DNA from: Candidatus Falkowbacteria bacterium
GTDB lineage: Bacteria > Patescibacteriota > Patescibacteriia > JACRDY01
DNA length: 64,000 nucleotides
Reading direction: 5' to 3'
NCBI GenBank assembly: GCA_016218485.1
Contig: JACRDY010000059.1
Location: forward strand, 11,529 to 75,528
The notes under the pieces were generated by a model. The model ran no database searches. It was not told the origin of the DNA and worked only from the letters and a program-made list of their open reading frames with translations. Numbering within the stretch: the first letter of the stretch is position 1; every line of letters starts with the position of its first letter. Below, piece by piece: positions 1-64,000 of this stretch. The translations under genes were made by a program, and so were the position numbers.

Positions 1-894
1 AATGGCGAAATTATTTCCGCGGATAGCCGGCAGGTGTATCGGGGGATGGATGTGGGGACGGGCAAAGATTTATTAGCATATACGGTGACACTGCCTAAGA
101 AAAAATCCAAAATCCAAAGTTCCAAATCCCAAAAAATTCAGGTACATCTGATTGATGTAGTCAGCCCGCGGACGGATTTCACCGTGGCTGATTACCAAGC
201 GAAGGCGTACCGCGCTATTCGTCAGATTTTAGCCCGTGGTCATCTGCCGATTATTGTTGGCGGCAGCGGGCTGTACGTCAGCGCCGTGACCGAGGGGTAC
301 CAATTACATAAAATCAAAAGTTCAAAATCCAAAGTCAAAAAAGTCCGCCGGGGGTTAGACGGTGTATCGTTACCTCAGCTGCTGGCGCGCTTACAGCGTT
401 TTGATCCAGAGACGTTTGCTAAGATCAATCACCGCAATCGGCGGCACGTGCAGCGGGCGTTGGAGATTTATTATTTGACGGGCCGGCCGAAGTCAATTAT
501 TGAGGCTCAGCAGAAGCCGCAGTGGGATTTTTTGAAGATCGGTTTAAGTATTCCCAAAATAGAACTCCACCGTCGTATTGATGAACGGCTGACGCAACGG
601 CTCGAGCGCGAGGGGATGGCGGCAGAAGTGGCGCGGCTGCACCGGGAAGGCATCAGCTGGCGCCGGCTGGAGAGTTTTGGTTTAGAATACCAGTGGCTGG
701 CGCGGCTGCTGCAAAACAAGATTGATTACCCGACGATGCGCTCCGGTTTGTCGCGCGATATTAAACACTTCGTCAAGCGACAGCTGACCTGGTGGCGGCG
801 GGATAAGGAAATTATGTGGCTGGGTGATTACCGTTCGGTTGAAAAGAGGGTTAGGGAGTTTTTGACACAAAACATTAAAACATTAAAACACTAG
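1..894 (+). CDS. miaA: tRNA dimethylallyltransferase (MiaA), 5' end cut by the window edge
   Basis: Frame is open from nt 1 (NGEIISADSRQVYRGMDVGTGK, the MiaA N-terminal consensus); 286-aa ORF; the C-terminus reads into the palindrome at 870-950. Confidence 0.88.
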   Translation, partial: NGEIISADSRQVYRGMDVGTGKDLLAYTVTLPKKKSKIQSSKSQKIQVHLIDVVSPRTDFTVADYQAKAYRAIRQILARGHLPIIVGGSGLYVSAVTEGYQLHKIKSSKSKVKKVRRGLDGVSLPQLLARLQRFDPETFAKINHRNRRHVQRALEIYYLTGRPKSIIEAQQKPQWDFLKIGLSIPKIELHRRIDERLTQRLEREGMAAEVARLHREGISWRRLESFGLEYQWLARLLQNKIDYPTMRSGLSRDIKHFVKRQLTWWRRDKEIMWLGDYRSVEKRVREFLTQNIKTLKH

Positions 895-952
895 AACATT
901 AAAACAACAGCGTGTTTTAATGTTCTAGTGTTTTAATGTTTTAATGAGTAGT
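868..952. terminator. Near-perfect inverted repeat (~35-bp arms, aacattaaaacattaaaacactagaacattaaaac / rc) between convergent miaA and gatB; candidate bidirectional terminator
   Basis: Read directly. Both convergent ORFs end ...KTLKH because the two arms are mirror images. Confidence 0.6.
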
Positions 953-2439
953 TTTTGCACCATTTCCGGGTTGGCCTTGCCTTTGGTTTCTTTCATCACT
1001 TGGCCGACGAAGAACTGGAGGACGTTGGTTTTGCCGGACCGGTACTTGGCCACGTTATCGGGGTTTTCCGCGATGACGCGGGTAATGATTTTGGCTATCT
1101 CCGCCGAGTCGTCCAGTTGAGCCAAGTCTTCTTGGTTCATAATGTCGCTCGGATCGCTGCCGCGCTCAAACATCATGCGGAGGATTTTTTGGGCGGCGGT
1201 GGAGTTGACCTTATTTTGGTAGACCAGGGTAATAAACTCGGCGAAGTTTTCCGGAGTGATTTTCAGCTCAGCCATACTGGCGTTGGCTTCGTTGATGAGC
1301 TTGAATAGCTCGCTCGTCAGCCAGCCGCCGAGGAGTTTAATCAGTTTTTTCTTATTTTTATCCCAAATTTCTTCCGGATTGCCCTCGACGGTTTCGAGTG
1401 AGACCAGCCAGGCCTGGAGCTCGGAGATGGTGTTTTCGGTGAAGCTGGCGAGCGGAGCGTCCGCGGTCAGGAGCCGGGCGTCTTCGGCAGTGAATCCGTA
1501 CTCGGTTTCAAAGCGAGCGCGTTTGGCGATCGGCAGCTCCGGCAGCTGGGCCTGGAGTTTTTCGTAGTGAGTCTGGTCGCATGTCAGGGGCGGGAGATCC
1601 GGCTCCGGGAAGTAGCGGTAGTCGTGACTGGATTCTTTGGTGCGCTGACTGACGGTCGCCTGTTTTTTCTCGTCCCAGCCGCGGGTTTCCTGAGTTACTT
1701 TTTCCCCTGTGTCCAGGAGCTGGCCCTGCCGTTCGATTTCATAGTCAATGGATCGTTCCACCACGCGGAAGGAGTTGAGGTTTTTGATTTCCACTTTGGT
1801 GCCAAACTCTTTTTGCTGGTCCGGCCGCAGGGAAATATTGACCTCGCAGCGCATCTGGCCTTTTTCCATATCAGCGTCCGCGATACCGAGTGTGCGCACG
1901 ATCAGCTGGAGCTCTTGGCAGAAGGTTTTGGCTTCCCAGCCGTTTGTCATGTCAGCCTCGCTGACCAGCTCAAGGAGCGGCGCGCCGGAGCGGTTGAGGT
2001 CTACGAGCGTGACGCCCTGGCCGCGTCCCGCTGCCGCGGGCAGGCCCTGGCTGTCATGTTTGAGGCTGCCAGTGTCTTCTTCCAGGTGAATATGATTAAT
2101 GCGGATTTTCCGTCCACCGACTGCAATATCGCCGCCGACGATCGGCGGGTGGTTGGCGGAAGTGATCTGGTAGCCTTTGGGTAAGTCAGGATAAAAATAG
2201 TTTTTGCGCTCAAACCTGAATTCCGGCTGGATCGCTCCGTTGACAGCCAGGCCCAGGAGCGCGGTCCACTCCACGGCTTGCCGGTTGATCACCGGCAGAG
2301 CGCCGGGCTGGGCGGTACAGATCGGGCAGATGTTGGTGTTTGGTGGCGCGAGCTCGGTGTTGGCGCAACCACAAAACATCTTGGACTTGGTGTTCAGGTG
2401 CAGGTGGATTTCCATGCCGATGGTTGGGAGGTATTTCAT
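925..2439 (-). CDS. gatB: Asp/Glu-tRNA(Asn/Gln) amidotransferase subunit B
   Basis: 504 aa; N-terminus MKYLPTIGMEIHLHLNTKSKMFCGC and overall GatB architecture. Confidence 0.9.
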   Translation of the reverse strand: MKYLPTIGMEIHLHLNTKSKMFCGCANTELAPPNTNICPICTAQPGALPVINRQAVEWTALLGLAVNGAIQPEFRFERKNYFYPDLPKGYQITSANHPPIVGGDIAVGGRKIRINHIHLEEDTGSLKHDSQGLPAAAGRGQGVTLVDLNRSGAPLLELVSEADMTNGWEAKTFCQELQLIVRTLGIADADMEKGQMRCEVNISLRPDQQKEFGTKVEIKNLNSFRVVERSIDYEIERQGQLLDTGEKVTQETRGWDEKKQATVSQRTKESSHDYRYFPEPDLPPLTCDQTHYEKLQAQLPELPIAKRARFETEYGFTAEDARLLTADAPLASFTENTISELQAWLVSLETVEGNPEEIWDKNKKKLIKLLGGWLTSELFKLINEANASMAELKITPENFAEFITLVYQNKVNSTAAQKILRMMFERGSDPSDIMNQEDLAQLDDSAEIAKIITRVIAENPDNVAKYRSGKTNVLQFFVGQVMKETKGKANPEMVQKLLIKTLKH

Positions 2440-2477
2440 AGTAACTACGAATAATTCCTACGAATGACAAATAAGTA

Positions 2478-2512
2478 AACAGAAATTGGAAATTAGATAT
2501 TGGAAATTAAAG
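2478..2512. repeat. agatattggaaatt-type AT-rich repeat module (copy 1 of 3)
   Basis: Shares gaaattggaaattagatattggaaatt with 8070-8100 and 62412-62445. Confidence 0.6.
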
Positions 2513-2544
2513 ACACGGCTTATCCGGGGCTAATCAGTAGGAAC

Positions 2545-2835
2545 GGAGAATACCCCGCCGTAACTCCCCCTGCCAAGGGGGAGACGCCTCCGTTGCTGAG
2601 GTCTCTGCCCCGCCCCGCATTGTGCGGGGGGCGGAGCCGAAGCTTACGGAGGCGAGAGGGGGTGGGAGCGAAAACCCCACCCTGTCCCTCCCCTTACTTC
2701 GGTCGCCTGCGGCGAACCTTGTAAGGGGAGGAGACTGTCGAGCAACTTTTGGGTAGAGACAAAAGACTCCGGCAACCCCTCCTGTCCTCCCCCAACGCAT
2801 GAGGGAGAGACCGTCGAGCACGCTTGGTTGATACA
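2545..2835. repeat. GC-rich mosaic palindromic repeat cluster (modules ccccgcattgtgcgggg; ccccaccctgtccctcccctt; cctcctgtcctcccc)
   Basis: Modules recur at 4985-5085, 12790-13200, 19840-20400, 32385-32520 and 39640-39830. Confidence 0.75.
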
Positions 2836-2990
2836 TTCGTAGTCATAGTATTTTATCAGGAAAAGAGGAAAAAGAGAAGTGAAAATGTTGACAAATTTTT
2901 AAAAAGCAGTATGTTATATTGATGTCCTCTGGTAGGTCATTATGTAACAACACACGCCCAGAAGCGTGTAGAAAGGTACAGGGCTAGACC

Positions 2991-3614
2991 ATGAAGCTGC
3001 GTTATGTCACGTTGTTAGTGATCGTGATTGTGGTGGCGGTGTTTTGGACGTTCTACCGTCTGGGGTATACTCCCAGCGAGGTGCTTGCCGAAGCCTTCTA
3101 CGGTTCGCCCGGGCAGGTCGCCGAGGCAGAGGCGAGCGAAACACTGACTGGCACGAATAAGGGTGCCGTCACCGCGCAGTTGGCGGAACCGGATCCGGCT
3201 CGTGGGGTTCCGGAGTACCAGAAGCAGGGCTTCACTTCGGCGTTCAGGTGCGTTGACACGGATGGGGAGAATTTCCTCGTCGTGGAGAATGCCTTGGACT
3301 TCCCGGGTATTTTTACCGGACAGTTCGCGAAGGTTACCGCGGCCTTTGTGCTCCATGATTTCAACGATCGGAAGGTCGTGTTGGTCATTGATCCGGACTC
3401 TTTCCGGAACAACTTGGGGAGTTGGCTGAAGGACGCGGAAGCGGCGGAGGGCCGTGAAGGACCGACGGTCAAAGTGTACCGTCAAGCCTACGACGAACTG
3501 ATGAACGGGCTTGACGGTTTGCGTTTCGGCGAGACCTACTACCTGGAGGAAAAAGGGTTTACGCCCGAGAACGCTGACGGGTTCGCGATCGCCAGGTTCA
3601 CCACCATACCCTAG
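2991..3614 (+). CDS. hypothetical protein with an N-terminal membrane anchor
   Basis: 207-aa ORF; hydrophobic N-terminus LLVIVIVVAVFWTFY; GC-richer than neighbours; followed by a strong intrinsic terminator; no family recognised. Confidence 0.55.
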   Translation: MKLRYVTLLVIVIVVAVFWTFYRLGYTPSEVLAEAFYGSPGQVAEAEASETLTGTNKGAVTAQLAEPDPARGVPEYQKQGFTSAFRCVDTDGENFLVVENALDFPGIFTGQFAKVTAAFVLHDFNDRKVVLVIDPDSFRNNLGSWLKDAEAAEGREGPTVKVYRQAYDELMNGLDGLRFGETYYLEEKGFTPENADGFAIARFTTIP

Positions 3615-3635
3615 CGGGCATGAGCAACATTCAAG

Positions 3636-3670
3636 ACGCCCCGATGTCAGCATCGGGGCGTTTTCACTTT
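3636..3670. terminator. Rho-independent terminator (cgccccgatg-loop-catcggggcg + T-run), bidirectional between convergent genes
   Basis: Perfect 10-bp stem and flanking T tract read directly. Confidence 0.75.
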
Positions 3671-3679
3671 TTTCAGCAA

Positions 3680-4270
3680 CTATTTTTTTAACAACGGTTC
3701 CACGATTTTCCAGATATCGTCAGCCACTCGCTCTGGCGGTTGGTTGGCATGAATAATGTGCCAGCCGTGTTTTTTTGCCAAATCAAGATGGATCTGCCTG
3801 ACTTTTTGGATCAGTGCCTCATTGGTTTCGTGGGCATGGCTCTGTTCAATGGCTTCGGTAAATCGCTGGCCATCCAGGAGAATGGCAATATCCTCGGGTC
3901 GGATGAATGAATAAAAATGTTCCAGCAGGTCCAGATCTATTCCCGCGCCGGCGCCCCAGGCTAGCGCCGTACCGAAATAGTCCTCGGCTACGACATCATG
4001 TCCGGCTTGGAGCAAGCCACCGAGCTGTGGCTCAAATGATATACGGTCAATGTAGTGGAGGAGTTGCAGTTCTCGGGGAGAAAAATTCTGGGGGTTGCCT
4101 TGACGAAGGTACGAGTTAATCAGCGGGCCGGCCGGAGCCAATTCATAGATCGGGTATTTGACATATTCCGCGGTACGGCCAAGCGAGGTTAATTTTTCAG
4201 TCAGCAATTTTGCCTGCGTGCTTTTGCCGAGGTTATTAATACCATAAATGACGATAAATTTTCCGGGCAT
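3680..4270 (-). CDS. thymidylate kinase-like P-loop kinase
   Basis: 196 aa; GINNLGKSTQ P-loop with Tmk-like layout; sits in the thymidylate-synthesis cluster. Confidence 0.65.
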   Translation of the reverse strand: MPGKFIVIYGINNLGKSTQAKLLTEKLTSLGRTAEYVKYPIYELAPAGPLINSYLRQGNPQNFSPRELQLLHYIDRISFEPQLGGLLQAGHDVVAEDYFGTALAWGAGAGIDLDLLEHFYSFIRPEDIAILLDGQRFTEAIEQSHAHETNEALIQKVRQIHLDLAKKHGWHIIHANQPPERVADDIWKIVEPLLKK

Positions 4271-4343
4271 AGGTGGTTAGTGAGTAGTGAGGAGGGGGTA
4301 GGAGCCCCGCCTTCACGTTGGGACTTCGGCGCGGCCAGGGAAG

Positions 4344-4862
4344 TTAAGGTTTGAGAACCTGGTATCTCAATTGAATAGCATCCTCGGTCAGTTTTTGGAT
4401 ATCCAGCAGTCGCAGGGTCATATCAAGGTTTTGCCCTTCAGTGAATCTAATGCCTTGGCCGAAAATTTTTGGCTCAATCGTCAGGAGCAGTTCATCCACC
4501 AAGCCGGCGGCCAAGAATTGCGCGTTGGTTTTAGCGCCGCCGCCGAGAATCGCTGCAGGGAACCCTTTGGCTTCCAGGGCGTGAATGGTTTGCTCCGGGC
4601 TGCCTTTAAAAAATTCCAACACTCCCGGCTGCGTCTGACTAGCGAATTTTTCCGGTTCAGAGGTTAAAATAAAATTAAGCCGTCCGGGCAGTGGACGGTT
4701 AATCGTGGCATACGTTGAGCGGCCAAAAATAACCACGCCGGCTTTCTTGGTCTCGTCGGTGAATGACTGCTTGTCGGCGCTGCTGGTCCAGTCCGTCAGG
4801 TGCTCGCTGTCCAGGGCGATAATGCCGTCGGCGCTCATGGCCATCATTAGGGTAAGTTTCAT
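4344..4862 (-). CDS. dihydrofolate reductase family protein (RibD C-terminal/DHFR-like)
   Basis: 172 aa; MKLTLMMAMSADGIIA...FILTS...ILGGG pattern of the DHFR/RibD-C family; adjacent to thyA. Confidence 0.75.
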   Translation of the reverse strand: MKLTLMMAMSADGIIALDSEHLTDWTSSADKQSFTDETKKAGVVIFGRSTYATINRPLPGRLNFILTSEPEKFASQTQPGVLEFFKGSPEQTIHALEAKGFPAAILGGGAKTNAQFLAAGLVDELLLTIEPKIFGQGIRFTEGQNLDMTLRLLDIQKLTEDAIQLRYQVLKP

Positions 4863-4984
4863 AATTTTATTTCACCTATCACGTTTATTCTTTGTAATAC
4901 CCCGTCAGCTTGCTGCGGGGTTACCATATAATCCCGAGTCCAGAGCTTGCTCTGGGGTTCAATACCTTTTATTGAGTATTAATC

Positions 4985-5085
4985 GTTTTACTCCCACCCC
5001 CACCGCCTCCGTAAGCTTCGGCTCCGCCCCGCTGTAGCGGGGCGGGCCTCAGCAACGGAGGCGACTCCCCCTCGGGCAGGGGGAG
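4985..5085. repeat. GC-rich mosaic repeat (inverted relative to the 2560-2670 copy)
   Basis: cgcctccgtaagcttcggctccgccccgc...cctcagcaacggaggcg is the reverse complement of modules at 2585-2660. Confidence 0.7.
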
Positions 5086-5087
5086 AT

Positions 5088-5960
5088 TTAAATCGCGATG
5101 GGGAATTTAATGGTGGGGTAGCTGGCATAGCCGACTAGTTCGGTATCGGTGTACTGCCAGTCAAAAATATTGGTGAAGTTTTTCGTTTCAATCTTCGGCA
5201 GCGGGTAGGTGCTGGGATCGCGCGACAGCTGTTCATGAGCGCCTTCAACATGATTTACAAAAAGGTGAATGTCAGCTAAAAAGCCGATCAGCCGGCCTTC
5301 GGCAAAGCCACTCTCTTTAGCCAAGAGGTGCAGGAGGAGGGCGTAGCTGGCGATGTTAAACGGCAGACCGAGCATGATATCAACTGAGCGCTGATTCCAG
5401 AGCAGGTTGAGCCGGCCGTTGACGACGGTAACCTGGTACGCCCAGTGACAGGGTGGCAGCGCCATCTGATCCATCATCAGCGGATTCCAGGCGCAGACGA
5501 TCATCCGGCGATCATTGGGATTGGTTTTTAACATCTCCACCATATTTTTCAGCTGATCGCAGCCTTGGTCGGTATAGTTAGTGTCATAGTTATGGTACGG
5601 CGCGTTAAAGTGTCGCCACTGAAAGCCATAGATCGCTCCGAGGTCGCGCTCTTCCGTCATTCTTTTTTTTGATGGTTCGTCATGCCCGTAGGGCGCTTTT
5701 TTGGGGTTAGCCCACTCATCCCAGATGTGGTTATTGTGGTCCAGTAGCCATTGCTTGTCAGTAATACCCTTGATGAAAAATTCCAATTCTGAAGCGATGA
5801 GACGGAGTGGCACCTTCTTGGTTGTCAGCAGGGGATAGCCATTGGCCATGTCGTGCTCAAACATCCCACCGGCAATGGTGTAGGCGTCAGTACCCTGGCG
5901 GGTTTGTTTGATCTGACCCTCGTCGAGCGTTTTTTTAACCAAATCTAAGTATTGTTTCAT
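5088..5960 (-). CDS. thyA: thymidylate synthase
   Basis: 290 aa; KQTRQGTDAYTIAGGMFEHDM, LLTTKKV and other ThyA signatures. Confidence 0.92.
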   Translation of the reverse strand: MKQYLDLVKKTLDEGQIKQTRQGTDAYTIAGGMFEHDMANGYPLLTTKKVPLRLIASELEFFIKGITDKQWLLDHNNHIWDEWANPKKAPYGHDEPSKKRMTEERDLGAIYGFQWRHFNAPYHNYDTNYTDQGCDQLKNMVEMLKTNPNDRRMIVCAWNPLMMDQMALPPCHWAYQVTVVNGRLNLLWNQRSVDIMLGLPFNIASYALLLHLLAKESGFAEGRLIGFLADIHLFVNHVEGAHEQLSRDPSTYPLPKIETKNFTNIFDWQYTDTELVGYASYPTIKFPIAI

Positions 5961-5970
5961 AACAACGCAA

Positions 5971-6396
5971 TTATTTCCTGCCCGTGGAGCCGAATTGGCC
6001 AGTGCCGCGCCGCGCTTCGCTCAATTCAGCCGTCTCCGTTAGCTCGGCCAGCGCCACCGGGAAAATGACGAGCTGGGCGATCTTGTCGCCGGTTTCAATA
6101 GTGTAGGCTTCGCTGCCCAGATTGATCAGCTGCACATTATACTCGCCGCGGTAGCCGGCATCATAGACCCCGCCCATGGTGTGCAGGCCCGCGTTTTTGG
6201 GCAGGCTGCTCTTGTCTTTGACCATCGCGGCATAGCCACTGTTAAACTCTAGGGCAAAACCCAGATTAAAAATCCGACGTTCACCGACTCGCAGCGTATA
6301 CTGTTCTCGTGAGTACAGATCTAGACCGACATCGCCCGGGTGGGCGTAGGAGGGGAGTTTTACATCGGGGATGAGTTTTTTGATCAAGACCTTCAT
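5971..6396 (-). CDS. dut: dUTP diphosphatase
   Basis: GDVGLDLY and C-terminal RGTGQFGSTG motif; the ATG at 6396 (MKVLIKKL) is preferred over the TTG at 6417. Confidence 0.88.
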   Translation of the reverse strand: MKVLIKKLIPDVKLPSYAHPGDVGLDLYSREQYTLRVGERRIFNLGFALEFNSGYAAMVKDKSSLPKNAGLHTMGGVYDAGYRGEYNVQLINLGSEAYTIETGDKIAQLVIFPVALAELTETAELSEARRGTGQFGSTGRK

Positions 6397-6417
6397 GGAA
6401 ATAAGTTCAAAGTTCAA

Positions 6418-6560
6418 AAGTTATAAAGTTGAAAGTTCAAAGTCCAAAATCCCAAGTTCAAAGTTCAAATCAAGTTCAAAGTTTTAAGTTCAAATGCCAA
6501 ATCAGCGCATTGTTTGAACTTTGTCATTAGGTATTGATTTGAACTTTGGATTTTGAACTT
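6418..6560. repeat. AT-rich palindromic repeat (gttcaaagt arrays; caaagttcaaaatccaaatgacaaatcaa / rc)
   Basis: Same element at 14325-14450 and 45398-45525. Confidence 0.75.
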
Positions 6561-7126
6561 TAGTTATTTTTTGCTTTAATAGTTTTCAGAATGTCCTCAA
6601 TCTGCTGGTGCAGCTGTTCAATCGTGCCGTTGTTGTTAATCGTGAAGTTGGCAGTCTGGCCGGTTTCCAGGATGTGGATTTCCGCTTCGGCTCGTTCATC
6701 CTGCTGGAATTGTTCAAAGGTTTTACTGGTATCATCAACGTTTTCTCCGCGTTTGATGATTCGTTCGTAGCGAATTGGTTGATCAGCGGTTAGGTAAATG
6801 AGGGAGAAGCCGGCGAACCGTCGCAGGTATTTGATGTCCGGTTCACGGCGGACGCCGTCAACGGCGATCAGTTCGGCCGAATCTTTATTGACGTCTTCGG
6901 CAATCACCCGCGCCAGCGTGTCTTGGCCAAAATTTTTACGCAATGTTTGCGACATGTGCTGCATATTATCGCGGACGATCGGCAGGTACAAGCGGCCGAG
7001 GATATCGCGCAGTATGCCGGAAAACCGGTATGACGGCGCGCCGTATTTCTCCTTGAGATACTGGCAGGCGGTGCCTTTGCCACTGGAGATTTCGCCGACA
7101 AAGCCGAGGATGATTTTATTGGCCAT
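6560..7126 (-). CDS. P-loop nucleotide kinase (dNMP-kinase-like)
   Basis: 188 aa; GFVGEISSGKGT P-loop at the N-terminus; embedded in the thymidylate cluster; family assignment tentative. Confidence 0.55.
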   Translation of the reverse strand: MANKIILGFVGEISSGKGTACQYLKEKYGAPSYRFSGILRDILGRLYLPIVRDNMQHMSQTLRKNFGQDTLARVIAEDVNKDSAELIAVDGVRREPDIKYLRRFAGFSLIYLTADQPIRYERIIKRGENVDDTSKTFEQFQQDERAEAEIHILETGQTANFTINNNGTIEQLHQQIEDILKTIKAKNN

Positions 7127-7175
7127 AGTAGCAAGTTAGAAAGTTATAAAGTTGAAAGTTTAGTTTTTTTAACTT
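7127..7175. repeat. agttataaagttgaaagtt palindromic repeat family
   Basis: Related copies at 9142-9180, 9550-9615, 10420-10490 and 10960-11045. Confidence 0.65.
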
Positions 7176-7381
7176 TTCTGCTGGGGGGGTTCCGTTCATA
7201 GCCCTTTGGGCTTGAGTGGATTAGCTCATGAAGACGAGCTGACGATTCCCCTCAACTCCACGCTATATTTTCATCACTACGCACTATTGATAATATTTAA
7301 TCATGTGCTATAGTTTAAATAGAAATGTCAATTTTATACCCCAACAAATCCATCTCTTTTCTAGGCGGGTTTGTTTTTTAG

Positions 7382-7936
7382 TTACTGATTAGCGTAGTGT
7401 TCCATTTCATCATTCAAGAGGACATATTCAACACCCGCCAATTTGAGAATTTCTTTGGAGCGGCCGGCGGCGTGGTAGTCTTTTTCCACCACCACCCGTT
7501 TGATCCCGCAGTTGATGAGCATTTTGGCGCAGGTGTAGCAGGGGAACATTAGGCAGTAGATGGTGGCGCCATCCAGCGCCACGCCGAGTTTAGCCGCCTG
7601 GGTCATGGCATTCTGTTCGGCGTGCGAGGTGCGGATGCAGTGTTGGCTGGTGCTGCCATCGGGGTTGTTGACGGTGTGCATCTCATGACCGACTTCGTCG
7701 CAGTGTAGGCAGCCTTTGGGCGAGCCGACATAGCCGGTGACCAGAATATGTCGGTCGCGCGAGACGCAGCAGCCGGTACGGCCGCGGTCACAGGTACCGC
7801 GGGTGGCGGCGGCGCGGGCAATATTCAGGAAATATTGATCCCAGGTGGGGCGGACGTGGGCCGGAGCCGGTTCATTGGTTTGATTAGTTTGGTTTTGATT
7901 TTGTTCCTCCCAGGAGAGCTGGTTTGACTGGTCCAT
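7382..7936 (-). CDS. dCMP deaminase
   Basis: 184 aa; HAEQNA...PCYTCAK zinc-binding cytidine/deoxycytidylate deaminase motifs. Confidence 0.88.
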   Translation of the reverse strand: MDQSNQLSWEEQNQNQTNQTNEPAPAHVRPTWDQYFLNIARAAATRGTCDRGRTGCCVSRDRHILVTGYVGSPKGCLHCDEVGHEMHTVNNPDGSTSQHCIRTSHAEQNAMTQAAKLGVALDGATIYCLMFPCYTCAKMLINCGIKRVVVEKDYHAAGRSKEILKLAGVEYVLLNDEMEHYANQ

Positions 7937-8069
7937 ATGGCCGTGGTTAAGGAGTTAACAATTTCCTGTATTTTACCAGAGGGAGGAGTGGCAAGGCAAG
8001 AGGTCGGTTAATAACGCCCAAACTGACCTATAATCATTAGGGATAAGCCACATTCAGCAGAATAAAAAG

Positions 8070-8215
8070 GCAGATATTAGAAATTGGAAATTAGATATTG
8101 GGAATTGTCTAAAAGCAACGTTTTCGTTAACCAGGGTTTTAAAACCCTGGTTAACGGATGAGCAGAGTCTTTAATCAGGGTTTTCAAACCCTGGTTAACT
8201 TTCATTTTCCATTTC
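8070..8215. repeat. Composite element: agatattagaaattggaaattagatattgggaatt plus two copies of the perfect palindrome ttaaccagggttttaaaaccctggttaac
   Basis: Read directly; related composite at 62412-62532 and arm at 2478-2512; followed by a ccccgcattttgcgggg stem-loop at 8240-8285. Confidence 0.7.
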
Positions 8216-8346
8216 TGTCTTATTTCGTACATTCGCTTGCCTTCGCCGTAGCGGAGCCCCGCATTTTGCGGGGCTTCGCGCAGGCAAGGAACTCTAGGTC
8301 TCCATTGCCATGTATGATATTTTATATTAAACTCTAGGTAATTACT

Positions 8347-9141
8347 ATGGGTACGGCTAATATAAAAAATATTAAAGTAGCAGCGAAAGCCGGCGGGGAG
8401 GTACTCCGGCAGTATTTCGGTCAGGCTTTAAAAACTACCATTAAAACCGGTCCGGCGGATTTTGTGACCCAGGCGGATCTAGAGTCCGAGGCGGAAATTA
8501 TCAGAATTCTGGAAGCGGCGTTCCCGGACTACAATATTGACTCAGAAGAGCGCGGGCTGATTGATAAGGGTTCGGATTGGACATTTGTCATTGACCCGTT
8601 GGATGGTTCCAATAATTTTGTTTGTGGGATACCAAATTTTGCTGTTAGCATTGCTTTGTTAAAACAAAATACGTTGGAGGTTGGGGTTATTCAAGTGCCA
8701 TTATCCGGTCAGATTTATTGGGCGGCTCGGAATCAGGGTGCTTATGTCGGTGATTTGCCTAATCAGCCGCTCAGGGTGAGTGCGGCTCGGGAAATAAACT
8801 GTTCAACGATTGCCGTGGGTATGGGGTATGATGCTGTTCCTATGCGACAGACTATTTATAATCGGCTGGCCGCGATCCGTTTCCAGCGGGTATTGTCGGG
8901 CTGGTGTTCCACGCTGGAGCACGCGGTTTTGGCGGCGGGCAAGATTGAATTGGCGCTGCAGTACAAGGGCGAGCAGTATGATTTTTTGGCCGGGAAAATT
9001 ATTATGCGGGAAGCCGGTGCGATCATTACCGATTTGGCTGGCCAGCCGGAGAGCAGTGACTTGAACGGCAGTTTCATCGCCGGGAACAGCCGGGAGATGG
9101 TAGAGAAGTTTTTGGCGGGGATGGATTGGCAGGAATTATAG
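8347..9141 (+). CDS. inositol monophosphatase family protein (SuhB-like)
   Basis: 264 aa; DPLDGSNNF and WTFVIDPLDG IMPase motifs. Confidence 0.85.
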   Translation: MGTANIKNIKVAAKAGGEVLRQYFGQALKTTIKTGPADFVTQADLESEAEIIRILEAAFPDYNIDSEERGLIDKGSDWTFVIDPLDGSNNFVCGIPNFAVSIALLKQNTLEVGVIQVPLSGQIYWAARNQGAYVGDLPNQPLRVSAAREINCSTIAVGMGYDAVPMRQTIYNRLAAIRFQRVLSGWCSTLEHAVLAAGKIELALQYKGEQYDFLAGKIIMREAGAIITDLAGQPESSDLNGSFIAGNSREMVEKFLAGMDWQEL

Positions 9142-9163
9142 TTGAAAGTTATAAAGTTGAAAG

Positions 9164-9508
9164 TTATAAAGTTTTTATAAATCCAGAGATGAGTTTTGAT
9201 ATCTCAGTCGCCAGTTGAATGTACTGTGTGAATTGATCGTTGGGTATATATTTTAATTCTCGGCCAATATAGAGCATTGATCGTACTTCTCCACAGGATC
9301 CTTTGGCGATATAGAGGAAGGCGATGAATTCTTTATTCGTCCGGCGTTCAAACCCTTCAGCGATATTATTCATAATAGAGACTGAAGCTCTTTGAATTTG
9401 ATCACGGAATCCCCAGTCTTTATTATCTCTCATTGATGTGTATATGAGTAAGGATAATATTTGAGCTTTTTGCCAGGCAATAATATCTTCAAATCTTTTA
9501 ATAATCAT
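9164..9508 (-). CDS. four-helix-bundle protein (23S rRNA intervening-sequence protein family)
   Basis: 114 aa; AWQKA...ASVSIMNNIAEGFERRTNKEFIAFLYIAKGSCGEV matches family consensus; strongly AT-rich; flanked by agttataaagtt repeats. Confidence 0.8.
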   Translation of the reverse strand: MIIKRFEDIIAWQKAQILSLLIYTSMRDNKDWGFRDQIQRASVSIMNNIAEGFERRTNKEFIAFLYIAKGSCGEVRSMLYIGRELKYIPNDQFTQYIQLATEISKLISGFIKTL

Positions 9509-9671
9509 ATACTCACAGTATAAGAATAATTATTAAAAAATATCTAAACTCTTGATTTTTCCCTTTATAATTTGCAACTTTATAACTTTATAACTTTCAA
9601 CTTTATAACTTTTTTAACTAAAAAACCCCGTGGGCATATCCCACGAGCTTTTTTAAATTTTCAATCCGGAG

Positions 9672-10355
9672 TTAAACCGCCAGCTTGATACTCGGGCCCA
9701 TAGAGGTGCAGAGTACGGCATGTTTGAGGTAGGTGCCTTTAGACGATGAGGGTTTGGCTTTACGTACCGCTTCTAGGAAGGTTTCGGCATTATCCAGCAG
9801 TTTGTCTTGGCCAAAGGAGATTTTGCCGATCAGCTGATGGATGTTGCCGGTATTGTCGCTCTTGAAGGTGATTTTACCTTTTTTTAATTCTGAAATTATT
9901 TTAGCGACGTTCGGGCCGACAGTTTCGTTTTTCGGCGACGGCATCAGGCCGCGAGTGCCAAGGATTTTGGCGATGACGGCGATCTTCGGCATCATGGCCG
10001 GAGTGGCTACCGCCACTGCAAAATCAGTTTTCTCGGTTTTTTTGATTTCATTGATCAGGTCTTCGCCGCCGACCAGGTCAGCGCCGGCTTCCCGCGCGTC
10101 CTTTTCCTTATCAGCTTCCACAAAGGCAGCCACCCGTTTGCTCTTGCCCGTGCCGTGCGGCAGGGTAATGGTGGAGCGGATTTGCTGGTCGCTCTTTTTG
10201 GTATCAATGCCGAGCCGCAGGTGGATTTCCACGCCGGCGTCAAATTTTTCAGTCTTATGGCTGATAATCAGATTCAGCGCTTCGGCCAGGCTGTAGACTT
10301 GGCTGCGGTTAATTTTGGTAGCTAGTTCGTTGTAACGTTTGCCGTGTTTTGGCAT
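9672..10355 (-). CDS. rplA: 50S ribosomal protein L1
   Basis: 227 aa; L1 family throughout. Confidence 0.93.
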   Translation of the reverse strand: MPKHGKRYNELATKINRSQVYSLAEALNLIISHKTEKFDAGVEIHLRLGIDTKKSDQQIRSTITLPHGTGKSKRVAAFVEADKEKDAREAGADLVGGEDLINEIKKTEKTDFAVAVATPAMMPKIAVIAKILGTRGLMPSPKNETVGPNVAKIISELKKGKITFKSDNTGNIHQLIGKISFGQDKLLDNAETFLEAVRKAKPSSSKGTYLKHAVLCTSMGPSIKLAV

Positions 10356-10420
10356 AGGTATTTCGTTCAGTGGTGCGTGCGTCCGCCGCGGCGGACTCCC
10401 ACGGTTAGTTAGTTGTCAGT
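10356..10420 (-). promoter_or_regulatory. rplA 5' leader with conserved structured element (GUGGGAGUCCGCCGCGGCGGACGCACGCACCAC)
   Basis: ~45 nt identical to the rplK leader; contains the 16-bp palindrome gtccgccgcggcggac. Confidence 0.5.
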
Positions 10421-10490
10421 TAGAAAGTTGAAAGTTATAAAGTTAAAAGTACAAAACTTTCAACTTTATAACTTTATAATTTTAAACTTT
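10420..10490. repeat. agttataaagtt-family palindrome between rplK and rplA (terminator-like)
   Basis: Inverted repeat read directly. Confidence 0.6.
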
Positions 10491-10911
10491 ATTCCACCAT
10501 AATCCCCATCTGTCGGGCCGTGCCTTCAATAATGCGCATGGCGGCATTGATGTCATGAGCGTTGAGATCAACCATTTTTTTCTCGGCGATCTCTCTCACT
10601 TGAGCGCGGGTGACTTGGCCGACTTTTTCTTGCAGCGGTTTGCCTGAACCTTTGGCTACACCCGCGGCTTTTTTTAAGAGTTCAGCGGCCGGCGGAGTTT
10701 TGAGAATAAAGGTGTAGGTGCGATCCTCGTAGATGGTGATTTCACAGGGAGTAATGTCACCCGGCATTTGCTTGGTGGCTTCATTAAATTTACTGCAGAA
10801 TTCACTGATGTTCACGCCATGCTGGCCGAGCGCCGGGCCGACCGGCGGCGCCGGGTTGGCTTGCGCGCCCGGGATCTGCAGCTTGACGATTGTTTTGATT
10901 TTCTTAGCCAT
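10489..10911 (-). CDS. rplK: 50S ribosomal protein L11
   Basis: 140 aa; [35 protein letters not shown]. Confidence 0.95.
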
Positions 10912-10975
10912 ATACGTTTCGTTAAGTGGTGCGTGCGTCCGCCGCGGCGGACTCCCACGGTTGTTAGTTAAAAGT
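10912..10975 (-). promoter_or_regulatory. rplK 5' leader carrying the same structured element as the rplA leader
   Basis: gtgcgtgcgtccgccgcggcggactcccacgg on the + strand, identical to 10370-10410. Confidence 0.5.
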
Positions 10976-11041
10976 TAGAAAGTTGAAAGTTATAAAGTTG
11001 AAAGTTTTGTACTTTTAACTTTATAACTTTCAACTTGTAAC

Positions 11042-11587
11042 TCAGATTTTTTTTACTTGCAGGAAATCCAGCTCCACCGGTGTCTCGCGGCCGAACATAG
11101 AGACGAGCGCCTTGATCTTGCCGCGGGTTTCATCAATCTCGGAAATTTTTCCTTCAAAGTTTTTGAACGGGCCGTCCACGATGCGGATGGGCTGGCCGAT
11201 AGAGAGGTCAATGGTGTAGGTTGGCTCTTCCACGCCCTTGCGTTTCATGATAGCTTCCACTTCTTTTTTGGACATGGGCGTCGGCACCGTGCCGGAGCTG
11301 GTGAAGCCGGTGACGTTGGGGGTATTGCGCACCACGTACCAGGAATCATCAGTGACGGTCATTTCCACCATGATGTAGCCGGGGAAGATTTTTTCCTCAA
11401 TGACTTTCCGTTTACCATTTTTGATTTTGATCTTTCGCTCAGTCGGAATAACCACGTTAAAAATTTTGTCGTCCATACCCATGGAGACAATTCTGGACTT
11501 GAGGTCTTCCACCACTTTTTCCTCATAGCCGGAGTAGGTGTGAATGACGTACCAGCGGCGGCCGAGCTGTAGTGTTTGTTTTGGCAT
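11042..11587 (-). CDS. nusG: transcription termination/antitermination factor NusG
   Basis: 181 aa; NGN domain plus KOW (GQPIRIVDGPFKNFEGKISEID). Confidence 0.92.
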   Translation of the reverse strand: MPKQTLQLGRRWYVIHTYSGYEEKVVEDLKSRIVSMGMDDKIFNVVIPTERKIKIKNGKRKVIEEKIFPGYIMVEMTVTDDSWYVVRNTPNVTGFTSSGTVPTPMSKKEVEAIMKRKGVEEPTYTIDLSIGQPIRIVDGPFKNFEGKISEIDETRGKIKALVSMFGRETPVELDFLQVKKI

Positions 11588-11589
11588 AG

Positions 11590-11640
11590 TGGAGTAGTCC
11601 CTAGTCCTTAGTCCTTAGTCCTTAGTCCTTAGTCCTTAGC
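11590..11640. repeat. Tandem heptamer array (tccttag)x6-7; in the nusG mRNA it reads (CUAAGGA)n just 5' of the start codon
   Basis: Read directly; overlaps the secE stop codon; the same heptamer in opposite orientation lies before pilT at 13226-13262. Confidence 0.85.
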
Positions 11641-11642
11641 TC

Positions 11643-11831
11643 TTAGCGGTTGATGAGGTATTCAAAGCCAAAGGAAAAGATATAGTCTAGGAGACCCAAA
11701 AAGGCGGCCAACACCAGGCTGATGCCGATCACCAGCGCGGTGTGTTTGGTCGTTTCTTTTTTGGTCGGCCAAGTGACTTTTTTGAGTTCCACCTTGGATT
11801 CTTTGAAATATTCCACGATTTTGTTGGCCAT
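11643..11831 (-). CDS. secE: preprotein translocase subunit SecE
   Basis: 62 aa; single C-terminal TM; conserved secE-nusG-rplK-rplA context. Confidence 0.85.
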   Translation of the reverse strand: MANKIVEYFKESKVELKKVTWPTKKETTKHTALVIGISLVLAAFLGLLDYIFSFGFEYLINR

Positions 11832-11845
11832 AGTGTTTAAAATAA

Positions 11846-11947
11846 ATCCAGCACCTTCCAGAATACCCCATCAGCTTGCTGTGGGGGTGAATGGCTGAGA
11901 GAGTATGCCTGCAGTGTGTACTACCCCGACAGGAAGGTGCTGGATTT
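11846..11947. repeat. atccagcaccttccagaatacccc...ggaaggtgctggat palindromic repeat (long form with a gaatggctgagagagtat extension)
   Basis: Copies at 28771-28831, 31128-31245 and 51177-51237; partial at 4885-4935. Confidence 0.8.
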
Positions 11948-12131
11948 TAAAACCGCCCGGAGGCGGTATATTCAGTTTCTGTAGGTATTATAGGGGAAAA
12001 TACTGCGGCAGTCAAGGGGATAAGTTTTTGGGATAAGTTTTTGTACAGATAAGTTTTTGTGGTTGACATAAATAATATATTATGATAAAACAAGAAAGGT
12101 TTCCACCCCCATGACAATAAGGAGGCGGGTC

Positions 12132-12710
12132 ATGAAATTCACTCTTACGGAGCTGTTGTGTATCTTGCTGCTGATCGGTCTGGGAGCGTTCTATATGTGG
12201 GGGAACTTTGCCAAATTTGAGGATCAGGGGTTGGCTCAGGATAGCAAGGCGGCCAGCGCTGCGGCGACTACGGACACTCCAGTACAGGTCTGGCTGGCCT
12301 CGGATACGCCCCGGGACACGGTTACCTATGGCTGGCAGCGTCTGGCCATGTGGCAACTGCAGAATCACGCCCAGACCGATGTACGTCTGCAATCAGTGAC
12401 AGTACGGATCAAGAGCTCACACTCTGAGGATTTTGTCCGGATGGGGGTGGTATTCAACGGTGGTAATACCATTGACGATTGGGGGCCGTTCAGTTCGGAT
12501 ACAACAATCATGAACATGACACTCCCACCTGATGATGGGTACTTGACGCCAGAAGTATCTCGTCAACTGGAGCTGTTCGCGGAGATACAGCCAGTGGCGC
12601 TGTTTGATCCGGGTTGGTATGCCCAGGCGAGTCTCATCGGTCTGCAGACGGATCCGCCGGGTGCAGTCAGCGGACTGCCAGTGGATGGGTTCACCCTCCA
12701 CTTACAATAA
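12132..12710 (+). CDS. pilin-like protein (type IV pilin-like N-terminal helix; non-canonical prepilin site)
   Basis: aaggagg RBS then MKFTLTELLCILLLIGL (FTLxE with Glu5 but no Gly at -1); next to pilT; the ORF could also begin at 12111. Confidence 0.5.
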   Translation: MKFTLTELLCILLLIGLGAFYMWGNFAKFEDQGLAQDSKAASAAATTDTPVQVWLASDTPRDTVTYGWQRLAMWQLQNHAQTDVRLQSVTVRIKSSHSEDFVRMGVVFNGGNTIDDWGPFSSDTTIMNMTLPPDDGYLTPEVSRQLELFAEIQPVALFDPGWYAQASLIGLQTDPPGAVSGLPVDGFTLHLQ

Positions 12711-12789
12711 GCACATGATGAATCGGGAATCCCGCTCGGCGGGAGGCCCGATTTTCTTTTTTGCGTTGGAGTTGTTACCTCATTAATGA

Positions 12790-13200
12790 TAGAAGTAGGG
12801 AGGTTACTAATACGTTCCTCTCCTTACCAAGGAGAGGGCAGGTGAGGTTGCCGGAGCCTTCGGTCCCTACCCAAGGGGTGCTCGACGGTCTCCTCCTCTT
12901 ACAAGGTTCGCCGCAGGCAACCGAAGTAAGGGGAGGGACAGGGTGGGGTTAAGTTTACTGTATCGCAAAAAGTTTAAAGTATTTCGCATTGATTAGACTG
13001 CAAACCCCCTCCTGTCCTCCCCCTTATGAATAAGGGGGAGAGACGTGCTACCCCCGAACCCCACGTTACTTATTCTGTTTTCTTTTTGAATTTTATCTAG
13101 CTCTGACGGGGTAGGCAACATAGGAGGGTAATAGCCCGTCCTCCTCCTTACCAAGGAGAGGAACGCTCTAGCCTCGGCTCCACTGGACTTATTCTGTTTT
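12790..13200. repeat. GC-rich mosaic repeat cluster
   Basis: Contains ctctccttaccaaggagag twice, ggttgccggagccttcggtc, aaggggagggacagggtgggg, cctcctgtcctcccc and cttattctgttttc twice. Confidence 0.75.
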
Positions 13201-13225
13201 CTTTTCTTTCAAAATTTGGTAAAAT

Positions 13226-13262
13226 ACTAATAACTAAGGACTAAGGACTAAGGACTAAGGAC
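13226..13262. repeat. Tandem heptamer array (ctaagga)x5 immediately 5' of the pilT start; equals five tandem AAGGA Shine-Dalgarno cores
   Basis: Read directly; the last AAGGA lies 5 nt before the ATG. Confidence 0.85.
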
Positions 13263-13273
13263 TAAGGACTATT

Positions 13274-14323
13274 ATGGATATCAACCAATTTTTCTCGACC
13301 GCCATTACCAAGGGCGCTTCAGACGTTCACCTGGTGGCCGGGCACAAACCGACTGTCAGAATTTTTGGCAAGCTGCAGGAAATAGACGCTAGCGCGAGCG
13401 CGCTGGATAACGCGGAATTAACCAAGGGTATTTTTGGTCTCTTAACCAAAGAGCAGGTGGGGCGGTTTGAGCGCGAGTGGGAGCTGGACTTCGCCTACCA
13501 GGTGGATCACACCCGCTTCCGCGTCAACCTGCACTACCAGCTGGAGCAGATCGGCCTGGCCGCGCGTCTGGTGCCCAAAGATATCCCCACGCCGGCCGAG
13601 ATTAACCTGGAGCCGGTGCTCTACGAGCTGACGCACCTCAACCAGGGGTTCATCCTCGTCACCGGACCGACCGGCAGCGGTAAATCCACCACCATTGCCA
13701 GCATGCTCAATATTATCAATACCGAGCGGCGGTCGCACATCATTACCCTGGAAGATCCGATTGAGTTCATTTACCCCAAGCAGCAGAGTATCGTGGAGCA
13801 GCGCGAAGTCGGCCGCGACACCAAAACTTTCCACGCCGGGCTGAAGTATGTCCTGCGCCAGGATCCTAACGTCATCCTGATTGGCGAAATGCGCGACCCG
13901 GAGACCATCGCCGCCGCCCTGACCGCGGCCGAGACCGGGCACTTGGTTTTTTCCACCCTGCACACCAATTCGGCGGCCGAGACCGTGGAGCGGATCATTG
14001 ATTCGTTTGACTCCGAGCGGCAGCGCCAGATCCTGATCCAGCTTGGTTCGGCTTTGAAGGCGGTCGTGACGCAGCAGCTGGTGCCGACCGTGGAAGACAA
14101 GGTGACGGTGGCGCGGGAAATTATGATCAATACGCCCGCCATCGCCAACCTCATCAGGCAGAATAAGATCGCCCAGATTCCCTCGGTCATCCAGACCGGC
14201 CGTAATGATGGCATGATGACGATGAGCGCGGCGCTCAAAAATCTCTACAACAACGGACTGATTTCCGCCGATGTCTACCAGCACCGGCTGGTGAGCAGTG
14301 AGAAGGTGGGAAGTTACTTTTAG
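13274..14323 (+). CDS. pilT: type IV pilus retraction ATPase PilT
   Basis: 349 aa; GFILVTGPTGSGKSTT Walker A plus Asp box and His box of the PilT/PilU family. Confidence 0.9.
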   Translation: MDINQFFSTAITKGASDVHLVAGHKPTVRIFGKLQEIDASASALDNAELTKGIFGLLTKEQVGRFEREWELDFAYQVDHTRFRVNLHYQLEQIGLAARLVPKDIPTPAEINLEPVLYELTHLNQGFILVTGPTGSGKSTTIASMLNIINTERRSHIITLEDPIEFIYPKQQSIVEQREVGRDTKTFHAGLKYVLRQDPNVILIGEMRDPETIAAALTAAETGHLVFSTLHTNSAAETVERIIDSFDSERQRQILIQLGSALKAVVTQQLVPTVEDKVTVAREIMINTPAIANLIRQNKIAQIPSVIQTGRNDGMMTMSAALKNLYNNGLISADVYQHRLVSSEKVGSYF

Positions 14324-14324
14324 T

Positions 14325-14450
14325 TGAAAGTTCAAAGTTCAAAATCCAAATGACAAATCAATGCCAAATGACAAAGTTCAAAAGGTGCGACTATTAGGCA
14401 TTTAAACTTTGAACTTGATTTGAACTTTTGATTTTGAACTTTGAACTTAA
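14325..14450. repeat. AT-rich gttcaaagt palindromic repeat
   Basis: Near-identical to 6418-6560 and 45398-45525. Confidence 0.75.
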
Positions 14451-14453
14451 TCT

Positions 14454-14789
14454 ATGTCTCCAGAACGCTGGCAAACAATTAAAGGCCAAGTCAAGGATAA
14501 CCCGGCGCTGAAGGTGCTGGAAGAGGACGCGGGCGAGTTTGATGACATGCCCGGCAGTTTTGAGTCATTGGTGTTCATGGGGCCGATGGGTAAAATTAAG
14601 CTGGAGTTCATCACCCGGCCGGTCGTCTTGGACAAGAAAACCAATACCTCGCGCCGGATTGGCGCCGAGGCGAGCGTGGAGTATATTTATTCTGAAGATG
14701 AATTTAGCCACAAATTGACCGTCTACCAGTGGAATGAGGCCACGGATGATTGGGATGAGCTGAAAAGCAGTATGTTTGGGGGAGAATAA
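14454..14789 (+). CDS. hypothetical small acidic protein
   Basis: 111-aa ORF; no family recognised. Confidence 0.4.
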   Translation: MSPERWQTIKGQVKDNPALKVLEEDAGEFDDMPGSFESLVFMGPMGKIKLEFITRPVVLDKKTNTSRRIGAEASVEYIYSEDEFSHKLTVYQWNEATDDWDELKSSMFGGE

Positions 14790-14898
14790 ATTAATTACGA
14801 ATTACGAATTAAGAATTGTAGATTTTATTGCTGGTTGGGGGCGGGTAGACGCGGTACGTCGCTTTTTTTGTTACCCAAAGTTTGCTAAAATAAGACCA

Positions 14899-16668
14899 AT
14901 GCAGAGACACTTCACCACTCGCAAGCCCGACTACTCGCTGCACTCTTGGCGTGTGCGGTTTTTGTGGTGGGTGATCGTGGTCTTGACCGCCATTGTGATC
15001 GTTCGGCTATTCTGGCTGCAGGTAGTGCGCCATAGTGACTATCAGAATTTGGCGGCGCTGCAGCATGATATTTACCAGGAAGTATTGCCGGACCGGGGCA
15101 TTATCTATACGCAAAACACGCGGCTGGCTGAAGGCGCGGAAAATAAGTACTTTCCGGTGGCCAATAACCAGCGGTTTTATCTTATCTACGGCCAAACCTT
15201 TGCCGTCGAGGACGCGGGCAAGACCGCCGAGCAGCTGAATGCTGTTTTGGATTTGCCGCCGGACGTGCTGGCGCGCATTATTGAACAGCTGTCCAAACCC
15301 AATGATCCCTACGAGCCGTTGGTACATCGGGTGACGGAAGATAAGATCGCGGCCTTGTCCGCGCTGGCGCTGCCCGGCATCAAGTGGGAAGAGGAAACAC
15401 TGCGCTATTATCCGGACAAAAATATCGGCAGCAATATTCTCGGTTTTGTCGGCTGGGTCAATGATACGCTCGTCGGTCAGTACGGCCTGGAAGGCTATTT
15501 CAATAAAGAGTTGAGCGGAGAAAAGGGGTTTTTGCGCTCCGAGCGCGATGCTACCGGCCGGCTGATCGGCGTCGGCGAGCAGAACTTTAAAGAGGCGCTC
15601 AACGGCACTGACCTGTATCTGACTATTGATAATTCCATTCAAGCTTTTGCCTGTCAGACGTTGGGCGACGCCGTCACCAAGTACGACGCCGATGGCGGCG
15701 CGGTCATCGTGACCAATCCGCGCACCGGCGCAGTTCTCGCTCTGTGCAATAACCCCGACTACGATCCTAATGACTACAGCGCGGTGGAGAATATCCGCTC
15801 CTACACCATTCCGGCGATCTTTGACGCCTATGAGCCGGGCAGTGTTTTTAAGCCGCTGACACTGGCGGCGGCGCTGGAAGAGGGGAAAATCACCCCCGAG
15901 ACCACTTACGAAGATACCGGCGAGGTCAAGATTGACGGTTACAGTATCAAGAATTCTGACCTTAAAGGCCACGGCATGGTTAGCATGGTGGATGTGCTCA
16001 AACTGTCGCTCAACACCGGCGCCATCTTCGGCATGCGCCAAATCGGGCCGGCCAAGTTCGCCGACTACGTGCGCAATTTCGGTTTCGGCGAGCTGACCGG
16101 TATTCAGCTGGATAGCGAGGCGGCCGGGAACATTACCCCGCTCAAGAAGAATAAAGAAATCTACGCCGCCACCGCCTCGTTCGGTCAGGGCATCACGGTG
16201 ACGCCGCTGCAGATGGTCAATGCCTACGCGGCGATTGCCAACGGCGGTACGTTAATGAAACCGTACATCGTGGAACGAACTGTTGACGCGCTGGGCAGTG
16301 AATACCGCGCCGTGCCACAGGAGATCCGCCGGGTCGTCAGTGAGCGCACTGCCACTTTGATCTCTGGCATGATGGTGCAGGTGGTGGAGGCCGGCTACGG
16401 TCAGCGCGCCAAAGTGCCCGGCTACTACATCGCCGGCAAGACCGGTACGGCGCAGGTGGCTGAACCCGGCAGTGGCGTCTACGGCAGCCGGACTATGCAC
16501 ACCTTTGTCGGCTTTGGGCCGGTCAGCGATCCGCAGTTCGTCATGCTGGTGCGCTTGGATCACCCCACCGCCGCGCGCTTTGCCGAGAGTACCGCCACGC
16601 CCGCCTGGGGGCAGATCGCCAAGTTTATTCTCAACTACTACCAGATTCGGCCGGATGAGGTTAAGTAA
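14899..16668 (+). CDS. penicillin-binding protein 2 / peptidoglycan D,D-transpeptidase (FtsI family)
   Basis: TM segment FLWWVIVVLTAIVIV; SxxK (GSVFKP), SLN and KTG(T) motifs; start at the ATG at 14899 is inferred. Confidence 0.85.
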   Translation: MQRHFTTRKPDYSLHSWRVRFLWWVIVVLTAIVIVRLFWLQVVRHSDYQNLAALQHDIYQEVLPDRGIIYTQNTRLAEGAENKYFPVANNQRFYLIYGQTFAVEDAGKTAEQLNAVLDLPPDVLARIIEQLSKPNDPYEPLVHRVTEDKIAALSALALPGIKWEEETLRYYPDKNIGSNILGFVGWVNDTLVGQYGLEGYFNKELSGEKGFLRSERDATGRLIGVGEQNFKEALNGTDLYLTIDNSIQAFACQTLGDAVTKYDADGGAVIVTNPRTGAVLALCNNPDYDPNDYSAVENIRSYTIPAIFDAYEPGSVFKPLTLAAALEEGKITPETTYEDTGEVKIDGYSIKNSDLKGHGMVSMVDVLKLSLNTGAIFGMRQIGPAKFADYVRNFGFGELTGIQLDSEAAGNITPLKKNKEIYAATASFGQGITVTPLQMVNAYAAIANGGTLMKPYIVERTVDALGSEYRAVPQEIRRVVSERTATLISGMMVQVVEAGYGQRAKVPGYYIAGKTGTAQVAEPGSGVYGSRTMHTFVGFGPVSDPQFVMLVRLDHPTAARFAESTATPAWGQIAKFILNYYQIRPDEVK

Positions 16669-16669
16669 A

Positions 16670-16810
16670 TTGTTACATTGCTACATTGCCAAATTGCCAA
16701 ATGGTCATTCTGTTATATTGCTATATGGTTATACTGTTAAATACCCCACCAAACAATATAACAGTATAGCAATGTGACAATTTAGCAATTTGGCAATGGA
16801 GCAATGTATT
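16670..16810. repeat. Palindromic repeat built from attgcca/attgcta heptamers
   Basis: ttgctacattgccaaattgccaaatgg...ccatttggcaat-like arms; related copy at 32650-32740. Confidence 0.65.
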
Positions 16811-16871
16811 TTCCCATCTGTCCCGCCCATCTTGATTTTTCCTCATTCATCTGCTACACTGCCCAAACTCT

Positions 16872-18173
16872 ATGCGCGCTGTTATCGCCAAAATTCTCCG
16901 TTTCTTTGCTCGGAATGTATTGCAGAAATACCAGCCGGACGTTGTTGGCGTGACCGGCAGTATTGGTAAGACGTCCGCCAAGGAAGCCATCTTCACCGTC
17001 CTGTCCAGCGAGTTCCGCGTGCGCAAGACCGAGAAGAATTACAATAACGAGCTGGGCCTGCCTCTGACTGTCCTCGGTCTGGAAACCGGCGGGCGCAACC
17101 CCTTCTCTTGGCTGATGGTCATGGTGCGCGCCGCCAAGCTGTGGCTGCTGCGCTCCGTGAATTATCCGGAGATTTTGATCCTGGAAATGGGGGCGGATCG
17201 GCCCGGCGACATCAAGTACCTGACCGATTTCGTTCCCTGCACTGTCGGAGTGGTGACGGGCGTGGCGCCGGTGCACATTGAATTTTTCCAGCACCTTGAA
17301 CATATCGCCAAGGAAAAGAACACCCTGGTCAAAAGTTTGGGCAGAGAGGGCACGGCCGTGCTCAATGCCGATGATGAGCTGGTGCGGGCCATGGCCGAGG
17401 GGCTGAAAGCCAAAGTCATCACCTATGGCTTTTCCGAGCACGCCAGTCTGCGCGCCTACGAAGAGCGGGTGTCTGGTCAAGACCTGTCGCTCAAAGATGG
17501 CGTGGAGGCTATCCGGGGTTTGAGTTTCAAAGTGTCATACGGCGGCAGCACCGTGCCGGTATTCCTGCCGTCCGTGGTGGGGCGCCATTCGGTCAACGCC
17601 GCGCTGGCCGCCATTGCCGTGGGTGTGGCGTGTGGCATCAACCTGGTGCGTATTTCCGAAAATCTCAAACAGTATCGTCCGCCCAAGGGCAGAATGAACC
17701 TGATTGACGGCATCAAATACACGCTGATCATTGACGACACCTACAATTCTTCGCCGATTCCGGCGCTGGCCGCGCTGGATGTGCTCCACGAGATACAGCT
17801 GCCCACGGGTCGGCACAAGTTCGCGGTCCTTGGCGATATGCTGGAACTGGGCGGCTACACCGAGAAAGCGCATCTGGAAGTGGGGCGCAAAGTGGCCGAG
17901 CTCCGCATTGATTACCTGGTGACGGTTGGCGAGAAGTCGCAGAGTACCGCCAACGCCGCGCGCGGCGCCGGTATGTCGCCGGATCGCATCTACTCATTTG
18001 ACAATTCCCGGGAAGCTGGTAAATTCCTGCAGGATCGGGTGGAGCAGGGCGATTTGATCTTAGTTAAAGGTTCGCAGGGTATGCGGATGGAGCGGATCGT
18101 CAAAGAGCTGATGGCCGAACCATTGCGCGCCGCTGAACTGCTGTGCCGGCAGGAAGGGAAGTGGTTGCAATAA
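16872..18173 (+). CDS. murF: UDP-N-acetylmuramoyl-tripeptide--D-alanyl-D-alanine ligase
   Basis: 433 aa; GVTGSIGKTS Mur ligase P-loop; MurF-like domain order. Confidence 0.88.
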   Translation: MRAVIAKILRFFARNVLQKYQPDVVGVTGSIGKTSAKEAIFTVLSSEFRVRKTEKNYNNELGLPLTVLGLETGGRNPFSWLMVMVRAAKLWLLRSVNYPEILILEMGADRPGDIKYLTDFVPCTVGVVTGVAPVHIEFFQHLEHIAKEKNTLVKSLGREGTAVLNADDELVRAMAEGLKAKVITYGFSEHASLRAYEERVSGQDLSLKDGVEAIRGLSFKVSYGGSTVPVFLPSVVGRHSVNAALAAIAVGVACGINLVRISENLKQYRPPKGRMNLIDGIKYTLIIDDTYNSSPIPALAALDVLHEIQLPTGRHKFAVLGDMLELGGYTEKAHLEVGRKVAELRIDYLVTVGEKSQSTANAARGAGMSPDRIYSFDNSREAGKFLQDRVEQGDLILVKGSQGMRMERIVKELMAEPLRAAELLCRQEGKWLQ

Positions 18174-18352
18174 TTACGAATTACGAATTACGAATGAGTG
18201 ATTTTTAATTCGTAATTATTAACAGGAGTTACGCACTTCTAAAATTTTCAGCTAATTTTAGAGTAACAATAAAAATTATTAACAGCTAATTTTAGCCAAT
18301 TTTTATTAAAAGTGCGTAACTCCTGTTATTAATTCGTAATTCGTAATTAAAC
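18172..18352. repeat. attacga heptamer repeats plus a ~28-bp-arm inverted repeat (taattattaacaggagttacgcactt ... aagtgcgtaactcctgttattaatt) just upstream of tRNA-Glu
   Basis: Read directly. Confidence 0.7.
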
Positions 18353-18359
18353 TTGGCCC

Positions 18360-18434
18360 CATCGTCTAACGGTTAGGACATCAGGTTTTCAACCTGGTAA
18401 CCCGGGTTCGACTCCCGGTGGGGTCACCAACCGA
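18360..18434 (+). tRNA. tRNA-Glu (anticodon UUC), CCA encoded
   Basis: Cloverleaf folded by hand: acceptor GGCCCCA/TGGGGTC; D-arm TCGTCTAACGGTTAGGAC; anticodon loop TTTTCAA; T-arm CCGGGTTCGACTCCCGG. Confidence 0.85.
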
Positions 18435-18585
18435 TGAGCTGTTCGAGAGATGTTATAGGGTGACCTATAGCGGAGACCCGAACCTGTCCGCCGAAGTCCG
18501 CCGCGGCGGACGTAGGTGGATGGATTGAATATTTGGCTCGAAAGGGCAAACCAAGAAATCGCCGAAGGGCGGTTTTTTGATATAG
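18435..18585 (+). ncRNA. candidate small RNA or structured tRNA trailer ending in an intrinsic terminator (cgccgaagggcggtttttt)
   Basis: ~150 nt non-coding; contains a third copy of the gtccgccgcggcggac palindrome; terminator at ~18558-18580; not matched to any known RNA family. Confidence 0.2.
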
Positions 18586-18704
18586 CGTCGTACTAGAGGA
18601 TGATTTCTGTCCGTTGACAGGACTTTTTTATTTTTATTCAACACTATGCTATACTGCCCGCATCACCGGAGGGGGGCGACATATAATAATTAACATAAGA
18701 GTAT

Positions 18705-19769
18705 ATGCCAACGACGAAAGTCATGGCCGAGTATGTCTGGATGGATGGCCGGACGCCAACCGCCAAGCTGCGCTCAAAAACCAAAGTGATTGACGGGCCC
18801 ATTGGGCAGCTGTCGGATATCCCGCTGTGGGGTTTTGACGGCTCCAGCACCGAGCAGGCCGAGGGTCATTTTTCCGACTGCCTGCTGCAGCCGGTTTATT
18901 TTTTGCCTGATCCGGTGCGCGGGTTACCACATATTTTGGTTATGAGTGAGGTGCTGAACCCTGACGGTACGCCGCATCCGAGTAACACTCGGACGGTTTT
19001 ACGAAAGGTAACTGAACAGTACGCCGTCGCCGAGCCGCTGGCCGGCATTGAGCAGGAGTACACGTTGTACTACCAAGATCGTCCGGTCGGCTGGCCGGAG
19101 CGTGGGTTTCCGCACCCGCAGGGCCGCTACTACTGCGGCGTCGGCGCTGACGAAGTTTACGGCCGTGTTTTGGTTGAAGATCACATGAAGGCCTGTTTAG
19201 CCGCTGGCATTGCTCTGTCTGGGGTGAATGCCGAAGTCATGCCCGGTCAGTGGGAATTTCAGGTCGGCGCGTTGCCGCCGCTAGAATTGGCTGACCAACT
19301 GTGGCTGTCGCGCTGGCTCATCTACCGTCTGGGCGAAAATCATCAGTTCCATGTTAAGCTGGATCCCAAACCCATGCCGGGCGACTGGAATGGCGCCGGC
19401 GGACACACCAATTTTTCCACCAAAGCCATGCGTGAAGCAGGAGGCCTGCAGGCCATTGAAGCGGCTTGTCAGAAATTAGGCCAATTCCATAAGCAACATA
19501 TCGCTATTTATGGCGCGGACAATGACAAGCGTCTGACCGGCAAGCACGAGACGTGCGGTATCCGTGAGTTCCGCTTTGGCGTGTCGGATCGCGGCGCTTC
19601 CATCCGCATTCCGGCGGCGACCGCTAAGCAGCAACGCGGCTACCTGGAAGACCGCCGGCCGGCGGCAAATCTGGATCCGTACCAGATCCTGACGGCGCTT
19701 TTAGAGACGATCTGCGGCAGCGGTTTCGATCCCGCCAAGTATGGCTGGCAGCCGCAGGTGGTGATTTAA
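18705..19769 (+). CDS. glnII: glutamine synthetase type II (eukaryote-like GSII)
   Basis: 354 aa; AEYVWMDG...LWGFDGSSTEQAEG...SDC N-terminal GSII signature; length typical of GSII. Confidence 0.85.
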   Translation: MPTTKVMAEYVWMDGRTPTAKLRSKTKVIDGPIGQLSDIPLWGFDGSSTEQAEGHFSDCLLQPVYFLPDPVRGLPHILVMSEVLNPDGTPHPSNTRTVLRKVTEQYAVAEPLAGIEQEYTLYYQDRPVGWPERGFPHPQGRYYCGVGADEVYGRVLVEDHMKACLAAGIALSGVNAEVMPGQWEFQVGALPPLELADQLWLSRWLIYRLGENHQFHVKLDPKPMPGDWNGAGGHTNFSTKAMREAGGLQAIEAACQKLGQFHKQHIAIYGADNDKRLTGKHETCGIREFRFGVSDRGASIRIPAATAKQQRGYLEDRRPAANLDPYQILTALLETICGSGFDPAKYGWQPQVVI

Positions 19770-19789
19770 CCTTCTCTTACTCTAAAACA

Positions 19790-19835
19790 AAAAATCGCCC
19801 TTCAGCTTACGCTCAGGGCGTTTTTTTTGTTTAAT
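19790..19835. terminator. Rho-independent terminator after glnII (cgccct-tcagcttacgctc-agggcg + T8)
   Basis: Read directly; a sequence-related hairpin is at 20420-20462. Confidence 0.7.
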
Positions 19836-19839
19836 AAAA

Positions 19840-20400
19840 GAGGAGCACGTAGCCCGTTCCTCTCCAATCCATCAGAGAGGTCAGCCTGCCCCGCCCCGCA
19901 TTGTGCGGGGTGCGGGGCGAGGCAAGGGTGGAGGTTGCCGGAGTTTTTTAATCTCCTCCGAAGCGGGGCAGCACGTCTCCTCCCCTTGCGAGGTTCACCG
20001 AAGGTGACCGAAGTAAGGGGAGGGACAGGGTGGGGTTTTTATTGCTCTCACTCCCACCGTTATATCTAGTTCCACCGTTTGGGTGCTACCCCTCCGCGGG
20101 GGCTCGTTACTTTCTGCCTGCCCGCCACAACTTCGCAGATATTGGCGGGTAGCTTTGGCAGGCGGGTAACCAACTCCCACCCCCACCCATCAGGGCTTGA
20201 GCCCCTCAGGGCCGAAGGCCGCCCCCGTAAGCTTCCCCCGCACAATGCGGGGCAGGGGGAGACCCGCCCACTTCCACCCGCTCCGCGCCCACCCGCCGGT
20301 AGCCACTCCAGTACCCTGTCTGCTCCCTCGCGTCGCTCGGGGCAGTTGCCACCCCGAACCCCACCGGACTTATTTTGTTGGATGGTTGATGGTGGTTGAT
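19840..20400. repeat. Largest GC-rich mosaic repeat cluster (~560 bp)
   Basis: Contains ccccgcattgtgcgggg twice (both orientations), aaggggagggacagggtgggg, ggttgccggag, and ccgaaccccaccggacttattttgtt. Confidence 0.75.
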
Positions 20401-20419
20401 TGTAAGAAGGTAAATAAAA

Positions 20420-20462
20420 ACCGCCCCTCGGCTTATGCTCAAGGCGATTTTTTTATTTTCAA
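20420..20462. terminator. Hairpin + T-run (ccgcccctcggcttatgctcaaggcg), terminator-like, on the typA side
   Basis: Read directly. Confidence 0.5.
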
Positions 20463-20470
20463 AATAAAAG

Positions 20471-22285
20471 TTACTGCCGCTGGCCCATAGTCTTGCGCCG
20501 TTCGTCCGCGGCGTTGAGGATTTTTTTGCGGAGGCGGATGCTCTGGGGGGTGATTTCCACCAGCTCATCGTCGCCGATATACTCCAGAGCATCTTCCAGT
20601 TCCATGATTTTTGGCGCGTCAAAGTGCTCGTCAGAGCCTTCACCCTTGGAGCGCATATTGGTCAGCTGTTTGCCTTTACAGACATTGACCACCAGATCTT
20701 TTTCTCTGGCGTGCTGGCCGACAACTTGGCCTTGGTAGACGACCACGCCGGGTCCGAAGAACAGGCGGCCGCGCTGTTGGGCGTTAAGCAGGCTGTAGAG
20801 CGCGGTGGTGCCTGATTCGTGCGCCACCAGGCTGCCGCGATCGCGCTCCGGCCAGGCGCCGGAGTCAGGTCGGTAATCGGCAAAAATACTATTGATGATG
20901 CCCAGACCCTTGGTGTCAATCATGAATTCGCCCTTGTAGCCGAAGAGGCCGTAGGTGGGGATGAGGAAGTGGAGGAAGGTGATGTTGTTTTCGGTGTGCA
21001 TATTTTGCAGTTGGGCGTGGCGCGCTGAGAGTTTGGCGATGACCGCGCCGCTGGAGACGTCCGGCACTTCAATATGCACGTCTTCCCACGGCACCAGCGT
21101 CTGGCCGTCCACCTCTTTGGTAATGACCTGGGGGCGGGAGACCTGGACTTCATAGCCGTCGCGCCGCATGCGCTCTAAGAGAATGGCCAAATGTAGCTCG
21201 CCGCGGCCGGAGACAGTCCAGCCGCCTTCGCCGCGCGGCTCCACGCGCAGCGCCATGTCGGTTTCCAGCTCTTTATTCAGCCGCTCATTGATCTGGCGCG
21301 AGGTGACGTATTTTCCTTCCGTTCCGGCCAGGGGTGAATCATTGACCAGAATGTTAATTTTGACCGTCGGCTCTTCAATATGCAATGTCGGCAGAGCCAT
21401 GGGGTTATCAATATCGGCCACGGTTTCGCCAATATCAATTTCGGGAATACCGGCAATGGCGGCAATGTCGCCGGCCAGGACTTCCGGCACTTCCACCCGG
21501 TCCAGCCCGACATAGGTCATCAAACTGCTCAAGCGGTAGGGAGTGATGACACCCTGGCGGTTGATCAGGTTGACGCGCTCGCCGGCGGTCAGTTTGCCGT
21601 TGTGGACACGACCGGTGGCGATGCGGCCTTTGAAGTCATTAGCGGTGATGGAAGTGGCCAAGAATTGCAGGGGCGCGGCCGCCTCGCCGGTCGGCGGCGG
21701 CACTTCTTTGAGAATGGTGGCAAACAGCGGGGTGATGTCTTTCATATCAGCGATGGTGGGGGTCAGTCCGGCGAGGCCTTGTTTGGCCGAGGCATAAACA
21801 ATAGGGAAGTCGGTCAGGTGGTCGCTGGCGCCCAGCTCAATAAACAGGTCAAAAGTTTTATTGAGCGCGTAGTCAGGCCGGGCGTCGGGTTTGTCAATTT
21901 TATTAATCACCACGATGACTCGGTGGCCCAGCTCCAGGGCTTTTTTCAGGACGAAGCGGGTCTGCGGCATGGGGCCTTCTTTGGCATCCACCAGCAGCAG
22001 GTAGCCGTCGGCCATCTTCAAGACACGCTCCACTTCGCCCCCAAAGTCGGCGTGACCCGGCGTGTCAATGATATTGATCTTGTGTCCCTGCCAGGTGATG
22101 GCGGCGTTTTTGGAAAAAATAGTAATACCGCGCTCGCGCTCCAGCTCGTTGGAGTCCATGATCAGTTCCGAACCGGCGTCCTTGTGTAATTTGGTATCAG
22201 ATTGGGTCAGCAAAGCATCCACCAGCGTGGTCTTGCCGTGGTCAACGTGAGCGATAATGGCGATATTACGGATGTCAGTTTTCAT
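20471..22285 (-). CDS. typA: translational GTPase TypA/BipA
   Basis: 604 aa; [14 protein letters not shown]1 motif; EF-G-like domain order; aaggag RBS. Confidence 0.92.
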
Positions 22286-22470
22286 AGCTCCTTATATTAC
22301 ATTTCTGAGTCTCGCCCGGCACCTTCGGCGATACAACATATATTTTTACCTAAAACGGAAGGCGCCAGCCGCTTTACCAAACATACCTTGTTTAAAACTC
22401 CTTGGCGGAATGGAAGGTGCGGGGTGGTCAACGTGAGCGATAATGGCGATGTTACGGATGTCAGTTTTCA
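22286..22470 (-). promoter_or_regulatory. typA leader carrying a 48-nt duplicate of the typA start (41-codon u[19 protein letters not shown]...) and a long hairpin
   Basis: 22421-22470 duplicates 22238-22285 with one mismatch; the uORF runs 22470 to ~22345 on the minus strand. Confidence 0.5.
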
Positions 22471-22477
22471 TATTGAG

Positions 22478-22725
22478 TATCTAGTATCTAGTATCTGGTA
22501 TCTAGGGAAAAGTCACTGCTGTAAGTTAATTTTAGATATTCAACTTTAGATGCCGTCTATGAAAAAGCGCTGACGAGCAGCGTAGCCTTAAATCAGACGA
22601 GCAAAATATATCAGACTTTAGCAAAATAAGCAAGGTAAGTAGAGGAGGTGTCTCATAATCTAGGTGATTTTCCCAGATACCAGATACCAGATACCAGATA
22701 CTAGATACCAGATACTAAATACGGT
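22478..22725. repeat. ~250-bp element bounded by inverted tandem heptamer arrays (tatctag x4 ... ccagata x6)
   Basis: Read directly; MITE-like architecture. Confidence 0.6.
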
Positions 22726-22741
22726 ATACTGTAGGTAATTT

Positions 22742-23359
22742 ATGATCGCCGTTATCATTGACTGGCTGGCGCAGATTATTATCGCCGTTATTTCCTGGCT
22801 GGGGCATCCCGGCGTTTTTGTGCTGATGGCGCTGGAGAGCTGCGGTTTGCCTATTCCCTCGGAAATCATCATGCCGTTTGCCGGTTTTTTGGTCACGACC
22901 GGTCGATTATCGTTCTGGTTGGTGGTCGCCATGGGCGCGCTGGGCAATTTGGCCGGGTCGCTCTTGGCCTACTGGATTGGCTGGCGGGGCGGCCGTCCGC
23001 TGATTGAGCGCTACGGCAAGTATATTCTCTTGTCACATCGAGACTTGGATTTGGCGGAGCGCTGGTTTGGCCGCTATGGCGATGTGGTGGTGTTTTTCGG
23101 CCGGCTGTTGCCGGTGGTGCGCACCTATATTTCTTTTCCGGCCGGTCTGGCGCAGATGAATCTAAAAAAGTTCGCTTTTTACACCACCCTGGGCAGTCTG
23201 CCCTGGAGTCTGCTGTTTGCCGCTCTGGGAGTCAAGATGGGGGACAACTGGTCGGCGGTACGGCAGTGGCTGCACGATTTTGATCTGGCTATTGTCGGTT
23301 TGCTGGTTCTTTTGGTGGTACTGTTTATTTTTCGCCATCGTCGTCAGAGAGTCGGTTAA
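22742..23359 (+). CDS. DedA family membrane protein
   Basis: 205 aa; GVFVLMALESCGLPIPSEIIMPFAGFLV DedA/SNARE-associated signature. Confidence 0.85.
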   Translation: MIAVIIDWLAQIIIAVISWLGHPGVFVLMALESCGLPIPSEIIMPFAGFLVTTGRLSFWLVVAMGALGNLAGSLLAYWIGWRGGRPLIERYGKYILLSHRDLDLAERWFGRYGDVVVFFGRLLPVVRTYISFPAGLAQMNLKKFAFYTTLGSLPWSLLFAALGVKMGDNWSAVRQWLHDFDLAIVGLLVLLVVLFIFRHRRQRVG

Positions 23360-23404
23360 AGTATTTTTTCTGGGAAAATTGCCGTTGGCCCGGTTTTTTA
23401 TAAC

Positions 23405-23440
23405 ACTTGGATCGGAGGGCGGCGACGCCTTTTTGGTTGC
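23405..23440. repeat. Direct repeat cacttggatcggagggcggcgacgcc (copy 1; copy 2 at 27440-27475), flanking purL
   Basis: 26-nt identity read directly. Confidence 0.7.
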
Positions 23441-23590
23441 CTTTTTGGTTGACTTTACCCCGTAAAATTGGTTAGATACCTGTGGAGGGCGATCTTTGAT
23501 ATCAGCCGTTTTTAGGCTACAGCAGAAGAAACCGTATTCAGGTCAAACGACCTGTCACCAATTCACCAGACAGCGAAAGAAGGAGGCAGC

Positions 23591-26500
23591 ATGATACGGC
23601 GATTCTACCGACGTGAGCGAGCGGGATTTGAGTGGTGTTTTTATGTGGCGCTGTCCGCGGTACTGACGGCGGCGCAGGAAGAAGCGCTGCGTTGGCTGTT
23701 GGCGGAGACCTTTGCTCCCGGAGAGTTTGGCGAGCAGTCGCTCCTGACAGGCGAGTTTGAGGGGCCGGGGCGGATCGTGGAGATTGGTCCGCGGCTCAAC
23801 TTTGAGACTCCCTGGTCCAGTAACGCGGTGGCTATCTGCCACAATTGCGGACTGCACCAGGTGATCCGCTTGGAACGTTCCCGGCGGTATCTATTGCCGG
23901 CGGCGGTGGACGTGACGGCTTTCGTAGGAGGGCACCATGACCGGATGACCGAGATGGTCTACCGGCAGCCGCTGGACAGCTTGGTGATTGACCTGCAGCC
24001 GCAGTCGGTGCGGATCATTCACGTGCTGGAGCACGGGCGCGCCGCTCTGCGACAGATCAGCCAGGAGCTGGGTCTGGGATTTGACGAGCAGGACGTGGAA
24101 TACTACCACTACCTGTTTGTTGAATTGATGGGACGCGATCCCACCGACGTGGAACTGTTCCAACTGGCGCAGATGAACAGCGAACACTGCCGCCATTGGT
24201 TCTTCAAGGGGCGGCACATCATCAACGGGCAGGAGAAGCCCGGGACACTCTTGGATCTGATTCGTTCAACCTGGCAGGCCAATTCGGGTAATAGCGTTAT
24301 CGCCTTTAGCGATAACTCTAGCGCCATTCGGGCGCTGGCGGCGGTGGATACACTATTACCGCGACATGCCGGGCAGCCTTCAGCGATGCAGTTGTTGTCG
24401 TGGTGGTTACACGCGGTGCTCACAGCCGAGACGCACAACTTCCCGTCCGGCGTGGCGCCGGTTCCCGGCGCCGAAACCGGTACCGGCGGACGTCTGCGTG
24501 ATAACCACGCCACGGGTCGGGGCGCTTTTAGCTGCGCCAGTACGGCCGGGTTCATTACCGACAATCTGCATCTGCCGGGGTATCGTATTCCCGGTGAGCC
24601 GGATCATGACGTGGCGCATCCCACGACACTTGCTTCACCCTTGGAGCAGCAGATGGGAATGCCCAGAGGCGCCTTTGACTACGGCAACAAGTACGGTGAG
24701 CCTAATGTCGGAGGGTTTGCGCGGACGTTTGGTCTCTTTTTTCCTGACGGTGAACGTCGCGGAGCCTTCAAGCCCACGATGTTTACCGGTGGCCTGGGTT
24801 GGTTGCCTGATCAACAGACGAAGAAGGCGCCTCCGGCTCCGGGTATGCTGATCATCGGCATTGGCGGTCGGGCTTTCCGGATCGGACTCGGCGGCGGGTC
24901 GGCTTCCAGCATGACGCAGGGGGACAATCGCGCGGATCTAGACTTCAACGCGGTACAGCGCGGTGACCCGGAAACGAAACAGTGCGTCTGGCGCCTCATT
25001 CGCGCCTGTGTTGAGATGGGTATAGACAATCCCATTTTGAACATTCACGATCAAGGGGCCGGTGGTCCCTGCAACGTGCTGACCGAGCTGATGGAACCGG
25101 CCGGTGGCCGGATTGACATTCGTCAGATCAAGCTCGGCGATCAGACGCTGTCGGTATTGGAGATCTGGGGTGCGGAATATCAGGAGCGATACGGCTTGCT
25201 GATTGACCCCAAAAATCTCGCTCTCTTTCAGGCGATTTGCGAGCGTGAGAAAGTTTCCTGTGAAGTACTCGGTGAGGTCACCGGTGACGGTCGGGTGGTA
25301 GTCTATGACTCGCAGACCGAAACAACGCCGGTGAATCTTGATTTGCGGCAAGCCTTGACGCAGACGCCGCAAAAAACGTTTAAGGACGAGACTAGGCCGC
25401 TGCGGTTGGAGCCGCTGCGGATTCCTCCTGACTTGACGGTACGTGAGGCGTTGCGTTCGGTCTGGCAGCTCGTGGCAGTCGGTTCCAAAGAGTGGTTGAC
25501 GCATCAGGTTGACCACTCGGTCGGCGGACTAGTGGCGCGGGCGCAAGCCTGTGGTCCTCTTGGTTTGCCGGTGGCGGATAGCGCCGTGTTGGCGGCTAGT
25601 CACTTCGGTCTGACGGGGATGGCCACGGCGATCGGCGAACAGCCGGTCAAAGGGTTGATTTCTCCGGCAGCGGGCGGCCGTATGGCCGTGGCGGAAGCTT
25701 TGCTTAACTTGGCCGGAGCGCTCATTTCCGGCATCCGTGACATCAAAGCGTCGGTCAACTGGATGTGGCCGGCGAAATTCCCCGGTGAGGCTGACCGTCT
25801 CTGGCAAGCGGCCGAGGCGCTGACGACACTGATGAAGCAGATCGGCATGGCGGCTGACGGCGGCAAGGACAGTCTGTCCATGGCGGCCAGGCTGGATGAC
25901 GGTACGCTCGTCAAGTGTCTGGGCCAAGTGGTGGTGTCCGCCTACGTGACGGTAGCGGATATCAGGCAGGTGGTGACGCCGGACCTTAAGCCGGGCGACA
26001 GTCGGTTGGCGCTCTTGGAAGTGTCACCCGGTAAACAGCGGCTCGGCGGTACGGCTCTGGCGCAAGCGCTCGGGCAACTGGGCGATGACGCGCCCGACGT
26101 AGACAATCCGCTGCTGCTGGCCCAGAGCTTTCAGTTCGTCCAAGAATTGATCCGTCGCAATCTGTTGCTAGCCTGTCATGATGTCAGTGATGGCGGCCTC
26201 ATTACCGCTGTGGCGGAGATGGTCATGGCGGGGCAGCGTGGCTGCAGCCTGCAGCTCTCTGGGCAGCAGGGCGTATTCGCCCAGCTGTTCAATGAGGAGC
26301 CGCAGCTGGTGCTGCAGATGGCGGAAACGGACTATGCCGAGGTTCAATCGTTGGCCTTGGTTTACAACGTAGCGCTGACGTCAATCGGTCACACCGTAGC
26401 GGCGCCACGATTGTTCGTCACTTTTGAGGGAGAGACTGTGCTCTACGAGAGTTTGTCTGAATTACTGCGCCGGTGGCGGAAAACCAGCGATCGGCTGGAA

Positions 26501-27409
26501 GCTGAAAATATCGGTGAGGAGCTGGCGGCTCAACAGTCGCAGCATTGCGGTCAGCCTCCGTCATATCAATTAACCTTCACGCCGGAGCCGACTCTGCCAT
26601 TGTGGCTTCAGGGCAATCAGCCCAGAGTCGCGGTTATCCGTGAGGAAGGCAGTAATGGTGATCGGGAAATGGCCGCCGCGTTCCATCTGGCAGGTTTTGA
26701 GACTTGGGACCTGACCATGACTGACCTCTTGGCGAGGCGGGTGACACTGGATCAGTTCCGCGGTGTTGTCTTTGTCGGCGGGTTCTCTTACGCCGACGTT
26801 CTGGACAGCGCCAAGGGCTGGGCCGGGGTTATCCGTTTCAATCCCCAGCTGCGGGAGATGTTCGATCGGTTCTACGACCGGCCGGACACGTTCTCGCTCG
26901 GCGTCTGCAATGGTTGCCAGCTGATGGCGTTGTTGGGTTGGGTGCCCTGGAAAGGATTGCCCGATGTCCAGCAGCCGCGGTTTATCCATAACCGCTCCGG
27001 CCGGTTTGAGTCACGGTTGGTCACGGTCGGCATCGACCCCAGTCCGGCCATGATGCTGCAGGGTATGGCCGGGTCGCGTCTGGGCGTCTGGGTGGCTCAC
27101 GGTGAAGGACGGTTGCACTGTCCTGATCCTACGTTACTCGCCGACATCACGGCGCGACATCTCACGCCACTGCTGTATTGTGATCACCAGGGTACGGCGA
27201 CGGAGACCTACCCGTTCAATCCCAACGGTTCGCCGATGGGTATTGCCGGGCTGTGTTCTGCCGACGGCCGCCATCTGGCGGTTATGCCGCACCCGGAACG
27301 GATGTTCCAGTTGTGGCAGTGGCCGTATCTGCCGCCGGAGTGGCAGGGACTGCCAGCCTCGCCCTGGCTCCAGATGTTTCAGAATGCTCGCCGCTGGTGC
27401 GGCGAGTAG
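23591..27409 (+). CDS. purL: phosphoribosylformylglycinamidine synthase, large single-chain form (FGAM synthetase + glutaminase)
   Basis: 1272 aa; PurM-like duplicated core and C-terminal class-I amidotransferase domain (VIREEGSNGDREMAAAF...GVCNGCQ). Confidence 0.9.
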   Translation: MIRRFYRRERAGFEWCFYVALSAVLTAAQEEALRWLLAETFAPGEFGEQSLLTGEFEGPGRIVEIGPRLNFETPWSSNAVAICHNCGLHQVIRLERSRRYLLPAAVDVTAFVGGHHDRMTEMVYRQPLDSLVIDLQPQSVRIIHVLEHGRAALRQISQELGLGFDEQDVEYYHYLFVELMGRDPTDVELFQLAQMNSEHCRHWFFKGRHIINGQEKPGTLLDLIRSTWQANSGNSVIAFSDNSSAIRALAAVDTLLPRHAGQPSAMQLLSWWLHAVLTAETHNFPSGVAPVPGAETGTGGRLRDNHATGRGAFSCASTAGFITDNLHLPGYRIPGEPDHDVAHPTTLASPLEQQMGMPRGAFDYGNKYGEPNVGGFARTFGLFFPDGERRGAFKPTMFTGGLGWLPDQQTKKAPPAPGMLIIGIGGRAFRIGLGGGSASSMTQGDNRADLDFNAVQRGDPETKQCVWRLIRACVEMGIDNPILNIHDQGAGGPCNVLTELMEPAGGRIDIRQIKLGDQTLSVLEIWGAEYQERYGLLIDPKNLALFQAICEREKVSCEVLGEVTGDGRVVVYDSQTETTPVNLDLRQALTQTPQKTFKDETRPLRLEPLRIPPDLTVREALRSVWQLVAVGSKEWLTHQVDHSVGGLVARAQACGPLGLPVADSAVLAASHFGLTGMATAIGEQPVKGLISPAAGGRMAVAEALLNLAGALISGIRDIKASVNWMWPAKFPGEADRLWQAAEALTTLMKQIGMAADGGKDSLSMAARLDDGTLVKCLGQVVVSAYVTVADIRQVVTPDLKPGDSRLALLEVSPGKQRLGGTALAQALGQLGDDAPDVDNPLLLAQSFQFVQELIRRNLLLACHDVSDGGLITAVAEMVMAGQRGCSLQLSGQQGVFAQLFNEEPQLVLQMAETDYAEVQSLALVYNVALTSIGHTVAAPRLFVTFEGETVLYESLSELLRRWRKTSDRLEAENIGEELAAQQSQHCGQPPSYQLTFTPEPTLPLWLQGNQPRVAVIREEGSNGDREMAAAFHLAGFETWDLTMTDLLARRVTLDQFRGVVFVGGFSYADVLDSAKGWAGVIRFNPQLREMFDRFYDRPDTFSLGVCNGCQLMALLGWVPWKGLPDVQQPRFIHNRSGRFESRLVTVGIDPSPAMMLQGMAGSRLGVWVAHGEGRLHCPDPTLLADITARHLTPLLYCDHQGTATETYPFNPNGSPMGIAGLCSADGRHLAVMPHPERMFQLWQWPYLPPEWQGLPASPWLQMFQNARRWCGE

Positions 27410-27439
27410 ACGAATACCACATTCACCTGCTAAGTGCTT

Positions 27440-27475
27440 CATAGCACTTGGATCGGAGGGCGGCGACGCCCTTCT
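27440..27475. repeat. Direct repeat cacttggatcggagggcggcgacgcc (copy 2)
   Basis: See 23405-23440. Confidence 0.7.
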
Positions 27476-27553
27476 TTATTTTTTTATTCAACATTTTGGT
27501 TGCAAAAAATTCCCATTATTGTTAAGGTGGAGGCATCATTATTCCCCGTATAT

Positions 27554-28735
27554 ATGGGCAATCAGCTTATTTTTAGCAAAAATAAGGGTATTACATTGGC
27601 GCTAATCGTCGCCGCGGCGCTTTTTATTATATTAGGCGCGCCGGGATTGGTGCGGCCGGAGCAACAGCCGCTCGTTCGTTTGGCTGTGGCCGTAGGAGGG
27701 CTCTGCGGTAACGGATCGCTGGATGGAGGCGAACAGTGTGACGATGGCAATGCCACTGACGGTGACGGCTGTTCCGCTCTCTGCACGGTGGAGATCATTC
27801 CGCGGCGGGATCTGGCGCCGCGGCTGGCTATTACCAAATCAGCGGATTGGGTCAGTACCGCTCCCGGCGACCGGGTGATGTATACGGTGGAGCTGACCAA
27901 TACCGGCAGTGACGCCTGTAATAATGTCATTGTGATTGATCTCCTGCCCGACAGTTTCAGTTTTGCCGATGATGGAGAAGACATTCGGCTTTGGCAATGG
28001 GAGAGTCTGCGGGCCGGTGGCACGATTCATCTGGAGTATGCGGTGACTGTTGCCGCTGACGCGGCTGCCGGTCTATATACCAATACGGTGACAGCTCAGT
28101 GCAACCGTCTGGAGCCGATCAGCACGAGTGCAGAGGTGATTGTCATACCGCTGCTGATTGCGCCCGCGCCAGCTGAACCGATGGCTCCGTCGCCGGATAT
28201 CCTGCCGAGCGCTTCGCGTAATACGGGGCAGGGTGTGGAGCCATCAGTGGTACCGGTGAATGGATCGTTTGAGTCAGGGGTGACTGGAGAACAGACAGTA
28301 TTTCCTCCGACGATTGTTTACTATACTCCGCCGACGCCCGCAGTGCAGGTGCTGGGGCAAGAGGCTGCAGAGGAGCCGGTGGTGACGCCGGTTATTCCTG
28401 CTGGGCCGACCTGTGTTGCCTGCCGCGGTATTAAACTATTACTGTTGCTGGTGCTGATAGTCTCGCTGGGGTATGGCTATTTTTGGTTCTGGCGGCTGTT
28501 TGATGCTCGGCGCCGGTGGCTGGTTAGTCTGCTCGGATTGCTGGTGCCGATTGCCGCGTCGGTTAGCTTGGTGCTGGCCAAGGCTTGCTTGGATTCTCGG
28601 TACGTTGTTTTGACGACCGGCAATACGGTTCTCTGTAAATATTTTTTCTTTGCGGCGCTGGGTGTCTACCTGGGTGGTTTGCTAGTAACCTATTGGGTGG
28701 CGCCTCGGCCGAGCGATTTACCCGATGTACAATAA
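27554..28735 (+). CDS. cell-surface protein: N-terminal TM, Myxococcus-type cysteine-rich repeat, DUF11-like domain, Pro-rich linker, C-terminal TM segments
   Basis: CGNGSLDGGEQCDDGNATDGDGCSALCTVE matches the Cys-rich repeat consensus; ITKSADWVSTAPGDRVMYTVELTNTGSD is DUF11-like; start at the ATG at 27554 (MGNQLIF). Confidence 0.7.
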   Translation: MGNQLIFSKNKGITLALIVAAALFIILGAPGLVRPEQQPLVRLAVAVGGLCGNGSLDGGEQCDDGNATDGDGCSALCTVEIIPRRDLAPRLAITKSADWVSTAPGDRVMYTVELTNTGSDACNNVIVIDLLPDSFSFADDGEDIRLWQWESLRAGGTIHLEYAVTVAADAAAGLYTNTVTAQCNRLEPISTSAEVIVIPLLIAPAPAEPMAPSPDILPSASRNTGQGVEPSVVPVNGSFESGVTGEQTVFPPTIVYYTPPTPAVQVLGQEAAEEPVVTPVIPAGPTCVACRGIKLLLLLVLIVSLGYGYFWFWRLFDARRRWLVSLLGLLVPIAASVSLVLAKACLDSRYVVLTTGNTVLCKYFFFAALGVYLGGLLVTYWVAPRPSDLPDVQ

Positions 28736-28770
28736 GTTCAAAGATTGAATTGGTGGTAGCATTCATCTTT

Positions 28771-28831
28771 ATCCAGCACCTTTCAGAATACCCCGTCAGT
28801 TTGCTGCGGGGTATTCTGAAAGGTGCTGGAT
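28771..28831. repeat. atccagcacctttcagaatacccc...ggaaggtgctggat palindromic repeat (short form)
   Basis: Perfect ~28-bp arms. Confidence 0.8.
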
Positions 28832-28875
28832 TTATTTCAAAAGTCGCCCGATCGGGCGATTTTTGGGTATTGTGG

Positions 28876-28908
28876 GTATTTGTTGTAGAGACGCAATGCA
28901 TTGCGTCT
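28876..28908. repeat. Perfect palindrome tagagacgcaatgcattgcgtctcta
   Basis: Read directly. Confidence 0.6.
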
Positions 28909-29008
28909 CTACCAGACCCACCCCTGGACGCGTACATTTTTTTTGACAATTTATGATTATTGTAAGCTTTCAATTATCCATTGAGATAAAACAACAGGAG
29001 GTCAAGTC

Positions 29009-30481
29009 ATGTCGTCCAAGGCGATCGTAGATATCATCCGATGTGTGATGAATGGTCTGGCGTTGCCCGACAACGTCACGTGGGAAGGTGTGTGCGACGC
29101 ATACGGCTACGCCAAGCACAATCTTCCCGAAGAAGTGACTGCGGCGCTGTTTGAGCTCCTGGGGCAGTATCTCCGTCGGTTGCCGCCAGAGAAAGAAAAA
29201 ATCAAGAACCTTTTCGACTACTGGCAGGGAAAGGATCCCGCTCTTTCGCGACTCCAGGAGGTTGCAATCAAAACAGCAACCTATCCGTTTGAGCTGGAGT
29301 ATTGGGAGGGATGGCAGGATGACGATTTGTGTGACCTCGGGTATGAGCGGCTCGCCGCGATGCCCGTGACCGTGAAACGTTTGCAGGTGCAGTACCAATA
29401 CTGTCGTCCAGGAACAGAGCGACGGGCAACAGTCGTGGCAGCGCTGCTGGGTTGGTCGGATGAGGTATCCTATCACGAATTCAGCATGCTGGTCAGCACC
29501 TATCGGCAGCAGGGCTTCCCCGCGGATTTGGCGGGAGTTCTCAAAAAATGGGTGACTACTCAATCCACTCACTCCGCCGACTGGCTGGAGCAATGGGAGA
29601 GGATGAAGGCAGGTCATGACGCCGATTCGGCAGCGCTGGCGGAGGCGTTTTTCCATAACGCCATCTCCACCGCGCATGACTTCAATGAGCAGTGGAAGGT
29701 CTTGACAGAGTTGCCGCTCAGCGAGTGGCAACAACAGGCCGTTTTGGCCAAACTGGCCGAGACTGGCACGTTGGGAGACTGGCATTGGATTCTGGGGCGT
29801 ACTGAGCCCAAGGATCGTTCGCCGGAAGTCCTGCGGCTGATTGAGCAGGCGTACCAACAGACCGACTGGCGGACGCTCCTGCGTCTGGCACAGAACTCTG
29901 ACGCAGAGCCTGATGGGAATTGGGATGACGGGTACACTCGGATGCTCGGGGATGACGACCTGCTGTCTACAGTTCTGTTTGAGCAGATCGCTCGTGATCC
30001 CTCCGCGGAACTGCCGGAGCTGCTGCGGATTTGGTGCCGCACCATTCCCGAGAGCTCCTACGAGCCCGTCATCATGGAGAGGATTAAGGGAGCCATCACT
30101 ACGGCGCGTGATTGGCTGCAGACCTACGGCTGGTGGCAGCGGTCATCCGCCTTGATCGAGCTGGCGCAGTGTCGGCTGCTCGCGAGTGTCTCGTCCCTCG
30201 ACGAGTGGCTCAAGCTCTGCAGTGGATACAAACTGGAGCACTACACTTCGTGGGTGACTCCGCTGACGCGGCATTTCATCAGCGTCACGGATGCCGACTT
30301 TGAGTACTGGCAAAACAGGATCAAGCATCCGATCCTGCGGGACTGCGCCGGCGCCATTCTCCAGAAGATGCACACTAGCGCTGACAGCAAACAGTGTCTG
30401 GAGGCACTGCTCGAGCTGTGCTATGACTACCGGGACCCTCTCGGGTCAACGGTGGCGAAGGCGCTGCTCTCTGTCGCCTAA
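29009..30481 (+). CDS. hypothetical Trp-rich helical protein
   Basis: 490-aa ORF with an aggagg RBS; GC-richer than baseline; no family recognised; the overlapping minus-strand ORF 28970-29857 is judged spurious. Confidence 0.6.
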   Translation: MSSKAIVDIIRCVMNGLALPDNVTWEGVCDAYGYAKHNLPEEVTAALFELLGQYLRRLPPEKEKIKNLFDYWQGKDPALSRLQEVAIKTATYPFELEYWEGWQDDDLCDLGYERLAAMPVTVKRLQVQYQYCRPGTERRATVVAALLGWSDEVSYHEFSMLVSTYRQQGFPADLAGVLKKWVTTQSTHSADWLEQWERMKAGHDADSAALAEAFFHNAISTAHDFNEQWKVLTELPLSEWQQQAVLAKLAETGTLGDWHWILGRTEPKDRSPEVLRLIEQAYQQTDWRTLLRLAQNSDAEPDGNWDDGYTRMLGDDDLLSTVLFEQIARDPSAELPELLRIWCRTIPESSYEPVIMERIKGAITTARDWLQTYGWWQRSSALIELAQCRLLASVSSLDEWLKLCSGYKLEHYTSWVTPLTRHFISVTDADFEYWQNRIKHPILRDCAGAILQKMHTSADSKQCLEALLELCYDYRDPLGSTVAKALLSVA

Positions 30482-30496
30482 CATGCATGCGAGATT

Positions 30497-30535
30497 CAAT
30501 CCACCGGCGTTCGCGCCGGTGGCTTTCATTTAACA
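30497..30535. terminator. Rho-independent terminator (ccaccggcg-ttcg-cgccggtgg + T-rich)
   Basis: Read directly. Confidence 0.7.
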
Positions 30536-31125
30536 AAGATTTCAAGAAACAAAGAATCAATCGGTAAGTATTGTTTCGTTGCTTATTTGCTTCTTTGTTT
30601 CTTGGCCCCCCTGTTTCTTGGCCCCCTTGACTATTCAGGCGTAATTATTCTAAGATAACAAAATCCCAGACCGCGGAGGGTGTGGTCTCGAAGGACCTGG
30701 TCCTCAAACAGGATGCCTGTATTGCCTATTCGGGCCAGTGACGACATTCTCTGACACCATGGCAGCACCGTTTCTCCATTCGGGGCGCAATAGAGTGGGC
30801 GTTGCCCAAAAGCCCTGGGAGCGCAGAAACGAAGCGAGCAATGGCGATGAGACGCCGTCTAGGCCCGGATTCATCGGGCTCACCATGAATCAGAGGGACC
30901 CTTCGAGCCCTCCCTCCCGCGGTCGTTCACACGACACGAAAGCCCTCGCCCAACCACGATGATAAAAAAGTGTCTCCTAGTAGGACTCCAAATTCCCGGG
31001 TAGACACTTCCGGGGTCATCTGGTTGGGCGAGGTGCCCCTCCATTTTCATTCAGCCGATAGAATATCCGTTTAGAATATCCGTTTATAGCGGGTTTTTAT
31101 TTTTTTTGCTATACTGGTAATAGTA
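30536..31125. other. ~590-bp non-coding stretch of unknown nature (candidate structured RNA or decayed gene)
   Basis: No convincing ORF; internal palindromes (aggacctggtcct; duplicated ttcttggccccc; duplicated gaatatccgttta); did not match tmRNA, RNase P or SRP RNA consensus on inspection. Confidence 0.3.
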
Positions 31126-31127
31126 TA

Positions 31128-31245
31128 ATCCAGCACCTTCCAGAATATCCCGCAGCAAGCTGACGGGGTATTCTGGAAGGTGCTGGATGAATGGCTGAGA
31201 GAGTATTTCTGTGGCGTGCACTACCCCGACAGGAAGGTGCTGGAT
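31128..31245. repeat. atccagcaccttccagaata... palindromic repeat (long form)
   Basis: Near-identical to 11846-11947. Confidence 0.8.
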
Positions 31246-31256
31246 AAAATTTTGAT

Positions 31257-32015
31257 ATGGCGAGTCAGAACAAAAATTTAGTTAAGAAATTCCGGCCGCG
31301 CATCAGCGACGTCTTGGCCGACAAGCAGGGACTAGGACTGTCCTGGCGGGTGTTCAAGATTATCAGCGAGTTTGTGGCCGGATTTGAGTTCCTCAAGCGT
31401 TATGACGCGGCGGTTACGTTTTTCGGTTCGGCCCGACATGACGAGGGGCACCATGTGTATGAAGAAGCGCGGAAGCTGGCGGCCGAGTGCGCCACCATGG
31501 GCTTCGCGGTCATCACTGGTGGCGGCCCGGGCGTGATGGAGGCGGCCAACCAGGGCGCGACCGAAGCCGGCGGCGAGTCTATTGGGCTCAATATCCAGCT
31601 GCCCCGCGAGCAGCGGATGAACAAGTATGTTAAGCACGGTCAGCCGTTTCATTATTTCTTTACCCGTAAAGTCATGCTGACGTACGCGTCTGAAGTGTAC
31701 GTCTATTTTCCCGGCGGCTATGGCACGCTCGATGAGCTGCTGGAATTAATGACCTTGGTCCAGACCAAGAAAATCTGCCGGGTGCCGATCATCTTGGTGA
31801 ACAAGGCATTTTGGACGCCGCTGTTGCGTTGGTTTGCCAATGATTTACTCAAAGAATACAAGACGATCAGCCCTGATGATCTTAAGATTTACTACCTCGT
31901 GGATAATGCCGTTGAAGCCACGGCGCTGATCAAGAAACTGATTAAGGAGGGCAAGATCGGTGGGGCCGAGTGTCCGGTAGAATATGATGAGAGCTCGGAC
32001 ATCCGGCGGGTGTAG
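31257..32015 (+). CDS. LOG family protein (cytokinin riboside 5'-monophosphate phosphoribohydrolase-like / TIGR00730 Rossmann protein)
   Basis: 252 aa; GGGPGVMEAAN and PGGYGTLDEL motifs. Confidence 0.85.
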   Translation: MASQNKNLVKKFRPRISDVLADKQGLGLSWRVFKIISEFVAGFEFLKRYDAAVTFFGSARHDEGHHVYEEARKLAAECATMGFAVITGGGPGVMEAANQGATEAGGESIGLNIQLPREQRMNKYVKHGQPFHYFFTRKVMLTYASEVYVYFPGGYGTLDELLELMTLVQTKKICRVPIILVNKAFWTPLLRWFANDLLKEYKTISPDDLKIYYLVDNAVEATALIKKLIKEGKIGGAECPVEYDESSDIRRV

Positions 32016-32058
32016 GCTGGCTGGCTATAAATTAGGAGAAGCGTTATAGTATAATTAT

Positions 32059-32280
32059 ATGAATCAATTTGAAGGCGGTTACAAAGGTTCCGGCGGTCAC
32101 GCGGCGGATGCCGAGGGTGAAGCAAAACGCACTGAATTGGCCGCATTAGATCGGCAGATTCAGGTATTACAGCAACAGGTTGACGCTAAACGGCTTCAAT
32201 TTAAGAGTGGGGGAGGCGACGAAGAAATAAAATTGTTGAGTTTAATTAGAAGGCGGCGTAAGTTGCTTGGTATTGAATAG
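32059..32280 (+). CDS. hypothetical small coiled-coil protein
   Basis: 73-aa ORF with a tataat-like box upstream and a terminator-like hairpin downstream (32300-32335). Confidence 0.35.
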   Translation: MNQFEGGYKGSGGHAADAEGEAKRTELAALDRQIQVLQQQVDAKRLQFKSGGGDEEIKLLSLIRRRRKLLGIE

Positions 32281-32384
32281 TTGTTTATAAGGTTTAACCA
32301 ATAGGCCGCTCCGGAAACGAGGGCGGTTTTTTAGATAAATTTTTTTATTAAAATTATCCATAGCGCTGATTAAGCTCAACCCCA

Positions 32385-32520
32385 CCCTGTCCCTCCCCTT
32401 ACTTCGGCCCCGCATTATGCGGGGACCTTGCAAGAGGAGGAGACGTGCTCTTCCGACTCAGGTGGTAGGTCCCGTCTCCTCCCCTTGCGGAGTAAGGGGA
32501 GGGACAGGGTGGGGTTGAGC
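32385..32520. repeat. ~135-bp GC-rich mosaic palindrome (ccccaccctgtccctccccttacttcgg-ccccgcattatgcgggg ... aaggggagggacagggtgggg)
   Basis: Outer and inner arms complementary, read directly. Confidence 0.8.
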
Positions 32521-32649
32521 CAAATCATAGCGCCTGCCAGATTAAATTTTTTTGCTTTTTCTCGGTACTTGATATAGAATGGTCGTACAATCTAAGTCCC
32601 ATTTGGGCCTAAGCAGGGGTATAGCAAAAAATACCGCTGTCAGTTTTGC

Positions 32650-32740
32650 ATTAAAAATCTTGTTAAATTGCCACATTGCCAAATTGTCGCACTGTTGTGT
32701 GAGGTATTTAACAATGTAGCCATGTGACAATGTAACAATA
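32650..32740. repeat. attgcca-heptamer-based palindromic repeat upstream of uvrB
   Basis: Related to 16670-16810. Confidence 0.6.
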
Positions 32741-34662
32741 TGTTATTTAAAGTCGTTTCCCCATTCCAGCCGGCCGGCGATCAACCCGAGGCCATTACGG
32801 CCTTAACGGGCGGTTTTGCCAAATATCCGCAGCAGACGCTCCTCGGCGTGACCGGGTCAGGCAAGACTTTTACCGCGGCCAATGTCATTGCCAGACTGAA
32901 CAAGCCGACGTTGGTTTTGTCGCACAACAAGACACTGGCGGCGCAGCTGTACAATGAGTTCCGGGAATTTTTTCCCGAGAACAAGGTATGTTATTTTGTT
33001 TCGTATTACGACTACTACCAGCCGGAGAGCTATTTGCCGATCACTGACACGTACATTGAGAAGGACATGAAGATCAATGAGAAGATTGAGCAGCTGCGGC
33101 TTGAGGCCACGGCGGCCTTGATGAGCCGTGATGACGTGATTGTTGTCTCGTCCGTTTCTTGCATTTACGGCCTGGGCAAGCCGGATAATTTTAAATCCAG
33201 CGCCGTGGAAATCAAAGTGGGCAGTAAAATTTCCCCGGAAGAATTTGTCTCAAAACTCGTAGACATCCAGTATGAGAACTCGGACCTAGAGCTGCATCCG
33301 GGGAATTTTCGTTTGCGTGGCAGTACGGTGGAGCTGATTGAGGGCGCGGGTACCACGGTGCTGCGAATCGAGTTTGATGAAAAGAAAATCGCCAAGATCA
33401 GCGAGCTGCATCCCATCACGTTCAACAAGACCGGAGACATCAGTGACGTCTACATTTTCCCGGCGCGGCATTTCGTGTTTGACGCCGGCAGCACTCAGAA
33501 AGCTCTGAAAACCATTCGGGCTGAATTACAAGAACGGCTGCCCCAGCTCGATGACATTAAAGCCTATCGCCTTGAGAAGCGGACGAATTATGACCTGGAA
33601 ATGATAGAGCAGCTGGGACACTGCAAGGGGATTGAGAACTACTCGCGGCACTTTGACGGCCGGCGTCCGGGCGAGCAGCCCTATACCCTGATTGATTATT
33701 TCAAAGCTAAGGGTGACTGGCTGCTCTTAATTGACGAGAGCCATGTATCGCTGCCGCAGGTCCAGGGTATGTACGGCGGCGACCGCAGCCGCAAGGACAA
33801 TTTGATTGAGCACGGTTTTCGCTTGCCCTCGGCGTACGACAATCGGCCATTGACCTTTACTGAATTTGAAAAATATTTAAATCACGTGATTTATATTTCC
33901 GCCACGCCGAGCGAATATGAACGGGAACACTCGGGTCAGATCGTTGAGCAGATTATTCGGCCGACCGGTCTCGTGGATCCTCCGATCACGGTCAAGCCGG
34001 CCGAAGGCCAAGTCAAAGACGTGGAGCGGGAAATCCGGAAAACGGTTGAGCAGGGCTACCGCGTCTTAGTTACCACCTTGACTAAACGTCTGGCTGAAGA
34101 TTTGACCAGCTATTTGGTTGAACAGAACATTAAGGCCAAATACCTGCACAGTGAGATTGATACGATGGAGCGGACTAGGCTGATTCAGGATTTGCGCTTG
34201 GGTAAGTTTGACGTTTTGGTTGGGATTAACCTGCTCCGGGAAGGCCTGGACATCCCGGAAGTGGCGCTGGTGGCGATACTGGACGCGGACAAGGAAGGCT
34301 TCCTGCGCAATGAACGCAGTCTGATCCAGACCATTGGCCGAGCGGCGCGCAATGTGGACAGCCGGGTGATTATGTATGCCGACACGTATACCCGTTCAAT
34401 CAAAGCGGCCATCAAAGAAACCGACCGCCGACGGATGCGGCAAGAGCAGTATAATACCGAGCACGGCATTACTCCGGAGAGCATTACTAAGGCGATTATT
34501 GTTCGTGAGGACGTCATTCTGCCGGAATTGAAGGGCCAAGCGCTGGATGCCGAAAAAGTGTTAGTTGAGCTGGAGCTGCAGATGCAGGCCGCGGCCGAGA
34601 GTCTGGACTTCGAGCGGGCGATCATGCTGCGGGATAAGATTAAAGAATTAAAAGAGAAATAA
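32740..34662 (+). CDS. uvrB: excinuclease ABC subunit B
   Basis: 640 aa; GVTGSGKT Walker A, helicase motifs and C-terminal UVR domain. Confidence 0.95.
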   Translation: MLFKVVSPFQPAGDQPEAITALTGGFAKYPQQTLLGVTGSGKTFTAANVIARLNKPTLVLSHNKTLAAQLYNEFREFFPENKVCYFVSYYDYYQPESYLPITDTYIEKDMKINEKIEQLRLEATAALMSRDDVIVVSSVSCIYGLGKPDNFKSSAVEIKVGSKISPEEFVSKLVDIQYENSDLELHPGNFRLRGSTVELIEGAGTTVLRIEFDEKKIAKISELHPITFNKTGDISDVYIFPARHFVFDAGSTQKALKTIRAELQERLPQLDDIKAYRLEKRTNYDLEMIEQLGHCKGIENYSRHFDGRRPGEQPYTLIDYFKAKGDWLLLIDESHVSLPQVQGMYGGDRSRKDNLIEHGFRLPSAYDNRPLTFTEFEKYLNHVIYISATPSEYEREHSGQIVEQIIRPTGLVDPPITVKPAEGQVKDVEREIRKTVEQGYRVLVTTLTKRLAEDLTSYLVEQNIKAKYLHSEIDTMERTRLIQDLRLGKFDVLVGINLLREGLDIPEVALVAILDADKEGFLRNERSLIQTIGRAARNVDSRVIMYADTYTRSIKAAIKETDRRRMRQEQYNTEHGITPESITKAIIVREDVILPELKGQALDAEKVLVELELQMQAAAESLDFERAIMLRDKIKELKEK

Positions 34663-34666
34663 ATCT

Positions 34667-35119
34667 ATGAAGAAAAAACACGTGGACGCAGAGTACAGTC
34701 AGATCACCTCCTATATCTGGATTGGCACTAATCAGTGCTGTAATTTCCATTTTAAGAAAGAATTATTGCGGCAGGGGATTGACGCGGATATTAGTCTGGA
34801 AGAAGAGCGGGTGGATGAGCCGGTTGGTGTGCATCATTTTCTCTGGTTGCCAGTCAAAGATCATCATGCGTTGAGTCAGACACAGTTGCATATTGGGGCG
34901 GCTTTTATGGAAACGTTAGTCAAAAGCAAAATCAAGATGTATGTCCACTGCAAAAACGGTCATGGCCGTTCACCCAGTTTGGTGATGGCTTATTTTATCA
35001 CGCAAGGCAAAACGTATCAGCAGGCCTTTGACTTGGTCAAGAGTAAACGTCCGGAAGTACATCTTCGGCCGAGTCAAACAGCGGCTCTGCGGAAGTTTGC
35101 TCAGCGTCGGAAGAAATAA
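34667..35119 (+). CDS. dual-specificity / tyrosine protein phosphatase (DUSP-like)
   Basis: 150 aa; VHCKNGHGRSPS = HCx5R catalytic loop. Confidence 0.75.
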   Translation: MKKKHVDAEYSQITSYIWIGTNQCCNFHFKKELLRQGIDADISLEEERVDEPVGVHHFLWLPVKDHHALSQTQLHIGAAFMETLVKSKIKMYVHCKNGHGRSPSLVMAYFITQGKTYQQAFDLVKSKRPEVHLRPSQTAALRKFAQRRKK

Positions 35120-35231
35120 AAAAACAAACCCGTTCGCAATAGCGGGAACGGATTTGTTTGACGGTTCCAGGTTTGACACTTGAATATTACCAGTATAACA
35201 AAGTATATTGTTGTGTCAATGGAATAGGTGT

Positions 35232-35300
35232 GGAGCTAAGGGGAATCGAACCCCTGTATTCAAGTGTCAGGCTGGAATACCGCCACCAGGCATAGCTCCA
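35232..35300 (-). tRNA. tRNA-like gene with canonical acceptor and T-arm but atypical D/anticodon region; anticodon unresolved (loop CCUGACA)
   Basis: Minus-strand RNA GGAGCUAUGCCUGGUGGCGGUAUUCCAGCCUGACACUUGAAUACAGGGGUUCGAUUCCCCUUAGCUCCA; 7/7 acceptor pairs; GGGGUUCGAUUCCCC T-arm; no CCA; anticodon stem needs a C-U mismatch or a 9-bp stem. Confidence 0.55.
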
Positions 35301-35381
35301 CACCCAAGGCGAGTGTACCAGAGGTAGTATTAAAAAAATCTAAACTATTTAATTAATTAAAATTTTTGCCTTACTGTTGAT

Positions 35382-38222
35382 ATGCCCAGTGAATCCATCC
35401 AAATCCGCGGCGCGCGGGAACACAATCTCAAGAGCATCAACGTGGATATTCCGATTAACCAGTTCACGGTGATTACCGGCCTGTCCGGCAGCGGCAAGTC
35501 GAGCCTCGCGTTTGACACCGTCTACGCCGAGGGTCAGCGTCGGTATGTTGAGAGTCTGTCGAGTTACGCCCGGCAGTTTTTGGGCATCATGGGCAAGCCG
35601 GATGTGGACAGCATCAAGGGCCTCTCGCCGGCGATTTCGATTGAGCAGAAGAGTATCTCACACAACCCGCGCTCAACCGTCGGGACGATCACGGAAATTT
35701 ACGACTACTTGCGTCTGCTCTATGCCCGGATCGGCGTGCCGCACTGTCCGCTGTGCGGTACGGTAATCAAACCGCAAGACGCGGAGAGTATTACCAAAAA
35801 TTTGCTGACTGGTTTTGCCGGGAAAAAAGTCAAGATTCTGGCGCCCATTGTGCGTGGCAAAAAGGGCAACTACGAGCAGCTATTTTTAGACTTGAACAAA
35901 CAGGGCTATGTCCGCGTCCGGGTGGATGGCAAGGAAGGGGAGGTGACGGATTATTTTGGCCAGGGTAAGACAGTGATTGAGCGCTATGCCCCGCACAACA
36001 TTGAAGTCTTGATTGACACGATTAAAGTTGACGGTCCGGCGAAAACTCGGTTGCAGCGCTCGATTGAGTCGGCATTGAAGCTGGCCGCTGGTCTGGTGAT
36101 GGTTATTATTGAGCAGCATAAAAAAGACGCAATTGAAAAAGTTTACTCACAGCATTTAGCTTGTCCGGACTGCGGCATTAGTTTTGACAAATTACAGCCG
36201 CGCCTGTTCAGCTTCAATTCACCCTTTGGCGCCTGTCCGACCTGTCACGGTCTGGGCTTTATCCAAAAATTCGAGCCGGAGCTGATTATTCCGGACAAAG
36301 GCTGGACGCTGTCTGAGGGCGCTATTCGGCCGCAGGGGTTCAGCGTCAGCGGGTTCTTTGGTCAAATGCTCGAGACCCTCGGTCACAAGTACAAGTTTAG
36401 CGTTGAGACGCCGGTTCAGGATTTGTCCAAGAAAATCATGGATATTATTTTCTATGGCACGGATGACAAGATTGACTGGGAATTCGCCTCCAAGAGCACG
36501 GATAATGTCTGGGAGTGGACGGGTCGCTGGGAGGGGATTGTGCACCGTCTGGAGCGGCTGTACAAGCAAACGGACTCGGATAGCCGGCGGGCGGAGATGG
36601 AGCGCTACATGATAGAGCAGCCGTGCGGTGGCTGCGGCGGCGCCCGGCTCAAGCAGGAGGCGCTGGCCGTGATGCTATCCGGTAAAAATATCCATGAGAT
36701 TACCGGCTTGCCAATTACCGAGCTGGTTGCTTTTCTGTCCACGATCAAGCTGAACAAAGCGGAAACCGAGATCGGCAAACAAATCATGAAAGAGCTGGCT
36801 GACCGACTGCAGTTTCTGGTTGACGTCGGACTTGATTATTTGACGCTGGCGCGGCGCGGGGCCACGCTGTCCGGGGGCGAGGGTCAGCGGATTCGTCTGG
36901 CGACGCAGATCGGCTCGGAGCTGCGCGGCGTGACCTATATCCTGGACGAGCCGTCGATCGGCCTGCACCAACGTGATAATGAGAAACTGATCAAGACGCT
37001 CAAGAATATGCGCGATATTGGCAACACCGTCATCGTGGTGGAGCACGACGAGGATACGATTTTGGCCGCGGATTATGTGTTTGATATCGGGCCGGGCGCG
37101 GGGATCCACGGCGGGCACGTGGTGGCGGAGGGCACGCCGGAGCAGATTAAGAAAAATAAAAAATCGCTGACCGGGGCGTATCTGTCCGGCCGCCAGCACA
37201 TCAGCGTCCCGGATAAGCGGCGCCGGCCGCACGGTTTTATTGAGCTGCGCGGCGCGCGCCACAATAATTTGAAAGATATTAACGTCGACTTTCCCGTGGA
37301 AGTGCTGTGCTGCATCACCGGCGTGTCCGGCAGCGGCAAGTCCAGCCTGATTACCGACACGTTGTATCCAATACTCGCCAAGAAACTGCACTACGCGCGC
37401 GTGGTGCCCGGCGCGCATGACAGCATTGAGAATTTCGGCTATGTGGACAAGGTGATTATCATTGACCAGTCGCCGATTGGCCGGACGCCCCGTAGTAATC
37501 CAGCTACTTATACGGGAGTGTTTACTTATATTCGTGAGTTATTTGCCGCTACGAAAGAGGCTAAGATACGGGGCTACCAGCCGGGACGGTTCAGCTTCAA
37601 CGTTGAGGGCGGACGCTGCGGCAACTGCGAGGGCGACGGCGTGATTAAGATTGAGATGCATTTCTTGCCTGATGTCTATGTGGAGTGCGAGCAGTGCAAA
37701 GGTCAGCGCTACAATGAGGAAACACTGGAGGTGAAGTACAAAGACAAGAATATCGCTGAAGTTCTGAATATGACGGTGGAAGAAGCCCTGACGTTCTTCG
37801 GGCCGGTGCCGCGGATTAAGAGCAAGATGCAGACGCTCTTCGACGTTGGCTTGGGCTATATCAAGCTGGGCCAGTCCGCCACCACGCTGTCCGGCGGCGA
37901 GGCCCAGCGCATCAAGCTGACCGCCGAGTTGTCACGGCGCGATACCGGGCGTACACTGTATATACTTGATGAGCCGACCACCGGCCTGCACTTCGCCGAC
38001 ATTGAGAAGCTCCTGGAAGTGCTGAATCGTCTGGTGGACAAAGGCAACACGGTGATCGTGATTGAGCACAATCTCGACGTAGTCAAGTCCGCGGACTATA
38101 TTATTGATTTGGGTCCCGAAGGCGGCGACCGCGGCGGGCAAGTGATTGCCAAAGGCACGCCAGAGCAGATAGTCAAAGAAAAGGGGAGCTATACCGGGAA
38201 GTTTTTGCGGAGGGTGGTTTAA
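35382..38222 (+). CDS. uvrA: excinuclease ABC subunit A
   Basis: 946 aa; two ABC modules with zinc-finger insertions. Confidence 0.95.
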
Positions 38223-38334
38223 TCCATCTTTTTGCTTTTTTAGGTTATCCACAGTTTAATCTTGATTTTTGATCAGAATAGTGTATTATTATTTTTAGGA
38301 TCTAAATAATAATTAATTTTTTAAGATCAAAAAT

Positions 38335-39414
38335 ATGGAGGAATTTAAATTAAAAGCATTCAAAGTCATCCAAAATGGTAGGCAATTTTACGTTTCAACC
38401 ATCACATGTGAGCAGCTACTCGACGAAGATACCTTTAGAACCGACATTTGGAAAGAGGAATTGAAAAATACTCCATCAAAACAAGGGTATCAACGAGAAC
38501 CATCTCAAAATCATGTTAATGGAGTTGTGAAGTATATGGCTGGTGATAATATATCAATTTTTCCCACCAGTATTTTGCTAAATTGCCGTTATAAAATACC
38601 TAGTCGCGAAAATGGCAGTATATTTGAGATAACTATTGATAGACCTCTATGGATCGTGGATGGTCAGCACCGAATTTATGGCATTAGAAAGGCCATTCAA
38701 GAGAAAGGTCTAAGAGAGTGGAAAGGATTTTCTGTGCCGGTAGTTATATTAGATGAATTTGATCAAGGTGAAGAATTAGCTCAATTTAAGGTTATTAATG
38801 AGAGTCAAAAGGGGATATCTACTGGTCTGTTGCAGTGGCAGATGTATCAACAGTATACTCGTGACCCTGAAATGAAGGATAAATATAAGAGTAAAATTTG
38901 GCAGGTCAAAGCTTTAATGGCTATGGATAAACTTAATGATGACGATAATAGCCCTTGGAAAAATCATATTCAACTGCCAAACGTGGAGAAACGCAGAGAT
39001 CATTCAATTAACCAAACTTCTTTTGTGACTTCTTTGAAGCCTTTATTTAAGGATGGTTTTCTAAGTAATTATAAACTAGATGATTCGGTTTTAGTCCTTA
39101 AGAATTATTGGAAAGCGGTCTCTGTATTGTTTCCTGAGGCAATGAAAGACCATAAGCATTATTTACTATTAAAAACCCCTGGTATTTTTCCATTACATCT
39201 ATTAGCTAACGAAATATTACCGCGTTGTAACAAAGATGTCAGTATAGAGAAGATATTGGAGTATTTAAAAGTTGTTTTTAAAGATCAAAAATATAGTAAC
39301 GAATTTTGGTCGAAAAAAGGCCGAGGAGCAGCTTTGTTAGGAAGTATGAAAGGATTTAAACGTTTAGCGGATGATTTGATCATGGATCTTCCAGAACAAA
39401 CCTTAACAAAATAA
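38335..39414 (+). CDS. DGQHR domain protein (DndB-like, ParB/Srx-fold)
   Basis: 359 aa; WIVDGQHRIYGI motif; ~36% GC against a ~55% background. Confidence 0.75.
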   Translation: MEEFKLKAFKVIQNGRQFYVSTITCEQLLDEDTFRTDIWKEELKNTPSKQGYQREPSQNHVNGVVKYMAGDNISIFPTSILLNCRYKIPSRENGSIFEITIDRPLWIVDGQHRIYGIRKAIQEKGLREWKGFSVPVVILDEFDQGEELAQFKVINESQKGISTGLLQWQMYQQYTRDPEMKDKYKSKIWQVKALMAMDKLNDDDNSPWKNHIQLPNVEKRRDHSINQTSFVTSLKPLFKDGFLSNYKLDDSVLVLKNYWKAVSVLFPEAMKDHKHYLLLKTPGIFPLHLLANEILPRCNKDVSIEKILEYLKVVFKDQKYSNEFWSKKGRGAALLGSMKGFKRLADDLIMDLPEQTLTK

Positions 39415-39424
39415 TTAAAATAAT

Positions 39425-39565
39425 ATGGCTAGAAAGATGACCAGTCCTCGAGTAGCTAAGATTGCCTCAAAGCAGTTAAAAAGCAAGACTGCTAATAAGG
39501 CGGCCAAGATGACTGCGGCCAGCGCTTTATCTCAGCGAGAAAAAAGTCGTCGTAAACGAAAGTAG
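39425..39565 (+). CDS. small lysine/alanine-rich basic protein (histone-H1-like composition), 46 aa
   Basis: MARKMTSPRVAKIASKQLKSKTANKAAKMTAASALSQREKSRRKRK translated by hand; 10 nt after the DGQHR gene; followed by a terminator; absent from the ORF track because it is under 60 aa. Confidence 0.45.
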   Translation: MARKMTSPRVAKIASKQLKSKTANKAAKMTAASALSQREKSRRKRK

Positions 39566-39574
39566 AGAATTCAT

Positions 39575-39610
39575 CTAAATCACCTCCGCCTCCCGCGGGG
39601 GTGTTTTTTT
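39575..39610. terminator. Hairpin (cctcccgcgggggtg) + T7, intrinsic terminator closing the DGQHR island
   Basis: Read directly. Confidence 0.6.
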
Positions 39611-39639
39611 AGTTTAGAAATATTTTAACTTTGGTATGG

Positions 39640-39830
39640 TAGGGTGTGTAATAGCCCGTTCCCCTCCTTTCCAAGGAGGGGCCAGGGGCGGTTGCCGGAG
39701 CCTTCGGTCTCTACCCAAGCTTTGTTCGCAGGCCACGGTAGCAGCCAATACCTCGGCAACCTCACCCGTCCTCCCCTTAGAAAGGGGAGGAACGGTCTAT
39801 TCCCGGTTGCCGGAGTTTAAATCCAATATA
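39640..39830. repeat. GC-rich mosaic repeat (cccctcctttccaaggagggg; ggttgccggagccttcggtc; cctccccttagaaaggggagg)
   Basis: Shares modules with 12790-12900. Confidence 0.7.
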
Positions 39831-39834
39831 TATG

Positions 39835-40233
39835 ACAAAAATTTACAACCGTCGTCAATTTAAACACTTGCGGCAAAAATTAAAGAGGGAATCAACCCCT
39901 TCGGAAGATAGGCTTTGAGGCGAAATTAACAACCGCCAATTAGGATTTAAGTTTCGCCGTCAGCACGGCATCGGTAAGTACATCGTTGATTTTTACTGTG
40001 CCGAACTACAATTGGTTATTGAGGTGGATGGCGACTCGCATACCGACCCCGATATTTACGCCGCTGACCGCATTCGTGATGCTGCATTAAGTGTTCAGGG
40101 TATAACGATTAAGCGGTATTACAGCAATGAAATTTTTAATAATTTAGAAGGTGTTATCTTGGATATTGAGGAAGTGTGTCGTGGGATAAAAAACAGCCGC
40201 CCGGGGGAGACCCGAGCGGAGCGGTGGCCATGA
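39835..40233 (+). pseudogene. DUF559 (Vsr-like endonuclease-fold) gene remnant: no ATG start and an in-frame TGA at the conserved Trp position
   Basis: Frame translates KIYNRRQFKHLRQKLKRESTPSEDRL*GEINNRQLGFKFRRQHGIGKYIVDFYCAELQLVIEVDGDSH..., matching the DUF559 consensus end to end; TGA at 39916-39918. Confidence 0.65.
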
Positions 40234-40256
40234 TGGTATAGCCGATGGTTTGGTAC

Positions 40257-40547
40257 CTACTCGCCGTAGGTACGGGTATACATCGCGAGCTGTTTGGCGA
40301 TGATCACGATCGGCTGACCCGGTTCGATGACGTAGGGTGGTCCACCCAAGCAGGATTTTCGTCCATTGATCATGAGTATTCCTTCTTGGGTTGAGATTGT
40401 TGTTCGCTGTACTGCCGGGCCGAGATCGTATTCGCCCGCCATGATCACATTCCAGGATTTGACGGGGTTGCCGTCAGCATCCAGTGCCCTCACATTTTTG
40501 ATTCGGCCATCGTGGCCGTGTCCAATGCTGGTTACCTTGCTGAGCAC
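40257..40547 (-). CDS. hypothetical small protein
   Basis: 96-aa ORF; weak DUF3892-like feel; not confidently assigned. Confidence 0.4.
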   Translation of the reverse strand: MLSKVTSIGHGHDGRIKNVRALDADGNPVKSWNVIMAGEYDLGPAVQRTTISTQEGILMINGRKSCLGGPPYVIEPGQPIVIIAKQLAMYTRTYGE

Positions 40548-40710
40548 CCTCCACCTCCTTGGATCTCGTCGTGTGAGTTTAAAGTATACGGTCAGTCACA
40601 AAAAGTCAAGTGAATCGTTCTATAGAGTAGTGGCGGATTTGGCCCCTTTGGTTTATAATTATACTGTTACTCTTTGGCAGCTCAATTAACTTATTCATAA
40701 AAAATGCAGT

Positions 40711-41748
40711 ATGAATAATTCTCCATTGTTTCCGCGTTTGTGGGAAAAATTTAAACAGCTGTTCGTGATTGTGGCTGTGGTGCTGGTGGTCGGCTCAATC
40801 GTGGTGTATTTTGGCGCCACTAGTCTGACGCGACTACGGTATGGCGGGATCAGCGCTAATGACGCGCCAAGTTACGGCGGCGCGTTCGGAGATTATGGCG
40901 TGGCGACCGGCCTGAGCGCGAGTGATTCTCGTGGCGTGTTTCAGACCAAAGTCGCGTATGAGGCGGATGACTCGGGCAACGGACTGGTGGCAGCGGCGCA
41001 GGCTCAGGAGGGTGAGCTGACTCAGAAGAAAATTATCCGCAATGGCGCGCTCGGTCTGTTCGTGGACAGTCCGGAGGAGTCAGCGCAGGCGATTGAGCGG
41101 GTGGCTCTGAGCGTGGACGGTTTTGTCCAGGATTCGAATATTAGCGAGCAGACGAATGGCAGCAAGTACGGGGAAGTGGTCATCCGGGTGCCGGCTGTTG
41201 AGTTTGATTCCGTTATGGAGCAAATCAAGGGCCTGGCTCGTGAAGTGGAATTTGAGCGCGAGAACGCGCAGGATGTGACGGAGCAGTTTGTCGACCTGGA
41301 CGCGCAGCTGCGCAATTATCGGGCGGAAGAGGGGCGCTATCTTAAATTCATGAATCAGGCGAAGAATATTGATGAGACGCTCAAAGTCGCCGAGCGGCTG
41401 AGCGTGGTCCGCGGGCAGATTGAGCGGATCGAGGGTCAGCTCAAGTTTCTGTCCCGGCAGGTTGATATGTCAGTCATCAGTGTCAGCCTGACATCGTATG
41501 ACGACGTTAAGGTCTTTGGCGTGCGCTGGCGGCCGTTGTATGAGCTCAAAAAAGCGGCGCGCGGTCTGTTTGAGGCGGGTCGGACGTATATCAACTTTGT
41601 TATCAAGTTGGTTGTCTATCTGCCGATCATTGTGCTCTGGGCGCTGACTATCCTTCTGGTTACCTGGGTCGTTTGGAAATTGTTGAAGTGGCTGCACCGG
41701 CGATTTTTGCAAGGGAAAAAATTGGATGATAGTTGGCCGCGGCAGTAA
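40711..41748 (+). CDS. DUF4349-like membrane-anchored protein (N-terminal TM, coiled-coil middle, C-terminal TM)
   Basis: 345 aa with that architecture. Confidence 0.6.
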   Translation: MNNSPLFPRLWEKFKQLFVIVAVVLVVGSIVVYFGATSLTRLRYGGISANDAPSYGGAFGDYGVATGLSASDSRGVFQTKVAYEADDSGNGLVAAAQAQEGELTQKKIIRNGALGLFVDSPEESAQAIERVALSVDGFVQDSNISEQTNGSKYGEVVIRVPAVEFDSVMEQIKGLAREVEFERENAQDVTEQFVDLDAQLRNYRAEEGRYLKFMNQAKNIDETLKVAERLSVVRGQIERIEGQLKFLSRQVDMSVISVSLTSYDDVKVFGVRWRPLYELKKAARGLFEAGRTYINFVIKLVVYLPIIVLWALTILLVTWVVWKLLKWLHRRFLQGKKLDDSWPRQ

Positions 41749-41794
41749 AAAAGAGTATAGTAAAGGGGTGCTATTTAGTGCCCCTTTTGGTAGT

Positions 41795-43411
41795 ATGTCA
41801 TTTTTTATTAAAAAAATTGGTCTTCATCAGCGGTATACTATTATTTTTGTTTTGTTAGGGATCGCTTCTTTTTTGGTTTTTAGTGTCCTGTCTGCCCGAC
41901 TGGCTTTCGTATCGGATGAATATGAGTTTATTTACGCTGCAGCGCAGGTACGCGATTGGGGTACACTTGTTCAGGTGCTAACCTCGAAAATTGGTGGCGA
42001 TTTTTATCGTCCAGTTTTGTATTTTTCTTTTATTATTGATTTTTGGGTTTATGGTTTGCAACCATTTGGTTATTATCTAACCAATAGTTTGTTAGCGGCG
42101 GTTAATGTGGTTTTAGTAGCGTTGATAGTTTTTACCGCTTTAGTTAATTACTTTTATAGTGATCCACGGGATCATGCTCGCAGTTTATTTCTTGCCCTTG
42201 TCTCTGGCGTGGTCTTTATGATTTTTCCGAATCATCATGAAGCCGTCACGTGGTTGGCCGCCAGAACGGATCTCTTAGCCGCTACGTGGTACTTTTTATC
42301 AGTTCTATTGTGGTTAAAATATTTAGCGGCCGAGAGGCGGGGTGGTCGGTATTTGACTGCAGGTTGTATTTTTGCCTTTCTAGCTTTTTTTACCAAAGAG
42401 ATGAGCGTTACCTTGGTACTCGCGCTGCCCATTATTTTTTTAGGGCATTTATTGTATATGCATCAGCGCCAGCAAAATTATAATTTTAAAAAATTGGTTG
42501 GTTTCTTGCCGCTTTTGGCGATATTTATTTTTTATTTGGTCTTCCGGCGGTATATCGTGGGGTATTGGTTCGGCGGGTATATGCTGAGTGGCAGTTCCGA
42601 GTTTCTTAAAATAGACATTCCGGCGGTTATCCGTTTGGTGTTGTCACCGGTGTCGATAGTTTTTTATTCACTGAATCATAGTTATTTTTTTCAGATAGTA
42701 TTGCCGCGTTGGGGCGGACCGTTTCGGGGGTTACCGTTTACCGATTATTTACAATATTTTAAATTTTTGTTTTATGGCGGTGGGGCAGTGTTCATATCGT
42801 TAACGGCGTTTTTTGCCTATTATCAGCAGCGAGTGCGTACCTGGTTACTGGGTGTCATGGTCGGCATACTCTGGGTTTATGTGACGATTCTGCCGATAGT
42901 TGGTTTACTAAAAACCGTTGGGTTGAATTTGGAATCAACGAGGTTTTTTTATTTACCCTCACTAGGAATTTGTTTTCTGTTGACGTTTAGTGTACTGTTT
43001 TGGCCAAAAATTATCCGTGGTATTATGGTGGTTGTCATGGTGTCTTTATTGTCAATTGTCTATTGGATAAATTATCAGCCGTGGTTGACTGCTTCCGTTT
43101 CCGCCAATTCAATTCAGCAAACCGTTACGCAATACGGTAGTGAGATCGTTTTCGACGATTGGGTGTATCTCGTGAATGTTCCCGATAATATCCATGGTGC
43201 CTATGTTTTTCGTCGGGGGTTGACTCAGATGTTCCAGCTCTTTCAGCCTCAGATTGATCGGCAGAAAATAATTATAACCGGCCGAGGCGTGGCAGGCATG
43301 GCCGCGCCAGACTGTTTATCATTGCTCAGCGATCAGTATTGGTTGATGAATACCGATCCTGAGAGCGGTATTGTTGATGGTTTGAGCAGAGCGGGAGCGG
43401 GGGGGGGGTAG
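41795..43411 (+). CDS. GT-C family glycosyltransferase (PMT/ArnT-like), interrupted at a G10 tract
   Basis: Many TM helices; GYYLTNSLLAAVNVVLVALIVF matches the GT39/83 N-terminal loop region; start inferred at MSFFIKK; stop immediately follows G10 at 43399-43408. Confidence 0.65.
   Translation: MSFFIKKIGLHQRYTIIFVLLGIASFLVFSVLSARLAFVSDEYEFIYAAAQVRDWGTLVQVLTSKIGGDFYRPVLYFSFIIDFWVYGLQPFGYYLTNSLLAAVNVVLVALIVFTALVNYFYSDPRDHARSLFLALVSGVVFMIFPNHHEAVTWLAARTDLLAATWYFLSVLLWLKYLAAERRGGRYLTAGCIFAFLAFFTKEMSVTLVLALPIIFLGHLLYMHQRQQNYNFKKLVGFLPLLAIFIFYLVFRRYIVGYWFGGYMLSGSSEFLKIDIPAVIRLVLSPVSIVFYSLNHSYFFQIVLPRWGGPFRGLPFTDYLQYFKFLFYGGGAVFISLTAFFAYYQQRVRTWLLGVMVGILWVYVTILPIVGLLKTVGLNLESTRFFYLPSLGICFLLTFSVLFWPKIIRGIMVVVMVSLLSIVYWINYQPWLTASVSANSIQQTVTQYGSEIVFDDWVYLVNVPDNIHGAYVFRRGLTQMFQLFQPQIDRQKIIITGRGVAGMAAPDCLSLLSDQYWLMNTDPESGIVDGLSRAGAGGG
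43399..43408. repeat. Homopolymeric G10 tract
   Basis: Read directly; removing one G fuses the 41726-43411 and 43419-43817 frames. Confidence 0.9.
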
Positions 43412-43418
43412 CCATGAT

Positions 43419-43817
43419 TTGGTCGATTGGGATTTGGCGGCGGGTGAAGTGATCGGCAACGATATTGCAGTGGTATCCACGGGGGTCTATCGGGTAACCG
43501 GGCCGCATCCTGAGATTGTTTTTAGAAATCTTGATTTAGATCCTGCTGGAATAAAAAATTTACAGTTGACGGTAATCCCTAAAAATAATTATCTTTGGCA
43601 GCCCTACCATGTCTACTGGACGACTAATAGGTATCCGGGTTATCATGAGTACCATCGTAATATTTGGGTCTTCCGTGACGTGTTGTCTCTGGATGCACAG
43701 AGTGAAAATTTCCAGATTCCAGTTTGTCGGTATCCCGCGTTTGTTTTTTCCGATAGTGTACAAGATATAAAATTGACATTACCATTTGTTATTGGTGAAG
43801 ATTTCAGTTTGCAATAA
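43419..43817 (+). CDS. probable C-terminal continuation of the GT-C glycosyltransferase (frame +1 after the G10 tract)
   Basis: Frame is open back through the poly-G; TTG start only; 132 aa. Confidence 0.45.
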   Translation: MVDWDLAAGEVIGNDIAVVSTGVYRVTGPHPEIVFRNLDLDPAGIKNLQLTVIPKNNYLWQPYHVYWTTNRYPGYHEYHRNIWVFRDVLSLDAQSENFQIPVCRYPAFVFSDSVQDIKLTLPFVIGEDFSLQ

Positions 43818-43823
43818 GTAGGT

Positions 43824-45383
43824 ATGCTATTTTCTATTAACCAAGTTATCATCCCCAGTCAGCCCGGCTGCTACCTGATGAAAAATTCAGCCGGAGAGAT
43901 TTTGTATATTGGTAAAGCCAAAAATCTGCCCAAGCGGGTCAAGTCATACTGGCAAAAAAAGCATATTGATCCAAAACTGGACGAGCTTATCACCGAGGTG
44001 GCGGATATTGAATTCATGGTTACGCGCAATGAAGTGGAAGCATTACTCCTGGAGGCGCGCCTGATCAAGCAGCACCAGCCGAAGTACAACTCCATGCTCA
44101 AGGAAAACGTCCCGTATTTGTATATCAAGATTACCGATGAAGAATTTCCTCGGTTGGTCAGCGTCAGGAAAATTGAGGGACCGGGGAAATATTTCGGGCC
44201 GTTTGTCAGCGGTCGCGGGCGCAAGTATCTGCTCCTGACCACCGCGCGCCTGTTCGGCATTCGGACGAACAAGCTGACGAGCCGCAGCAGCCGCGAGCTG
44301 TATCAGCTCTTGAGCGAGATCAAAGAAAAGCAACTGGAAAAATTGTCGCCAGTGGAATACCAGCGCAACGTCAAACTGGCGGACATGTTCCTGCGCGGTA
44401 AGCGGACGCAGCTTTTGGGCGAGCTGGAAAAGAGAATGAAGCAGGCGAGCGCTGAAGAGCATTTCGAGCTGGCCAAATTATATCGCGATCAAATTCACGC
44501 CATCAAGATTATTGCCGAGGATCAGCTGGTGTCGCTGCCCAAGAGCTATGATCAGGATGTGGTTAATTTTGTCATGGCCGGCGAGACGGCGTATTTCCAG
44601 GTGTTTAATGTCAGTAAGGGGATAGTGACTTCAAGACAGCAGATAGCGGTTAGCGGTTGGCAGTTAGCCAGTCAGCCCGGATTATTACGCGATTTTTTAC
44701 AACAGTACTACTTAACCCGTGCCGCACCAAAGGAAATTGTTTTGCCGATTGAACCGGCGGAGTCAGCTTTAATAGAGCAATATCTGGAAGATTTGAAAAG
44801 TCAGAAGGTTTTTTTAACCATACCAAAAGTGGGCGACAAGAAGAAACTATTGGAACTCGTGCGGGAAAATATTTTGAGCGGTCTGGCCAATAATCCACTG
44901 GCTGAACTGCAGGCGCAATTGGGCCTCCAGCGGCTGCCCCTGACCATTGACGGTTTTGATATTTCTAATACCTCGGGCCAGCAGGCGGTTGGCTCGTGCG
45001 TGCGTTTCCATGACGGCAAACCGGACAAGAGCATGTACCGGAAGTTTAGAATTAAAACCGTTGAGGGGCCGAATGACTTTGCCATGATGAAAGAAGTCGT
45101 GGGGCGGCGGTACCGTGAGGGCAAGGATGTGCCTGATTTAATCTTGATTGATGGGGGCAAGGGTCAGCTCGGGGTGGCAACGCGCGCGCTGCAAGCTTTA
45201 CGAATTATGGTGCCGGTTATTTCTTTAGCCAAAAAACAGGAGGAAATTTTCATCCCCGGCCGGGAGCAGTCCATTCAGCTGGATAAGAATTCACCGGCCC
45301 GTAAACTGCTGCAGCAGGTTCGGGATGAGGCGCATCGGTTCGCGATCAGTTACCACAAGCTGCTAAGAAAAAGACGGGGCTAA
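43824..45383 (+). CDS. uvrC: excinuclease ABC subunit C
   Basis: 519 aa; N-terminal GIY-YIG (GCYLMKNSAGEILYIGKAKNL), UvrBC-interaction region and RNase-H-like endonuclease domain. Confidence 0.88.
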   Translation: MLFSINQVIIPSQPGCYLMKNSAGEILYIGKAKNLPKRVKSYWQKKHIDPKLDELITEVADIEFMVTRNEVEALLLEARLIKQHQPKYNSMLKENVPYLYIKITDEEFPRLVSVRKIEGPGKYFGPFVSGRGRKYLLLTTARLFGIRTNKLTSRSSRELYQLLSEIKEKQLEKLSPVEYQRNVKLADMFLRGKRTQLLGELEKRMKQASAEEHFELAKLYRDQIHAIKIIAEDQLVSLPKSYDQDVVNFVMAGETAYFQVFNVSKGIVTSRQQIAVSGWQLASQPGLLRDFLQQYYLTRAAPKEIVLPIEPAESALIEQYLEDLKSQKVFLTIPKVGDKKKLLELVRENILSGLANNPLAELQAQLGLQRLPLTIDGFDISNTSGQQAVGSCVRFHDGKPDKSMYRKFRIKTVEGPNDFAMMKEVVGRRYREGKDVPDLILIDGGKGQLGVATRALQALRIMVPVISLAKKQEEIFIPGREQSIQLDKNSPARKLLQQVRDEAHRFAISYHKLLRKRRG

Positions 45384-45397
45384 TGTATCGTATACTA

Positions 45398-45525
45398 AAA
45401 TTCAAAGTTCAAAATCCAAATGACAAATCAAGTTCAAAGCCTAAATGTCAAATCAACGCACCTTTTTGAACTTTGTCATTTGGCATTGATTTGAACTTTG
45501 GATTTTGAACTTTGAACTTATCGGG
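45398..45525. repeat. AT-rich gttcaaagt palindromic repeat
   Basis: Near-identical to 14325-14450. Confidence 0.75.
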
Positions 45526-45596
45526 GTTATATGGATTGCTTGTTATCACATTGATTATTTGTTAAAATAAAGAAAACTAACCCATAAGCCTTACGT

Positions 45597-46430
45597 ATGA
45601 TAGACGCTCCTCAGACGGGAACCGACATTCCGGTGTCCAGTCAGCGACCAATTTCATCTTATGCAACGAGCCGTTTTCCGTGGCTGACGATGATTATTTC
45701 TATTCTGGCCACCGTCATTGTGGTTGGCGGCGGCGGGTACTACTGGTGGCAGCAGAGTGTTGGCACGACGCAAGTGACATTGCAGCAACAGGCCGATGCG
45801 GCAGCAGCCAGCGTCACCGCCTGCGCCAATGATTTGACCGGTTGCCGTGATCAGCTGACCAAGAGCCAGGATGAGCAGCAGCAGATCAATGCCGAGCTGG
45901 CGATGATTGCTCAACTGCCCTACCAGGGCTGGAAAACGTACACCGATACCCAGTTCGGCTGGCAGTGGCTGTACCCGCCGGATTGGCAGGTCAGCGAGCA
46001 GGTGATAAACGCGGCCAAGAACGTCAGCGGCAAGAACGGTTTTTGCCTAAAGTTTGATTCGTCAGACAGTACGACGTTATCCGTTTGTTACCGTTTGCAG
46101 TCAGACACGACCGCCACCACTTGGTTCCGTACCGGCATCGGCTACACCGAACTGGCCAAAGTGCCGGTCAGCTTTTCTATCCTCGGTCAGCAGATGAACG
46201 AGAAGACGCTGTTCGGTCAAGATGGCGAGGTGAAAGATATTATTTACTTTCAAAACATGAAAGATGACGAGACCGGCTATCCGGCACGAGCTAAGGTGGG
46301 GGATTACTACATTACCGCTATGGCCTCCGACGCCGGTTTCCGTGGCACCGGCTTGAGCGTTATTGACCAGAAACTTTTGGATTTGATTCTCGCTTCCGCC
46401 AAATTGCCGACTGCTGTTGAGCAGCCGTAG
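45597..46430 (+). CDS. hypothetical membrane-anchored / secreted protein
   Basis: 277 aa; TM MIISILATVIVVGGGGYYWW; no family recognised. Confidence 0.5.
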   Translation: MIDAPQTGTDIPVSSQRPISSYATSRFPWLTMIISILATVIVVGGGGYYWWQQSVGTTQVTLQQQADAAAASVTACANDLTGCRDQLTKSQDEQQQINAELAMIAQLPYQGWKTYTDTQFGWQWLYPPDWQVSEQVINAAKNVSGKNGFCLKFDSSDSTTLSVCYRLQSDTTATTWFRTGIGYTELAKVPVSFSILGQQMNEKTLFGQDGEVKDIIYFQNMKDDETGYPARAKVGDYYITAMASDAGFRGTGLSVIDQKLLDLILASAKLPTAVEQP

Positions 46431-47004
46431 AACTAATATGGCCGGTATACTACGACTAGCAGTCTCTGGATCAGCCGGATCATTCTCCGAAGAAGCCGCC
46501 CGCTGGTACCTCCAGCGCGAGGGGCAAGAGGGGGAGATTGTTTTTGGGATTGATCCGGATGGCGTGTTCGCCGCGCTCGCCGAGGGGCGGGCGGACCTGG
46601 GGATTATCCCGGTGGTGAATTCGCGGGGCGGATTGGTCATAGACGCCTATGTGGCCATGGGCAAGAATTTGTTTACCGTGGTTGACCACGTGGTGATTGA
46701 AGTCCAACAGTGTTTGCTGGCGTTACCGGGAACAACCAAAGCAGCGATTACCCAGTTCGCCTCACACCCGCAGGCCTTTGCCCAGTGTGAGCGGTATCTG
46801 CTGAATAATTTTCCTAATATCAAACATACCCCGTGGTCAGACACGGCTGAAGCGGCGGAGGATTTAAAATCAGGCAAACTGCCGTTGACTACCGGTGTGA
46901 TCGCGTCAGCCTTGGCCGGCAAGAATAATGGATTGGAAATTCTGGAAAAGGGGATTCAGGACGCCCGGCCGAATCTGACGACGTTTTTGGTGGTGCAGCA
47001 GTAG
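46417..47004 (+). CDS. pheA: prephenate dehydratase (PDT domain only)
   Basis: 195 aa; ...ASHPQAFAQCERYL...TTFLVV PDT signatures; no ACT domain. Confidence 0.75.
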   Translation: MSSRRTNMAGILRLAVSGSAGSFSEEAARWYLQREGQEGEIVFGIDPDGVFAALAEGRADLGIIPVVNSRGGLVIDAYVAMGKNLFTVVDHVVIEVQQCLLALPGTTKAAITQFASHPQAFAQCERYLLNNFPNIKHTPWSDTAEAAEDLKSGKLPLTTGVIASALAGKNNGLEILEKGIQDARPNLTTFLVVQQ

Positions 47005-47090
47005 TAATTTTCTGTGTTATTCTGTGCTTTAGTCTGTGTTCTTCTGTGTGCGTTTTAAATTTATAGCACACAGACCACACAGACCCCGAC
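47005..47090. repeat. ctgtgt / cacaga heptamer-type palindromic repeat
   Basis: Read directly. Confidence 0.55.
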
Positions 47091-47294
47091 TGGCGTTGGG
47101 GCACGGAAAAACACGGAGTTGTAAGGTTAGGCTATCGCCATGGCTCTACAGCCATGGCTCTACCCTTGCATTATTTTTAATTTTTTGCTAAACTAAGCCC
47201 AGCTTAATTAAATCATCACTCATCTGCGCCATTTTCCTTCCCTTGTTTTTACAACAATCGGGCAGGCACAGAGAGGGATAATAAAGGAAAAAAT

Positions 47295-47990
47295 ATGCCA
47301 ACATTACCAACGTTGGAGGAAATGCTTAAGGCTGGCCTACATTTTGGTCACCAGAAGGACAAGTGGCATCCCAAAATGGAGCAGTACATTTTCGCGGAGC
47401 GCAACGGCGTCCATATTATTGATCTGGAAAAAACCCAGATCAAGCTTCAGGCAGCGCTGCAATTTATTACCAACACGGTCAAAGCTGGCGGTGTTATTTT
47501 GTTTGTCGGAACTAAAGATCAGGCCAAAGACAGTGTTACCAAGGCCGCACAGGACTGTGGTATGCCATACGTGTCTAACCGCTGGCTCGGCGGTACGCTC
47601 ACCAACTTTCCCATTATTTTAAAACTCATTAAGAAGTACAAAGATCTCAAAGCCAAACAGGAAACGGGCGGATTCAAGGGCTACACCAAAAAAGAGCAGC
47701 TGGATTTTCAAGAAGATATCGTTAAGCTGGAAGGGCGCGTCGGCGGTATCAAAGATCTTAAGAAAGCGCCGGACGCTATTTTCCTCGTGGACGCTAAACA
47801 CGAGAAGACCGCGCTGACTGAAGCCAAGAAAAAAGGCATCACGCTGGTGGTGCTCTGTGACACTAATATCAACCCGACCAAGATTGACTATGTCATTCCG
47901 GGTAATGATGACGCGACCAAGGGTATAGAGATGATCGTGGCGCTGGTGGCGGAGGCGGTTAAAGAAGGCAAAGCGCTGCAGGGGAAGTAA
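47295..47990 (+). CDS. rpsB: 30S ribosomal protein S2
   Basis: 231 aa; S2 family. Confidence 0.95.
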   Translation: MPTLPTLEEMLKAGLHFGHQKDKWHPKMEQYIFAERNGVHIIDLEKTQIKLQAALQFITNTVKAGGVILFVGTKDQAKDSVTKAAQDCGMPYVSNRWLGGTLTNFPIILKLIKKYKDLKAKQETGGFKGYTKKEQLDFQEDIVKLEGRVGGIKDLKKAPDAIFLVDAKHEKTALTEAKKKGITLVVLCDTNINPTKIDYVIPGNDDATKGIEMIVALVAEAVKEGKALQGK

Positions 47991-47997
47991 TTTTTAA

Positions 47998-48020
47998 TTA
48001 CGAATTACGAATTACGAATG
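47998..48020. repeat. Tandem heptamer array (attacga)x3 between rpsB and tsf
   Basis: Also at 14800-14822, 18172-18196 and (inverted) 18330-18352. Confidence 0.8.
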
Positions 48021-48034
48021 ATAAAAATAAAATT

Positions 48035-48802
48035 ATGAGTTTAGACGATATCAAAAAGTTGAGAGAAACCACTGGCGCCGGCATGGTTGATTGTCAGAAG
48101 GCGCTGGATGAAGCGGGCGGAGACCTGACTGCCGCCGTGGATATTCTGCGCAAGAAAGGCCTGGAAAAAGCCGGCAAGAAAGCGGAGCGTGCGACGAGCG
48201 AAGGGATGATTGCCATGGCCCGAGAGGGGAAAAAAGTGGCGGTGGCTTCACTGCGTTGCGAGACTGATTTCGTGGCGCGCAACAGCGACTTTGGCGCGGC
48301 CGTGGCGGAGTTTGCCAGCCAGCTTTTGACAGTTTCTGCCGATGAGTTCAAAACCTGGGCCGAGGAAAAAATCAAGAACGAATTGATCGTAAAAATTGGT
48401 GAAAATCTCCAGCTGGGCGACTTCGGTGTGCTGGAAGGTGATGTTGTCGGCGTTTACCTCCATTCGGACAAGAAGCAGGCCGCGGTGGTGGTACTGTCCG
48501 GTGGTACGGCAGCACAGGCCAATGATCTGGCGATGCAGGTGGTGGCCATGTCTCCGAGTTATATCCGGCCGGAAGATGTGCCGGCCGAGGTTATTGCTAA
48601 AGAAAAGGAAATTTACGTTGAACAAATGGCTGGAGAGAATAAACCGGCCGAAGTTTTGCAGAAGATTATTGAAGGTAAACTGCAAAAGTTTTATATGGAG
48701 ACTTGTTTACTAAAGCAGCCGTTTATTAAAGATGACAGTCAGACTGTTGAGCAGTGCTTGGGCAACGCGACGGTGAATGAGTTTCAGCGGTATAGTATTT
48801 AG
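48035..48802 (+). CDS. tsf: elongation factor Ts
   Basis: 255 aa; N-terminal UBA-like LRETTGAGMVDCQKAL. Confidence 0.93.
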   Translation: MSLDDIKKLRETTGAGMVDCQKALDEAGGDLTAAVDILRKKGLEKAGKKAERATSEGMIAMAREGKKVAVASLRCETDFVARNSDFGAAVAEFASQLLTVSADEFKTWAEEKIKNELIVKIGENLQLGDFGVLEGDVVGVYLHSDKKQAAVVVLSGGTAAQANDLAMQVVAMSPSYIRPEDVPAEVIAKEKEIYVEQMAGENKPAEVLQKIIEGKLQKFYMETCLLKQPFIKDDSQTVEQCLGNATVNEFQRYSI

Positions 48803-48849
48803 TTTTGAGATAGTATTTAGGAAAGGCCTCGTTCGCGGGGCTTTTTTGT

Positions 48850-48950
48850 ATTCCTGGAGTGACACAGCCTCTGGCTGTGTTATGTTATTCAGTAGAGCTT
48901 TCAGCATAACACAGCCAGAGGCTGTGTCACTCCTACTGTGTCACTCCTAC
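48850..48950. repeat. Palindromic repeat gagtgacacagcctctggctgtgttatg ... cataacacagccagaggctgtgtcactc
   Basis: Variants at 56566-56650 and 60112-60190, between paralogs of the Cys-rich array. Confidence 0.8.
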
Positions 48951-49007
48951 TAGCTACGGGCATTCTTTTTATGCTATAATACGCTCATAACCCTTAACCT
49001 TTCCCCT

Positions 49008-50018
49008 ATGGTTCAAAAAGTCCGCGTCGCCATTAACGGTTTCGGTCGCATTGGCCGGGCGGCATTTAAAATTGCTTTAGACAACAAGAAAGTGGAGGTG
49101 GTGGCGATTAATGATCTGGTGGCGCCGTCGGTGCTGGCGTATCTTTTAAAATATGATTCAGTCTACAATACGTACGATAAGAAAGTGACCGCTGACAGTA
49201 AACACGTCATCGTCAATGGCAAGAAGTATCCGGTGTTTCAGGAGCGCGAGCCAAAGAGATTGCCCTGGAAAAAGTTGGGAGTGGATGTGGTTTTGGAGTG
49301 CACCGGATTTTTTCTGGACACGGCCGGGGCCGGACAGCACCTGCGGGCGGGCGCCAAAAAAGTGGTCATCTCCGCACCGGGCAAAGACGATGTGGCCAAC
49401 ACGCACGTCTTCGGCACTCTAGAGACGCAGAAGCATGTTAAGCACGGCCAAGTGGTTTCCAACGCTTCCTGCACCACCAATTGCATCAGCCCGGTGATGC
49501 AAGTCTTGGCCACCGTGTTTGGGATTGAGAAAGCGATGATGACGACCGCGCACGCCTATACCGCGAGCCAGGGGCTGGTTGATGAACCAAACAGCAAGGA
49601 TATGCGTGAAGGCCGCGCGGCGGCAATGAACCTAGTACCCACCCACACCGGCGCGGCGGAGGCGACCGCCAAAGTGGTCCCGGCGCTGCAGGGAAAATTC
49701 ACCGGTATTTCCATCCGCGTGCCCGTGATCTGCGGTTCGTTGTCTGACGTCACCTGTGTTTTGAAAAAAAATGTGACGGCAGAACAGGTCAATAATGCGT
49801 TTCGCCGCGCTGCCAAGCAGCCGCTGTTCAAAAATATTCTGGAAGTTTCCGACGCACCATTAGTTTCCAGTGACATCATTGGCAATCCGCATTCGGCGAT
49901 CGTGGACACGACCTTTACCCGCGTGGTTGACGGTAACTTAGTGAAGGTTTTGGCCTGGTATGATAACGAGTGGGGGTACGCGCACCGGTTGGTGGAGATG
50001 GCGGTGGCAGTAAGTTAG
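49008..50018 (+). CDS. gap: glyceraldehyde-3-phosphate dehydrogenase
   Basis: 336 aa; NGFGRIGR and ASCTTNC active-site motifs. Confidence 0.95.
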   Translation: MVQKVRVAINGFGRIGRAAFKIALDNKKVEVVAINDLVAPSVLAYLLKYDSVYNTYDKKVTADSKHVIVNGKKYPVFQEREPKRLPWKKLGVDVVLECTGFFLDTAGAGQHLRAGAKKVVISAPGKDDVANTHVFGTLETQKHVKHGQVVSNASCTTNCISPVMQVLATVFGIEKAMMTTAHAYTASQGLVDEPNSKDMREGRAAAMNLVPTHTGAAEATAKVVPALQGKFTGISIRVPVICGSLSDVTCVLKKNVTAEQVNNAFRRAAKQPLFKNILEVSDAPLVSSDIIGNPHSAIVDTTFTRVVDGNLVKVLAWYDNEWGYAHRLVEMAVAVS

Positions 50019-50019
50019 T

Positions 50020-50125
50020 AATCAGTAATCAGTAATCAGTAATCAGTAATCAGTAATCAGTAATCAGTAATCAGTAATCAGTAATCAGTAACTAGTTACT
50101 AGTTACTGATTACCAGTTACTTTAT
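50020..50125. repeat. Tandem heptamer array (agtaatc)x10 followed by inverted (agttact)x3
   Basis: Read directly. Confidence 0.9.
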
Positions 50126-50129
50126 AAAT

Positions 50130-51176
50130 ATGTTCTCAAAACAAGATCTCTCCCAATTTTTCCTCCTGTTGCTATTAGCAGCTTCTCTGTATTTGGTGTA
50201 CCTCTTTTTCAAGCCTTTCTTAATGGTGATTCTCCTGTCCGGCGTGCTGGTGTCTATTTTCTATAGTTGGTATGAGTGGGTGCTGCCGCGGTTGCAGGGT
50301 AAGCGGAGTTGGGCGGCGTTGATTATGGTGGTGGTCATCGCGGTCATTATTATTCTGCCAGTGACGTTGTTTATTTTTTACCTGTCCAAAAAATCACTGG
50401 AAGGCTTTAGCGCCATTACCGTTTGGATCAATAGCGGCGCGGCTGAACGGACGGTCAATCAGGGACTGTTGAGCCGGTTCAGTTTCATTGATGTTGAAGC
50501 GCTGAATCTTCGTCAGTATCTGGTCAGCGCCAGCTCGCGGATTTACAGCTTTCTCCTGTCTGGCGGCACCTCGCTCCTCAAAGGCACGACGCAGCTGTTC
50601 ACCAGTTTGATCTTGATGTTTTTCACCATGTTTTTCCTGTTCCGTGACGGTAAAACATTCATGCGTGAGGTGATGCACCTGACGCCGCTGCCCAATAAGT
50701 ATGACCGGAAGATTTTTCAGAAATTTCGCGATGTCAGCTACTCTACCATCACCAGTACCTTTGTAACCGCTATTGTCCAGGGTATTATTGGTTCAGTGGG
50801 TTTCATGATCGTCGGCATCCCGGCTTTTTTCGCCGGTGTCGCCATGGCGTTTTTGGCGCTGTTGCCGTATGTTGGCGCGACATTTGTTTGGCTGCCGGCG
50901 GGGTTGTATCTCCTCCTGACCGGCAAGATTTGGCAAGGCATATTTATTTTAATCTGGGGGTCGGTGGTGGTCAGTCTGGTAGATAATATTTTGCGGCCGA
51001 TGCTGATTAAGAATAAAGCCCAGATCCATCCGTTGATTATTTTCTTTGCGATCTTCGGCGGTATCCTTACCTTTGGCTTCTGGGGGATGATTCTCGGGCC
51101 GATCATTATTTCCATTGCGTTTACCATTCTCCATATTTATGAATTGGAGTACGCTGATGTATTGGAGGAGGAATAA
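50130..51176 (+). CDS. AI-2E family transporter (PerM/UPF0118)
   Basis: 348 aa; 8 TM helices; LIKNKAQIHPLIIFFAIFGG...GPII C-terminal family signature. Confidence 0.8.
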   Translation: MFSKQDLSQFFLLLLLAASLYLVYLFFKPFLMVILLSGVLVSIFYSWYEWVLPRLQGKRSWAALIMVVVIAVIIILPVTLFIFYLSKKSLEGFSAITVWINSGAAERTVNQGLLSRFSFIDVEALNLRQYLVSASSRIYSFLLSGGTSLLKGTTQLFTSLILMFFTMFFLFRDGKTFMREVMHLTPLPNKYDRKIFQKFRDVSYSTITSTFVTAIVQGIIGSVGFMIVGIPAFFAGVAMAFLALLPYVGATFVWLPAGLYLLLTGKIWQGIFILIWGSVVVSLVDNILRPMLIKNKAQIHPLIIFFAIFGGILTFGFWGMILGPIIISIAFTILHIYELEYADVLEEE

Positions 51177-51237
51177 ATCCAGCACCTTCCAGCATATCCC
51201 GTCAGCGTGCTGCGGGGTATGCTGGAAGGTGCTGGAT
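51177..51237. repeat. atccagcaccttccagcata... palindromic repeat (short form)
   Basis: Family copy. Confidence 0.8.
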
Positions 51238-51339
51238 AAAAATTAGAAATTGGAGAAAAACCCTTTGAAATAAAAGGTTTTTTATTTGCCAAAATAGGGG
51301 ATTCTGGTATAGTTGATGAGGGAGAAATTCAGTATTTCC

Positions 51340-51440
51340 TGCGTTTTAGTTATTGGAAAGAGATTTAGTATATCGTATGTCGTATATGGTATGTGGGGAA
51401 ATTCCCCCATATACCATATACCACATACTATATTCCCCCC
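51340..51440. repeat. gtatatg-heptamer-based palindrome directly upstream of paralog 1
   Basis: tcgtatgtcgtatatggtatgtgggg / ccccatataccatataccacatac. Confidence 0.6.
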
Positions 51441-51441
51441 T

Positions 51442-53091
51442 ATGCTCAACTGCAAGAATTGTAATCAACCTTTCACCATCTACCCCGAAGACCAGGAAAT
51501 GTACGATAAGTTTGCCGTACCCGCGCCGCGGCGTTGTCCGCGTTGCCGGCTGATTCAGCGGCTGATGTTCCGGAACGCTCGGGCCCTGTATTACCGGAAG
51601 TGCGACCGCAGCGGCGAGACCATTTTGTCCAGCTATAATCCGAGTCAGCCGTTCCCGGTGTACAAGCCGGATATTTGGTGGAGTGACCAATGGGAAGCCA
51701 TGGATTACGCCCGGGATTATGATTTTGGCAAACCATTTTTTGCCCAATTCAAAGAGCTGAATGACGTGGTACCGCACTTCAGCCTCTTCGTCAGTAATGG
51801 CACGGTGGTGAATTGCGACTTTACCAACTGTATTGGTTTTTCCAAGAATTGTTATTTGACGTTTGAGACTGACTACGCGGAGGACAGCTATTACTCCAAC
51901 CTCTTGAAACGGAGCAAGGACATGGTGGACTGTTCTATTTGCTATGATGATGAATTTTGCTACCAGTGCGTTGATTGCCAGGCGTCGTACGGCTTGCGCT
52001 ATTGTCAAAATTGCACCGGTTGCCGGGACAGCTATTTCCTGTTTGATTGTAAATCGTGTAATGACTGCATCGGCTGTATCAACCAGCGCTATCAGAAATT
52101 CATGATTTTTAACGAGCAGTACAGTGAAGCAGAATATAACCAGAAAAAAGCCGCGCTGCGGCTGGATACCCGCTCGGGCGTCGCGGCGCTCGCTTCGCAG
52201 TGCCAGCAGTTTTTCGGGAAGCACCCGCACAAAAATTTGCAGTTTGAAAAGAACGTCAATAGTGTCGGTAACTATTTGTATAACTCCAAAAACGCATTCC
52301 AGTGCTTCGACTGCAGCGACCTGGAAGACTGCCGCTACTGCGCTAAGCTGTCAATCGGCGTCAAGTCGTGCATGGATTACAACTCGTGGGGCGACCGGGC
52401 GGAGCTCGTCTACAGCTGTTCGGATGTCGGCGGCGGCGTGTATAACCTGAAATTTTGCTGGGCGATTGATACCAAGACCTCAGACTGTGAATACTGCACG
52501 CAGTGTATTGCCTGCAAGGACTGCTTTGGCTGCAGCGGACTGCAAAAGAAGCAGTACTGCATTTTGAATAAACAGTATTCGGAAAAAGAGTATTTCGCGT
52601 TGAAAGAAAAAATTATTGCCAAAATGACAGCCGATGGAGAGTATGGTGAATTTTTTCCGGCAGAGCTGTGTCCGTTTGCCTATAATGAAACCATCGTGAT
52701 GGATTATTTCCCCCTAACCAAAGATGAAGCGTTGAAAGCCGGCTATCGCTGGTATGACCGGGAAAAGTCCAAGCAGCCTGCTGAAACTGAGGCGCCGGAT
52801 GCGATTGGCGAGGTGGCGGACGCCATCATTGGTAAGGTATTAGCCTGCCGTGATTGCCAGTCAAATTATAAGATTATTAAACAAGAATTAGATTTTTGCC
52901 GTCGGGCGAGCGCGCCGATTCCTAGCCAGTGTCCGGACTGCCGACATTTTGGCCGAATGAACAAGCGGATGCCGCTGAGTTTGATCACGGTCAAATGCGA
53001 TAAATGCGGCAATGACATGACGACCGGATATACTGCCGGGGCGGTGCAGAAGGTGTATTGCGAGGAATGTTATCAGAAGGAAATTTACTAG
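51442..53091 (+). CDS. Cys-rich multi-zinc-ribbon repeat protein, paralog 1 of 6 (unassigned family)
   Basis: N-terminal CxxC...CPRCR ribbon; two internal Cys-rich blocks each ending in YC(I/M)(L/F)N(K/E)QYSE.EY; GEYGEFFP...PFAYNET; C-terminal ribbons ending YCEECYQKEIY. Confidence 0.8.
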   Translation: MLNCKNCNQPFTIYPEDQEMYDKFAVPAPRRCPRCRLIQRLMFRNARALYYRKCDRSGETILSSYNPSQPFPVYKPDIWWSDQWEAMDYARDYDFGKPFFAQFKELNDVVPHFSLFVSNGTVVNCDFTNCIGFSKNCYLTFETDYAEDSYYSNLLKRSKDMVDCSICYDDEFCYQCVDCQASYGLRYCQNCTGCRDSYFLFDCKSCNDCIGCINQRYQKFMIFNEQYSEAEYNQKKAALRLDTRSGVAALASQCQQFFGKHPHKNLQFEKNVNSVGNYLYNSKNAFQCFDCSDLEDCRYCAKLSIGVKSCMDYNSWGDRAELVYSCSDVGGGVYNLKFCWAIDTKTSDCEYCTQCIACKDCFGCSGLQKKQYCILNKQYSEKEYFALKEKIIAKMTADGEYGEFFPAELCPFAYNETIVMDYFPLTKDEALKAGYRWYDREKSKQPAETEAPDAIGEVADAIIGKVLACRDCQSNYKIIKQELDFCRRASAPIPSQCPDCRHFGRMNKRMPLSLITVKCDKCGNDMTTGYTAGAVQKVYCEECYQKEIY

Positions 53092-53154
53092 CGCACAGCA
53101 CAGAGCTTATAGCACAAAGCTATGCGCTCTGAGCTCTGTGCTTTGAGCTACTTT
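53092..53154. repeat. Inter-paralog palindromic spacer (gcacagcacaaagc...gctctgagctctgtgctttgagc); same at 54841-54903 and 58418-58477
   Basis: Three near-identical copies read directly. Confidence 0.8.
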
Positions 53155-54840
53155 ATGCCAACCTGTAAACAATGCAATCAACCTTTCATCCTTGGCCAGA
53201 TCGGCACAGATATTTTGCGGCGGCTGGATGTACCTGAACCGTCAGTGTGTGATGTTTGCGCCGTGCGCCAGCTGATGGCCTTTCGGAACGAGCGGACTTT
53301 TTATTCCAGCCAGTGTCAGAAGTGTTCGAAAACCATTCTATCGATGTATCCGCCAGACACCGCGCTGAGCGTCTACTGTCGCGACTGCTGGTGGGGAGAT
53401 ACTTGGGACGGCACGCAGTTTGGCCGAGTGTATCGTGGGCCGGAAACATTTTTCCAAGAGCTAGCTGAACTGCAGAAAGTCGTGCCTCGGGAAGGATTGG
53501 TTAACCTGAACAGTCCGGATTGCGATTACTGCAACCACGTCCGTGATTGCAAGTCCTGCTATATGTGTTCGCTCTTGTCTGATCAGTGTGAAGAATGTTA
53601 CTACTGCTACTGGATTGTCACGGTGAAGGATTCAGCGGCCTGTTACTATGGGCGCAATAACCAGCGCTGTTACTTCTGTGTCGCCACGATCCAGAGCTAT
53701 GGCTGCTCGTATGTATTGGAATGTGAAAATTGTTTAGACTGCCACTATAGCTTTGATCTGCGAGGCTGTAAGAATTGCATGTTCAGCAGCAACTTACGCA
53801 ATCAGCAGTATGTTTTTGAGAATCAACAGTTGACCAAGACTGAATACGAAACGCGGGCCGCGGCAGTCAATCGGGGGAGCTGGCAGCAGTCACGAGACTC
53901 TGTGCAACGCTGGCATCAGCTGATTGACCAGGCGGTGAAGGCGTACTCATACCAGAGTAAATGTGAAAATTCTACCGGGGATAATATCCAGAGCAGCGTG
54001 AACACCCAGCTCGCCTATAATAGTTTTGAAGATGAAAACGCCTATAACGCCGCGAGCGTGATTTGTGCTAAGAATATTTTTAACGGTTTTGCCGTGGGCA
54101 GCCAGCCGACCGAATGGGCGAGTAATATCGCCGTCGTGAAGGGCGGCACGCAGATCGTCAGCTGTTTCAACACCGCGTACTCCAGCGATATTTATTTTTG
54201 TGAGAATCTAATTTCCTGCATGGACTGCATCGGCTGTATTGGCCTGCACAAAAAGAAGTACTGCATTCTGAATACACAGTATGAGGAAGAGGAGTATAAA
54301 AAAATCAAAGCCGAGCTACTCGGGTATTTGCGTCAGAGCGGCGCGCTGTCGGAATTTTTCCCAAAGTCATTTTCGCCATTTGCCTACAATGAAACCGCGG
54401 CGCAGGATTTTTATCCTTTGACGAAAGAACAAGCCGTTCAGCTGGACTATACTTGGAAGGATGAATTACCCGGGACTTTTGGCCATGAGACGCTGCCAGC
54501 CGATGGCGTGCCCGATCGGATTGCCGAGGTGAATGATGACATCTTACGGCAGACTCTAGCCTGTATTCACTGCGGCCGGAATTTCAAATTAATTAAACAA
54601 GAGCTGACACTTTATCGGTCGCTCGGCGTGCCGATCCCGCGCGAATGTTTTAATTGTACGTTGCGTCAGCGGCTGGACTTGATGGGGGAGCGTGATTTAC
54701 GGGAGCGGCAGTGTGATTGTACGCGAGCAGAACATCAGCAGCATCAGGGTAAAACATGCCAAAATAAGTTTTTGACGAAATATACCGCGAAAGATAAGAA
54801 GGTGTACTGCGAGGAGTGTTATCAGAAGGAAATTTACTAA
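53155..54840 (+). CDS. Cys-rich multi-zinc-ribbon repeat protein, paralog 2
   Basis: Same architecture; true start MPTCKQCNQPF (the ORF-track start lies in the inter-paralog palindrome). Confidence 0.8.
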   Translation: MPTCKQCNQPFILGQIGTDILRRLDVPEPSVCDVCAVRQLMAFRNERTFYSSQCQKCSKTILSMYPPDTALSVYCRDCWWGDTWDGTQFGRVYRGPETFFQELAELQKVVPREGLVNLNSPDCDYCNHVRDCKSCYMCSLLSDQCEECYYCYWIVTVKDSAACYYGRNNQRCYFCVATIQSYGCSYVLECENCLDCHYSFDLRGCKNCMFSSNLRNQQYVFENQQLTKTEYETRAAAVNRGSWQQSRDSVQRWHQLIDQAVKAYSYQSKCENSTGDNIQSSVNTQLAYNSFEDENAYNAASVICAKNIFNGFAVGSQPTEWASNIAVVKGGTQIVSCFNTAYSSDIYFCENLISCMDCIGCIGLHKKKYCILNTQYEEEEYKKIKAELLGYLRQSGALSEFFPKSFSPFAYNETAAQDFYPLTKEQAVQLDYTWKDELPGTFGHETLPADGVPDRIAEVNDDILRQTLACIHCGRNFKLIKQELTLYRSLGVPIPRECFNCTLRQRLDLMGERDLRERQCDCTRAEHQQHQGKTCQNKFLTKYTAKDKKVYCEECYQKEIY

Positions 54841-54903
54841 CACACAGCACAAAGCGCAGAGCACAAAGCTATGCGCTCTGAGCTCTGTGCTTTGAGCTAC
54901 TGT

Positions 54904-56565
54904 ATGCCAACCTGTAAAAACTGCACCACCGACTTCACCATCACCGACGCAGACAAAACGTTCTACGCCAAGATTGACGTACCCGAGCCGACGCGCTGCC
55001 CGCAGTGCCGGAAACAGCGGCGTTTGAGCTTCCGCAATGAGTCAAATTTTTATTTAACCAAATGTCAGCGGTGTCATAAAGAAACGGTTTCGGTGTATTC
55101 ACCGAATAAACCTTTGGTGGTGTATTGTAAAGACTGCTGGTGGGGTGAGGACTGGAATCCGTTGGATTACGGCCAAGAGTTTGATTGGCAGAAAAGTTTT
55201 ACCGAGCAGTTTAGAGATCTGATGGCGGTGGTGCCGCGGCCGGCGCTCTTGCATTCCGAGAGCGTGAACTGCGATTATAGCATGTTTTCGGCCAATAATA
55301 AGGACTGCTACATGCTGGTACAGTCCAGTAACTGCGAAGAATGCCACTACTGCTACTGGGTGCAGAAATGCCGTAATTGTTTGGATTCGGCGTTTTGTTT
55401 GGACTGCGAGCTGTGCTATCAAGTTGTCGGCGGGGAAAAGTGTTATAACTGTTTTTATTGTAACAATTGTTCCGGTTGCTTGGACAGTCGGTTTCTGCTT
55501 AATTGTCGTGGCTGCAAAAATTGCTTTGGCTGCGTTAATCTCAATAACGCGCAATATTGCATTTTTAATGAACAGAAAACGAAAACCGAGTATGAAACAT
55601 TTATTCAATCAGTAGATTTTATTTCATACCGACACTACCGAGAGTACCAGGAAAAGTTTTATCAGTTTTCTTTACAGCACCCGCGTCGTTTCGCTGAAAT
55701 TTATCAGGCGGATAATTCTACGGGTAATTATCTCAAACGGGTTAAAAACGTCACCATGATTTTTGACGGTTATGATATTGAAGACTGTAGCTACGGTCAG
55801 CACGTCTTGCGTGAGGTGAAAGATGTGATGGATGTCAGTAATGCCGCTCGTAAAGCAGAATTAGTCTATGAAAGTGTTCAGGCGGTATTGAACGTGTATC
55901 AGATTCGTTTTAGTTTATTCCCGCGTCAAGGCGCTTCATTTTTGGATTACTGCGATCATTGCGTCGGGGCTAAGAATTGTTTCGGCTGCATCGCGGTGCG
56001 GAATCAAAAGTATTGCATTTTGAATAAACAGTATAGTGAAAAAGAATATACCGTTGTGGTGCCGAAAATTATTAATCACCTCAAACAAACAGGGAAGTGG
56101 GGAGAATTTTTTGATCCGAGTCTGTCGGCGTTTGGCTATAACGAAACGAACGCCATGGAATTTTTCCCGTTGACGAAAAAAGCGGCAATGACTCAAGGGT
56201 TTAACTGGGAGGATAACACCGGCGGTACTTTCGGCCAGGAAACAATCAAGTGGGCAAACATGCCGGATCGTTTCAGCGACTATGCGGGCGACTTGAGCCG
56301 AGAAGTGTTGACGTGCTCTGACTGCCGGCGGAATTATAAGTTGGTGGCCGTAGAACTGGATTTTTATAAAAAATATAGCTTACCCATTCCGCGGCAGTGC
56401 CCGAAGTGTCGCCACCGCGAGCGCATCACCAGCCGGAATCCGGAACAGCTGTATCACCGTGCCTGTATGAACGCAGGGTGTAAGAATGAATTTGAAACCA
56501 CGTATTCACCCGCCCGACCGGAAAAAGTTTATTGTGAAGCGTGTTACCAGAAAGAGATTTATTAG
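54904..56565 (+). CDS. Cys-rich multi-zinc-ribbon repeat protein, paralog 3
   Basis: Same architecture; 5' ~100 nt near-identical to paralogs 5 and 6. Confidence 0.8.
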   Translation: MPTCKNCTTDFTITDADKTFYAKIDVPEPTRCPQCRKQRRLSFRNESNFYLTKCQRCHKETVSVYSPNKPLVVYCKDCWWGEDWNPLDYGQEFDWQKSFTEQFRDLMAVVPRPALLHSESVNCDYSMFSANNKDCYMLVQSSNCEECHYCYWVQKCRNCLDSAFCLDCELCYQVVGGEKCYNCFYCNNCSGCLDSRFLLNCRGCKNCFGCVNLNNAQYCIFNEQKTKTEYETFIQSVDFISYRHYREYQEKFYQFSLQHPRRFAEIYQADNSTGNYLKRVKNVTMIFDGYDIEDCSYGQHVLREVKDVMDVSNAARKAELVYESVQAVLNVYQIRFSLFPRQGASFLDYCDHCVGAKNCFGCIAVRNQKYCILNKQYSEKEYTVVVPKIINHLKQTGKWGEFFDPSLSAFGYNETNAMEFFPLTKKAAMTQGFNWEDNTGGTFGQETIKWANMPDRFSDYAGDLSREVLTCSDCRRNYKLVAVELDFYKKYSLPIPRQCPKCRHRERITSRNPEQLYHRACMNAGCKNEFETTYSPARPEKVYCEACYQKEIY

Positions 56566-56650
56566 GAACGACACGCCCTCTGGGCGTGTTATGTTTGTTA
56601 CGCGCTCTGTAACCATAACACAGCCAGAGGCTGTGTCGTTCCCTTGGAGG
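56566..56650. repeat. Inter-paralog gacacgccctctgggcgtgttatg...cataacacagccagaggctgtgtc palindrome
   Basis: Same family as 48850-48950 and 60112-60190. Confidence 0.8.
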
Positions 56651-56695
56651 AACAATTTTTGACAAAATTTAAAATCCTGGCTATACTAAAGCATT

Positions 56696-58417
56696 ATGCC
56701 ATACTGCCGAAATTGCTCCCAAGCGTTTGACATTACGTTAAAAGAAAAAGATTTTTACGCTAAGATGGGCACCAAACAGCCGAGCCATTGTTTTGATTGC
56801 CGGATGCAGCGCAAGTACGCGTTCAGAAATGAGCGCAAAATTTATAACCGCCAGTGCAGCTTGTGTCAGCAACAGATTATCAGCTCTTACCCGGCGGACG
56901 CGCCTTTTCCGGTGTATTGTTTTGATTGTTGGTGGTCGGATCGGTGGGACGGTTTGAGCTACGGCCGGGATTTTGATTGGTCCCGTCCATTTTTTTCGCA
57001 ACTCTCTGAGCTGTCGCTCAAGGTCCCGCACCAAGCCCTGCCCAATCCGAATAATAACCAGAACAGCCCGTATGTTACGTGGGCCGATTGGAACAAAAAT
57101 TGTTATTTAGTCTTTTCTTCTTCAATGTGTGAAGATTGTTTGTACTCTGAAGTTTTGGTTGACGCTCGAGACTGTGTTGACTGCACGAATGTTAAAGAAT
57201 CGGAGAACTGTTATTTTTCTATCGATTTGCAGAAATGCTATAACGTCAAATTTAGCCGCAATGTAAAAGATTGCCTGGATTGTAATTTTTGTTTTGATTG
57301 CGCTGACTGCAAAAATTGTTTTTTGTCTTATAATCTGCGTCACGGAGAATACTATATCCGTAATGTTCAGTACTCGCCGGACGCGTATGTCCAGGCAGTC
57401 GAGCGGATTATGGCCAGCCGCAGCGAGCTCGTGCGGGCGTGGGATGAATTTATTAACATGATGCGCTCTGACGCCATCCACCAGTTCGCTCGTCAGGTGA
57501 AGTGTGAAGACGTGGAGGGTGATGAGCTGTATGCCTGCAAGCGCAGTTTCAATAGTTTTGATTCGCGCGAGATTCAGGATTGCTGCAATATTATTTACGG
57601 CGACAAGATTAACGACTGCGCTGATAGCTTCGCCATCGTTGACCACGCTGAAAAATGTTTGGAGGTCTTTAGTGTCAATGGCGGCTATCAAAATATGTAC
57701 GGCTATGGTTATTGGGGAAAATCCCAAAATAGCCGGTACAGCAATACCTGCGTTTCGTCCGTTGATTGTTTCGGCTGCATTGGTCTAAAACACCAGAAAT
57801 ATTGTATTCTGAACAAGCAGTATTTGGCGGCCGAATATCAAATCATGGTCAAAAAAGTTTTGGAACATATGCGGAAGTCTAATTATCCGACGTACGCTGG
57901 CCAGACGAGCGAGTGGGGTGAATTTTTCCCGGTGCAGCTTTCACCCTTTGCTTATAATGAAACAATGGCTCATGTTTATTATCCGCTTAAAAAAGAAGAA
58001 GTTTTAGCGCGCGGCTGGGGCTGGAGGGACGAAAATGATATACTCACTGGTAAAGAAACTATTCATGGGGAGGCATTGCCGGATGCTGCGGCATCAGTTC
58101 CCAAGGGCATGACTGACCAGGTGATCGGCTGCGCTGACTGTGGCCGGAATTACAAGCTGATCAAGCAGGAAATAGATTTCTACACCAAACATACTCTGCC
58201 GCTGCCCAAGATGTGTCCGGAGTGCCGCTTTCAGCAGCGGTTGGCCCTGCGTAATCCGCGTAAGCTGTGGCCGCGGCAGTGCACCTGTCTCCTGGGTCAC
58301 GCCAGCCATCAGGGTCAATCAGTCTGTCCGATTCATTTCAAGACCACCTACCGGCCGGCCGAAGGGGGAGAGGCGAAAGTGTATTGTGAGGAATGTTATC
58401 AGAAGGAAATTTACTAG
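56696..58417 (+). CDS. Cys-rich multi-zinc-ribbon repeat protein, paralog 4
   Basis: Same architecture (MPYCRNCSQAF... ...VYCEECYQKEIY). Confidence 0.8.
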   Translation: MPYCRNCSQAFDITLKEKDFYAKMGTKQPSHCFDCRMQRKYAFRNERKIYNRQCSLCQQQIISSYPADAPFPVYCFDCWWSDRWDGLSYGRDFDWSRPFFSQLSELSLKVPHQALPNPNNNQNSPYVTWADWNKNCYLVFSSSMCEDCLYSEVLVDARDCVDCTNVKESENCYFSIDLQKCYNVKFSRNVKDCLDCNFCFDCADCKNCFLSYNLRHGEYYIRNVQYSPDAYVQAVERIMASRSELVRAWDEFINMMRSDAIHQFARQVKCEDVEGDELYACKRSFNSFDSREIQDCCNIIYGDKINDCADSFAIVDHAEKCLEVFSVNGGYQNMYGYGYWGKSQNSRYSNTCVSSVDCFGCIGLKHQKYCILNKQYLAAEYQIMVKKVLEHMRKSNYPTYAGQTSEWGEFFPVQLSPFAYNETMAHVYYPLKKEEVLARGWGWRDENDILTGKETIHGEALPDAAASVPKGMTDQVIGCADCGRNYKLIKQEIDFYTKHTLPLPKMCPECRFQQRLALRNPRKLWPRQCTCLLGHASHQGQSVCPIHFKTTYRPAEGGEAKVYCEECYQKEIY

Positions 58418-58477
58418 TGCACAGCACAAAGCGCACAGCACAAAGCTATGCGCTCTGAGCTCTGTGCTTTGAGCTAT

Positions 58478-60109
58478 ATGCCTAAATGTAAACAATGCAC
58501 CACCGATTTCCCCATCACCGACGCAGACAAAACGTTCTACGCCAAGATTGACGTACCTAAACCGACGCGCTGTCCGCAATGCCGCCGCGTTCGCCGATTG
58601 AGCTACCGTAATGAAATCACATTGTATCCCGCCATCTGTGGTTTGTGTAAGAAAAGCATGATCAGCATGTACAACCCGGACGGATCGTATGTGGTGTATT
58701 GTCAGGATTGCTGGTGGGGAGACGGCTGGGACCCGACGGCATCCGGTCAGACGTATGATCCGAGCCGATCATTTTTTGAACAATTTAGTGAGTTGATGAA
58801 AAAAGTGCCGCGGATCAGTTTGATTAATAAAGAAGCGGACAATAGCGAGTACTGTAATTTTTCTTGGCGGAACAAAAATTCCTACCTTTTATTTACCGGC
58901 GGAGAGAACGATGACGTGTTTTATGCTAATCGCTGCTGGAAGTGCCGGAGTAGTATTGATTGCTCCAACCTGTATAATTGTGAATTGTGTTATGAAGCGA
59001 CTGATTCCGCCAATTGTTATAATTGCGCTTGGCTAGAATACTCAACCGGCTGCTCTGACTGTTGGCTGGGGTACAACCTTAGCGGCTGCTCGGACTGTTT
59101 CGGCTGCGTTAACCTGTCTAATCAGAAATTTCATATTTTTAATACCCCGGTACCTGAAGCCGAGTACCGTCAGCGGATCGCGGAGTTGAAGAAGGACCTG
59201 CCGGCGGCGGCGCAGCTATTTCGGGCACAAAAAATGAAAGGGGTGCGCAAGTACGCCAATATTATAAAATCAGTGAATTGCAGCGGTGATTCAATCGTTG
59301 GCAGCAAGAATTGCCAGTCGTGTTTCCGGGTCAAAGACGCGGAAGACTGCAAGTACGTTTGCGATACGACATTGATCAAAGACAGCTATGACGTTGATAA
59401 CGATGATCATTCAGAATTGCTCTATGAGTGCATTGGTAACGAGTCCAACCATAATCAGCAATTCATTGACATCTGCTGGTTTGATCGGGATATTCAGTAC
59501 TGTAGCCTCTGCATGAGCTCAAAGAATCTGTTTGGCTGTGTGGGAATGAAAAACGCGGAGTACTGTATTTTGAATAAAAAATATTCAGCGGAAGAATATG
59601 AGACGCTACGCCAGCAGATTATTGTCAAAATGAAACAAGATGGGGAATATGGTGAGTTTTTTCCCAGTAAATTTTCGCCCTTTGGTTATAATGAGACGAA
59701 CGCCTCCCTGTATTACGAGCTCAAAAAAGAGCAGGCTGTTGCCGCCGGCTTTACCTGGCAGGACAATTTGCCGTCAACGACTGGTAAAGAAACGCTCAAG
59801 GAATTACCGGCGGACATTAGCCAGGTAAACGAGGGGATTACCAAAGAGATTTTGGCCTGCCAGTCGTGCGGTAAGAATTATAAATTTATTCCCCAGGAAG
59901 TGAAACTGTATAAAATGCTCGGCGTACCGCTCCCGCCACAGTGTTTCCGCTGTCGTCATGTTGGCCGGATCCACCGACGGAATGGCCAGACACTCTATAG
60001 CCGCACCTGCATGAAAGACGGCTGCAAGAATTCATTTGAGACGCCATACGCGCCGGATCGGAAAGAAGTGGTTTACTGTGAGGAGTGCTATCAGAAGGAA
60101 ATTTACTAA
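58478..60109 (+). CDS. Cys-rich multi-zinc-ribbon repeat protein, paralog 5
   Basis: Same architecture. Confidence 0.8.
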   Translation: MPKCKQCTTDFPITDADKTFYAKIDVPKPTRCPQCRRVRRLSYRNEITLYPAICGLCKKSMISMYNPDGSYVVYCQDCWWGDGWDPTASGQTYDPSRSFFEQFSELMKKVPRISLINKEADNSEYCNFSWRNKNSYLLFTGGENDDVFYANRCWKCRSSIDCSNLYNCELCYEATDSANCYNCAWLEYSTGCSDCWLGYNLSGCSDCFGCVNLSNQKFHIFNTPVPEAEYRQRIAELKKDLPAAAQLFRAQKMKGVRKYANIIKSVNCSGDSIVGSKNCQSCFRVKDAEDCKYVCDTTLIKDSYDVDNDDHSELLYECIGNESNHNQQFIDICWFDRDIQYCSLCMSSKNLFGCVGMKNAEYCILNKKYSAEEYETLRQQIIVKMKQDGEYGEFFPSKFSPFGYNETNASLYYELKKEQAVAAGFTWQDNLPSTTGKETLKELPADISQVNEGITKEILACQSCGKNYKFIPQEVKLYKMLGVPLPPQCFRCRHVGRIHRRNGQTLYSRTCMKDGCKNSFETPYAPDRKEVVYCEECYQKEIY

Positions 60110-60111
60110 CA

Positions 60112-60190
60112 AGGGAACGACACGCCCTCTGGGCGTGTTATGTCGGTTACACGCTCTGTAACGATAACACAGCCAGAGGCTGTGTCGCTC
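60112..60190. repeat. Inter-paralog palindrome (same family as 56566-56650)
   Basis: Near-identical. Confidence 0.8.
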
Positions 60191-60200
60191 CGAACAGCAT

Positions 60201-61841
60201 ATGCCAACCTGTAAACAATGCACCACCGACTTTCCCATCACCGACGCAGACAAAACGTTCTACGCTAAGATTAGCGTACCCGAGCCGACGCGCTGTCCGG
60301 ACTGCCGGCAGCAGCGACGGTTGTCGTGGGTCAATGAAATGAATCTATATCCCCGTCAGTGCGACCTATCAGGTAAAAATATTATTTCGTCATGTCGGCC
60401 GGATAGCGGCTTGATTATTTATGATACTCACCGGTGGTGGGGTGACGGCTGGGAAGGTCTGAATTTTGGGGTTGAGTATAATGAGGGTCAAAAATTTTTT
60501 GATCAATTTTTTGCATTACATAAGACCGTACCCCATCCAGCGCTCAACGTTACCTATGGCACGTTGATTGACAGCGAGTACGTGAATTACTGTGGTCATA
60601 CCAAAAGTAGCTACCTGATATTTGACAGTGACTACGATGAGGATTGCTATTACTGCTATTCAGTTAATAATTCTAAAGACCTGGTTGATTGTTTAAAAAT
60701 GCAGCGTTCTGAATTGTGCTATAGCTGTATTGACTGCGATGAATGTTTTAACTTGTTTTACTCTCAAGATTGTTTGCGCTGTTCCGAGAGTTATTGGTTA
60801 AAAAACTGTTACAACTGCGTCAATTGTTTTGGCTGCGTGAATGCGCGGAATCAGAAGTATTGTTGGTTCAACGAACAATTAACGCCGGAAGAATATCAAC
60901 GTCGTTTAGCCGGAGCTACCATCAGCAGCCGTCAGGCGGTTAGACAGTGGCAGACGAAGTATGCGGATTTTAGATTGCAGTATCCCTGTATTTACCAGCA
61001 CGGGATCAAAAATGACGGCTGTACCGGCGATTACCTGAAAAACACCAATCAAGTCGCTGATTCGTATGATTGCTGGGAGGCGCAGAATTGCCGCTACTGT
61101 TACGCGATTTATTTTTCCTCAAAAGATATGTATGACGTTTTCCAGTGGGGGAATTGTCAGCTGATGTATGAAGGCGTGGTGGTGGGGGAGAATGATTATA
61201 ACTGCAAATTTTGTTTCCAATGCTATAACAGCTGTCAAAACCTAGAATACTGTTTTGAGAGTCATGGCTGCAAAAACTGCTTTGGCTGTGTTGGCTTAAA
61301 GAAAAAAGAATTTTGCATTCTTAATAAACAGTATACCGAACCGGAGTACTTACGATTACGGGAACAGATTATTCAGAAAATGAAAGCCGATGGTGAATAT
61401 GGCGAGTTTTTCCCGGCGGCATATTCTCCGTTTGGTTATAATGAAACGACGGCCCGGTTTTACTATCCGTTGTCGCGCGAGCAGGCGCTGGAACGTGGCT
61501 GGCGCTGGTTTGATCAAGAGGAAAAGAACGTTGATCATAAAGCACCGCCGGATGATTTGGGAATGGTGACCGAGGATATATTGAGAGAAACGTACGTCTG
61601 CGCCTGTGGCAAGTCGTTCAAAATTATTCCCCAGGAATGGAAATTTTATCAGAATTTAAAAATCCCTCTGCCCGATCAATGTTACATCTGCCGTCATCAG
61701 GATAGACTACGGCAGCGCAACCCGCAGCATCTCTGGCCGCGTCAGTGTGCCAAATGTCAGAAAGACATGCAGACGACATATGCTCCGGACCGGCCGGAAA
61801 TAGTCTACTGTCGTGAATGTTTCCGCGAGGCAGTGTATTAG
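60201..61841 (+). CDS. Cys-rich multi-zinc-ribbon repeat protein, paralog 6
   Basis: Same architecture; C-terminus diverged to YCRECFREAVY. Confidence 0.8.
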   Translation: MPTCKQCTTDFPITDADKTFYAKISVPEPTRCPDCRQQRRLSWVNEMNLYPRQCDLSGKNIISSCRPDSGLIIYDTHRWWGDGWEGLNFGVEYNEGQKFFDQFFALHKTVPHPALNVTYGTLIDSEYVNYCGHTKSSYLIFDSDYDEDCYYCYSVNNSKDLVDCLKMQRSELCYSCIDCDECFNLFYSQDCLRCSESYWLKNCYNCVNCFGCVNARNQKYCWFNEQLTPEEYQRRLAGATISSRQAVRQWQTKYADFRLQYPCIYQHGIKNDGCTGDYLKNTNQVADSYDCWEAQNCRYCYAIYFSSKDMYDVFQWGNCQLMYEGVVVGENDYNCKFCFQCYNSCQNLEYCFESHGCKNCFGCVGLKKKEFCILNKQYTEPEYLRLREQIIQKMKADGEYGEFFPAAYSPFGYNETTARFYYPLSREQALERGWRWFDQEEKNVDHKAPPDDLGMVTEDILRETYVCACGKSFKIIPQEWKFYQNLKIPLPDQCYICRHQDRLRQRNPQHLWPRQCAKCQKDMQTTYAPDRPEIVYCRECFREAVY

Positions 61842-61844
61842 ACA

Positions 61845-61900
61845 CAGATTACACAGATAATCACAACTGGCACAGATCCGTGTGATCTGTGTAATCTGTG
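61845..61900. repeat. cacagat heptamer-based palindrome
   Basis: gacacagattacacagataatcaca...gtgatctgtgtaatctgtgtc. Confidence 0.7.
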
Positions 61901-61904
61901 TCTA

Positions 61905-61965
61905 AAAAAAAGAGCCGGCGGACGCGCCAGGCGAGGTGGATACTTCGCGCGTCCGTCGGTTTTTT
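61905..61965. terminator. Bidirectional intrinsic terminator (cggacgcgc...gcgcgtccg stem with T-runs on both strands)
   Basis: Read directly. Confidence 0.7.
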
Positions 61966-62257
61966 AGTGCAGTAGCGGAGTGTCGCTGCTGGCTCCGCAG
62001 TCGTGGATGACGGGACCCGGAGCATCGTCAGCGGTGAAGCTGACATTACAGATGTTGCAATACCATCGCGTGCCGCCTTCACCGACCACGGCCATCCGTG
62101 TTTTGGCTGGCGGCGTCGCCGCCGGTGCGGTGGTGGCGAATGCGGTTGTTGTCAGTACTGTGTGGCATTCCGGGCAGCGTCCGGTACTGGCGGACGGATC
62201 ACCGTGCCAGCCGCACCCCGCACAAGTCGTATACTGTCTGGCTTGCATCCCAGGCAT
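61964..62257 (-). CDS. small GC-rich double zinc-ribbon protein
   Basis: 97 aa; CAGCGWHG...CPEC and YCNICN...HDCG halves joined by a Thr/Ala/Pro linker; ggagggg RBS 5 nt upstream. Confidence 0.55.
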   Translation of the reverse strand: MPGMQARQYTTCAGCGWHGDPSASTGRCPECHTVLTTTAFATTAPAATPPAKTRMAVVGEGGTRWYCNICNVSFTADDAPGPVIHDCGASSDTPLLH

Positions 62258-62411
62258 TGTCCCCTCCTATGGTTTGAGGATGTCTATAGGGTACAGGGAT
62301 TTTTTCTTTTTGTCAAAGGTATTTAAAAGGTATTTAAAATCCACATTATTTTCGGGGGACGAATTTTGTGCTATACTGTGTTTACCGATATATCAATAAT
62401 TAAAGAGGTAT

Positions 62412-62532
62412 TTAGATATTAGAAATTAGATATTGGAAATTAAAGACTCTACTTTTCTGGTTAACCGGGGTTTTAAAATCTTGGTTAAGAAAGACATTGC
62501 TGACAAACAATTTCCAATATCTAATTTCCAAT
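62412..62532. repeat. Complete composite palindromic element (agatattagaaattagatattggaaatt ... ggttaaccggggttttaaaatcttggttaag ... caatttccaatatctaatttccaatttct) upstream of eno
   Basis: Related to 8070-8215 and 2478-2512. Confidence 0.7.
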
Positions 62533-62543
62533 TTCTATTTTTT

Positions 62544-63803
62544 ATGAAAATAAAACAAATCCGCGCTCGTGAGATTCTTGATTCTCGCGGCGACCCGACC
62601 GTTGAGGTCGAGGTAGTGTTGAGGAACGGCATTCGGGTGAAAGCTTCAGTACCCTCCGGCGCTTCCACGGGCGCGCATGAGGCTTGGGAGTTCCGTGACG
62701 GCGACAAGAAACGGTACGGTGGTAAGGGTGTGTTGAAAGCGGTACGAAACGTCAATGACAAAATCGCGCCGATGCTTCTGGGCCAGCGTGCCAATAAGCA
62801 GTCGTACCTGGATGAACTGATGATTAAGTTGGACGGCACCAAGAACAAGCAGAATCTCGGCGCTAATGCCATTCTCGGTGTGTCACTGGCAGTTGCCCGC
62901 GCCGCCGCGGCGAGTAAAGGCTGGCCTTTGTATAAATACCTCCGGACGTTGTCGTCGCTGGAACTGATGCGCTACCAGCTGCCCATGCCGATGTTTAATA
63001 TTTTTAACGGCGGTAAGCACGCCGACACCAATCTTGATTTCCAGGAATTCATGATCATCCCGAAAGGGCTGAACGGCAGCTTCGCGGAAAAAGTTCGGGC
63101 GGGCGCGGAAGTCTTTCATGCGCTTGGTAAAGTGCTCTTGGCCAACGGCAAAGATACCGATGTGGGGAATGAGGGCGGGTACGCGCCGGATATTCACCTG
63201 ACGACTGACGCCATCAAGTATATTCTGACGGCGATTACCAAAGCCGGATACAATAAGGGTAAACAGCAGATTTTTCTCGGCACTGACGTGGGCGCGTCCG
63301 AGCTCTACCGCAAGAGCCAAAAAGAGTATCATTTTCAGCTCGGGGTTCATCGCCTCAACCGTCAGCAGATGATTGACGAGTTTGCCGAATGGCTGACTAA
63401 GTATCCATTCTGTTCCATTGAAGACCCGCTGGATCAGGATGATTGGCTCGGCTGGCAGCAAATCACCAAACAGCTGGGCAGAAAGGTGATGCTGGTGGGC
63501 GATGATCTGTTTGTTACCAATGTCGATCGTTTAACCATAGGTATTAGTAAAAATGCGGGCAATGCCGTTTTGGTCAAGCTCAATCAAGTCGGCAGCCTGT
63601 CTGAAACCCTGCGCTGTATTGAGCTGGCTAAGGCGCATCGCTACAATGTGGTGATTTCGCACCGCTCTGGTGAAACATCCGATGATTTTATCGCTGATCT
63701 GGCCGTGGCGGTCAATGCCGAGTATATCAAGTCAGGGTCGCTGTCCCGCGGCGAGCGTCTGGCCAAGTATAATCGGCTGATGGAAATTGAGAGAGAAATT
63801 TAA
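62544..63803 (+). CDS. eno: enolase
   Basis: MKIKQIRAREILDSRGDPTVEVEV... the ORF-track start at 62433 is an upstream extension through the repeat. Confidence 0.95.
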   Translation: MKIKQIRAREILDSRGDPTVEVEVVLRNGIRVKASVPSGASTGAHEAWEFRDGDKKRYGGKGVLKAVRNVNDKIAPMLLGQRANKQSYLDELMIKLDGTKNKQNLGANAILGVSLAVARAAAASKGWPLYKYLRTLSSLELMRYQLPMPMFNIFNGGKHADTNLDFQEFMIIPKGLNGSFAEKVRAGAEVFHALGKVLLANGKDTDVGNEGGYAPDIHLTTDAIKYILTAITKAGYNKGKQQIFLGTDVGASELYRKSQKEYHFQLGVHRLNRQQMIDEFAEWLTKYPFCSIEDPLDQDDWLGWQQITKQLGRKVMLVGDDLFVTNVDRLTIGISKNAGNAVLVKLNQVGSLSETLRCIELAKAHRYNVVISHRSGETSDDFIADLAVAVNAEYIKSGSLSRGERLAKYNRLMEIEREI

Positions 63804-63895
63804 GATTGCAGATTTCAGATTGCAGATTGGTATAGTAGTAACGTTACGTACCAACCCAATCTGCAATCTGAAATCTGCAATCTGAAATCTACTAT
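63785..63895. repeat. gattgca / gatttca heptamer-based palindrome between eno and gpmI
   Basis: Read directly. Confidence 0.75.
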
Positions 63896-64000
63896 GTCCC
63901 ACACTTTCCAGCCCACTGTCCTCTGCATCCTTGATGGTTTTGGCGTGGCCAAGCCGTCAAAGGCGAATGCCGTGACGCGCGCCAAGATGCCGGTCTATAC
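63894..64000 (+). CDS. gpmI: 2,3-bisphosphoglycerate-independent phosphoglycerate mutase, 5' fragment (runs off the window)
   Basis: MSHTFQPTVLCILDGFGVAKPSKANAV matches the iPGM N-terminus. Confidence 0.75.
   Translation, partial: MSHTFQPTVLCILDGFGVAKPSKANAVTRAKMPVY

Follow-up and report, generated by a model that had tools for sequence, protein, structure and literature searches.

CPR/Patescibacteria genomes are usually called streamlined and repeat-poor. Among the repeats described in other organisms, foldback-type elements such as Drosophila Foldback have long inverted arms made of short tandem subrepeats; TIGR arrays consist of tandem units of ~36 nt with a Nop-domain Tas gene nearby; and the STRR sequences of cyanobacteria are reportedly intergenic tandem heptamers of many sequence types, with small dispersed repeats (SDRs) nested in them. 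REP sequences, REPINs and the RAYT transposases have been described (Bertels and Rainey 2011, PMC3116915, where SDRs are also mentioned; RAREFAN preprint, 10.1101/2022.05.22.493013). MITEs have been reviewed (PMC10969869) together with the Rickettsia palindromic elements (RPEs), which are ~150 nt long and tolerated as in-frame insertions in essential protein-coding genes, and with SPRITE of S. pneumoniae, a terminator-like dispersed repeat; TIGR-Tas systems have been reported from phages and parasitic bacteria (PMC12045711).

We have examined a 64,000-nt stretch of DNA from Candidatus Falkowbacteria bacterium (GCA_016218485.1 JACRDY010000059.1:11529-75528), referred to here as the window, in which a composite AT-rich element with a palindrome had been predicted upstream of a suhB-like gene and eno and likened to an operator pair. 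Our best reading, held with moderate confidence, is that the element is a small non-coding dispersed hairpin repeat of a selfish, REPIN- or foldback-MITE-like kind and not an operator; in favour of this are the three related copies, the strong predicted fold, the absence at orthologous sites and the presence of the palindrome in unrelated contexts.

Copies, parts and predicted fold

The palindrome TTAACCNGGGTTTTAAAACCCNGGTTAA, allowed up to three mismatches, has three matches in the window (8127-8154, with none, and 8171-8198 and 62461-62488, with two each), and not one of 100 dinucleotide-preserving shuffles contained any match. The 27-nt arm GAAATTGGAAATTAGATATTGGRAATT matches four times where 0 are expected, at 2482-2508, 8080-8106 and 62415-62441 on the plus strand and at 62509-62535 on the minus strand. 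These matches belong to one family of ~130-nt repeats with three copies in the 64 kb, a complete copy C (62412-62540), a rearranged copy B (8070-8236) and a truncated copy A (2455-2537), and a profile search of the window (matches at E = 1e-12 to 1e-26) gave no copies beyond these three loci, which are those originally predicted. The composite nature of the element is likewise upheld, as the copies have arm, palindrome and the non-periodic spacers X and Y in common, at 70-85% identity: a 78-nt block that takes in spacer X of copy B is 85% complementary to 62460-62537 in copy C, and a second shared block, which includes spacer Y of copy B, is 54 nt long at 70% identity. The complete element with its inverted right arm does begin at 62412.

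Table 1. Parts of the repeat copies and nearby promoter-like sites; positions count from the first nucleotide of the window.
Feature	Position	Strand	Remarks
Copy A, truncated	2455..2537	+	flank 2455-2477, arm 2478-2508, spacer Y 2509-2529, palindrome start CTAATCAG 2530-2537
Promoter-like site, dCMP deaminase gene	7970..7999	-	consensus prediction
Copy B X-side arm	8070..8107	+	element in minus orientation; arm match and alignment
Copy B spacer X	8108..8124	+	within the 78-nt block
Copy B palindrome 1, CGTTAACCAGGGTTTTAAAACCCTGGTTAACG	8125..8156	.	32-nt perfect palindrome
Copy B spacer Y, reverse complement of AAGACTCTGCTCATC	8157..8170	+	homology between copies
Copy B palindrome 2	8171..8198	.	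2 mismatches; predicted to pair with palindrome 1
Copy B degenerate Y-side arm and outer flank common to copy A	8199..8236	-	alignment
Promoter-like site, suhB-like gene	8305..8333	+	TTGCCA hexamer also in syntenic relative L017
Extended -10-like motif TGCTATACT, likely eno promoter (predicted)	62369..62377	+	motif class enriched in intergenic DNA
Copy C left (Y-side) arm	62412..62442	+	heptamer-periodic TTAGATA TTAGAAA TTAGATA TTGGAAA TTA; pairs with 62508-62540 in predicted fold
Copy C spacer Y, AAGACTCTACTTTTCTGG	62443..62460	+	unpaired bubble in fold; homologous to 8155-8173 (reverse complement) and 2509-2529
Copy C apical palindrome, TTAACCGGGGTTTTAAAATCTTGGTTAA	62461..62488	.	3 non-complementary pairs, all G-T on + strand
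Copy C spacer X, GAAAGACATTGCTGACAAA	62489..62507	+	unpaired bubble; homologous to 8108-8124 in reverse complement
Copy C right (X-side) arm, inverted	62508..62540	-	ends 3 nt 5' of eno ATG (62544)

Several particulars of the original prediction required correction. The 29-mer that it quoted as a perfect palindrome, being of odd length, cannot be one; the perfect palindrome measures 30 nt (8126-8155), or 32 nt with the flanking C and G, and the two palindromes of copy B, given as 50 bp apart, are separated by 44 nt from start to start, with a 16-nt gap. An arm does lie at 2478-2512 as predicted, but it is not alone, as spacer Y and 8 nt from the start of the palindrome follow it to 2537, where copy A breaks off at a GC-rich dispersed repeat, and its outer flank is shared with copy B. 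Deletion of 24 nt of palindrome 2 restores the junction of arm and spacer Y in copy B, and palindrome 2 is therefore a secondary insertion or duplication.

The element spans 129-167 nt, the ORFs across it are mechanical ones only, and all three copies fall in the non-coding 17% of the window. Two Logan assemblies made independently from this organism (L001 and L016) have it in identical form, and it is therefore not an artefact of assembly. In the predicted fold of copy C (-41.7 kcal/mol, z = -5.7) the inverted arms form 20 consecutive pairs with extensions, and the two palindromes of copy B fold together (-44.4 kcal/mol, z = -9.1); copy A alone does not fold (z = +1.5). The palindromic unit, of 28-32 nt with a stem of 12-14 pairs, fits a short REP-type hairpin unit. 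The L016 contig ends at the centre of the palindrome.

The element resembles MITEs in being ~130 nt long, AT-rich, non-coding, intergenic and present in several copies, with 27-35-nt terminal inverted repeats and a strong hairpin, and the presence of palindrome 2 within copy B is comparable to the nesting of such elements. It differs from them in that its arms resemble the heptamer arrays of its own host clade rather than transposase-binding ends, and in that neither a target-site duplication nor a known parent insertion sequence with matching ends was identified. The flanks at the four arm ends (GGC|AGATATT, AAAC|AGAAATT, ATTT|AGATATT, and AGAAATT reverse-complemented|ATTT) display on inspection no consistent cleavage motif and no consistent target-site duplication, the AT-rich context making short duplications unreadable.

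Neighbouring genes, promoters and orthologous sites

The neighbouring genes are correctly described in the original prediction, one being of the inositol-monophosphatase family (suhB-like) and the other encoding enolase. No copy follows a gene end in the window; all lie in divergent 5' regions, and in each the outer arm end faces a start codon, at distances of 3 nt (eno), 38 nt (gatB) and 133 nt (dCMP deaminase), which could be a hint of host function. The extended -10-like motif upstream of eno belongs to a class with 15 of its 21 matches in intergenic DNA, the start codon typically following after 28-167 nt. The distance from this consensus-predicted promoter downstream to copy C is 35 nt, and copy C would therefore lie in the eno 5' UTR. 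Copy B is situated between two divergent promoter-like sites, also consensus predictions, at 71 nt and 85 nt from their -35-like hexamers. A TTG-initiated ORF from 62433 runs through copy C into eno, a spurious ORF extension.

The regions upstream of eno in three relatives (L002, L003 and L004) do not contain the element, and the syntenic spacer between the dCMP deaminase and suhB genes of one relative, seen in three samples (L017-L019), has neither palindrome nor arm; that spacer is 125 nt long compared to 410 nt in the window, and has kept the TTGCCA -35-like hexamer. The nearest comparators are 61-75% identical in protein, and it is absence from their sites, rather than a precise excision or insertion junction, that suggests that the copies in the window arose by insertion.

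If the palindromes were an operator pair for a dimeric transcription factor, they would co-regulate suhB, eno and gatB, and it is true that palindrome 1 is perfect, that a second palindrome lies 44 nt away, and that every copy is in a 5' intergenic region. We nonetheless regard this as very improbable. The copies are not on the promoter-like sites, copy B being outside both of its pair and copy C downstream of the eno -10 motif; an operator of 28-32 nt, with a 12-14-bp stem, would be a long one; and Pfam annotation of the window reveals no candidate regulator gene common to the loci or adjacent to them. An operator would be expected to be conserved upstream of orthologues and to be limited to non-coding DNA, and neither expectation held, as the element is missing from the orthologous eno and suhB promoter regions, and in other Patescibacteria its palindrome is found in frame within miaB and leuS, and 3' of unrelated genes. 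Equal frequency inside coding regions or absence from orthologous promoters had originally been named as speaking against an operator, and the element is not a conserved regulator-binding site for suhB or eno.

It is also conceivable, though in our judgement unlikely, that the host has selected the hairpins, those of this family among them, as structural RNA or DNA features that punctuate transcripts, whether as mRNA 3'-end stabilisers, RNase III processing sites, attenuators, terminators or insulators separating adjacent transcription units, with copy C acting as a regulatory stem-loop of the eno 5' UTR. Palindrome 2 has a terminator-like score and a T-rich tail, and by inspection four of the four stem substitutions among the window copies are G-U-compatible on the sense strand, both of which would be in keeping with such a role. 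However, palindrome 1 and the copy C palindrome lack a U-tract, the three copies are in divergent 5' regions and not at gene 3' ends, copy B is outside the predicted transcription units, and the eno 5' UTRs of the relatives have no equivalent structure; nor is there an Rfam family match, a search of the window with Rfam 15 at the gathering threshold having returned tRNA matches only and none to the element.

The palindrome in other Patescibacteria

At the apex of the element stands a 28-32-nt palindrome (GTTAACCNGGGTTTTAAAACCCNGGTTAAC), which is REP-like and is found dispersed across Patescibacteria. An identical 30-mer is present in three metagenome samples and in several Parcubacteria/Patescibacteria MAGs, with one or two exact copies per MAG and some of these intragenic. 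Where it is in frame in miaB (L008), the homology to MiaB (7mjv) is broken off precisely at VNLGFKTQVN, the peptide that the palindrome encodes, and ~44 extra residues follow; where it is in frame in leuS (L009), the ORF continues after it with a Y1_Tnp domain (PF01797, E = 7e-15) that has both the HUH motif and the catalytic Tyr. The best score of this domain is for NF047646, a REP-associated tyrosine transposase (E = 2e-20; 73 bits, the cutoff being 80), and no homologues of it were retrieved. Such in-frame placement is reminiscent of the RPEs, although there is no sequence relationship, the conserved core is 30 nt as opposed to ~150 nt, and all of the window copies are intergenic. Across 92.5 kb of DNA from outside the window, the arm core is matched once only, at a distance of 6 nt from the palindrome in L008 and in the same orientation (~0.05 expected; one of 500 shuffles).

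Like REP sequences and REPINs, the palindrome is a short non-coding unit with exclusively extragenic copies in the window; REPIN inverted doublets fold in single-stranded DNA or mRNA, and the copy B doublet is predicted to fold too, although orientation has no meaning for a symmetric unit and copy C has a single palindrome; the inverted arms give copy C a REPIN-like architecture, and one copy (L009) abuts the RAYT-like domain. There are also differences. The palindrome has an AT-rich centre and is perfect or nearly so; the copy number observed is low, at three per 64 kb and one or two exact copies per MAG elsewhere, REP sequences numbering tens to hundreds per genome; and the element has heptamer-periodic arms in addition, while the palindrome is also found inside ORFs. 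No transposase of any kind was detected in the 64-kb window (tblastn for Y1_Tnp; Pfam), and no parent insertion sequence with matching ends is present there; the RAYT-like domain is in another organism, fused in frame inside leuS, with the palindrome on one side only. It is from this single remote locus that we infer the link to RAYT, and the literature that we searched contains no report of a RAYT or REPIN in Patescibacteria.

Under the hairpin-repeat reading, the element probably moves as single-stranded hairpin DNA, cut and rejoined in trans by a RAYT- or IS200-type HUH transposase as for REPINs, a step suggested by the L009 locus, while palindrome-driven template switching would keep arms and flanks symmetric. 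Effects on the host would be by-products of the repeat: copy C would place a -42 kcal/mol stem-loop in the putative eno 5' UTR, ending 3 nt before the AUG, copy B would be padding between two divergent promoters, and copy A a dead remnant. If confirmed, this would extend REP/RAYT-type mobility of single-stranded DNA hairpins to CPR bacteria.

In other MAGs the palindrome also lies at the apex of terminator-like hairpins, in an A-run/GC-stem/T-run architecture behind rplL, rplA and an HU-like gene, which is a point in favour of a host-selected terminator or 3'-end element; a GC stem with a U-tract at the 3' end of a transcription unit is found for the copies of L010, L013 and L014, and not for those in the window, and substitutions in the L012 palindrome, which would create A-C mismatches on the transcribed strand, count against that role. 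These hairpins right behind genes recall SPRITE, from which the window copies depart in not being at 3' ends and in that two of their three palindromes have no T-tract. Around the core in other MAGs there are symmetric, locus-specific flanks of 8-26 nt, which fit palindrome-driven symmetrisation.

Heptamer-periodic arrays

The arms of the element represent one sequence family within a class of inverted arrays of 7-nt period that extends through the clade, and it is these arrays that make long hairpins of most AT-rich spacers in this Candidatus Falkowbacteria genome. Intergenic autocorrelation in the window peaks at lags of 7, 14 and 21, 32 of the 66 tandem arrays have period 7, which also dominates in L002-L004, and every array tested folds (z from -5.5 to -13.5). 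With roughly half of its tandem arrays of period 7, and with long hairpins making up most of its AT-rich spacers, this genome contrasts with the repeat-poor view of CPR/Patescibacteria. TIGR arrays were considered and rejected, as the window has no array of ~36-nt period and its Pfam annotations include no Nop-domain Tas gene. The intergenic heptamers of many sequence types, together with a hairpin-forming dispersed repeat of 21-30 nt, are reminiscent of STRR and SDR as these are said to occur; the arrays differ in belonging to Patescibacteria and in being inverted pairs that form long hairpins abutting stop codons.

The heptamer hairpins begin at stop codons or a few nucleotides from them and in many cases reach to 0-8 nt before the following start, so filling the spacers between co-directional genes, and the orthologous eno-pgm spacer has one in the window, L002 and L003 even though the sequences differ. 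Both observations lend some weight to selection by the host. On the other side, ordinary GC-rich intrinsic terminators are already present in this genome, sometimes right after a heptamer hairpin (61842-61905, followed by 61906-61962).

A further possibility is that the elements originated in situ without transposition, the heptamer arrays being born of replication slippage beside stop codons and mirrored through template switching about a small central palindrome, with the copies produced by segmental duplication or gene conversion. The arms can be unequal in a slippage-like manner, as at 50008-50121, where 12 CAGTAAT units on one side face ~5 on the other; the stop codon of the locus is often part of the repeat unit, as in GATTTAA at the end of eno in L002; the inverted flanks in L014 are perfect and locus-specific for up to 26 nt; and copies A and B have sequence beyond the arm in common. 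We consider this origin quite improbable, given that the non-periodic spacers X and Y and the palindrome are common to loci 54 kb apart and that palindrome and arm are again adjacent in another MAG (L008). The identical 30-mer is moreover found in different phylum-level relatives and inside unrelated ORFs, and slippage and local mirroring cannot account for this.

Returning to the dispersed-repeat reading, we tentatively put forward two linked claims, more speculative than that reading itself. The first is that the 30-nt palindrome and the adjacent arm motif CTAATTTCCAAYTTC may be the recognition hairpin of a Patescibacteria-specific RAYT-like HUH system, which would insert at hairpin apices, such as those of terminators and of heptamer hairpins, and could also enter essential genes in frame. 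The second is that the heptamer inverted arrays may be an undescribed class of self-symmetrising intergenic hairpins that adjoin stop codons and occupy most spacers in this Falkowbacteria clade, with position and structure kept in relatives while sequence changes, either as foldback-type selfish DNA or as lineage-specific intercistronic punctuation. If confirmed, the findings as a whole would offer a tractable example of palindrome growth and spread in tiny genomes. In practical terms, such hairpins break assemblies, seed spurious ORF extensions and can pass for operators.

The repeat element and its copies

The element is a dispersed, rearranging, hairpin-forming, non-coding repeat. Re-reading the sequence confirmed it at all three loci of the original prediction, and alignment of the copies reveals a common layout of outer arm, spacer Y (AAGACTCT...), palindrome, spacer X and inverted outer arm, where X and Y are non-periodic segments between arms and palindrome. 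The palindrome pattern has three matches in the window and none in 100 shuffled controls; the arm has four matches, with none expected. Some details require revision: the 29-mer quoted as a perfect palindrome is not one, the perfect palindrome being 30 nt long (8126-8155), or 32 nt counting the flanking C and G; the start-to-start distance between the two palindromes of copy B is 44 nt rather than 50; and the 'arm alone' at 2478 runs on to 2537. Two further assemblies of this organism from Logan, L001 and L016, independently give an identical element sequence. We note that position 1 of L016 corresponds to window position 8137, such that the assembly ends exactly at the centre of the first palindrome of copy B; such palindromes therefore fragment short-read assemblies.

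Coordinates of the features discussed (window positions unless stated otherwise)
Feature	Position	Remarks
Copy A	2455-2537	outer flank, arm, spacer Y, first 8 nt of palindrome
Copy B	8070-8236	orientation opposite to C
Copy C	62412-62540	complete
Palindrome matches	8127-8154; 8171-8198; 62461-62488	first perfect, others with 2 mismatches each
Arm matches	2482-2508 (+); 8080-8106 (+); 62415-62441 (+); 62509-62535 (-)
AAGTTCA arrays	6403, 14322, 45397
AAGTTGA/AAGTTAT arrays	7127, 9140, 9563, 10410, 10960
8-mer arrays	16669, 32660
AATTACG arrays	14793, 18172, 47996
Hairpin spacers (examples)	6403-6561, 14322-14448, 16669-16811, 18172-18350, 32660-32742, 45397-45519, 47005-47090, 50008-50121, 61842-61905, 63798-63890
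TAGTCCT arrays	11595-11646, 13226-13271	inverted, 1.6 kb apart
GC-rich palindromes, 61 nt	28771-28831, 31128-31188, 51177-51237	half copy 11846-11906
GC-rich palindromes, 78 nt	48856-48933, 56565-56642, 60114-60191
CCCCACCCTGTCCCTCCCCTTACTTCGG dispersed repeat	2534-2836, 12831-12950, 19975-20039, 32380-32520, 39675-39728	either orientation
Palindrome, L010		behind rplL
Palindrome, L013		behind rplA
Palindrome, L014		both sides of HU-like gene; one copy within 82-nt palindrome, 26-nt symmetric flanks

Copies B and C have 78 nt in common at 85%, including the non-periodic spacer X, and spacer Y is likewise common to both. The second palindrome of copy B sits exactly at the arm/spacer-Y junction, and removal of those 24 nt restores the junction as it is in A and C. 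Copy A shares its outer flank with copy B, has no fold, and breaks off at a GC-rich dispersed repeat (CCCCACCCTGTCCCTCCCCTTACTTCGG...), a family whose copies reach 120 nt and 88% identity. Copy C is predicted to form an arm stem of about 30 bp, an unpaired X/Y bubble and an apical palindrome (-41.7 kcal/mol, z = -5.7), and in copy B the two palindromes are predicted to pair together (-44.4 kcal/mol, z = -9.1). All four stem substitutions in the window are strand-compatible through G-U pairing, as an RNA function would predict, whereas those in L012, another contig carrying the palindrome, are contrary to this. A profile search of the window recovered no copies beyond these three, Rfam contains no matching family, and there are no convincing target-site duplications at the element ends.

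Promoter context and the heptamer hairpins

The original prediction regarded the duplicated palindrome as an operator pair for a dimeric transcription factor. This is not supported, as orthologous promoters are without the motif, and elsewhere it lies in coding regions and at 3' ends; the operator reading ranks lower than a host function of the kind considered below. Upstream of eno, the relatives have a TGGTATAAT-type promoter with neither palindrome nor arm, and no 5'-UTR structure is conserved among them, their leaders being unstructured or unrelated. The deaminase/suhB spacer of a more distant syntenic relative (L017-L019, three samples) is 125 nt as against 410 nt in the window, and keeps a TTGCCA hexamer without the element, which is missing at orthologous sites. 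Copy B lies between promoter-like sites at 7999-7970 (-) and 8305-8333 (+), and copy C is downstream of an extended -10 motif at 62369; because motifs of this class are strongly intergenic and sit where expected ahead of many genes, copy C, which ends 3 nt short of the AUG, would fall in the eno 5' UTR.

The arm is 7-nt periodic, like many arrays across the window, and is not special in this genome. Period 7 is seen in 32 of the 66 merged tandem arrays, with period 8 in 12 and period 14 in three, and autocorrelation peaks at lags of 7, 14 and 21 in intergenic DNA but not in coding DNA. The majority of arrays are inverted pairs that give long hairpins (z of -5.5 to -13.5), and nearly every AT-rich spacer in the window is such a hairpin, with arms of tandem 7-mers or 8-mers belonging to various sequence families. 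Typically the upstream stop codon marks the beginning of an array or overlaps with it, and the array runs to within a few nucleotides of the next start; ordinary GC-rich terminators are also present, some directly behind a heptamer hairpin. Arrays of the same kind occur in the closest relatives, L002-L004 (eno 67-75% identical), and in the window, L002 and L003 alike the orthologous eno-pgm spacer has a periodic-arm hairpin that extends from the stop codon, although the sequences differ. The syntenic L017 (suhB 61%) has short spacers without heptamer arrays. The main rival to a mobile element is a role of the hairpins for the host, in punctuating transcripts; the regular placement of the hairpin class as a whole speaks for this, but this particular element family is not at 3' ends.

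The notion that the heptamers provide stop triplets in three frames does not hold generally, since many units, by inspection, contain no stop triplet (AATTACG, AAGTTCA, AGATTGC, AGATACC). An unannotated ORF (12111-12710) lies together with GC-rich repeats between two inverted TAGTCCT arrays, an arrangement that is composite-element-like, and two families of GC-rich palindromes, distinct from the AT-rich heptamer hairpins, also occupy spacers.

The palindrome in other Patescibacteria and a RAYT-like enzyme

The distribution of the palindrome differs from that of the arm and is wider. Collection scans place it in five metagenome contigs and, with a relaxed pattern, at six loci in six species-representative contigs, nearly all of them Parcubacteria/Patescibacteria MAGs; no contig of the viral collection contains it. 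An identical 30-mer, GTTAACCTGGGTTTTAAAACCCAGGTTAAC, is present in L006, L008, L009, L010 and L013, and in several lineages the core palindrome has made its way into unrelated genes and spacers. The copies in L010, L013 and L014 form the apex of longer, near-perfect, locus-specific palindromes with terminator-like outer stems, in which T6-7 precedes the core and A6-7 follows it.

In L008 the palindrome lies in frame within a miaB-like gene: homology to MiaB (7mjv) does not extend past QNVNSYG, and the palindrome-encoded VNLGFKTQVN (LTWVLKPRLT is another such peptide) opens a stretch of about 44 extra residues. Six nucleotides after the palindrome begins CTAATTTCCAACTTCC, which matches the window's arm core in the same orientation; 92.5 kb of foreign DNA contains no other match. 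A module of palindrome plus arm is therefore also present in another genome. The region concerned is L008 4678-4880 (contig shared with L011, JBAYGB010000057.1), and the extra residues contain the palindrome, an arm-like motif and a second, unrelated in-frame palindrome (AGGAGTTCAACTCCTTTAAAAGGAGTTGAACTCCT).

In L009 the palindrome is in frame within leuS, and the same ORF continues directly into a Y1_Tnp domain (PF01797, E = 7e-15), the one case in which the palindrome is physically linked to a RAYT-like HUH enzyme. The domain scores best against the REP-associated tyrosine transposase (RAYT) model NF047646 (E = 2e-20, 73 bits, just below the cutoff of 80 bits; IS200 model, 55 bits), keeps the HUH motif and C-terminal tyrosine, and has ISDra2/IS608-type TnpA as its closest solved structures. 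A search found no homologues of this domain, and the transposase link therefore rests on one locus. The leuS ORF (8769-11981, 1070 aa) has the Y1 domain at residues 261-373, with the catalytic core on one side and the CP1 editing domain on the other, and contains a heptamer array (AAATCAC) in its coding sequence at 10037-10061.

We suggest that the element may be mobilised in trans as a single-stranded hairpin by a RAYT-like HUH enzyme, as proposed for REPINs (PMC3116915). Template switching at palindromes could symmetrise flanks and arms, which would account both for the perfect locus-specific inverted flanks and for perfect arms that differ between relatives; effects on expression would be incidental. 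Mobilisation is preferred to the punctuation role, and an origin of the element in situ ranks lower than that role. As known here from the 64-kb window, the element would seem to work most like a REPIN or foldback-type MITE, and it is a candidate member of the REP/RAYT system; neither a target-site duplication nor a parent IS in the window supports its being a MITE in the strict sense. The heptamer arrays are reminiscent of the STRR arrays of cyanobacteria, in which small dispersed repeats are nested. The in-frame palindromes recall the Rickettsia palindromic elements (PMC10969869). TIGR arrays can be dismissed, with neither a matching period nor a gene in the window. As a class the element is ordinary, a selfish hairpin repeat; what is of note is the clade-wide occurrence of heptamer hairpins together with a pan-Patescibacteria palindrome with a RAYT-like link. 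The literature searched holds no account of heptamer-arm hairpins, or of RAYT/REPIN systems in Patescibacteria.

Gene context of the window

Homologues of the enolase and the suhB-like protein put the window within Patescibacteria, and a protein 100% identical to the suhB-like one is listed at NCBI under Candidatus Falkowbacteria. By Pfam matches the window is densely packed with housekeeping genes: miaA, gatB, tmk, DHFR, thyA, dut, dCMP deaminase, suhB-like, rplA, rplK, nusG, a PilT-like ATPase, PBP2, a Mur ligase, purL, uvrABC, rpsB, tsf, gap and eno. Neither Pfam nor tblastn with the Y1 transposase domain identified a transposase or integrase in the 64 kb. Between suhB and rplA lies a gene for a 23S rRNA intervening-sequence protein (PF05635, 9164-9508), which is missing in L017. 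Near-identical GC-rich leaders (GTGGTGCGTGCGTCCGCCGCGGCGGACTCCCACGG) precede rplA and rplK (10356-10405 and 10912-10960, minus strand), each directly after a heptamer hairpin and with CGTGG...CCCAC analogues in L017; they are probably a duplicated L1-binding autoregulatory leader.

Seven tandem Cys-rich paralogues of 546-592 aa (51313-61841) have weak treble-clef zinc-finger matches at their ends (PF13451, PF23477) and are spaced by 30-nt CACAGCACAAAGC-type spacers or 78-nt palindromes. A DndB-like gene in a low-GC stretch (0.38; 38335-39414), followed by a DUF559 endonuclease-like fragment (40012-40233), may be a small foreign island. The overlapping ORFs 2991-3614 (+) and 3015-3653 (-) are both without a Pfam match, and a near-consensus promoter at 2885-2920 (+; TTGACA, 17 nt, TGTTATATT) suggests that the former is the real gene. 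A borderline Rfam tRNA match at 35231-35299 (-) (29.8 bits, gathering score 29) was not called by ARAGORN, and tRNA-Glu at 18355-18429 is the only tRNA backed by both.

Follow-up and report, generated by a model that had tools for sequence, protein, structure and literature searches.

The BoxC/PIT/TM_ECO repeats of E. coli are always intergenic, show no strand bias and often occur as inverted pairs (PMC4666352). Their isolated strand forms a stable triplex in vitro and their sites are rearranged more often between strains, while the triplex of TM_ECO went undetected in E. coli in vivo or in double-stranded DNA (PMC4666352). The PIT/BoxC elements are due to Hoyne et al. 2000, followed here as cited in Holder et al. 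2015 (PMC4666352). A second group is the CGTC-tagged REP super-family of Di Nocera et al. 2013 (PMC3733652); its published families have 8-9 bp stems that start with A/T pairs at the first two positions, loops of 4-5 nt and a short tail, CCA.

The window, meaning the whole 64-kb stretch of DNA that was analysed, is a chromosomal housekeeping-gene stretch from a MAG of Candidatus Falkowbacteria, uncultured bacteria of the candidate phyla radiation. The sequence-only reading had described in it a BIME/REP-like family of six modules at six or more GC-rich intergenic loci: A (2545-2835), B (4985-5085), C (12790-13200), D (19840-20400), E (32385-32520) and F (39640-39830). All six modules were found at these loci, with a chance expectation of about 0, and every locus falls between ORFs or genes. 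Their GC content is 0.604, that of the remaining intergenic DNA 0.411 and that of coding DNA 0.544. The peptides said to be shared by spurious ORFs, GSPQATEVRGGTGWG and GSPKVTEVRGGTGWG, are genuine frame translations. A seventh site extends the count: a solitary long hairpin (8236-8288, + strand) with module 1 (CCCCGCATTTTGCGGGG) at its apex, which folds as DNA with -21.7 kcal/mol (z = -5.4). No family copies were found in the 40-64 kb part of the window. The description of a dispersed, modular, mosaic family of GC-rich palindromes in both orientations, which produces spurious ORFs, was upheld.

Module 2 (AAGGGGAGGGACAGGGTGGGG) has five exact copies in the window (2675-2695 and 32380-32400 on the - strand; 12928-12948, 20015-20035 and 32494-32514 on the + strand) and none in shuffles (0.00). 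Module 1 (CCCCGCANTNTGCGGGG) also occurs five times, at 2613, 8257, 19894, 20236 and 32408 (shuffles 0.00), as does the module 3 core GGTTGCCGGAG (shuffles 0.02); modules 4, 5 and 6 are present as earlier described. By blastn-short, 2673-2777 aligns with 12950-12846 (90% over 105 nt), 2671-2735 with 20039-19975 (92%), 12813-12875 with 39657-39719 (89%), and 2564-2668 with 5085-4991 (92-95%).

The organising principle was missed in the earlier reading: modules 2 and 4 are a hairpin plus a tail that mirrors its purine arm, modules 1, 5 and 6 are hairpins nested in scaffold loops, and module 3 is the linker between scaffolds. Along the G-rich strand, from 5' to 3', the order in a scaffold is pyrimidine arm, loop 1, complementary purine arm, turn of 3-5 nt and G-rich mirrored tail, as in CCCTCCCC..GGGGAGGG-ACA-GGGTGGGG. 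This layout is what defines the BoxC/PIT/TM intrastrand-triplex motifs (PMC4666352). There are three scaffold types, alpha, beta and gamma, whose loop 1 or loop 2 carries extra nested GC hairpins, and the linker chains them into mosaics of 60-560 bp. An ITxF-like scan called 10 class II motifs, all within the six loci, against 0-0.07 per shuffle (30 dinucleotide shuffles), and the single units are oriented 5 vs 5; these within-window counts are not independent because the copies share descent. In every unit Watson-Crick folding leaves a G-rich 3' tail of 11-14 nt unpaired. Each distinct stem has its own mirrored tail (GGGGAGGG with GGGTGGGG, GGGGGAGGA with AGGAGGGGG, GGAGAGG with GGTGAGG, and, in gamma units, GGGGGAG with GAGGGGG or GTGGGGG across a nested hairpin of 60-70 nt), and the tail base opposite the stem A is A or T. 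Since the tail mirrors the purine arm, it could be placed antiparallel along that arm in the major groove, where the folded unit would contain G.G-C triads plus A.A-T or T.A-T. From this arrangement we infer that the units may form triplexes. Against such a fold, loop 1 is 31-35 nt long in four alpha units, above the published finder's limit; the tail of composites A(-) and C(+) has an alternative partner, the upstream CCCTACCC in module 3, to which it can bind by Watson-Crick pairs and one G-U; and each of two beta units (beta3, beta5) has one triad mismatch.

At locus A, TM-gamma copy 1 (2564-2668, +) has the pyrimidine arm CTCCCCC (2564-2570) and the purine arm GGGGGAG (2577-2583). Its second loop holds a 70-nt nested hairpin (2585-2654) containing modules 5, 1 and 6, and the mirrored tail GAGGGGG lies inside 2655-2668. 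The DNA fold (-38.1 kcal/mol, z = -6.5) has two hairpins and a G-rich tail of 14 unpaired nt. Copy 2 (4991-5085, -), at locus B in the thyA-folA spacer, has the form CTCCCCC-loop-GGGGGAG with a 60-nt nested hairpin and the tail GTGGGGG, which places a T opposite the stem A (DNA fold -39.1 kcal/mol, z = -6.9). The other units of locus A are on the - strand. TM-alpha3 (2673-2735) reads GTCTCCTCCCCTTA, an inner hairpin GGTTCGCC/GGCGACC, then TAAGGGGAGGGAC-A-GGGTGGGGTT, and folds into a hairpin with an unpaired 11-nt tail (-19.3 kcal/mol, z = -5.4). The module 3 linker (GGTTGCCGGAG..GTCTCTACCC) occupies 2751-2777, and TM-beta1 (GGGGGAGG-ACA-GGAGGGG) occupies 2776-2812. The decayed pyrimidine arm of TM-beta1 is imperfect, so the strict scan left it uncalled and it was read directly.

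Locus C carries, on the + strand, TM-beta4 (12817-12847, CCTCTCC-TTACCAA-GGAGAGG-GCA-GGTGAGG), a module 3 linker (12846-12872) and TM-alpha1 (12888-12950, identified by the scan and a module 2 match). TM-beta2 (13003-13044, -) is a perfect mirror, CTCCCCC-loop-GGGGGAGGA-C-AGGAGGGGG, and folds with its tail unpaired (-12.0 kcal/mol, z = -4.3). An extra shared module, CCCCGAACCCCAC..ACTTATTYTGTT (13052-13079, +), recurs at 20352-20379 and partially at 13187-13205, and a beta-type hairpin without a mirrored tail, CCTCCTCC/GGAGAGGA, lies at 13140-13163 (+). Locus D is flanked by two convergent terminator-like sites. Its beta-type scaffold (19859-19943, +; CCTCTCC..GAGAGG ... GGTGGAGG) has a 34-nt module-1 hairpin (19887-19920) inserted between purine arm and tail, an insertion apparent in the alignment with C, A and F; module 3 begins after it. 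TM-alpha2 (19975-20037, +) follows, with an inner hairpin GGTTCACC/GGTGACC that is compensatory with respect to alpha1 and alpha3. The rest of the locus, 20040-20400, is a degenerate GC-rich mosaic with a gamma-tail fragment (20174-20186), module 1 (20236-20252) and the extra module at 20352-20379.

Locus E had been described as a near-perfect nested palindrome of ~135 bp. Its terminal arms are indeed perfect over 30 nt; the element is 147 nt long (32374-32520) and is asymmetric inside, because a module-1 hairpin in one arm stands against a short loop in the other. It is an inverted pair of TM-alpha4 (32378-32444, -), whose usual inner hairpin is replaced by the module-1 hairpin, and TM-alpha5 (32474-32516, +), a minimal form with a loop 1 of 11 nt from which the ~21-nt inner hairpin of alpha2 is missing. 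The RNA minimum free energy over 32360-32540 is -130.7 kcal/mol (z = -15.9). At locus F, TM-beta5 (+; CCCCTCC-TTTCCAA-GGAGGGG-CCA-GGGGCGG, one triad mismatch) is followed by a module 3 linker (39661-39716 together), and TM-beta3 (39760-39793, -; CCTCCCC-TTTCTAA-GGGGAGG-ACG-GGTGAGG, one triad mismatch) has a further GGTTGCCGGAG beside it (39805-39815, +; 39760-39815 together). The position of the module-1 hairpin differs between loci: loop 2 at D, loop 1 at E, and the apex of the gamma hairpin at A. The long loop 1 of the alpha units is itself a hairpin.

Outside the window, the 19-nt core was found in at least 120 metagenome contigs of GC 0.30-0.75, nearly always with the same hairpin and tail. 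Covariation was followed in 145 fetched loci, using asymmetric stems of a G, A and b G followed by tails of c G, X and d G. The tail mirrors the stem (c = b) in 36 of 55 distinct architectures and copies it directly (c = a) in 3; without the query 19-mer the figures are 28 and 3. At position X, T stands in 36, A in 26 and C in 2, the pattern of the purine-motif code. In two syntenic relatives (L131, L133) the order thyA-folA-tmk-(x)-gatB is kept, thyA and folA are 1-10 nt apart, and 18 kb each contain no triplex-type motifs, whereas the window's thyA-folA spacer is 225 nt and contains the gamma unit. This comparison is best explained by gain of the repeats in the spacers of this lineage. The loci are read, with a probability of about 0.62, as islands of non-coding, structure-forming DNA repeats, gained in spacers, with scaffolds that belong to the BoxC/PIT/TM kind of intrastrand-triplex hairpin (class II, purine motif).

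The mirrored tail bears on two other readings. A G-quadruplex/hairpin switch, with four G-runs supplied by purine arm and tail and a regulatory or replication-blocking role, overlaps the triplex reading. The alpha core GGGG-A-GGG-ACA-GGG-T-GGGG matches the canonical G3+N1-7 pattern, as do 48 of the 68 motif types distinguished among the fetched loci, and E. coli counterparts switch between hairpin and quadruplex by CD (PMC5100583). It is judged unlikely: 20 of the 68 types are off-pattern, as are beta2, beta4 and gamma in the window (runs 5,2,2,5 or 2,1,2), and both the mirror rule (c = b) and the A/T opposite the stem A are observed although a quadruplex would require neither. The earlier assignment to REP/BIME (REPIN) elements, short palindromes mobilised in trans by a RAYT and clustered as mosaics, holds as to organisation, the repeats being intergenic, palindromic, clustered, mosaic and in both orientations. 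Inverted dimers (locus E; L004) resemble REPINs, GTAGC opens some units (13035-13039 on the - strand, 19853, the 39650 region), and many start with CGTC or CGTT, recalling tagged REPs (PMC3733652). Membership in the REP/BIME class is quite unlikely, however. A Pfam scan of the ~50 ORFs of the 64-kb window found no Y1 transposase (PF01797) or any other transposase, and ~125 other loci showed no recurrent transposase near the cores; most units lack the GTAG head, the stem, loop and CCA-tail features of published CGTC-REPs are missing (PMC3733652), and the REP model does not predict a mirrored tail or stem-tail covariation.

Stem pairing is also kept through two-sided changes (CCTCTCC/GGAGAGG vs CCCCTCC/GGAGGGG), as it would be in transcribed structured RNAs that stabilise mRNA 3' ends or act as attenuators or small RNAs; DNA hairpins predict such compensatory changes equally. 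All four beta-linker-alpha (or beta-linker) composites, A(-), C(+), D(+) and F(+), share the orientation of the co-directional or upstream gene that flanks them, the region that holds loci A and B is a tight operon in relatives, and in relative L009 the purine arm overlaps the likely typA ribosome-binding site. On the other side, no Rfam match was obtained even at E <= 5, D and F lie after terminator-like sites (D between two convergent ones), and single units divide 5 to 5 between orientations; E. coli PIT elements have no promoter or terminator activity, and purine-motif triplexes do not form in RNA (PMC4666352). An RNA role is considered very unlikely. Least probable of all are MITEs, for which a DDE transposase would bind the terminal inverted repeats and move the element. 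The 147 nt of locus E with its perfect 30-nt inverted termini would suit them, and so would the gain of elements in spacers relative to related genomes. Yet locus E has no visible target-site duplication and its inverted symmetry runs into the flanks at lower identity, terminal inverted repeats are missing from most units, which are single hairpins, no transposase was found in the window, and the repeats are mosaic rather than fixed in their boundaries.

The repeats are best read as relatives of the BoxC/intrastrand-triplex hairpin repeats of E. coli and cyanobacteria, not as classical REP/BIME elements. On this triplex reading, repeats without coding content would have been gained in intergenic spacers of the Falkowbacteria lineage. 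When the G-rich strand is briefly single-stranded, during replication, repair or transcription, it may fold as a hairpin plus third strand, or alternatively as a G-quadruplex. Such a fold would hinder polymerases and promote slippage, template switching and recombination between copies, and these could account for the reshuffling of the mosaics, for inner hairpins that are gained and lost, and for spacers that are expanded and unstable. The evidence does not seem to call for a dedicated transposase, and the 64-kb window shows none; a mobilising enzyme may still be encoded elsewhere in the genome.

Nesting has a parallel in the cyanobacterial small dispersed repeats of Elhai et al. 2008, which reportedly sit within other repeats; very short hairpin modules are said to lie in the loops of other repeats with secondary structure kept, as in the window. 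Sequences and hosts differ, and a triplex-type tail is not known from them. The E. coli G-quadruplex-hairpin-duplex switch motifs share a C-rich arm 5' of four G-runs (Kaplan et al. 2016, PMC5100583), whereas the beta and gamma scaffolds keep the mirror design without four runs of at least 3 G. With CGTC-tagged REPs, many units share the CGTC/CGTT start and the occurrence as head-to-head dimers in several phyla; in the window CGT(C) belongs to the stem, and a G-rich mirror of 9-11 nt forms the tail. REP/BIME/REPIN elements are likewise short GC-rich intergenic palindromes that form alternating-orientation mosaics, inverted doublets and spurious ORFs, but they have no tail mirroring a purine arm, and the window lacks a RAYT and a consistent GTAG tag. 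With BoxC/PIT/TM_ECO the scaffolds share the order of pyrimidine arm, loop, purine arm, 3-nt loop and mirrored G-rich tail, the class II purine motif, G/C-richness, strictly intergenic placement without strand bias, frequent inverted pairs, no known transposon association, and an abundance that varies strongly among related genomes. The TM_ECO stem is 9 nt (GGGNGAGGG) and those of the window 7-9 nt (e.g. GGGGAGGG, GGGGGAGG, GGAGAGG, GGGGGAG), and the published TM_ECO pattern, run against the window, gives 0 matches. Compared with TM_ECO, which belongs to a proteobacterium, the units of this CPR bacterium have nested hairpins of up to 70 nt in their loops and are chained by linkers into mosaics of up to ~560 bp. 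The kind is already known; its stacking and nesting into mosaics is what is unusual here.

The repeats at the six intergenic loci of the window, designated A to F (2545-2835, 4985-5085, 12790-13200, 19840-20400, 32385-32520 and 39640-39830), are built on a common design. On the G-rich strand a unit runs from a pyrimidine arm through a loop to the complementary purine arm, after which a short turn leads into a G-rich tail. Three types of scaffold are found. The alpha type, GTCTCCTCCCCTT - loop - AAGGGGAGGGAC - A - GGGTGGGGTT, is present at 2673-2735 (-), 12888-12950, 19975-20037, 32378-32444 (-) and 32474-32516. The beta type occurs as the variants GGGGGAGGA-C-AGGAGGGGG at 13003-13044 (-), GGAGAGG-GCA-GGTGAGG at 12817-12847, GGAGGGG-CCA-GGGGCGG at 39661-39691 and GGGGAGG-ACG-GGTGAGG at 39760-39793 (-), with decayed or tail-less relatives at 2776-2812 (-), 13140-13163 and 19859-19943. 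The gamma type, CTCCCCC - loop - GGGGGAG - hairpin - G(A/T)GGGGG, lies at 2564-2668 and 4991-5085 (-); its nested hairpin of 60-70 nt corresponds to modules 5, 1 and 6 of the sequence-only reading.

The recurring modules which that reading had listed are all present and repeated, with a chance expectation of about zero matches in shuffled sequence. The 21-mer AAGGGGAGGGACAGGGTGGGG (module 2) occurs five times in the window vs none in shuffles, the stem-loop CCCCGCA-NTNT-GCGGGG (module 1) also five times vs none, and the core of the linker, GGTTGCCGGAG (module 3), five times vs 0.02. A sensitive self-comparison bore out the mutual similarity of the six loci: stretches of 63-105 nt, matching in either orientation, are 89-95% identical. 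It found no member of the family in the 40-64 kb part of the window. All six loci are indeed intergenic and GC-rich (0.60, compared with 0.54 in coding and 0.41 in ordinary intergenic DNA). The peptides said to be shared by ORFs in the repeats are real, but represent one reading frame of the alpha unit. Some details had to be adjusted. There is an additional module-1 hairpin at 8236-8288, and 20040-20400 is a decayed mosaic. Locus E, described as a near-perfect nested palindrome of about 135 bp, is an inverted structure, but it extends over 32374-32520 (147 nt), and only its 30-nt ends are perfect, the interior being asymmetric.

The organizing feature of these units is the tail. In every scaffold it is the mirror image of the purine arm, neither its complement nor a direct repeat, and the tail base opposite a stem A is A or T. 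Mirror symmetry with this A/T rule is the code of an antiparallel purine-motif triple helix (G.G-C, A.A-T, T.A-T). In class II intrastrand triplex motifs a pyrimidine arm is followed by a purine arm and then by a reverse-Hoogsteen arm (Holder et al. 2015, PMC4666352). A scan modeled on the published motif finder ITxF identified 10 units with this order (5' pyrimidine arm, loop, purine arm, loop, reverse-Hoogsteen arm 3'), vs 0-0.07 in 30 dinucleotide shuffles. All 10 are intergenic, five on each strand, with an inverted pair at 32374-32520, and all follow the triad code with 0-1 mismatch, ITxF allowing at most one. The two gamma units are additional to these and were found by reading and from their coordinates. 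Watson-Crick folding of the DNA predicts for each unit a stable hairpin with 11-14 nt of tail left unpaired. The stems of 7-9 nt and the second loop of 3-5 nt are within the ITxF limits (stems 6-15 nt, loops 1-6 nt). The first loop, to which the same loop limit applies, measures 5-13 nt in six units; in the other four it reaches 31-35 nt and is itself a hairpin. In the gamma units the second loop accommodates a hairpin of 60-70 nt.

Asymmetric stems allow the mirror and direct arrangements to be told apart. In 145 fetched loci and the window, each distinct architecture of this kind was scored by its stem, G^aAG^b, and its tail, G^cXG^d. In 36/55 of them c = b (mirror) vs 3/55 with c = a (direct), and when everything containing the 19-mer used as query was removed the counts were 28 mirror vs 3 direct. 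The tail base X is T, A or C in 36, 26 and 2 architectures, respectively, and hence A or T in 62/64. A cruder test pointed the same way: 111 hairpins are mismatch-free under the antiparallel code vs 53 under the parallel one. Within a single lineage, the 3' flank GGTCGATGAATGA is attached to GGGGAGGG-ACA-GGGTGGGG in most copies and to GGGGGAGG-TTA-GGAGGGGG in the locus L038. The mirror rule holds across many unrelated stems, even where a hairpin of 60-70 nt is nested in between. This provides comparative evidence for maintenance of the predicted third arm itself, and not simply of a hairpin or G-richness.

Module 3 (GGTTGCCGGAG..GTCYCTACCC) joins a beta unit to an alpha unit, and the composites at A (-), C (+), D (+) and F (+) can be aligned end to end. 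The small module-1 hairpin is found in four settings: at the apex of the gamma hairpin (A), in the gap of a beta unit between purine arm and tail (D), in the first loop of an alpha unit (E), and alone at 8.2 kb. The copy alpha5 lacks the inner hairpin of ~21 nt found in alpha2, and the inner hairpins of alpha retain their pairing despite changes on both sides. The varied positions of module 1, together with this missing hairpin and the compensation, show that the loci are mosaics in which a few hairpin modules have been nested and recombined. The repeat islands give rise to spurious ORFs and inflate the intergenic DNA of an otherwise small genome, and they probably cause difficulties in assembly and sequencing. 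No predicted protein matched the concatenated spurious-ORF peptides at E <= 10.

The window belongs to the chromosome of an uncultured Candidatus Falkowbacteria MAG (Patescibacteria/CPR). Its TypA and ThyA match NCBI entries under that name at 100% identity, and the nearest database relatives are only ~77-80% identical. Its housekeeping genes include gatB, tmk, folA, thyA, dut, rplA, rplK, nusG, a pilT-like gene, PBP2, a Mur ligase gene, a glnA-like gene, typA, purL, uvrB, uvrA, uvrC, rpsB, tsf, gap and eno. The order dut-thyA-folA-tmk-(x)-gatB is conserved in two relatives with ~80% ThyA identity (contigs L131 and L133), where thyA and folA are separated by 1 nt and 10 nt, respectively. In the window this spacer measures 225 nt and contains a gamma unit, and the tmk-gatB interval holds locus A. 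No triplex-type motif was found in 18 kb of either relative, nor any unit in 22 kb of contig L006. Contig L009, from another Falkowbacteria relative, bears two units immediately before typA. Repeat abundance differs strongly among relatives, and these contrasts indicate that elements were gained, or spacers expanded, in particular lineages; the thyA-folA spacer is a clean gain relative to the syntenic relatives. The two L009 units (9904-9987) lie on the C-rich strand in the leader of typA, whose start is at 10001. Between the end of the purine arm AAGGGGAGGG and the ATG there are 8 nt, so that the likely typA ribosome-binding site is locked in the predicted hairpin.

Other repeats also occupy the spacers. 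A second, unrelated palindromic family, ATCCAGCACCTTCCAGAATACCCCGTCAGC..GCTGCGGGGTATTCTGGAAGGTGCTGGAT, of ~61 nt and with copies 77-92% identical, is found at 11846-11906, 28771-28831, 31128-31188 and 51177-51237, and its core also at 4900-4920. Many intergenic heptamer tandem repeats (GGACTAA, AGATACC, AGTAATC and AAAGTTN types), often in inverted pairs around genes and reminiscent of cyanobacterial STRR repeats, lie at 11595-11639 and 13227-13271, at 22675-22730 and at 50003-50121, and further at 6403-6561, 9545-9622, 10393-10500, 10948-11055, 14327-14448 and 45397-45519. These repeats and the GC-rich islands together account for spacers far longer than those of L131 and L133. Six tandem paralogous genes at 51313-61841 (+) encode Cys-X2-Cys-rich proteins of ~550-590 aa with only weak treble-clef zinc-finger matches in Pfam; long palindromic hairpins lie in or near this array at 56565-56642 and 60114-60191, and a related one at 48856-48933. 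A low-GC island (0.38-0.40) at 38001-40000, possibly the result of horizontal acquisition, contains a DndB-like gene (38335-39414) with locus F after it. A gene of the 23S rRNA intervening-sequence protein family (PF05635) is located at 9164-9508 (-) between rplA and an inositol-monophosphatase-family gene. The spacer before uvrA has a tRNA-like element at 35228-35299 (-), scoring 29.8 bits with the Rfam tRNA model (gathering 29); the same 72 nt give a weak match to the tmRNA model and no ARAGORN call.

Beyond the window, the alpha-derived 22-mer occurs in five species-representative genomes, two Patescibacteria and one each of Bacteroidales, Gammaproteobacteria and Nitrospirae, these being MAG labels on short contigs that may be mis-binned. 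The shorter 19-mer occurs in at least 120 metagenome contigs of GC 0.30-0.75, and in nearly all those listed the complementary arm is 4-8 nt upstream. Similarity among these loci ends after an element of 40-110 nt, and the flanks are unrelated. Inverted dimers like locus E are present in several lineages (L004, "gggaatccc" family). In two MAG contigs (L002 4606-4731, L003 3040-3165) alpha-type and GGGGGAGG-TTA-GGAGGGGG units form an opposed pair 60-90 nt apart, which in L002 is directly upstream of the tmRNA gene (4763-5170). Modules 1 and 6 were not found in any of the 145 fetched loci and are lineage-specific. The module 3 core GGTTGCCGGAG has matches outside the window in only three GC-rich contigs, probably chance 11-mer matches. 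Phages were considered as a vector and rejected: of 12 viral-contig matches to the 19-mer, six belong to one phage lineage without the hairpin arm, where the 19-mer is probably a chance or coding occurrence, and the module 3 pattern had no viral match. A literature search with the core sequence as a text string returned no papers.

How such units might arise and spread can be sketched. The G-rich strand, when single-stranded, would fold into a hairpin plus third strand (or, in the alpha type, a G-quadruplex), and such a fold could stall polymerases and cause slippage, template switching and recombination. Such events would account both for the dispersal and reshuffling of the modules and for unstable spacers. 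The GC skew is positive across the entire window, and since the scanned units are divided equally between the strands there is no orientation bias relative to replication. The four composites are all oriented as the neighboring gene, a hint from a small sample. RNA elements are quite improbable as the overall explanation but conceivable for copies inside operons. Locus D is enclosed by two convergent terminator-like sites and locus F follows one, which argues against selection at the RNA level for at least some of the copies. A structured ncRNA or ribozyme was rejected, Rfam giving only generic hairpin-like miRNA matches far below gathering (window searched at gathering and at E <= 5, 20 related loci at gathering). 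Intrinsic terminators were also rejected because, wherever there is a U-run, the ~11-nt G-rich tail intervenes between it and the stem. A broader proposal is that the triplex-type scaffold is a pan-bacterial, structure-defined mini-element rather than a lineage-specific REP, with a conserved host process or universal enzyme recognizing or generating the fold and copying it intergenically. It draws on the identical 19-nt core and hairpin in genomes of GC 0.30-0.75, the stem-tail covariation by the triplex code and the cargo hairpins tolerated in both loops, and we consider it unlikely. The copying could be due to template switching where the lagging-strand template has folded, or to a repair nuclease, and CPR genomes would then represent an extreme, nested form.

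Kaplan et al. 2016 (PMC5100583) interpreted E. coli motifs of the same layout, with a conserved C-rich arm 5' of four G-runs, as elements that switch among G-quadruplex, hairpin and duplex. The canonical quadruplex motif (four runs of >=3 G, 1-7 nt apart) is present in the alpha units and in 48/68 motif types but absent from beta2, beta4, the gamma units and 20/68 motif types. Such a switch fits alpha but not beta or gamma, and is unlikely as the overall explanation. The sequence-only reading had favored BIME/REP-like elements and suggested a search for a cognate REP-associated tyrosine transposase (RAYT). The modular, mosaic and palindromic organization it recognized is real and fits such elements, but the units do not fit their defining features and a mirrored tail is not predicted by the REP model. 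There is no conserved unpaired GTAG/CGTC tag: GTAGC occurs in ~3 of ~14 units and CGT(C) is part of the stem. CGTC-tagged REPs were rejected, the family definition not being matched in stem, loop or tail. No Y1 (RAYT) or other transposase was found among the ~50 ORFs of the window, and when 2801 ORFs within 3 kb of the cores at ~125 loci were clustered, no protein family, RAYT or other, was recurrently adjacent; only generic families (ABC transporters etc.) and spurious GC-rich ORFs recurred. REP/BIME origin is quite improbable. A DUF559 gene (Vsr-like endonuclease fold) adjoins units in two unrelated contigs only (L004 5402-5776 (-), L052 10002-10379 (+)). That the repeats are MITEs is very unlikely: terminal inverted repeats (30 nt) exist only at locus E, where no target-site duplication is visible and the symmetry continues into the flanks, and the ends are not fixed.

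The closest known elements are the BoxC repeats of E. coli, subsequently named PIT elements and TM_ECO, with the pattern CCCTCNCCC N3-6 GGGNGAGGG N3 GGGNGAGGG (PMC4666352). E. coli MG1655 has 23 copies, always intergenic, without strand bias and with five inverted pairs; they showed neither a link to mobile elements nor activity as promoters or terminators, and loci bearing them are rearranged more often among strains (PMC4666352). As an isolated strand the motif adopts a stable triplex in vitro, none was detected in double-stranded DNA or in vivo, and purine-motif triplexes do not form in RNA (PMC4666352). Motif abundance differs strongly between E. coli and Salmonella (PMC4666352). The window units share this design, and their abundance is likewise variable among relatives. 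The strict TM_ECO pattern has no match in the window; the units there belong to the same structural class but form a separate sequence family. The pattern has eight matches in metagenome loci that also bear the alpha core (contigs L014, L022, L033, L074, L084, L116 and L125), so several triplex-motif families coexist in one genome. The repeats do not reveal a new kind of system; they are a new sequence family, in a CPR genome and with unusually elaborate nesting, of the known BoxC/PIT/TM class of predicted intrastrand triplexes. That class has been known for 30 years and, to our knowledge, its function and way of spreading are not understood. The present family extends it to the candidate phyla radiation and supplies comparative evidence on the old question of what maintains the third arm.

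Follow-up and report, generated by a model that had tools for sequence, protein, structure and literature searches.

Near-identical putative L1 operators upstream of both rplK and rplA in a Candidatus Falkowbacteria bacterium

In the 64,000-nt stretch of Candidatus Falkowbacteria DNA analysed here (hereafter the window), the genes for ribosomal proteins L11 (rplK) and L1 (rplA) are each preceded by a copy of one structured leader. This arrangement raises the question of whether each copy is an operator through which L1 would control its own synthesis and that of L11, or whether the repetition has another origin. L1 sites are located at rplK in Proteobacteria, at rplA in Actinobacteria, Cyanobacteria and Chloroflexi, and at both genes in >40% of Firmicutes; the L1-interacting RNA is an irregular stem of 6-12 bp with an internal bulge that has a potential G-A pair and an unpaired A (Fu et al. 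2013, PMC3616713).

Two identical leaders before rplK and rplA

The 36-nt sequence ACCGTGGGAGTCCGCCGCGGCGGACGCACGCACCAC has exactly two exact matches in the window, both on the minus strand, where no chance match is expected even with three mismatches allowed. One copy is associated with rplA and the other with rplK, and the start codons of these genes (10355 and 10911, respectively) each lie 14 nt past the 3′ end of their own copy. The features of the two leaders are as follows.

10370-10405, minus strand: putative L1 operator, rplA-proximal copy (exact match; match to covariance model R2, described below, at 10367-10404, 27.3 bits, E 1.1e-5)
10402-10399 with 10373-10370, minus strand: P1 of the rplA copy, GUGG paired with CCAC (fold)
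10398-10397, minus strand: 5′ GA bulge of the rplA copy (fold)
10396-10391 with 10386-10381, minus strand: P2 of the rplA copy, GUCCGC paired with GCGGAC, loop CGCG (fold)
10380-10374, minus strand: 3′ internal loop of the rplA copy, GCACGCA (fold)
10369-10356, minus strand: spacer of the rplA copy, 14 nt, to the AUG at 10355
10926-10961, minus strand: putative L1 operator, rplK-proximal copy (exact match; R2 match at 10923-10960, 32.0 bits, E 4.6e-7)
10925-10912, minus strand: spacer of the rplK copy, 14 nt, to the AUG at 10911

The initial annotation had described a duplicated leader before the two genes, and the two exact copies, each 14 nt before an ATG, bear this out. It gave the identical unit as about 45 nt; the duplication stands, but the exact run is 38 nt long, in a region of about 120 nt where homology is roughly 85%. 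There are no mismatches in the 36-nt core, compared with nine in 40 nt of flank: the linker is identical at 22 of 26 positions (4 mismatches) and the spacer to the ATG at 9 of 14 (5 mismatches), and the similarity includes the adjoining AT-rich palindrome.

The fold of the operator is a short irregular hairpin composed of P1 (GUGG/CCAC), the 5′ GA bulge, a GC-rich P2 of 6 bp and a 7-nt 3′ loop beginning with G, and the rplK-proximal copy has the same sequence and geometry as the rplA-proximal one. With 4 bp in P1 and 6 bp in P2, the stem totals 10 bp and is interrupted by a GA bulge within GUGG-GA-G, as expected from the stem length and internal bulge given for L1-interacting RNA (PMC3616713). 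Both copies are located in the 5′ UTR of rplA or rplK and on the coding strand. The lack of a Shine-Dalgarno (SD) sequence before both AUGs had also been pointed out. This is correct, but it is nothing special: an SD-like 4-mer is missing from 34 of the 42 long ORFs of the window, and the absence of an SD is typical of the genome and lineage.

The secE-nusG-rplK-rplA cluster

The two leaders belong to a four-gene cluster encoded on the minus strand.

9672-10355, minus strand: rplA, ribosomal protein L1 (uL1), the presumed repressor (Pfam PF00687, E 6e-56)
10489-10911, minus strand: rplK, ribosomal protein L11 (uL11) (Pfam PF03946 and PF00298)
11042-11587, minus strand: nusG (Pfam; gene order shared with relatives)
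11643-11831, minus strand: secE (Pfam; gene order shared with relatives)
11987-12015, minus strand: best sigma-70-like promoter match, TTGACT-17-TATAAT, 11/12, upstream of secE (consensus match only)
9627-9647, minus strand: intrinsic-terminator-like hairpin with a U-run, just past rplA (terminator scan)

The rplA product is 100% identical to the NCBI entry "50S ribosomal protein L1" of Candidatus Falkowbacteria bacterium, and aligns over its full length with the T. thermophilus L1 listed under 1zho and 2hw8 (E about 1e-63). In a scan that covered sigma-70 promoters and GC-stem terminators only, the sole consensus promoter (12015-11987) and the terminator (9647-9627) flank the whole secE-rplA cluster. 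Within the cluster, rplK and rplA are separated by a gap of 133 nt that holds a hairpin of 20-30 bp.

The gene order T2SSE / secE-nusG-rplK-rplA / inositol monophosphatase or dCMP deaminase is kept in the nearest relatives. The initial annotation had remarked that rplJ-rplL-rpoBC does not follow rplA and had suggested a check of gene order in relatives. The genes are indeed absent at this position; the comparison indicates that this is not peculiar to the window, as secE-nusG-rplK-rplA is kept and the absence of rplJ-rplL-rpoBC is a conserved synteny typical of the lineage.

The low-GC four-helix-bundle gene said to follow rplA is also present. This ORF (9164-9508, minus strand) belongs to PF05635 (23S_rRNA_IVP / bAvd-type four-helix bundle), has a GC content of 35% vs 51% for the window, and lies between two 29-nt heptamer arrays that are perfectly complementary. 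One related locus (L163, 1586-1942) has a homologue between nusG and rplK, and in two others (L164 and L166) the position that the ORF takes in the window is empty. From these features the ORF looks like a (mobile) insertion.

Another element of 105 nt (11843-11947, minus strand; z -5.76) is closed by a perfect 16-bp stem and is found past the best promoter-like site, ahead of secE. In many bacteria this position, between promoter and secE, is occupied by tRNA-Trp. The element was not called as a tRNA by ARAGORN and matched no Rfam family.

The leaders resemble the putative L1 sites of related loci

Genome and metagenome collections supplied 160 loci with rplK or rplA. In most Patescibacteria, and in many other bacteria, the region before rplA has GUGGGAG, a hairpin of variable sequence and CG..ACCAC. 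A simple regular expression matched 90 of 143 regions upstream of rplA vs 4 of 126 upstream of rplK. In an unfitted MAFFT alignment of 32 sequences, 91% of cells were paired vs 35-54% in slid controls, with compensatory changes in 5 of the 6 P2 pairs. A covariance model built from this alignment (R1) found 61 sites in 100 loci. In the alignment of these 61 sites, all six P2 pairs covary (double changes) and 96% of cells are paired vs 41-56% in slid controls; the observed covariation score was reached by none of 500 shuffles. P1 is invariant across the relatives and thus uninformative for pairing, an invariance that comes partly from the choice of seed, as the regular expression fixes TGG[GC]A...CCAC.

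A second covariance model (R2) was built from the rplA-leader sites of the 61 relatives, with the window sequence left out. Run over the whole 64-kb window with filters off, R2 found only the two leaders (E 4.6e-7 and 1.1e-5, next best E 0.38); the calibration behind these E-values was shortened, and R2 is slightly less independent than this suggests, as the R1 seed included the window sequence (1/32) and the R2 training set was gathered with R1. In 100 related loci (0.5 Mb), R2 made 64 matches, all of them on the gene strand and 63 directly upstream of rplA; the other one precedes rplK, in L141. Where the sequence before rplA could be read, the operator is present in 63 of 79 related loci. 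The relatives have a median of 14 nt between CCAC and the start codon, equal to the distance in the window. The P2 covariation, this positional specificity and the match to E. coli described below are independent of the seed choices.

A search with the Rfam leader models, as the initial annotation had proposed, found no ribosomal protein leader match to either leader, at gathering scores and up to E 10. Rfam 15 did not match the E. coli rplK leader either. The library is therefore without a usable L1-leader model, and the negative result for the window is uninformative and carries no weight. For the long AT-rich hairpins, the search gave nothing but spurious matches to miRNA families.

In many relatives (L163-L170 and many of the L08x-L12x loci), the operator begins with AUGUGGGAG, just upstream of rplA. 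Gene callers sometimes start L1 at an AUG within AUGUGGGAG; for example, protein P0005 (L167, 382-1116) was called with 244 aa, not about 227 aa. Other over-long L1 entries (234-264 aa) may have the same miscalled start. We also noted that rplA has no rplK directly upstream (none, or >700 nt off) in 38 of 83 related loci. Of these, 32 keep the L1 operator in the variant form GUGGGAYCCC...GGGAGYUnnUACCAC, often with a TTGACA-like box about 60 nt upstream. The observation concerns metagenome loci (L082-L088, L093-L101, L106-L108 and L115-L126).

Similarity to the E. coli L11 leader and the 23S L1 stalk

In the secE-rplJ region of E. coli (6.7 kb), the top match of R2 is GGGAGCCUCUCAGAGGCGUUAUUACC, located 19-44 nt upstream of rplK (L162, 1404-1429; 16.7 bits, E 0.0016). 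Given its position, we take this match to be the mutationally defined L1 target. The L1 operator of E. coli has been described in the rplK leader (Baughman & Nomura 1983; Thomas & Nomura 1987; both cited in PMC10931766). The E. coli L11 leader and the window leaders share GGGAG, a short helix, CG(N)nACC, a location in the 5′ UTR near the start codon and mimicry of the 23S stalk. They differ in that E. coli has a single site, before rplK, and an SD, whereas the window has two sites and no SD.

A fold comparison with the 23S L1 site had been suggested. No rRNA genes were found in the 64-kb window, and the comparison is with E. coli 23S only. The E. coli stalk has GGUGGGAG-GCU...AGC-CGACCUUGAAAUACCACC and the window leaders have GUGGGAG-UCCGCC..GGCGGA-CGCACGCACCAC, so that GUGGGAG on the 5′ side of the helix and CG...ACCAC on the 3′ side are common to both; read directly, E. 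coli 23S has GGUGGGAG...CGACC..ACCACC at the L1 stalk. R2 placed its match at the right place on the stalk, but this was not significant (5.1 bits, E 4.2). 23S H76-H78 has full H77/H78 arms and a 3′ strand of 11 nt, whereas the 3′ strand of the window mRNA site has 7 nt. The mRNA site of L1 has been described as a minimal mimic with an affinity below that of rRNA (PMC10931766).

In combination, the R2 matches, the P2 covariation and the similarity to the E. coli leader and 23S agree with the rRNA-mimic L1 operator that the initial annotation had proposed before each of rplK and rplA. The leaders have every sequence-level feature of the L1-operator family, and very probably both copies act as operators through which L1 (uL1) controls translation.

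AT-rich palindromes and heptamer arrays

Each operator is directly preceded by a long AT-rich palindrome.

10418-10492: AT-rich palindrome of 7-8-nt AGTTGAA/AGTTAGAA units, stem about 20-30 bp, between rplK and the rplA operator
10966-11042: AT-rich palindrome of the heptamer-array type in the nusG-rplK gap, before the rplK operator; centre inverted relative to that of 10418-10492

The two palindromes match at 92% over 66 nt when one is inverted vs 82% in direct orientation. AGTTGAA-type units of 7-8 nt also occur at 6403-6494, 7129-7160, 9140-9173 and 9563-9612.

Next to each operator, on its upstream side, are perfect stems of 20-26 bp (about -25 to -30 kcal/mol). They could be terminators or RNase III sites that split the secE-nusG-rplK-rplA mRNA, and stems of this size are long enough for RNase III. 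The genes would then be independent units, and such splitting would be compatible with L1 control. We consider this reading possible but doubtful. A simple scan sees no G+C-rich stem with a U-run at the palindromes, the sole consensus promoter and terminator bracket the four-gene cluster, and similar arrays are present in most intergenic regions whatever the gene, which suggests a generic role and not an operon-specific one.

The element between rplK and rplA had been called terminator-like in the initial annotation, a description that did not hold up: it fits no intrinsic terminator and is a heptamer array of the kind found in most intergenic regions. In the intrinsic-terminator scan, the GC hairpin of the leaders lacks a U-run, the AT-rich palindromes lack both a G+C-rich stem and a U-run, and none of them was called; a terminator reading of either was set aside as unsupported by the scan.

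Short tandem arrays of 7-8-nt units are present in nearly every intergenic region of the window, and the unit varies by site (AAAACATT, AAGTTCA, AGTTGAA, TAGTCCT/ACTAAGG, AATTACG, CCAGATA, CAGTAAT, AGATTGC and others). Examples are 869-946, 6403-6494, 9140-9173/9563-9612, 11595-11646 vs 13226-13271, 14322-14448, 18172-18195/18330-18348, 22673-22722, 50008-50121 and 63798-63890. Arrays are often paired in inverted orientation, with a gene between them or as the two arms of a long hairpin. Related Patescibacteria loci have similar arrays, some of them with the same AAAGTTAT unit as in the window (L085, L110 and L119). The arrays recall the STRR heptamers of cyanobacteria. They also recall the intergenic TAACTGA repeats of Beggiatoaceae (PMC4679880).

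Putative dual L1 sites are rare among relatives

Within a single cluster of the window, R2 matches both the leader of rplK and that of rplA, an arrangement like that of the Firmicutes, Thermus and Thermotoga dual type. In G. kaustophilus both sites bind L1, with a Kd of 25-50 nM (PMC3616713), and T. thermophilus and T. maritima are dual-site organisms too (2024 review, PMC10931766). Dual L1 sites are thus already published; the window pair is rare among relatives and unusually identical. Actinobacteria, Cyanobacteria and Chloroflexi regulate L1 only, and archaea (Methanococcus) regulate L1-L10-L12, whereas rplK in the window has its own copy. In the Actinobacteria loci, GUGGCAG-hairpin-..GACCAC lies directly before rplA, about 21 nt from the start.

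In the Patescibacteria loci examined, a single site before rplA is the rule, from which the window differs. A site upstream of rplK was found in only one of 64 related loci with readable sequence (L141), which has both sites and, given that its genes have SD sequences, is probably not a Patescibacterium. All of the eight nearest relatives (65-71% L1 identity) have the site before rplA, and one of them also has it before rplK (L164, GCA_964582625.1). The L1 of L164 is 70% identical to that of the window, and its operators before the two genes are diverged. As only L164 among the eight nearest relatives has the rplK site, dual sites occur sporadically in the lineage. No relatives closer than about 70% L1 identity were found in the genome and metagenome collections searched.

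In the other dual cases, L141 and L164, the two copies differ in sequence, unlike the window pair. No near-identity comparable to the exact 38-nt core of the window is described for published dual pairs in the available text of PMC3616713 and PMC10931766. Most relatives have the operator only before rplA, and the rplK copy probably arose from the rplA leader by duplication or gene conversion.

It is conceivable, though unlikely, that only the rplA-proximal copy works, and that the rplK copy is a young neutral by-product of the duplication or conversion of a repeat module, with no regulation of L11. Of the 64 model matches, 63 are before rplA, and sites before rplK are as scarce as described above, both in the readable loci (1/64) and in the nearest relatives (1/8). 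Moreover, P2 is identical in both copies though free to vary in relatives, which points to a recent origin, and the surrounding heptamer arrays, one of which is inverted between the copies, look recombinogenic. Given these identical hairpins, the rplK copy could be too young for a test of selection. However, a copy with the same sequence and the same 14-nt distance to the AUG would be expected to bind L1 and occlude initiation like the rplA copy. The core has 0/36 mismatches vs 9/40 in the diverged flanks; G. kaustophilus has functional dual sites (PMC3616713), and the pair in L164 is of independent origin. Near-identity of this kind is consistent with a fairly recent duplication or conversion and with purifying selection acting on both cores, and two working operators are the reading that we prefer.

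A third copy of the GC palindrome

The GC-rich 16-nt palindrome at the centre of the leaders, GTCCGCCGCGGCGGAC, has three copies in 64 kb vs 0.07 expected.

18496-18511, plus strand: third copy of the 16-nt palindrome, within a structured RNA after tRNA-Glu (exact match; fold)

The initial annotation had noticed this copy but placed it at 18507-18522, 11 nt off. It is present after tRNA-Glu, and it is not an L1 site. The third copy and the leaders have 18 nt in common (AGTCCGCCGCGGCGGACG) and nothing beyond. Neither R1 nor R2 matched it and the GGGAG/ACCAC flanks are missing, so that it was rejected both as a further L1 site and as a decoy for L1. It is located in the helix CUGUCCGCC-GAA-[hairpin]-GUA-GGUGGAUGG inside a structured RNA of about 150 nt (z -5.85).

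This structured RNA (18430-18580, plus strand) lies directly after tRNA-Glu, has its own terminator at 18561-18580, and had no Rfam match up to E 10. The ORF downstream of it, from near 18705, was read as a candidate glutamine synthetase.

The initial annotation had stated that its reading would fail if the motif were simply a dispersed repeat with many copies. In the window, the whole 36-nt motif has two copies, both at the starts of ribosomal protein genes, where they are expected, and we rejected the dispersed-repeat reading. A REP-like element would have many copies in unrelated intergenic regions; the counts here are two for the 36-mer and three for the bare 16-mer in 64 kb, and the palindrome has no copy in 170 related loci. 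A scan of 2.9 million viral contigs for the 18-mer (AGTCCGCCGCGGCGGACG) gave 17 scattered, unrelated single copies, which is uninformative.

Two further readings give the palindrome a role of its own. One is that the operator travels in a recombinogenic cassette (heptamer palindrome, linker and operator) that would rewire the targets of L1 feedback, and that P2 would carry a second, L1-independent signal (protein binding or processing) linking ribosomal protein synthesis to the RNA adjacent to tRNA-Glu; we regard this as a long shot. The other, which we consider very improbable, is that the GC-rich 16-18-nt palindrome is the real unit, as a REP-like element or the DNA operator of a dimeric transcription factor at rplK, rplA and tRNA-Glu/glnA, with the likeness to L1 sites secondary: the three identical copies, the presence of AGTCCGCCGCGGCGGACG without L1-site flanks in the third, and a P2 sequence that is not constrained by L1 in relatives and could carry a second signal all speak for it, but the conserved parts that score in the model are the flanks (GUGGGAG and CG..ACCAC), which the third copy lacks, relatives retain the operator with wholly different P2 sequences, and the palindrome itself is confined to the window among the loci compared (0/170), apart from the scattered single copies in viral contigs.

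Other features of the window

Six consecutive ORFs of about 550-590 aa are located at 51316-61841 on the plus strand. Three of them (starts at 53122, 54871 and 58448) have a near-identical upstream aaagcgcagagcacaaagct, and AGCTCTG arrays are found at the junctions. The run looks like a tandem array of paralogues. A weak Rfam tRNA match (35231-35299, minus strand; 29.8 bits, just over gathering) is absent from the ARAGORN output.

Discussion

Judging from the sequence comparisons, we infer that L1 would bind and repress both messages as follows. The hairpin would reproduce the junction recognised by L1 in the 23S L1 stalk (H76-H78), and L1 in excess over free 23S rRNA would bind this mRNA mimic. 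With the 3′ end of the mimic 14 nt from the start codon, bound L1 would cover the region used by the 30S subunit and initiation would be blocked. New 23S rRNA, the stronger ligand, would then titrate L1 off the mimic. In E. coli, rplA begins 3 nt past rplK and is repressed via translational coupling (PMC3616713), whereas in the window a 133-nt spacer with a long hairpin separates the genes. This gap would prevent coupling of the E. coli type, and therefore a second operator would be the simplest way to L1 control of L11: placed before rplK, it would let L1 feedback act on L11 as well.

These findings extend the L1 feedback operator, as a putative element, to the Patescibacteria (CPR), where it is near-universal before rplA in the loci examined. 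They are also of use for annotation, as no Rfam model detects L1 leaders. The mechanism of L1 as known stays unchanged. As a small case in regulatory evolution, the window may offer a snapshot of how dual operators can arise, through the copying of an existing leader to a position before the neighbouring gene.
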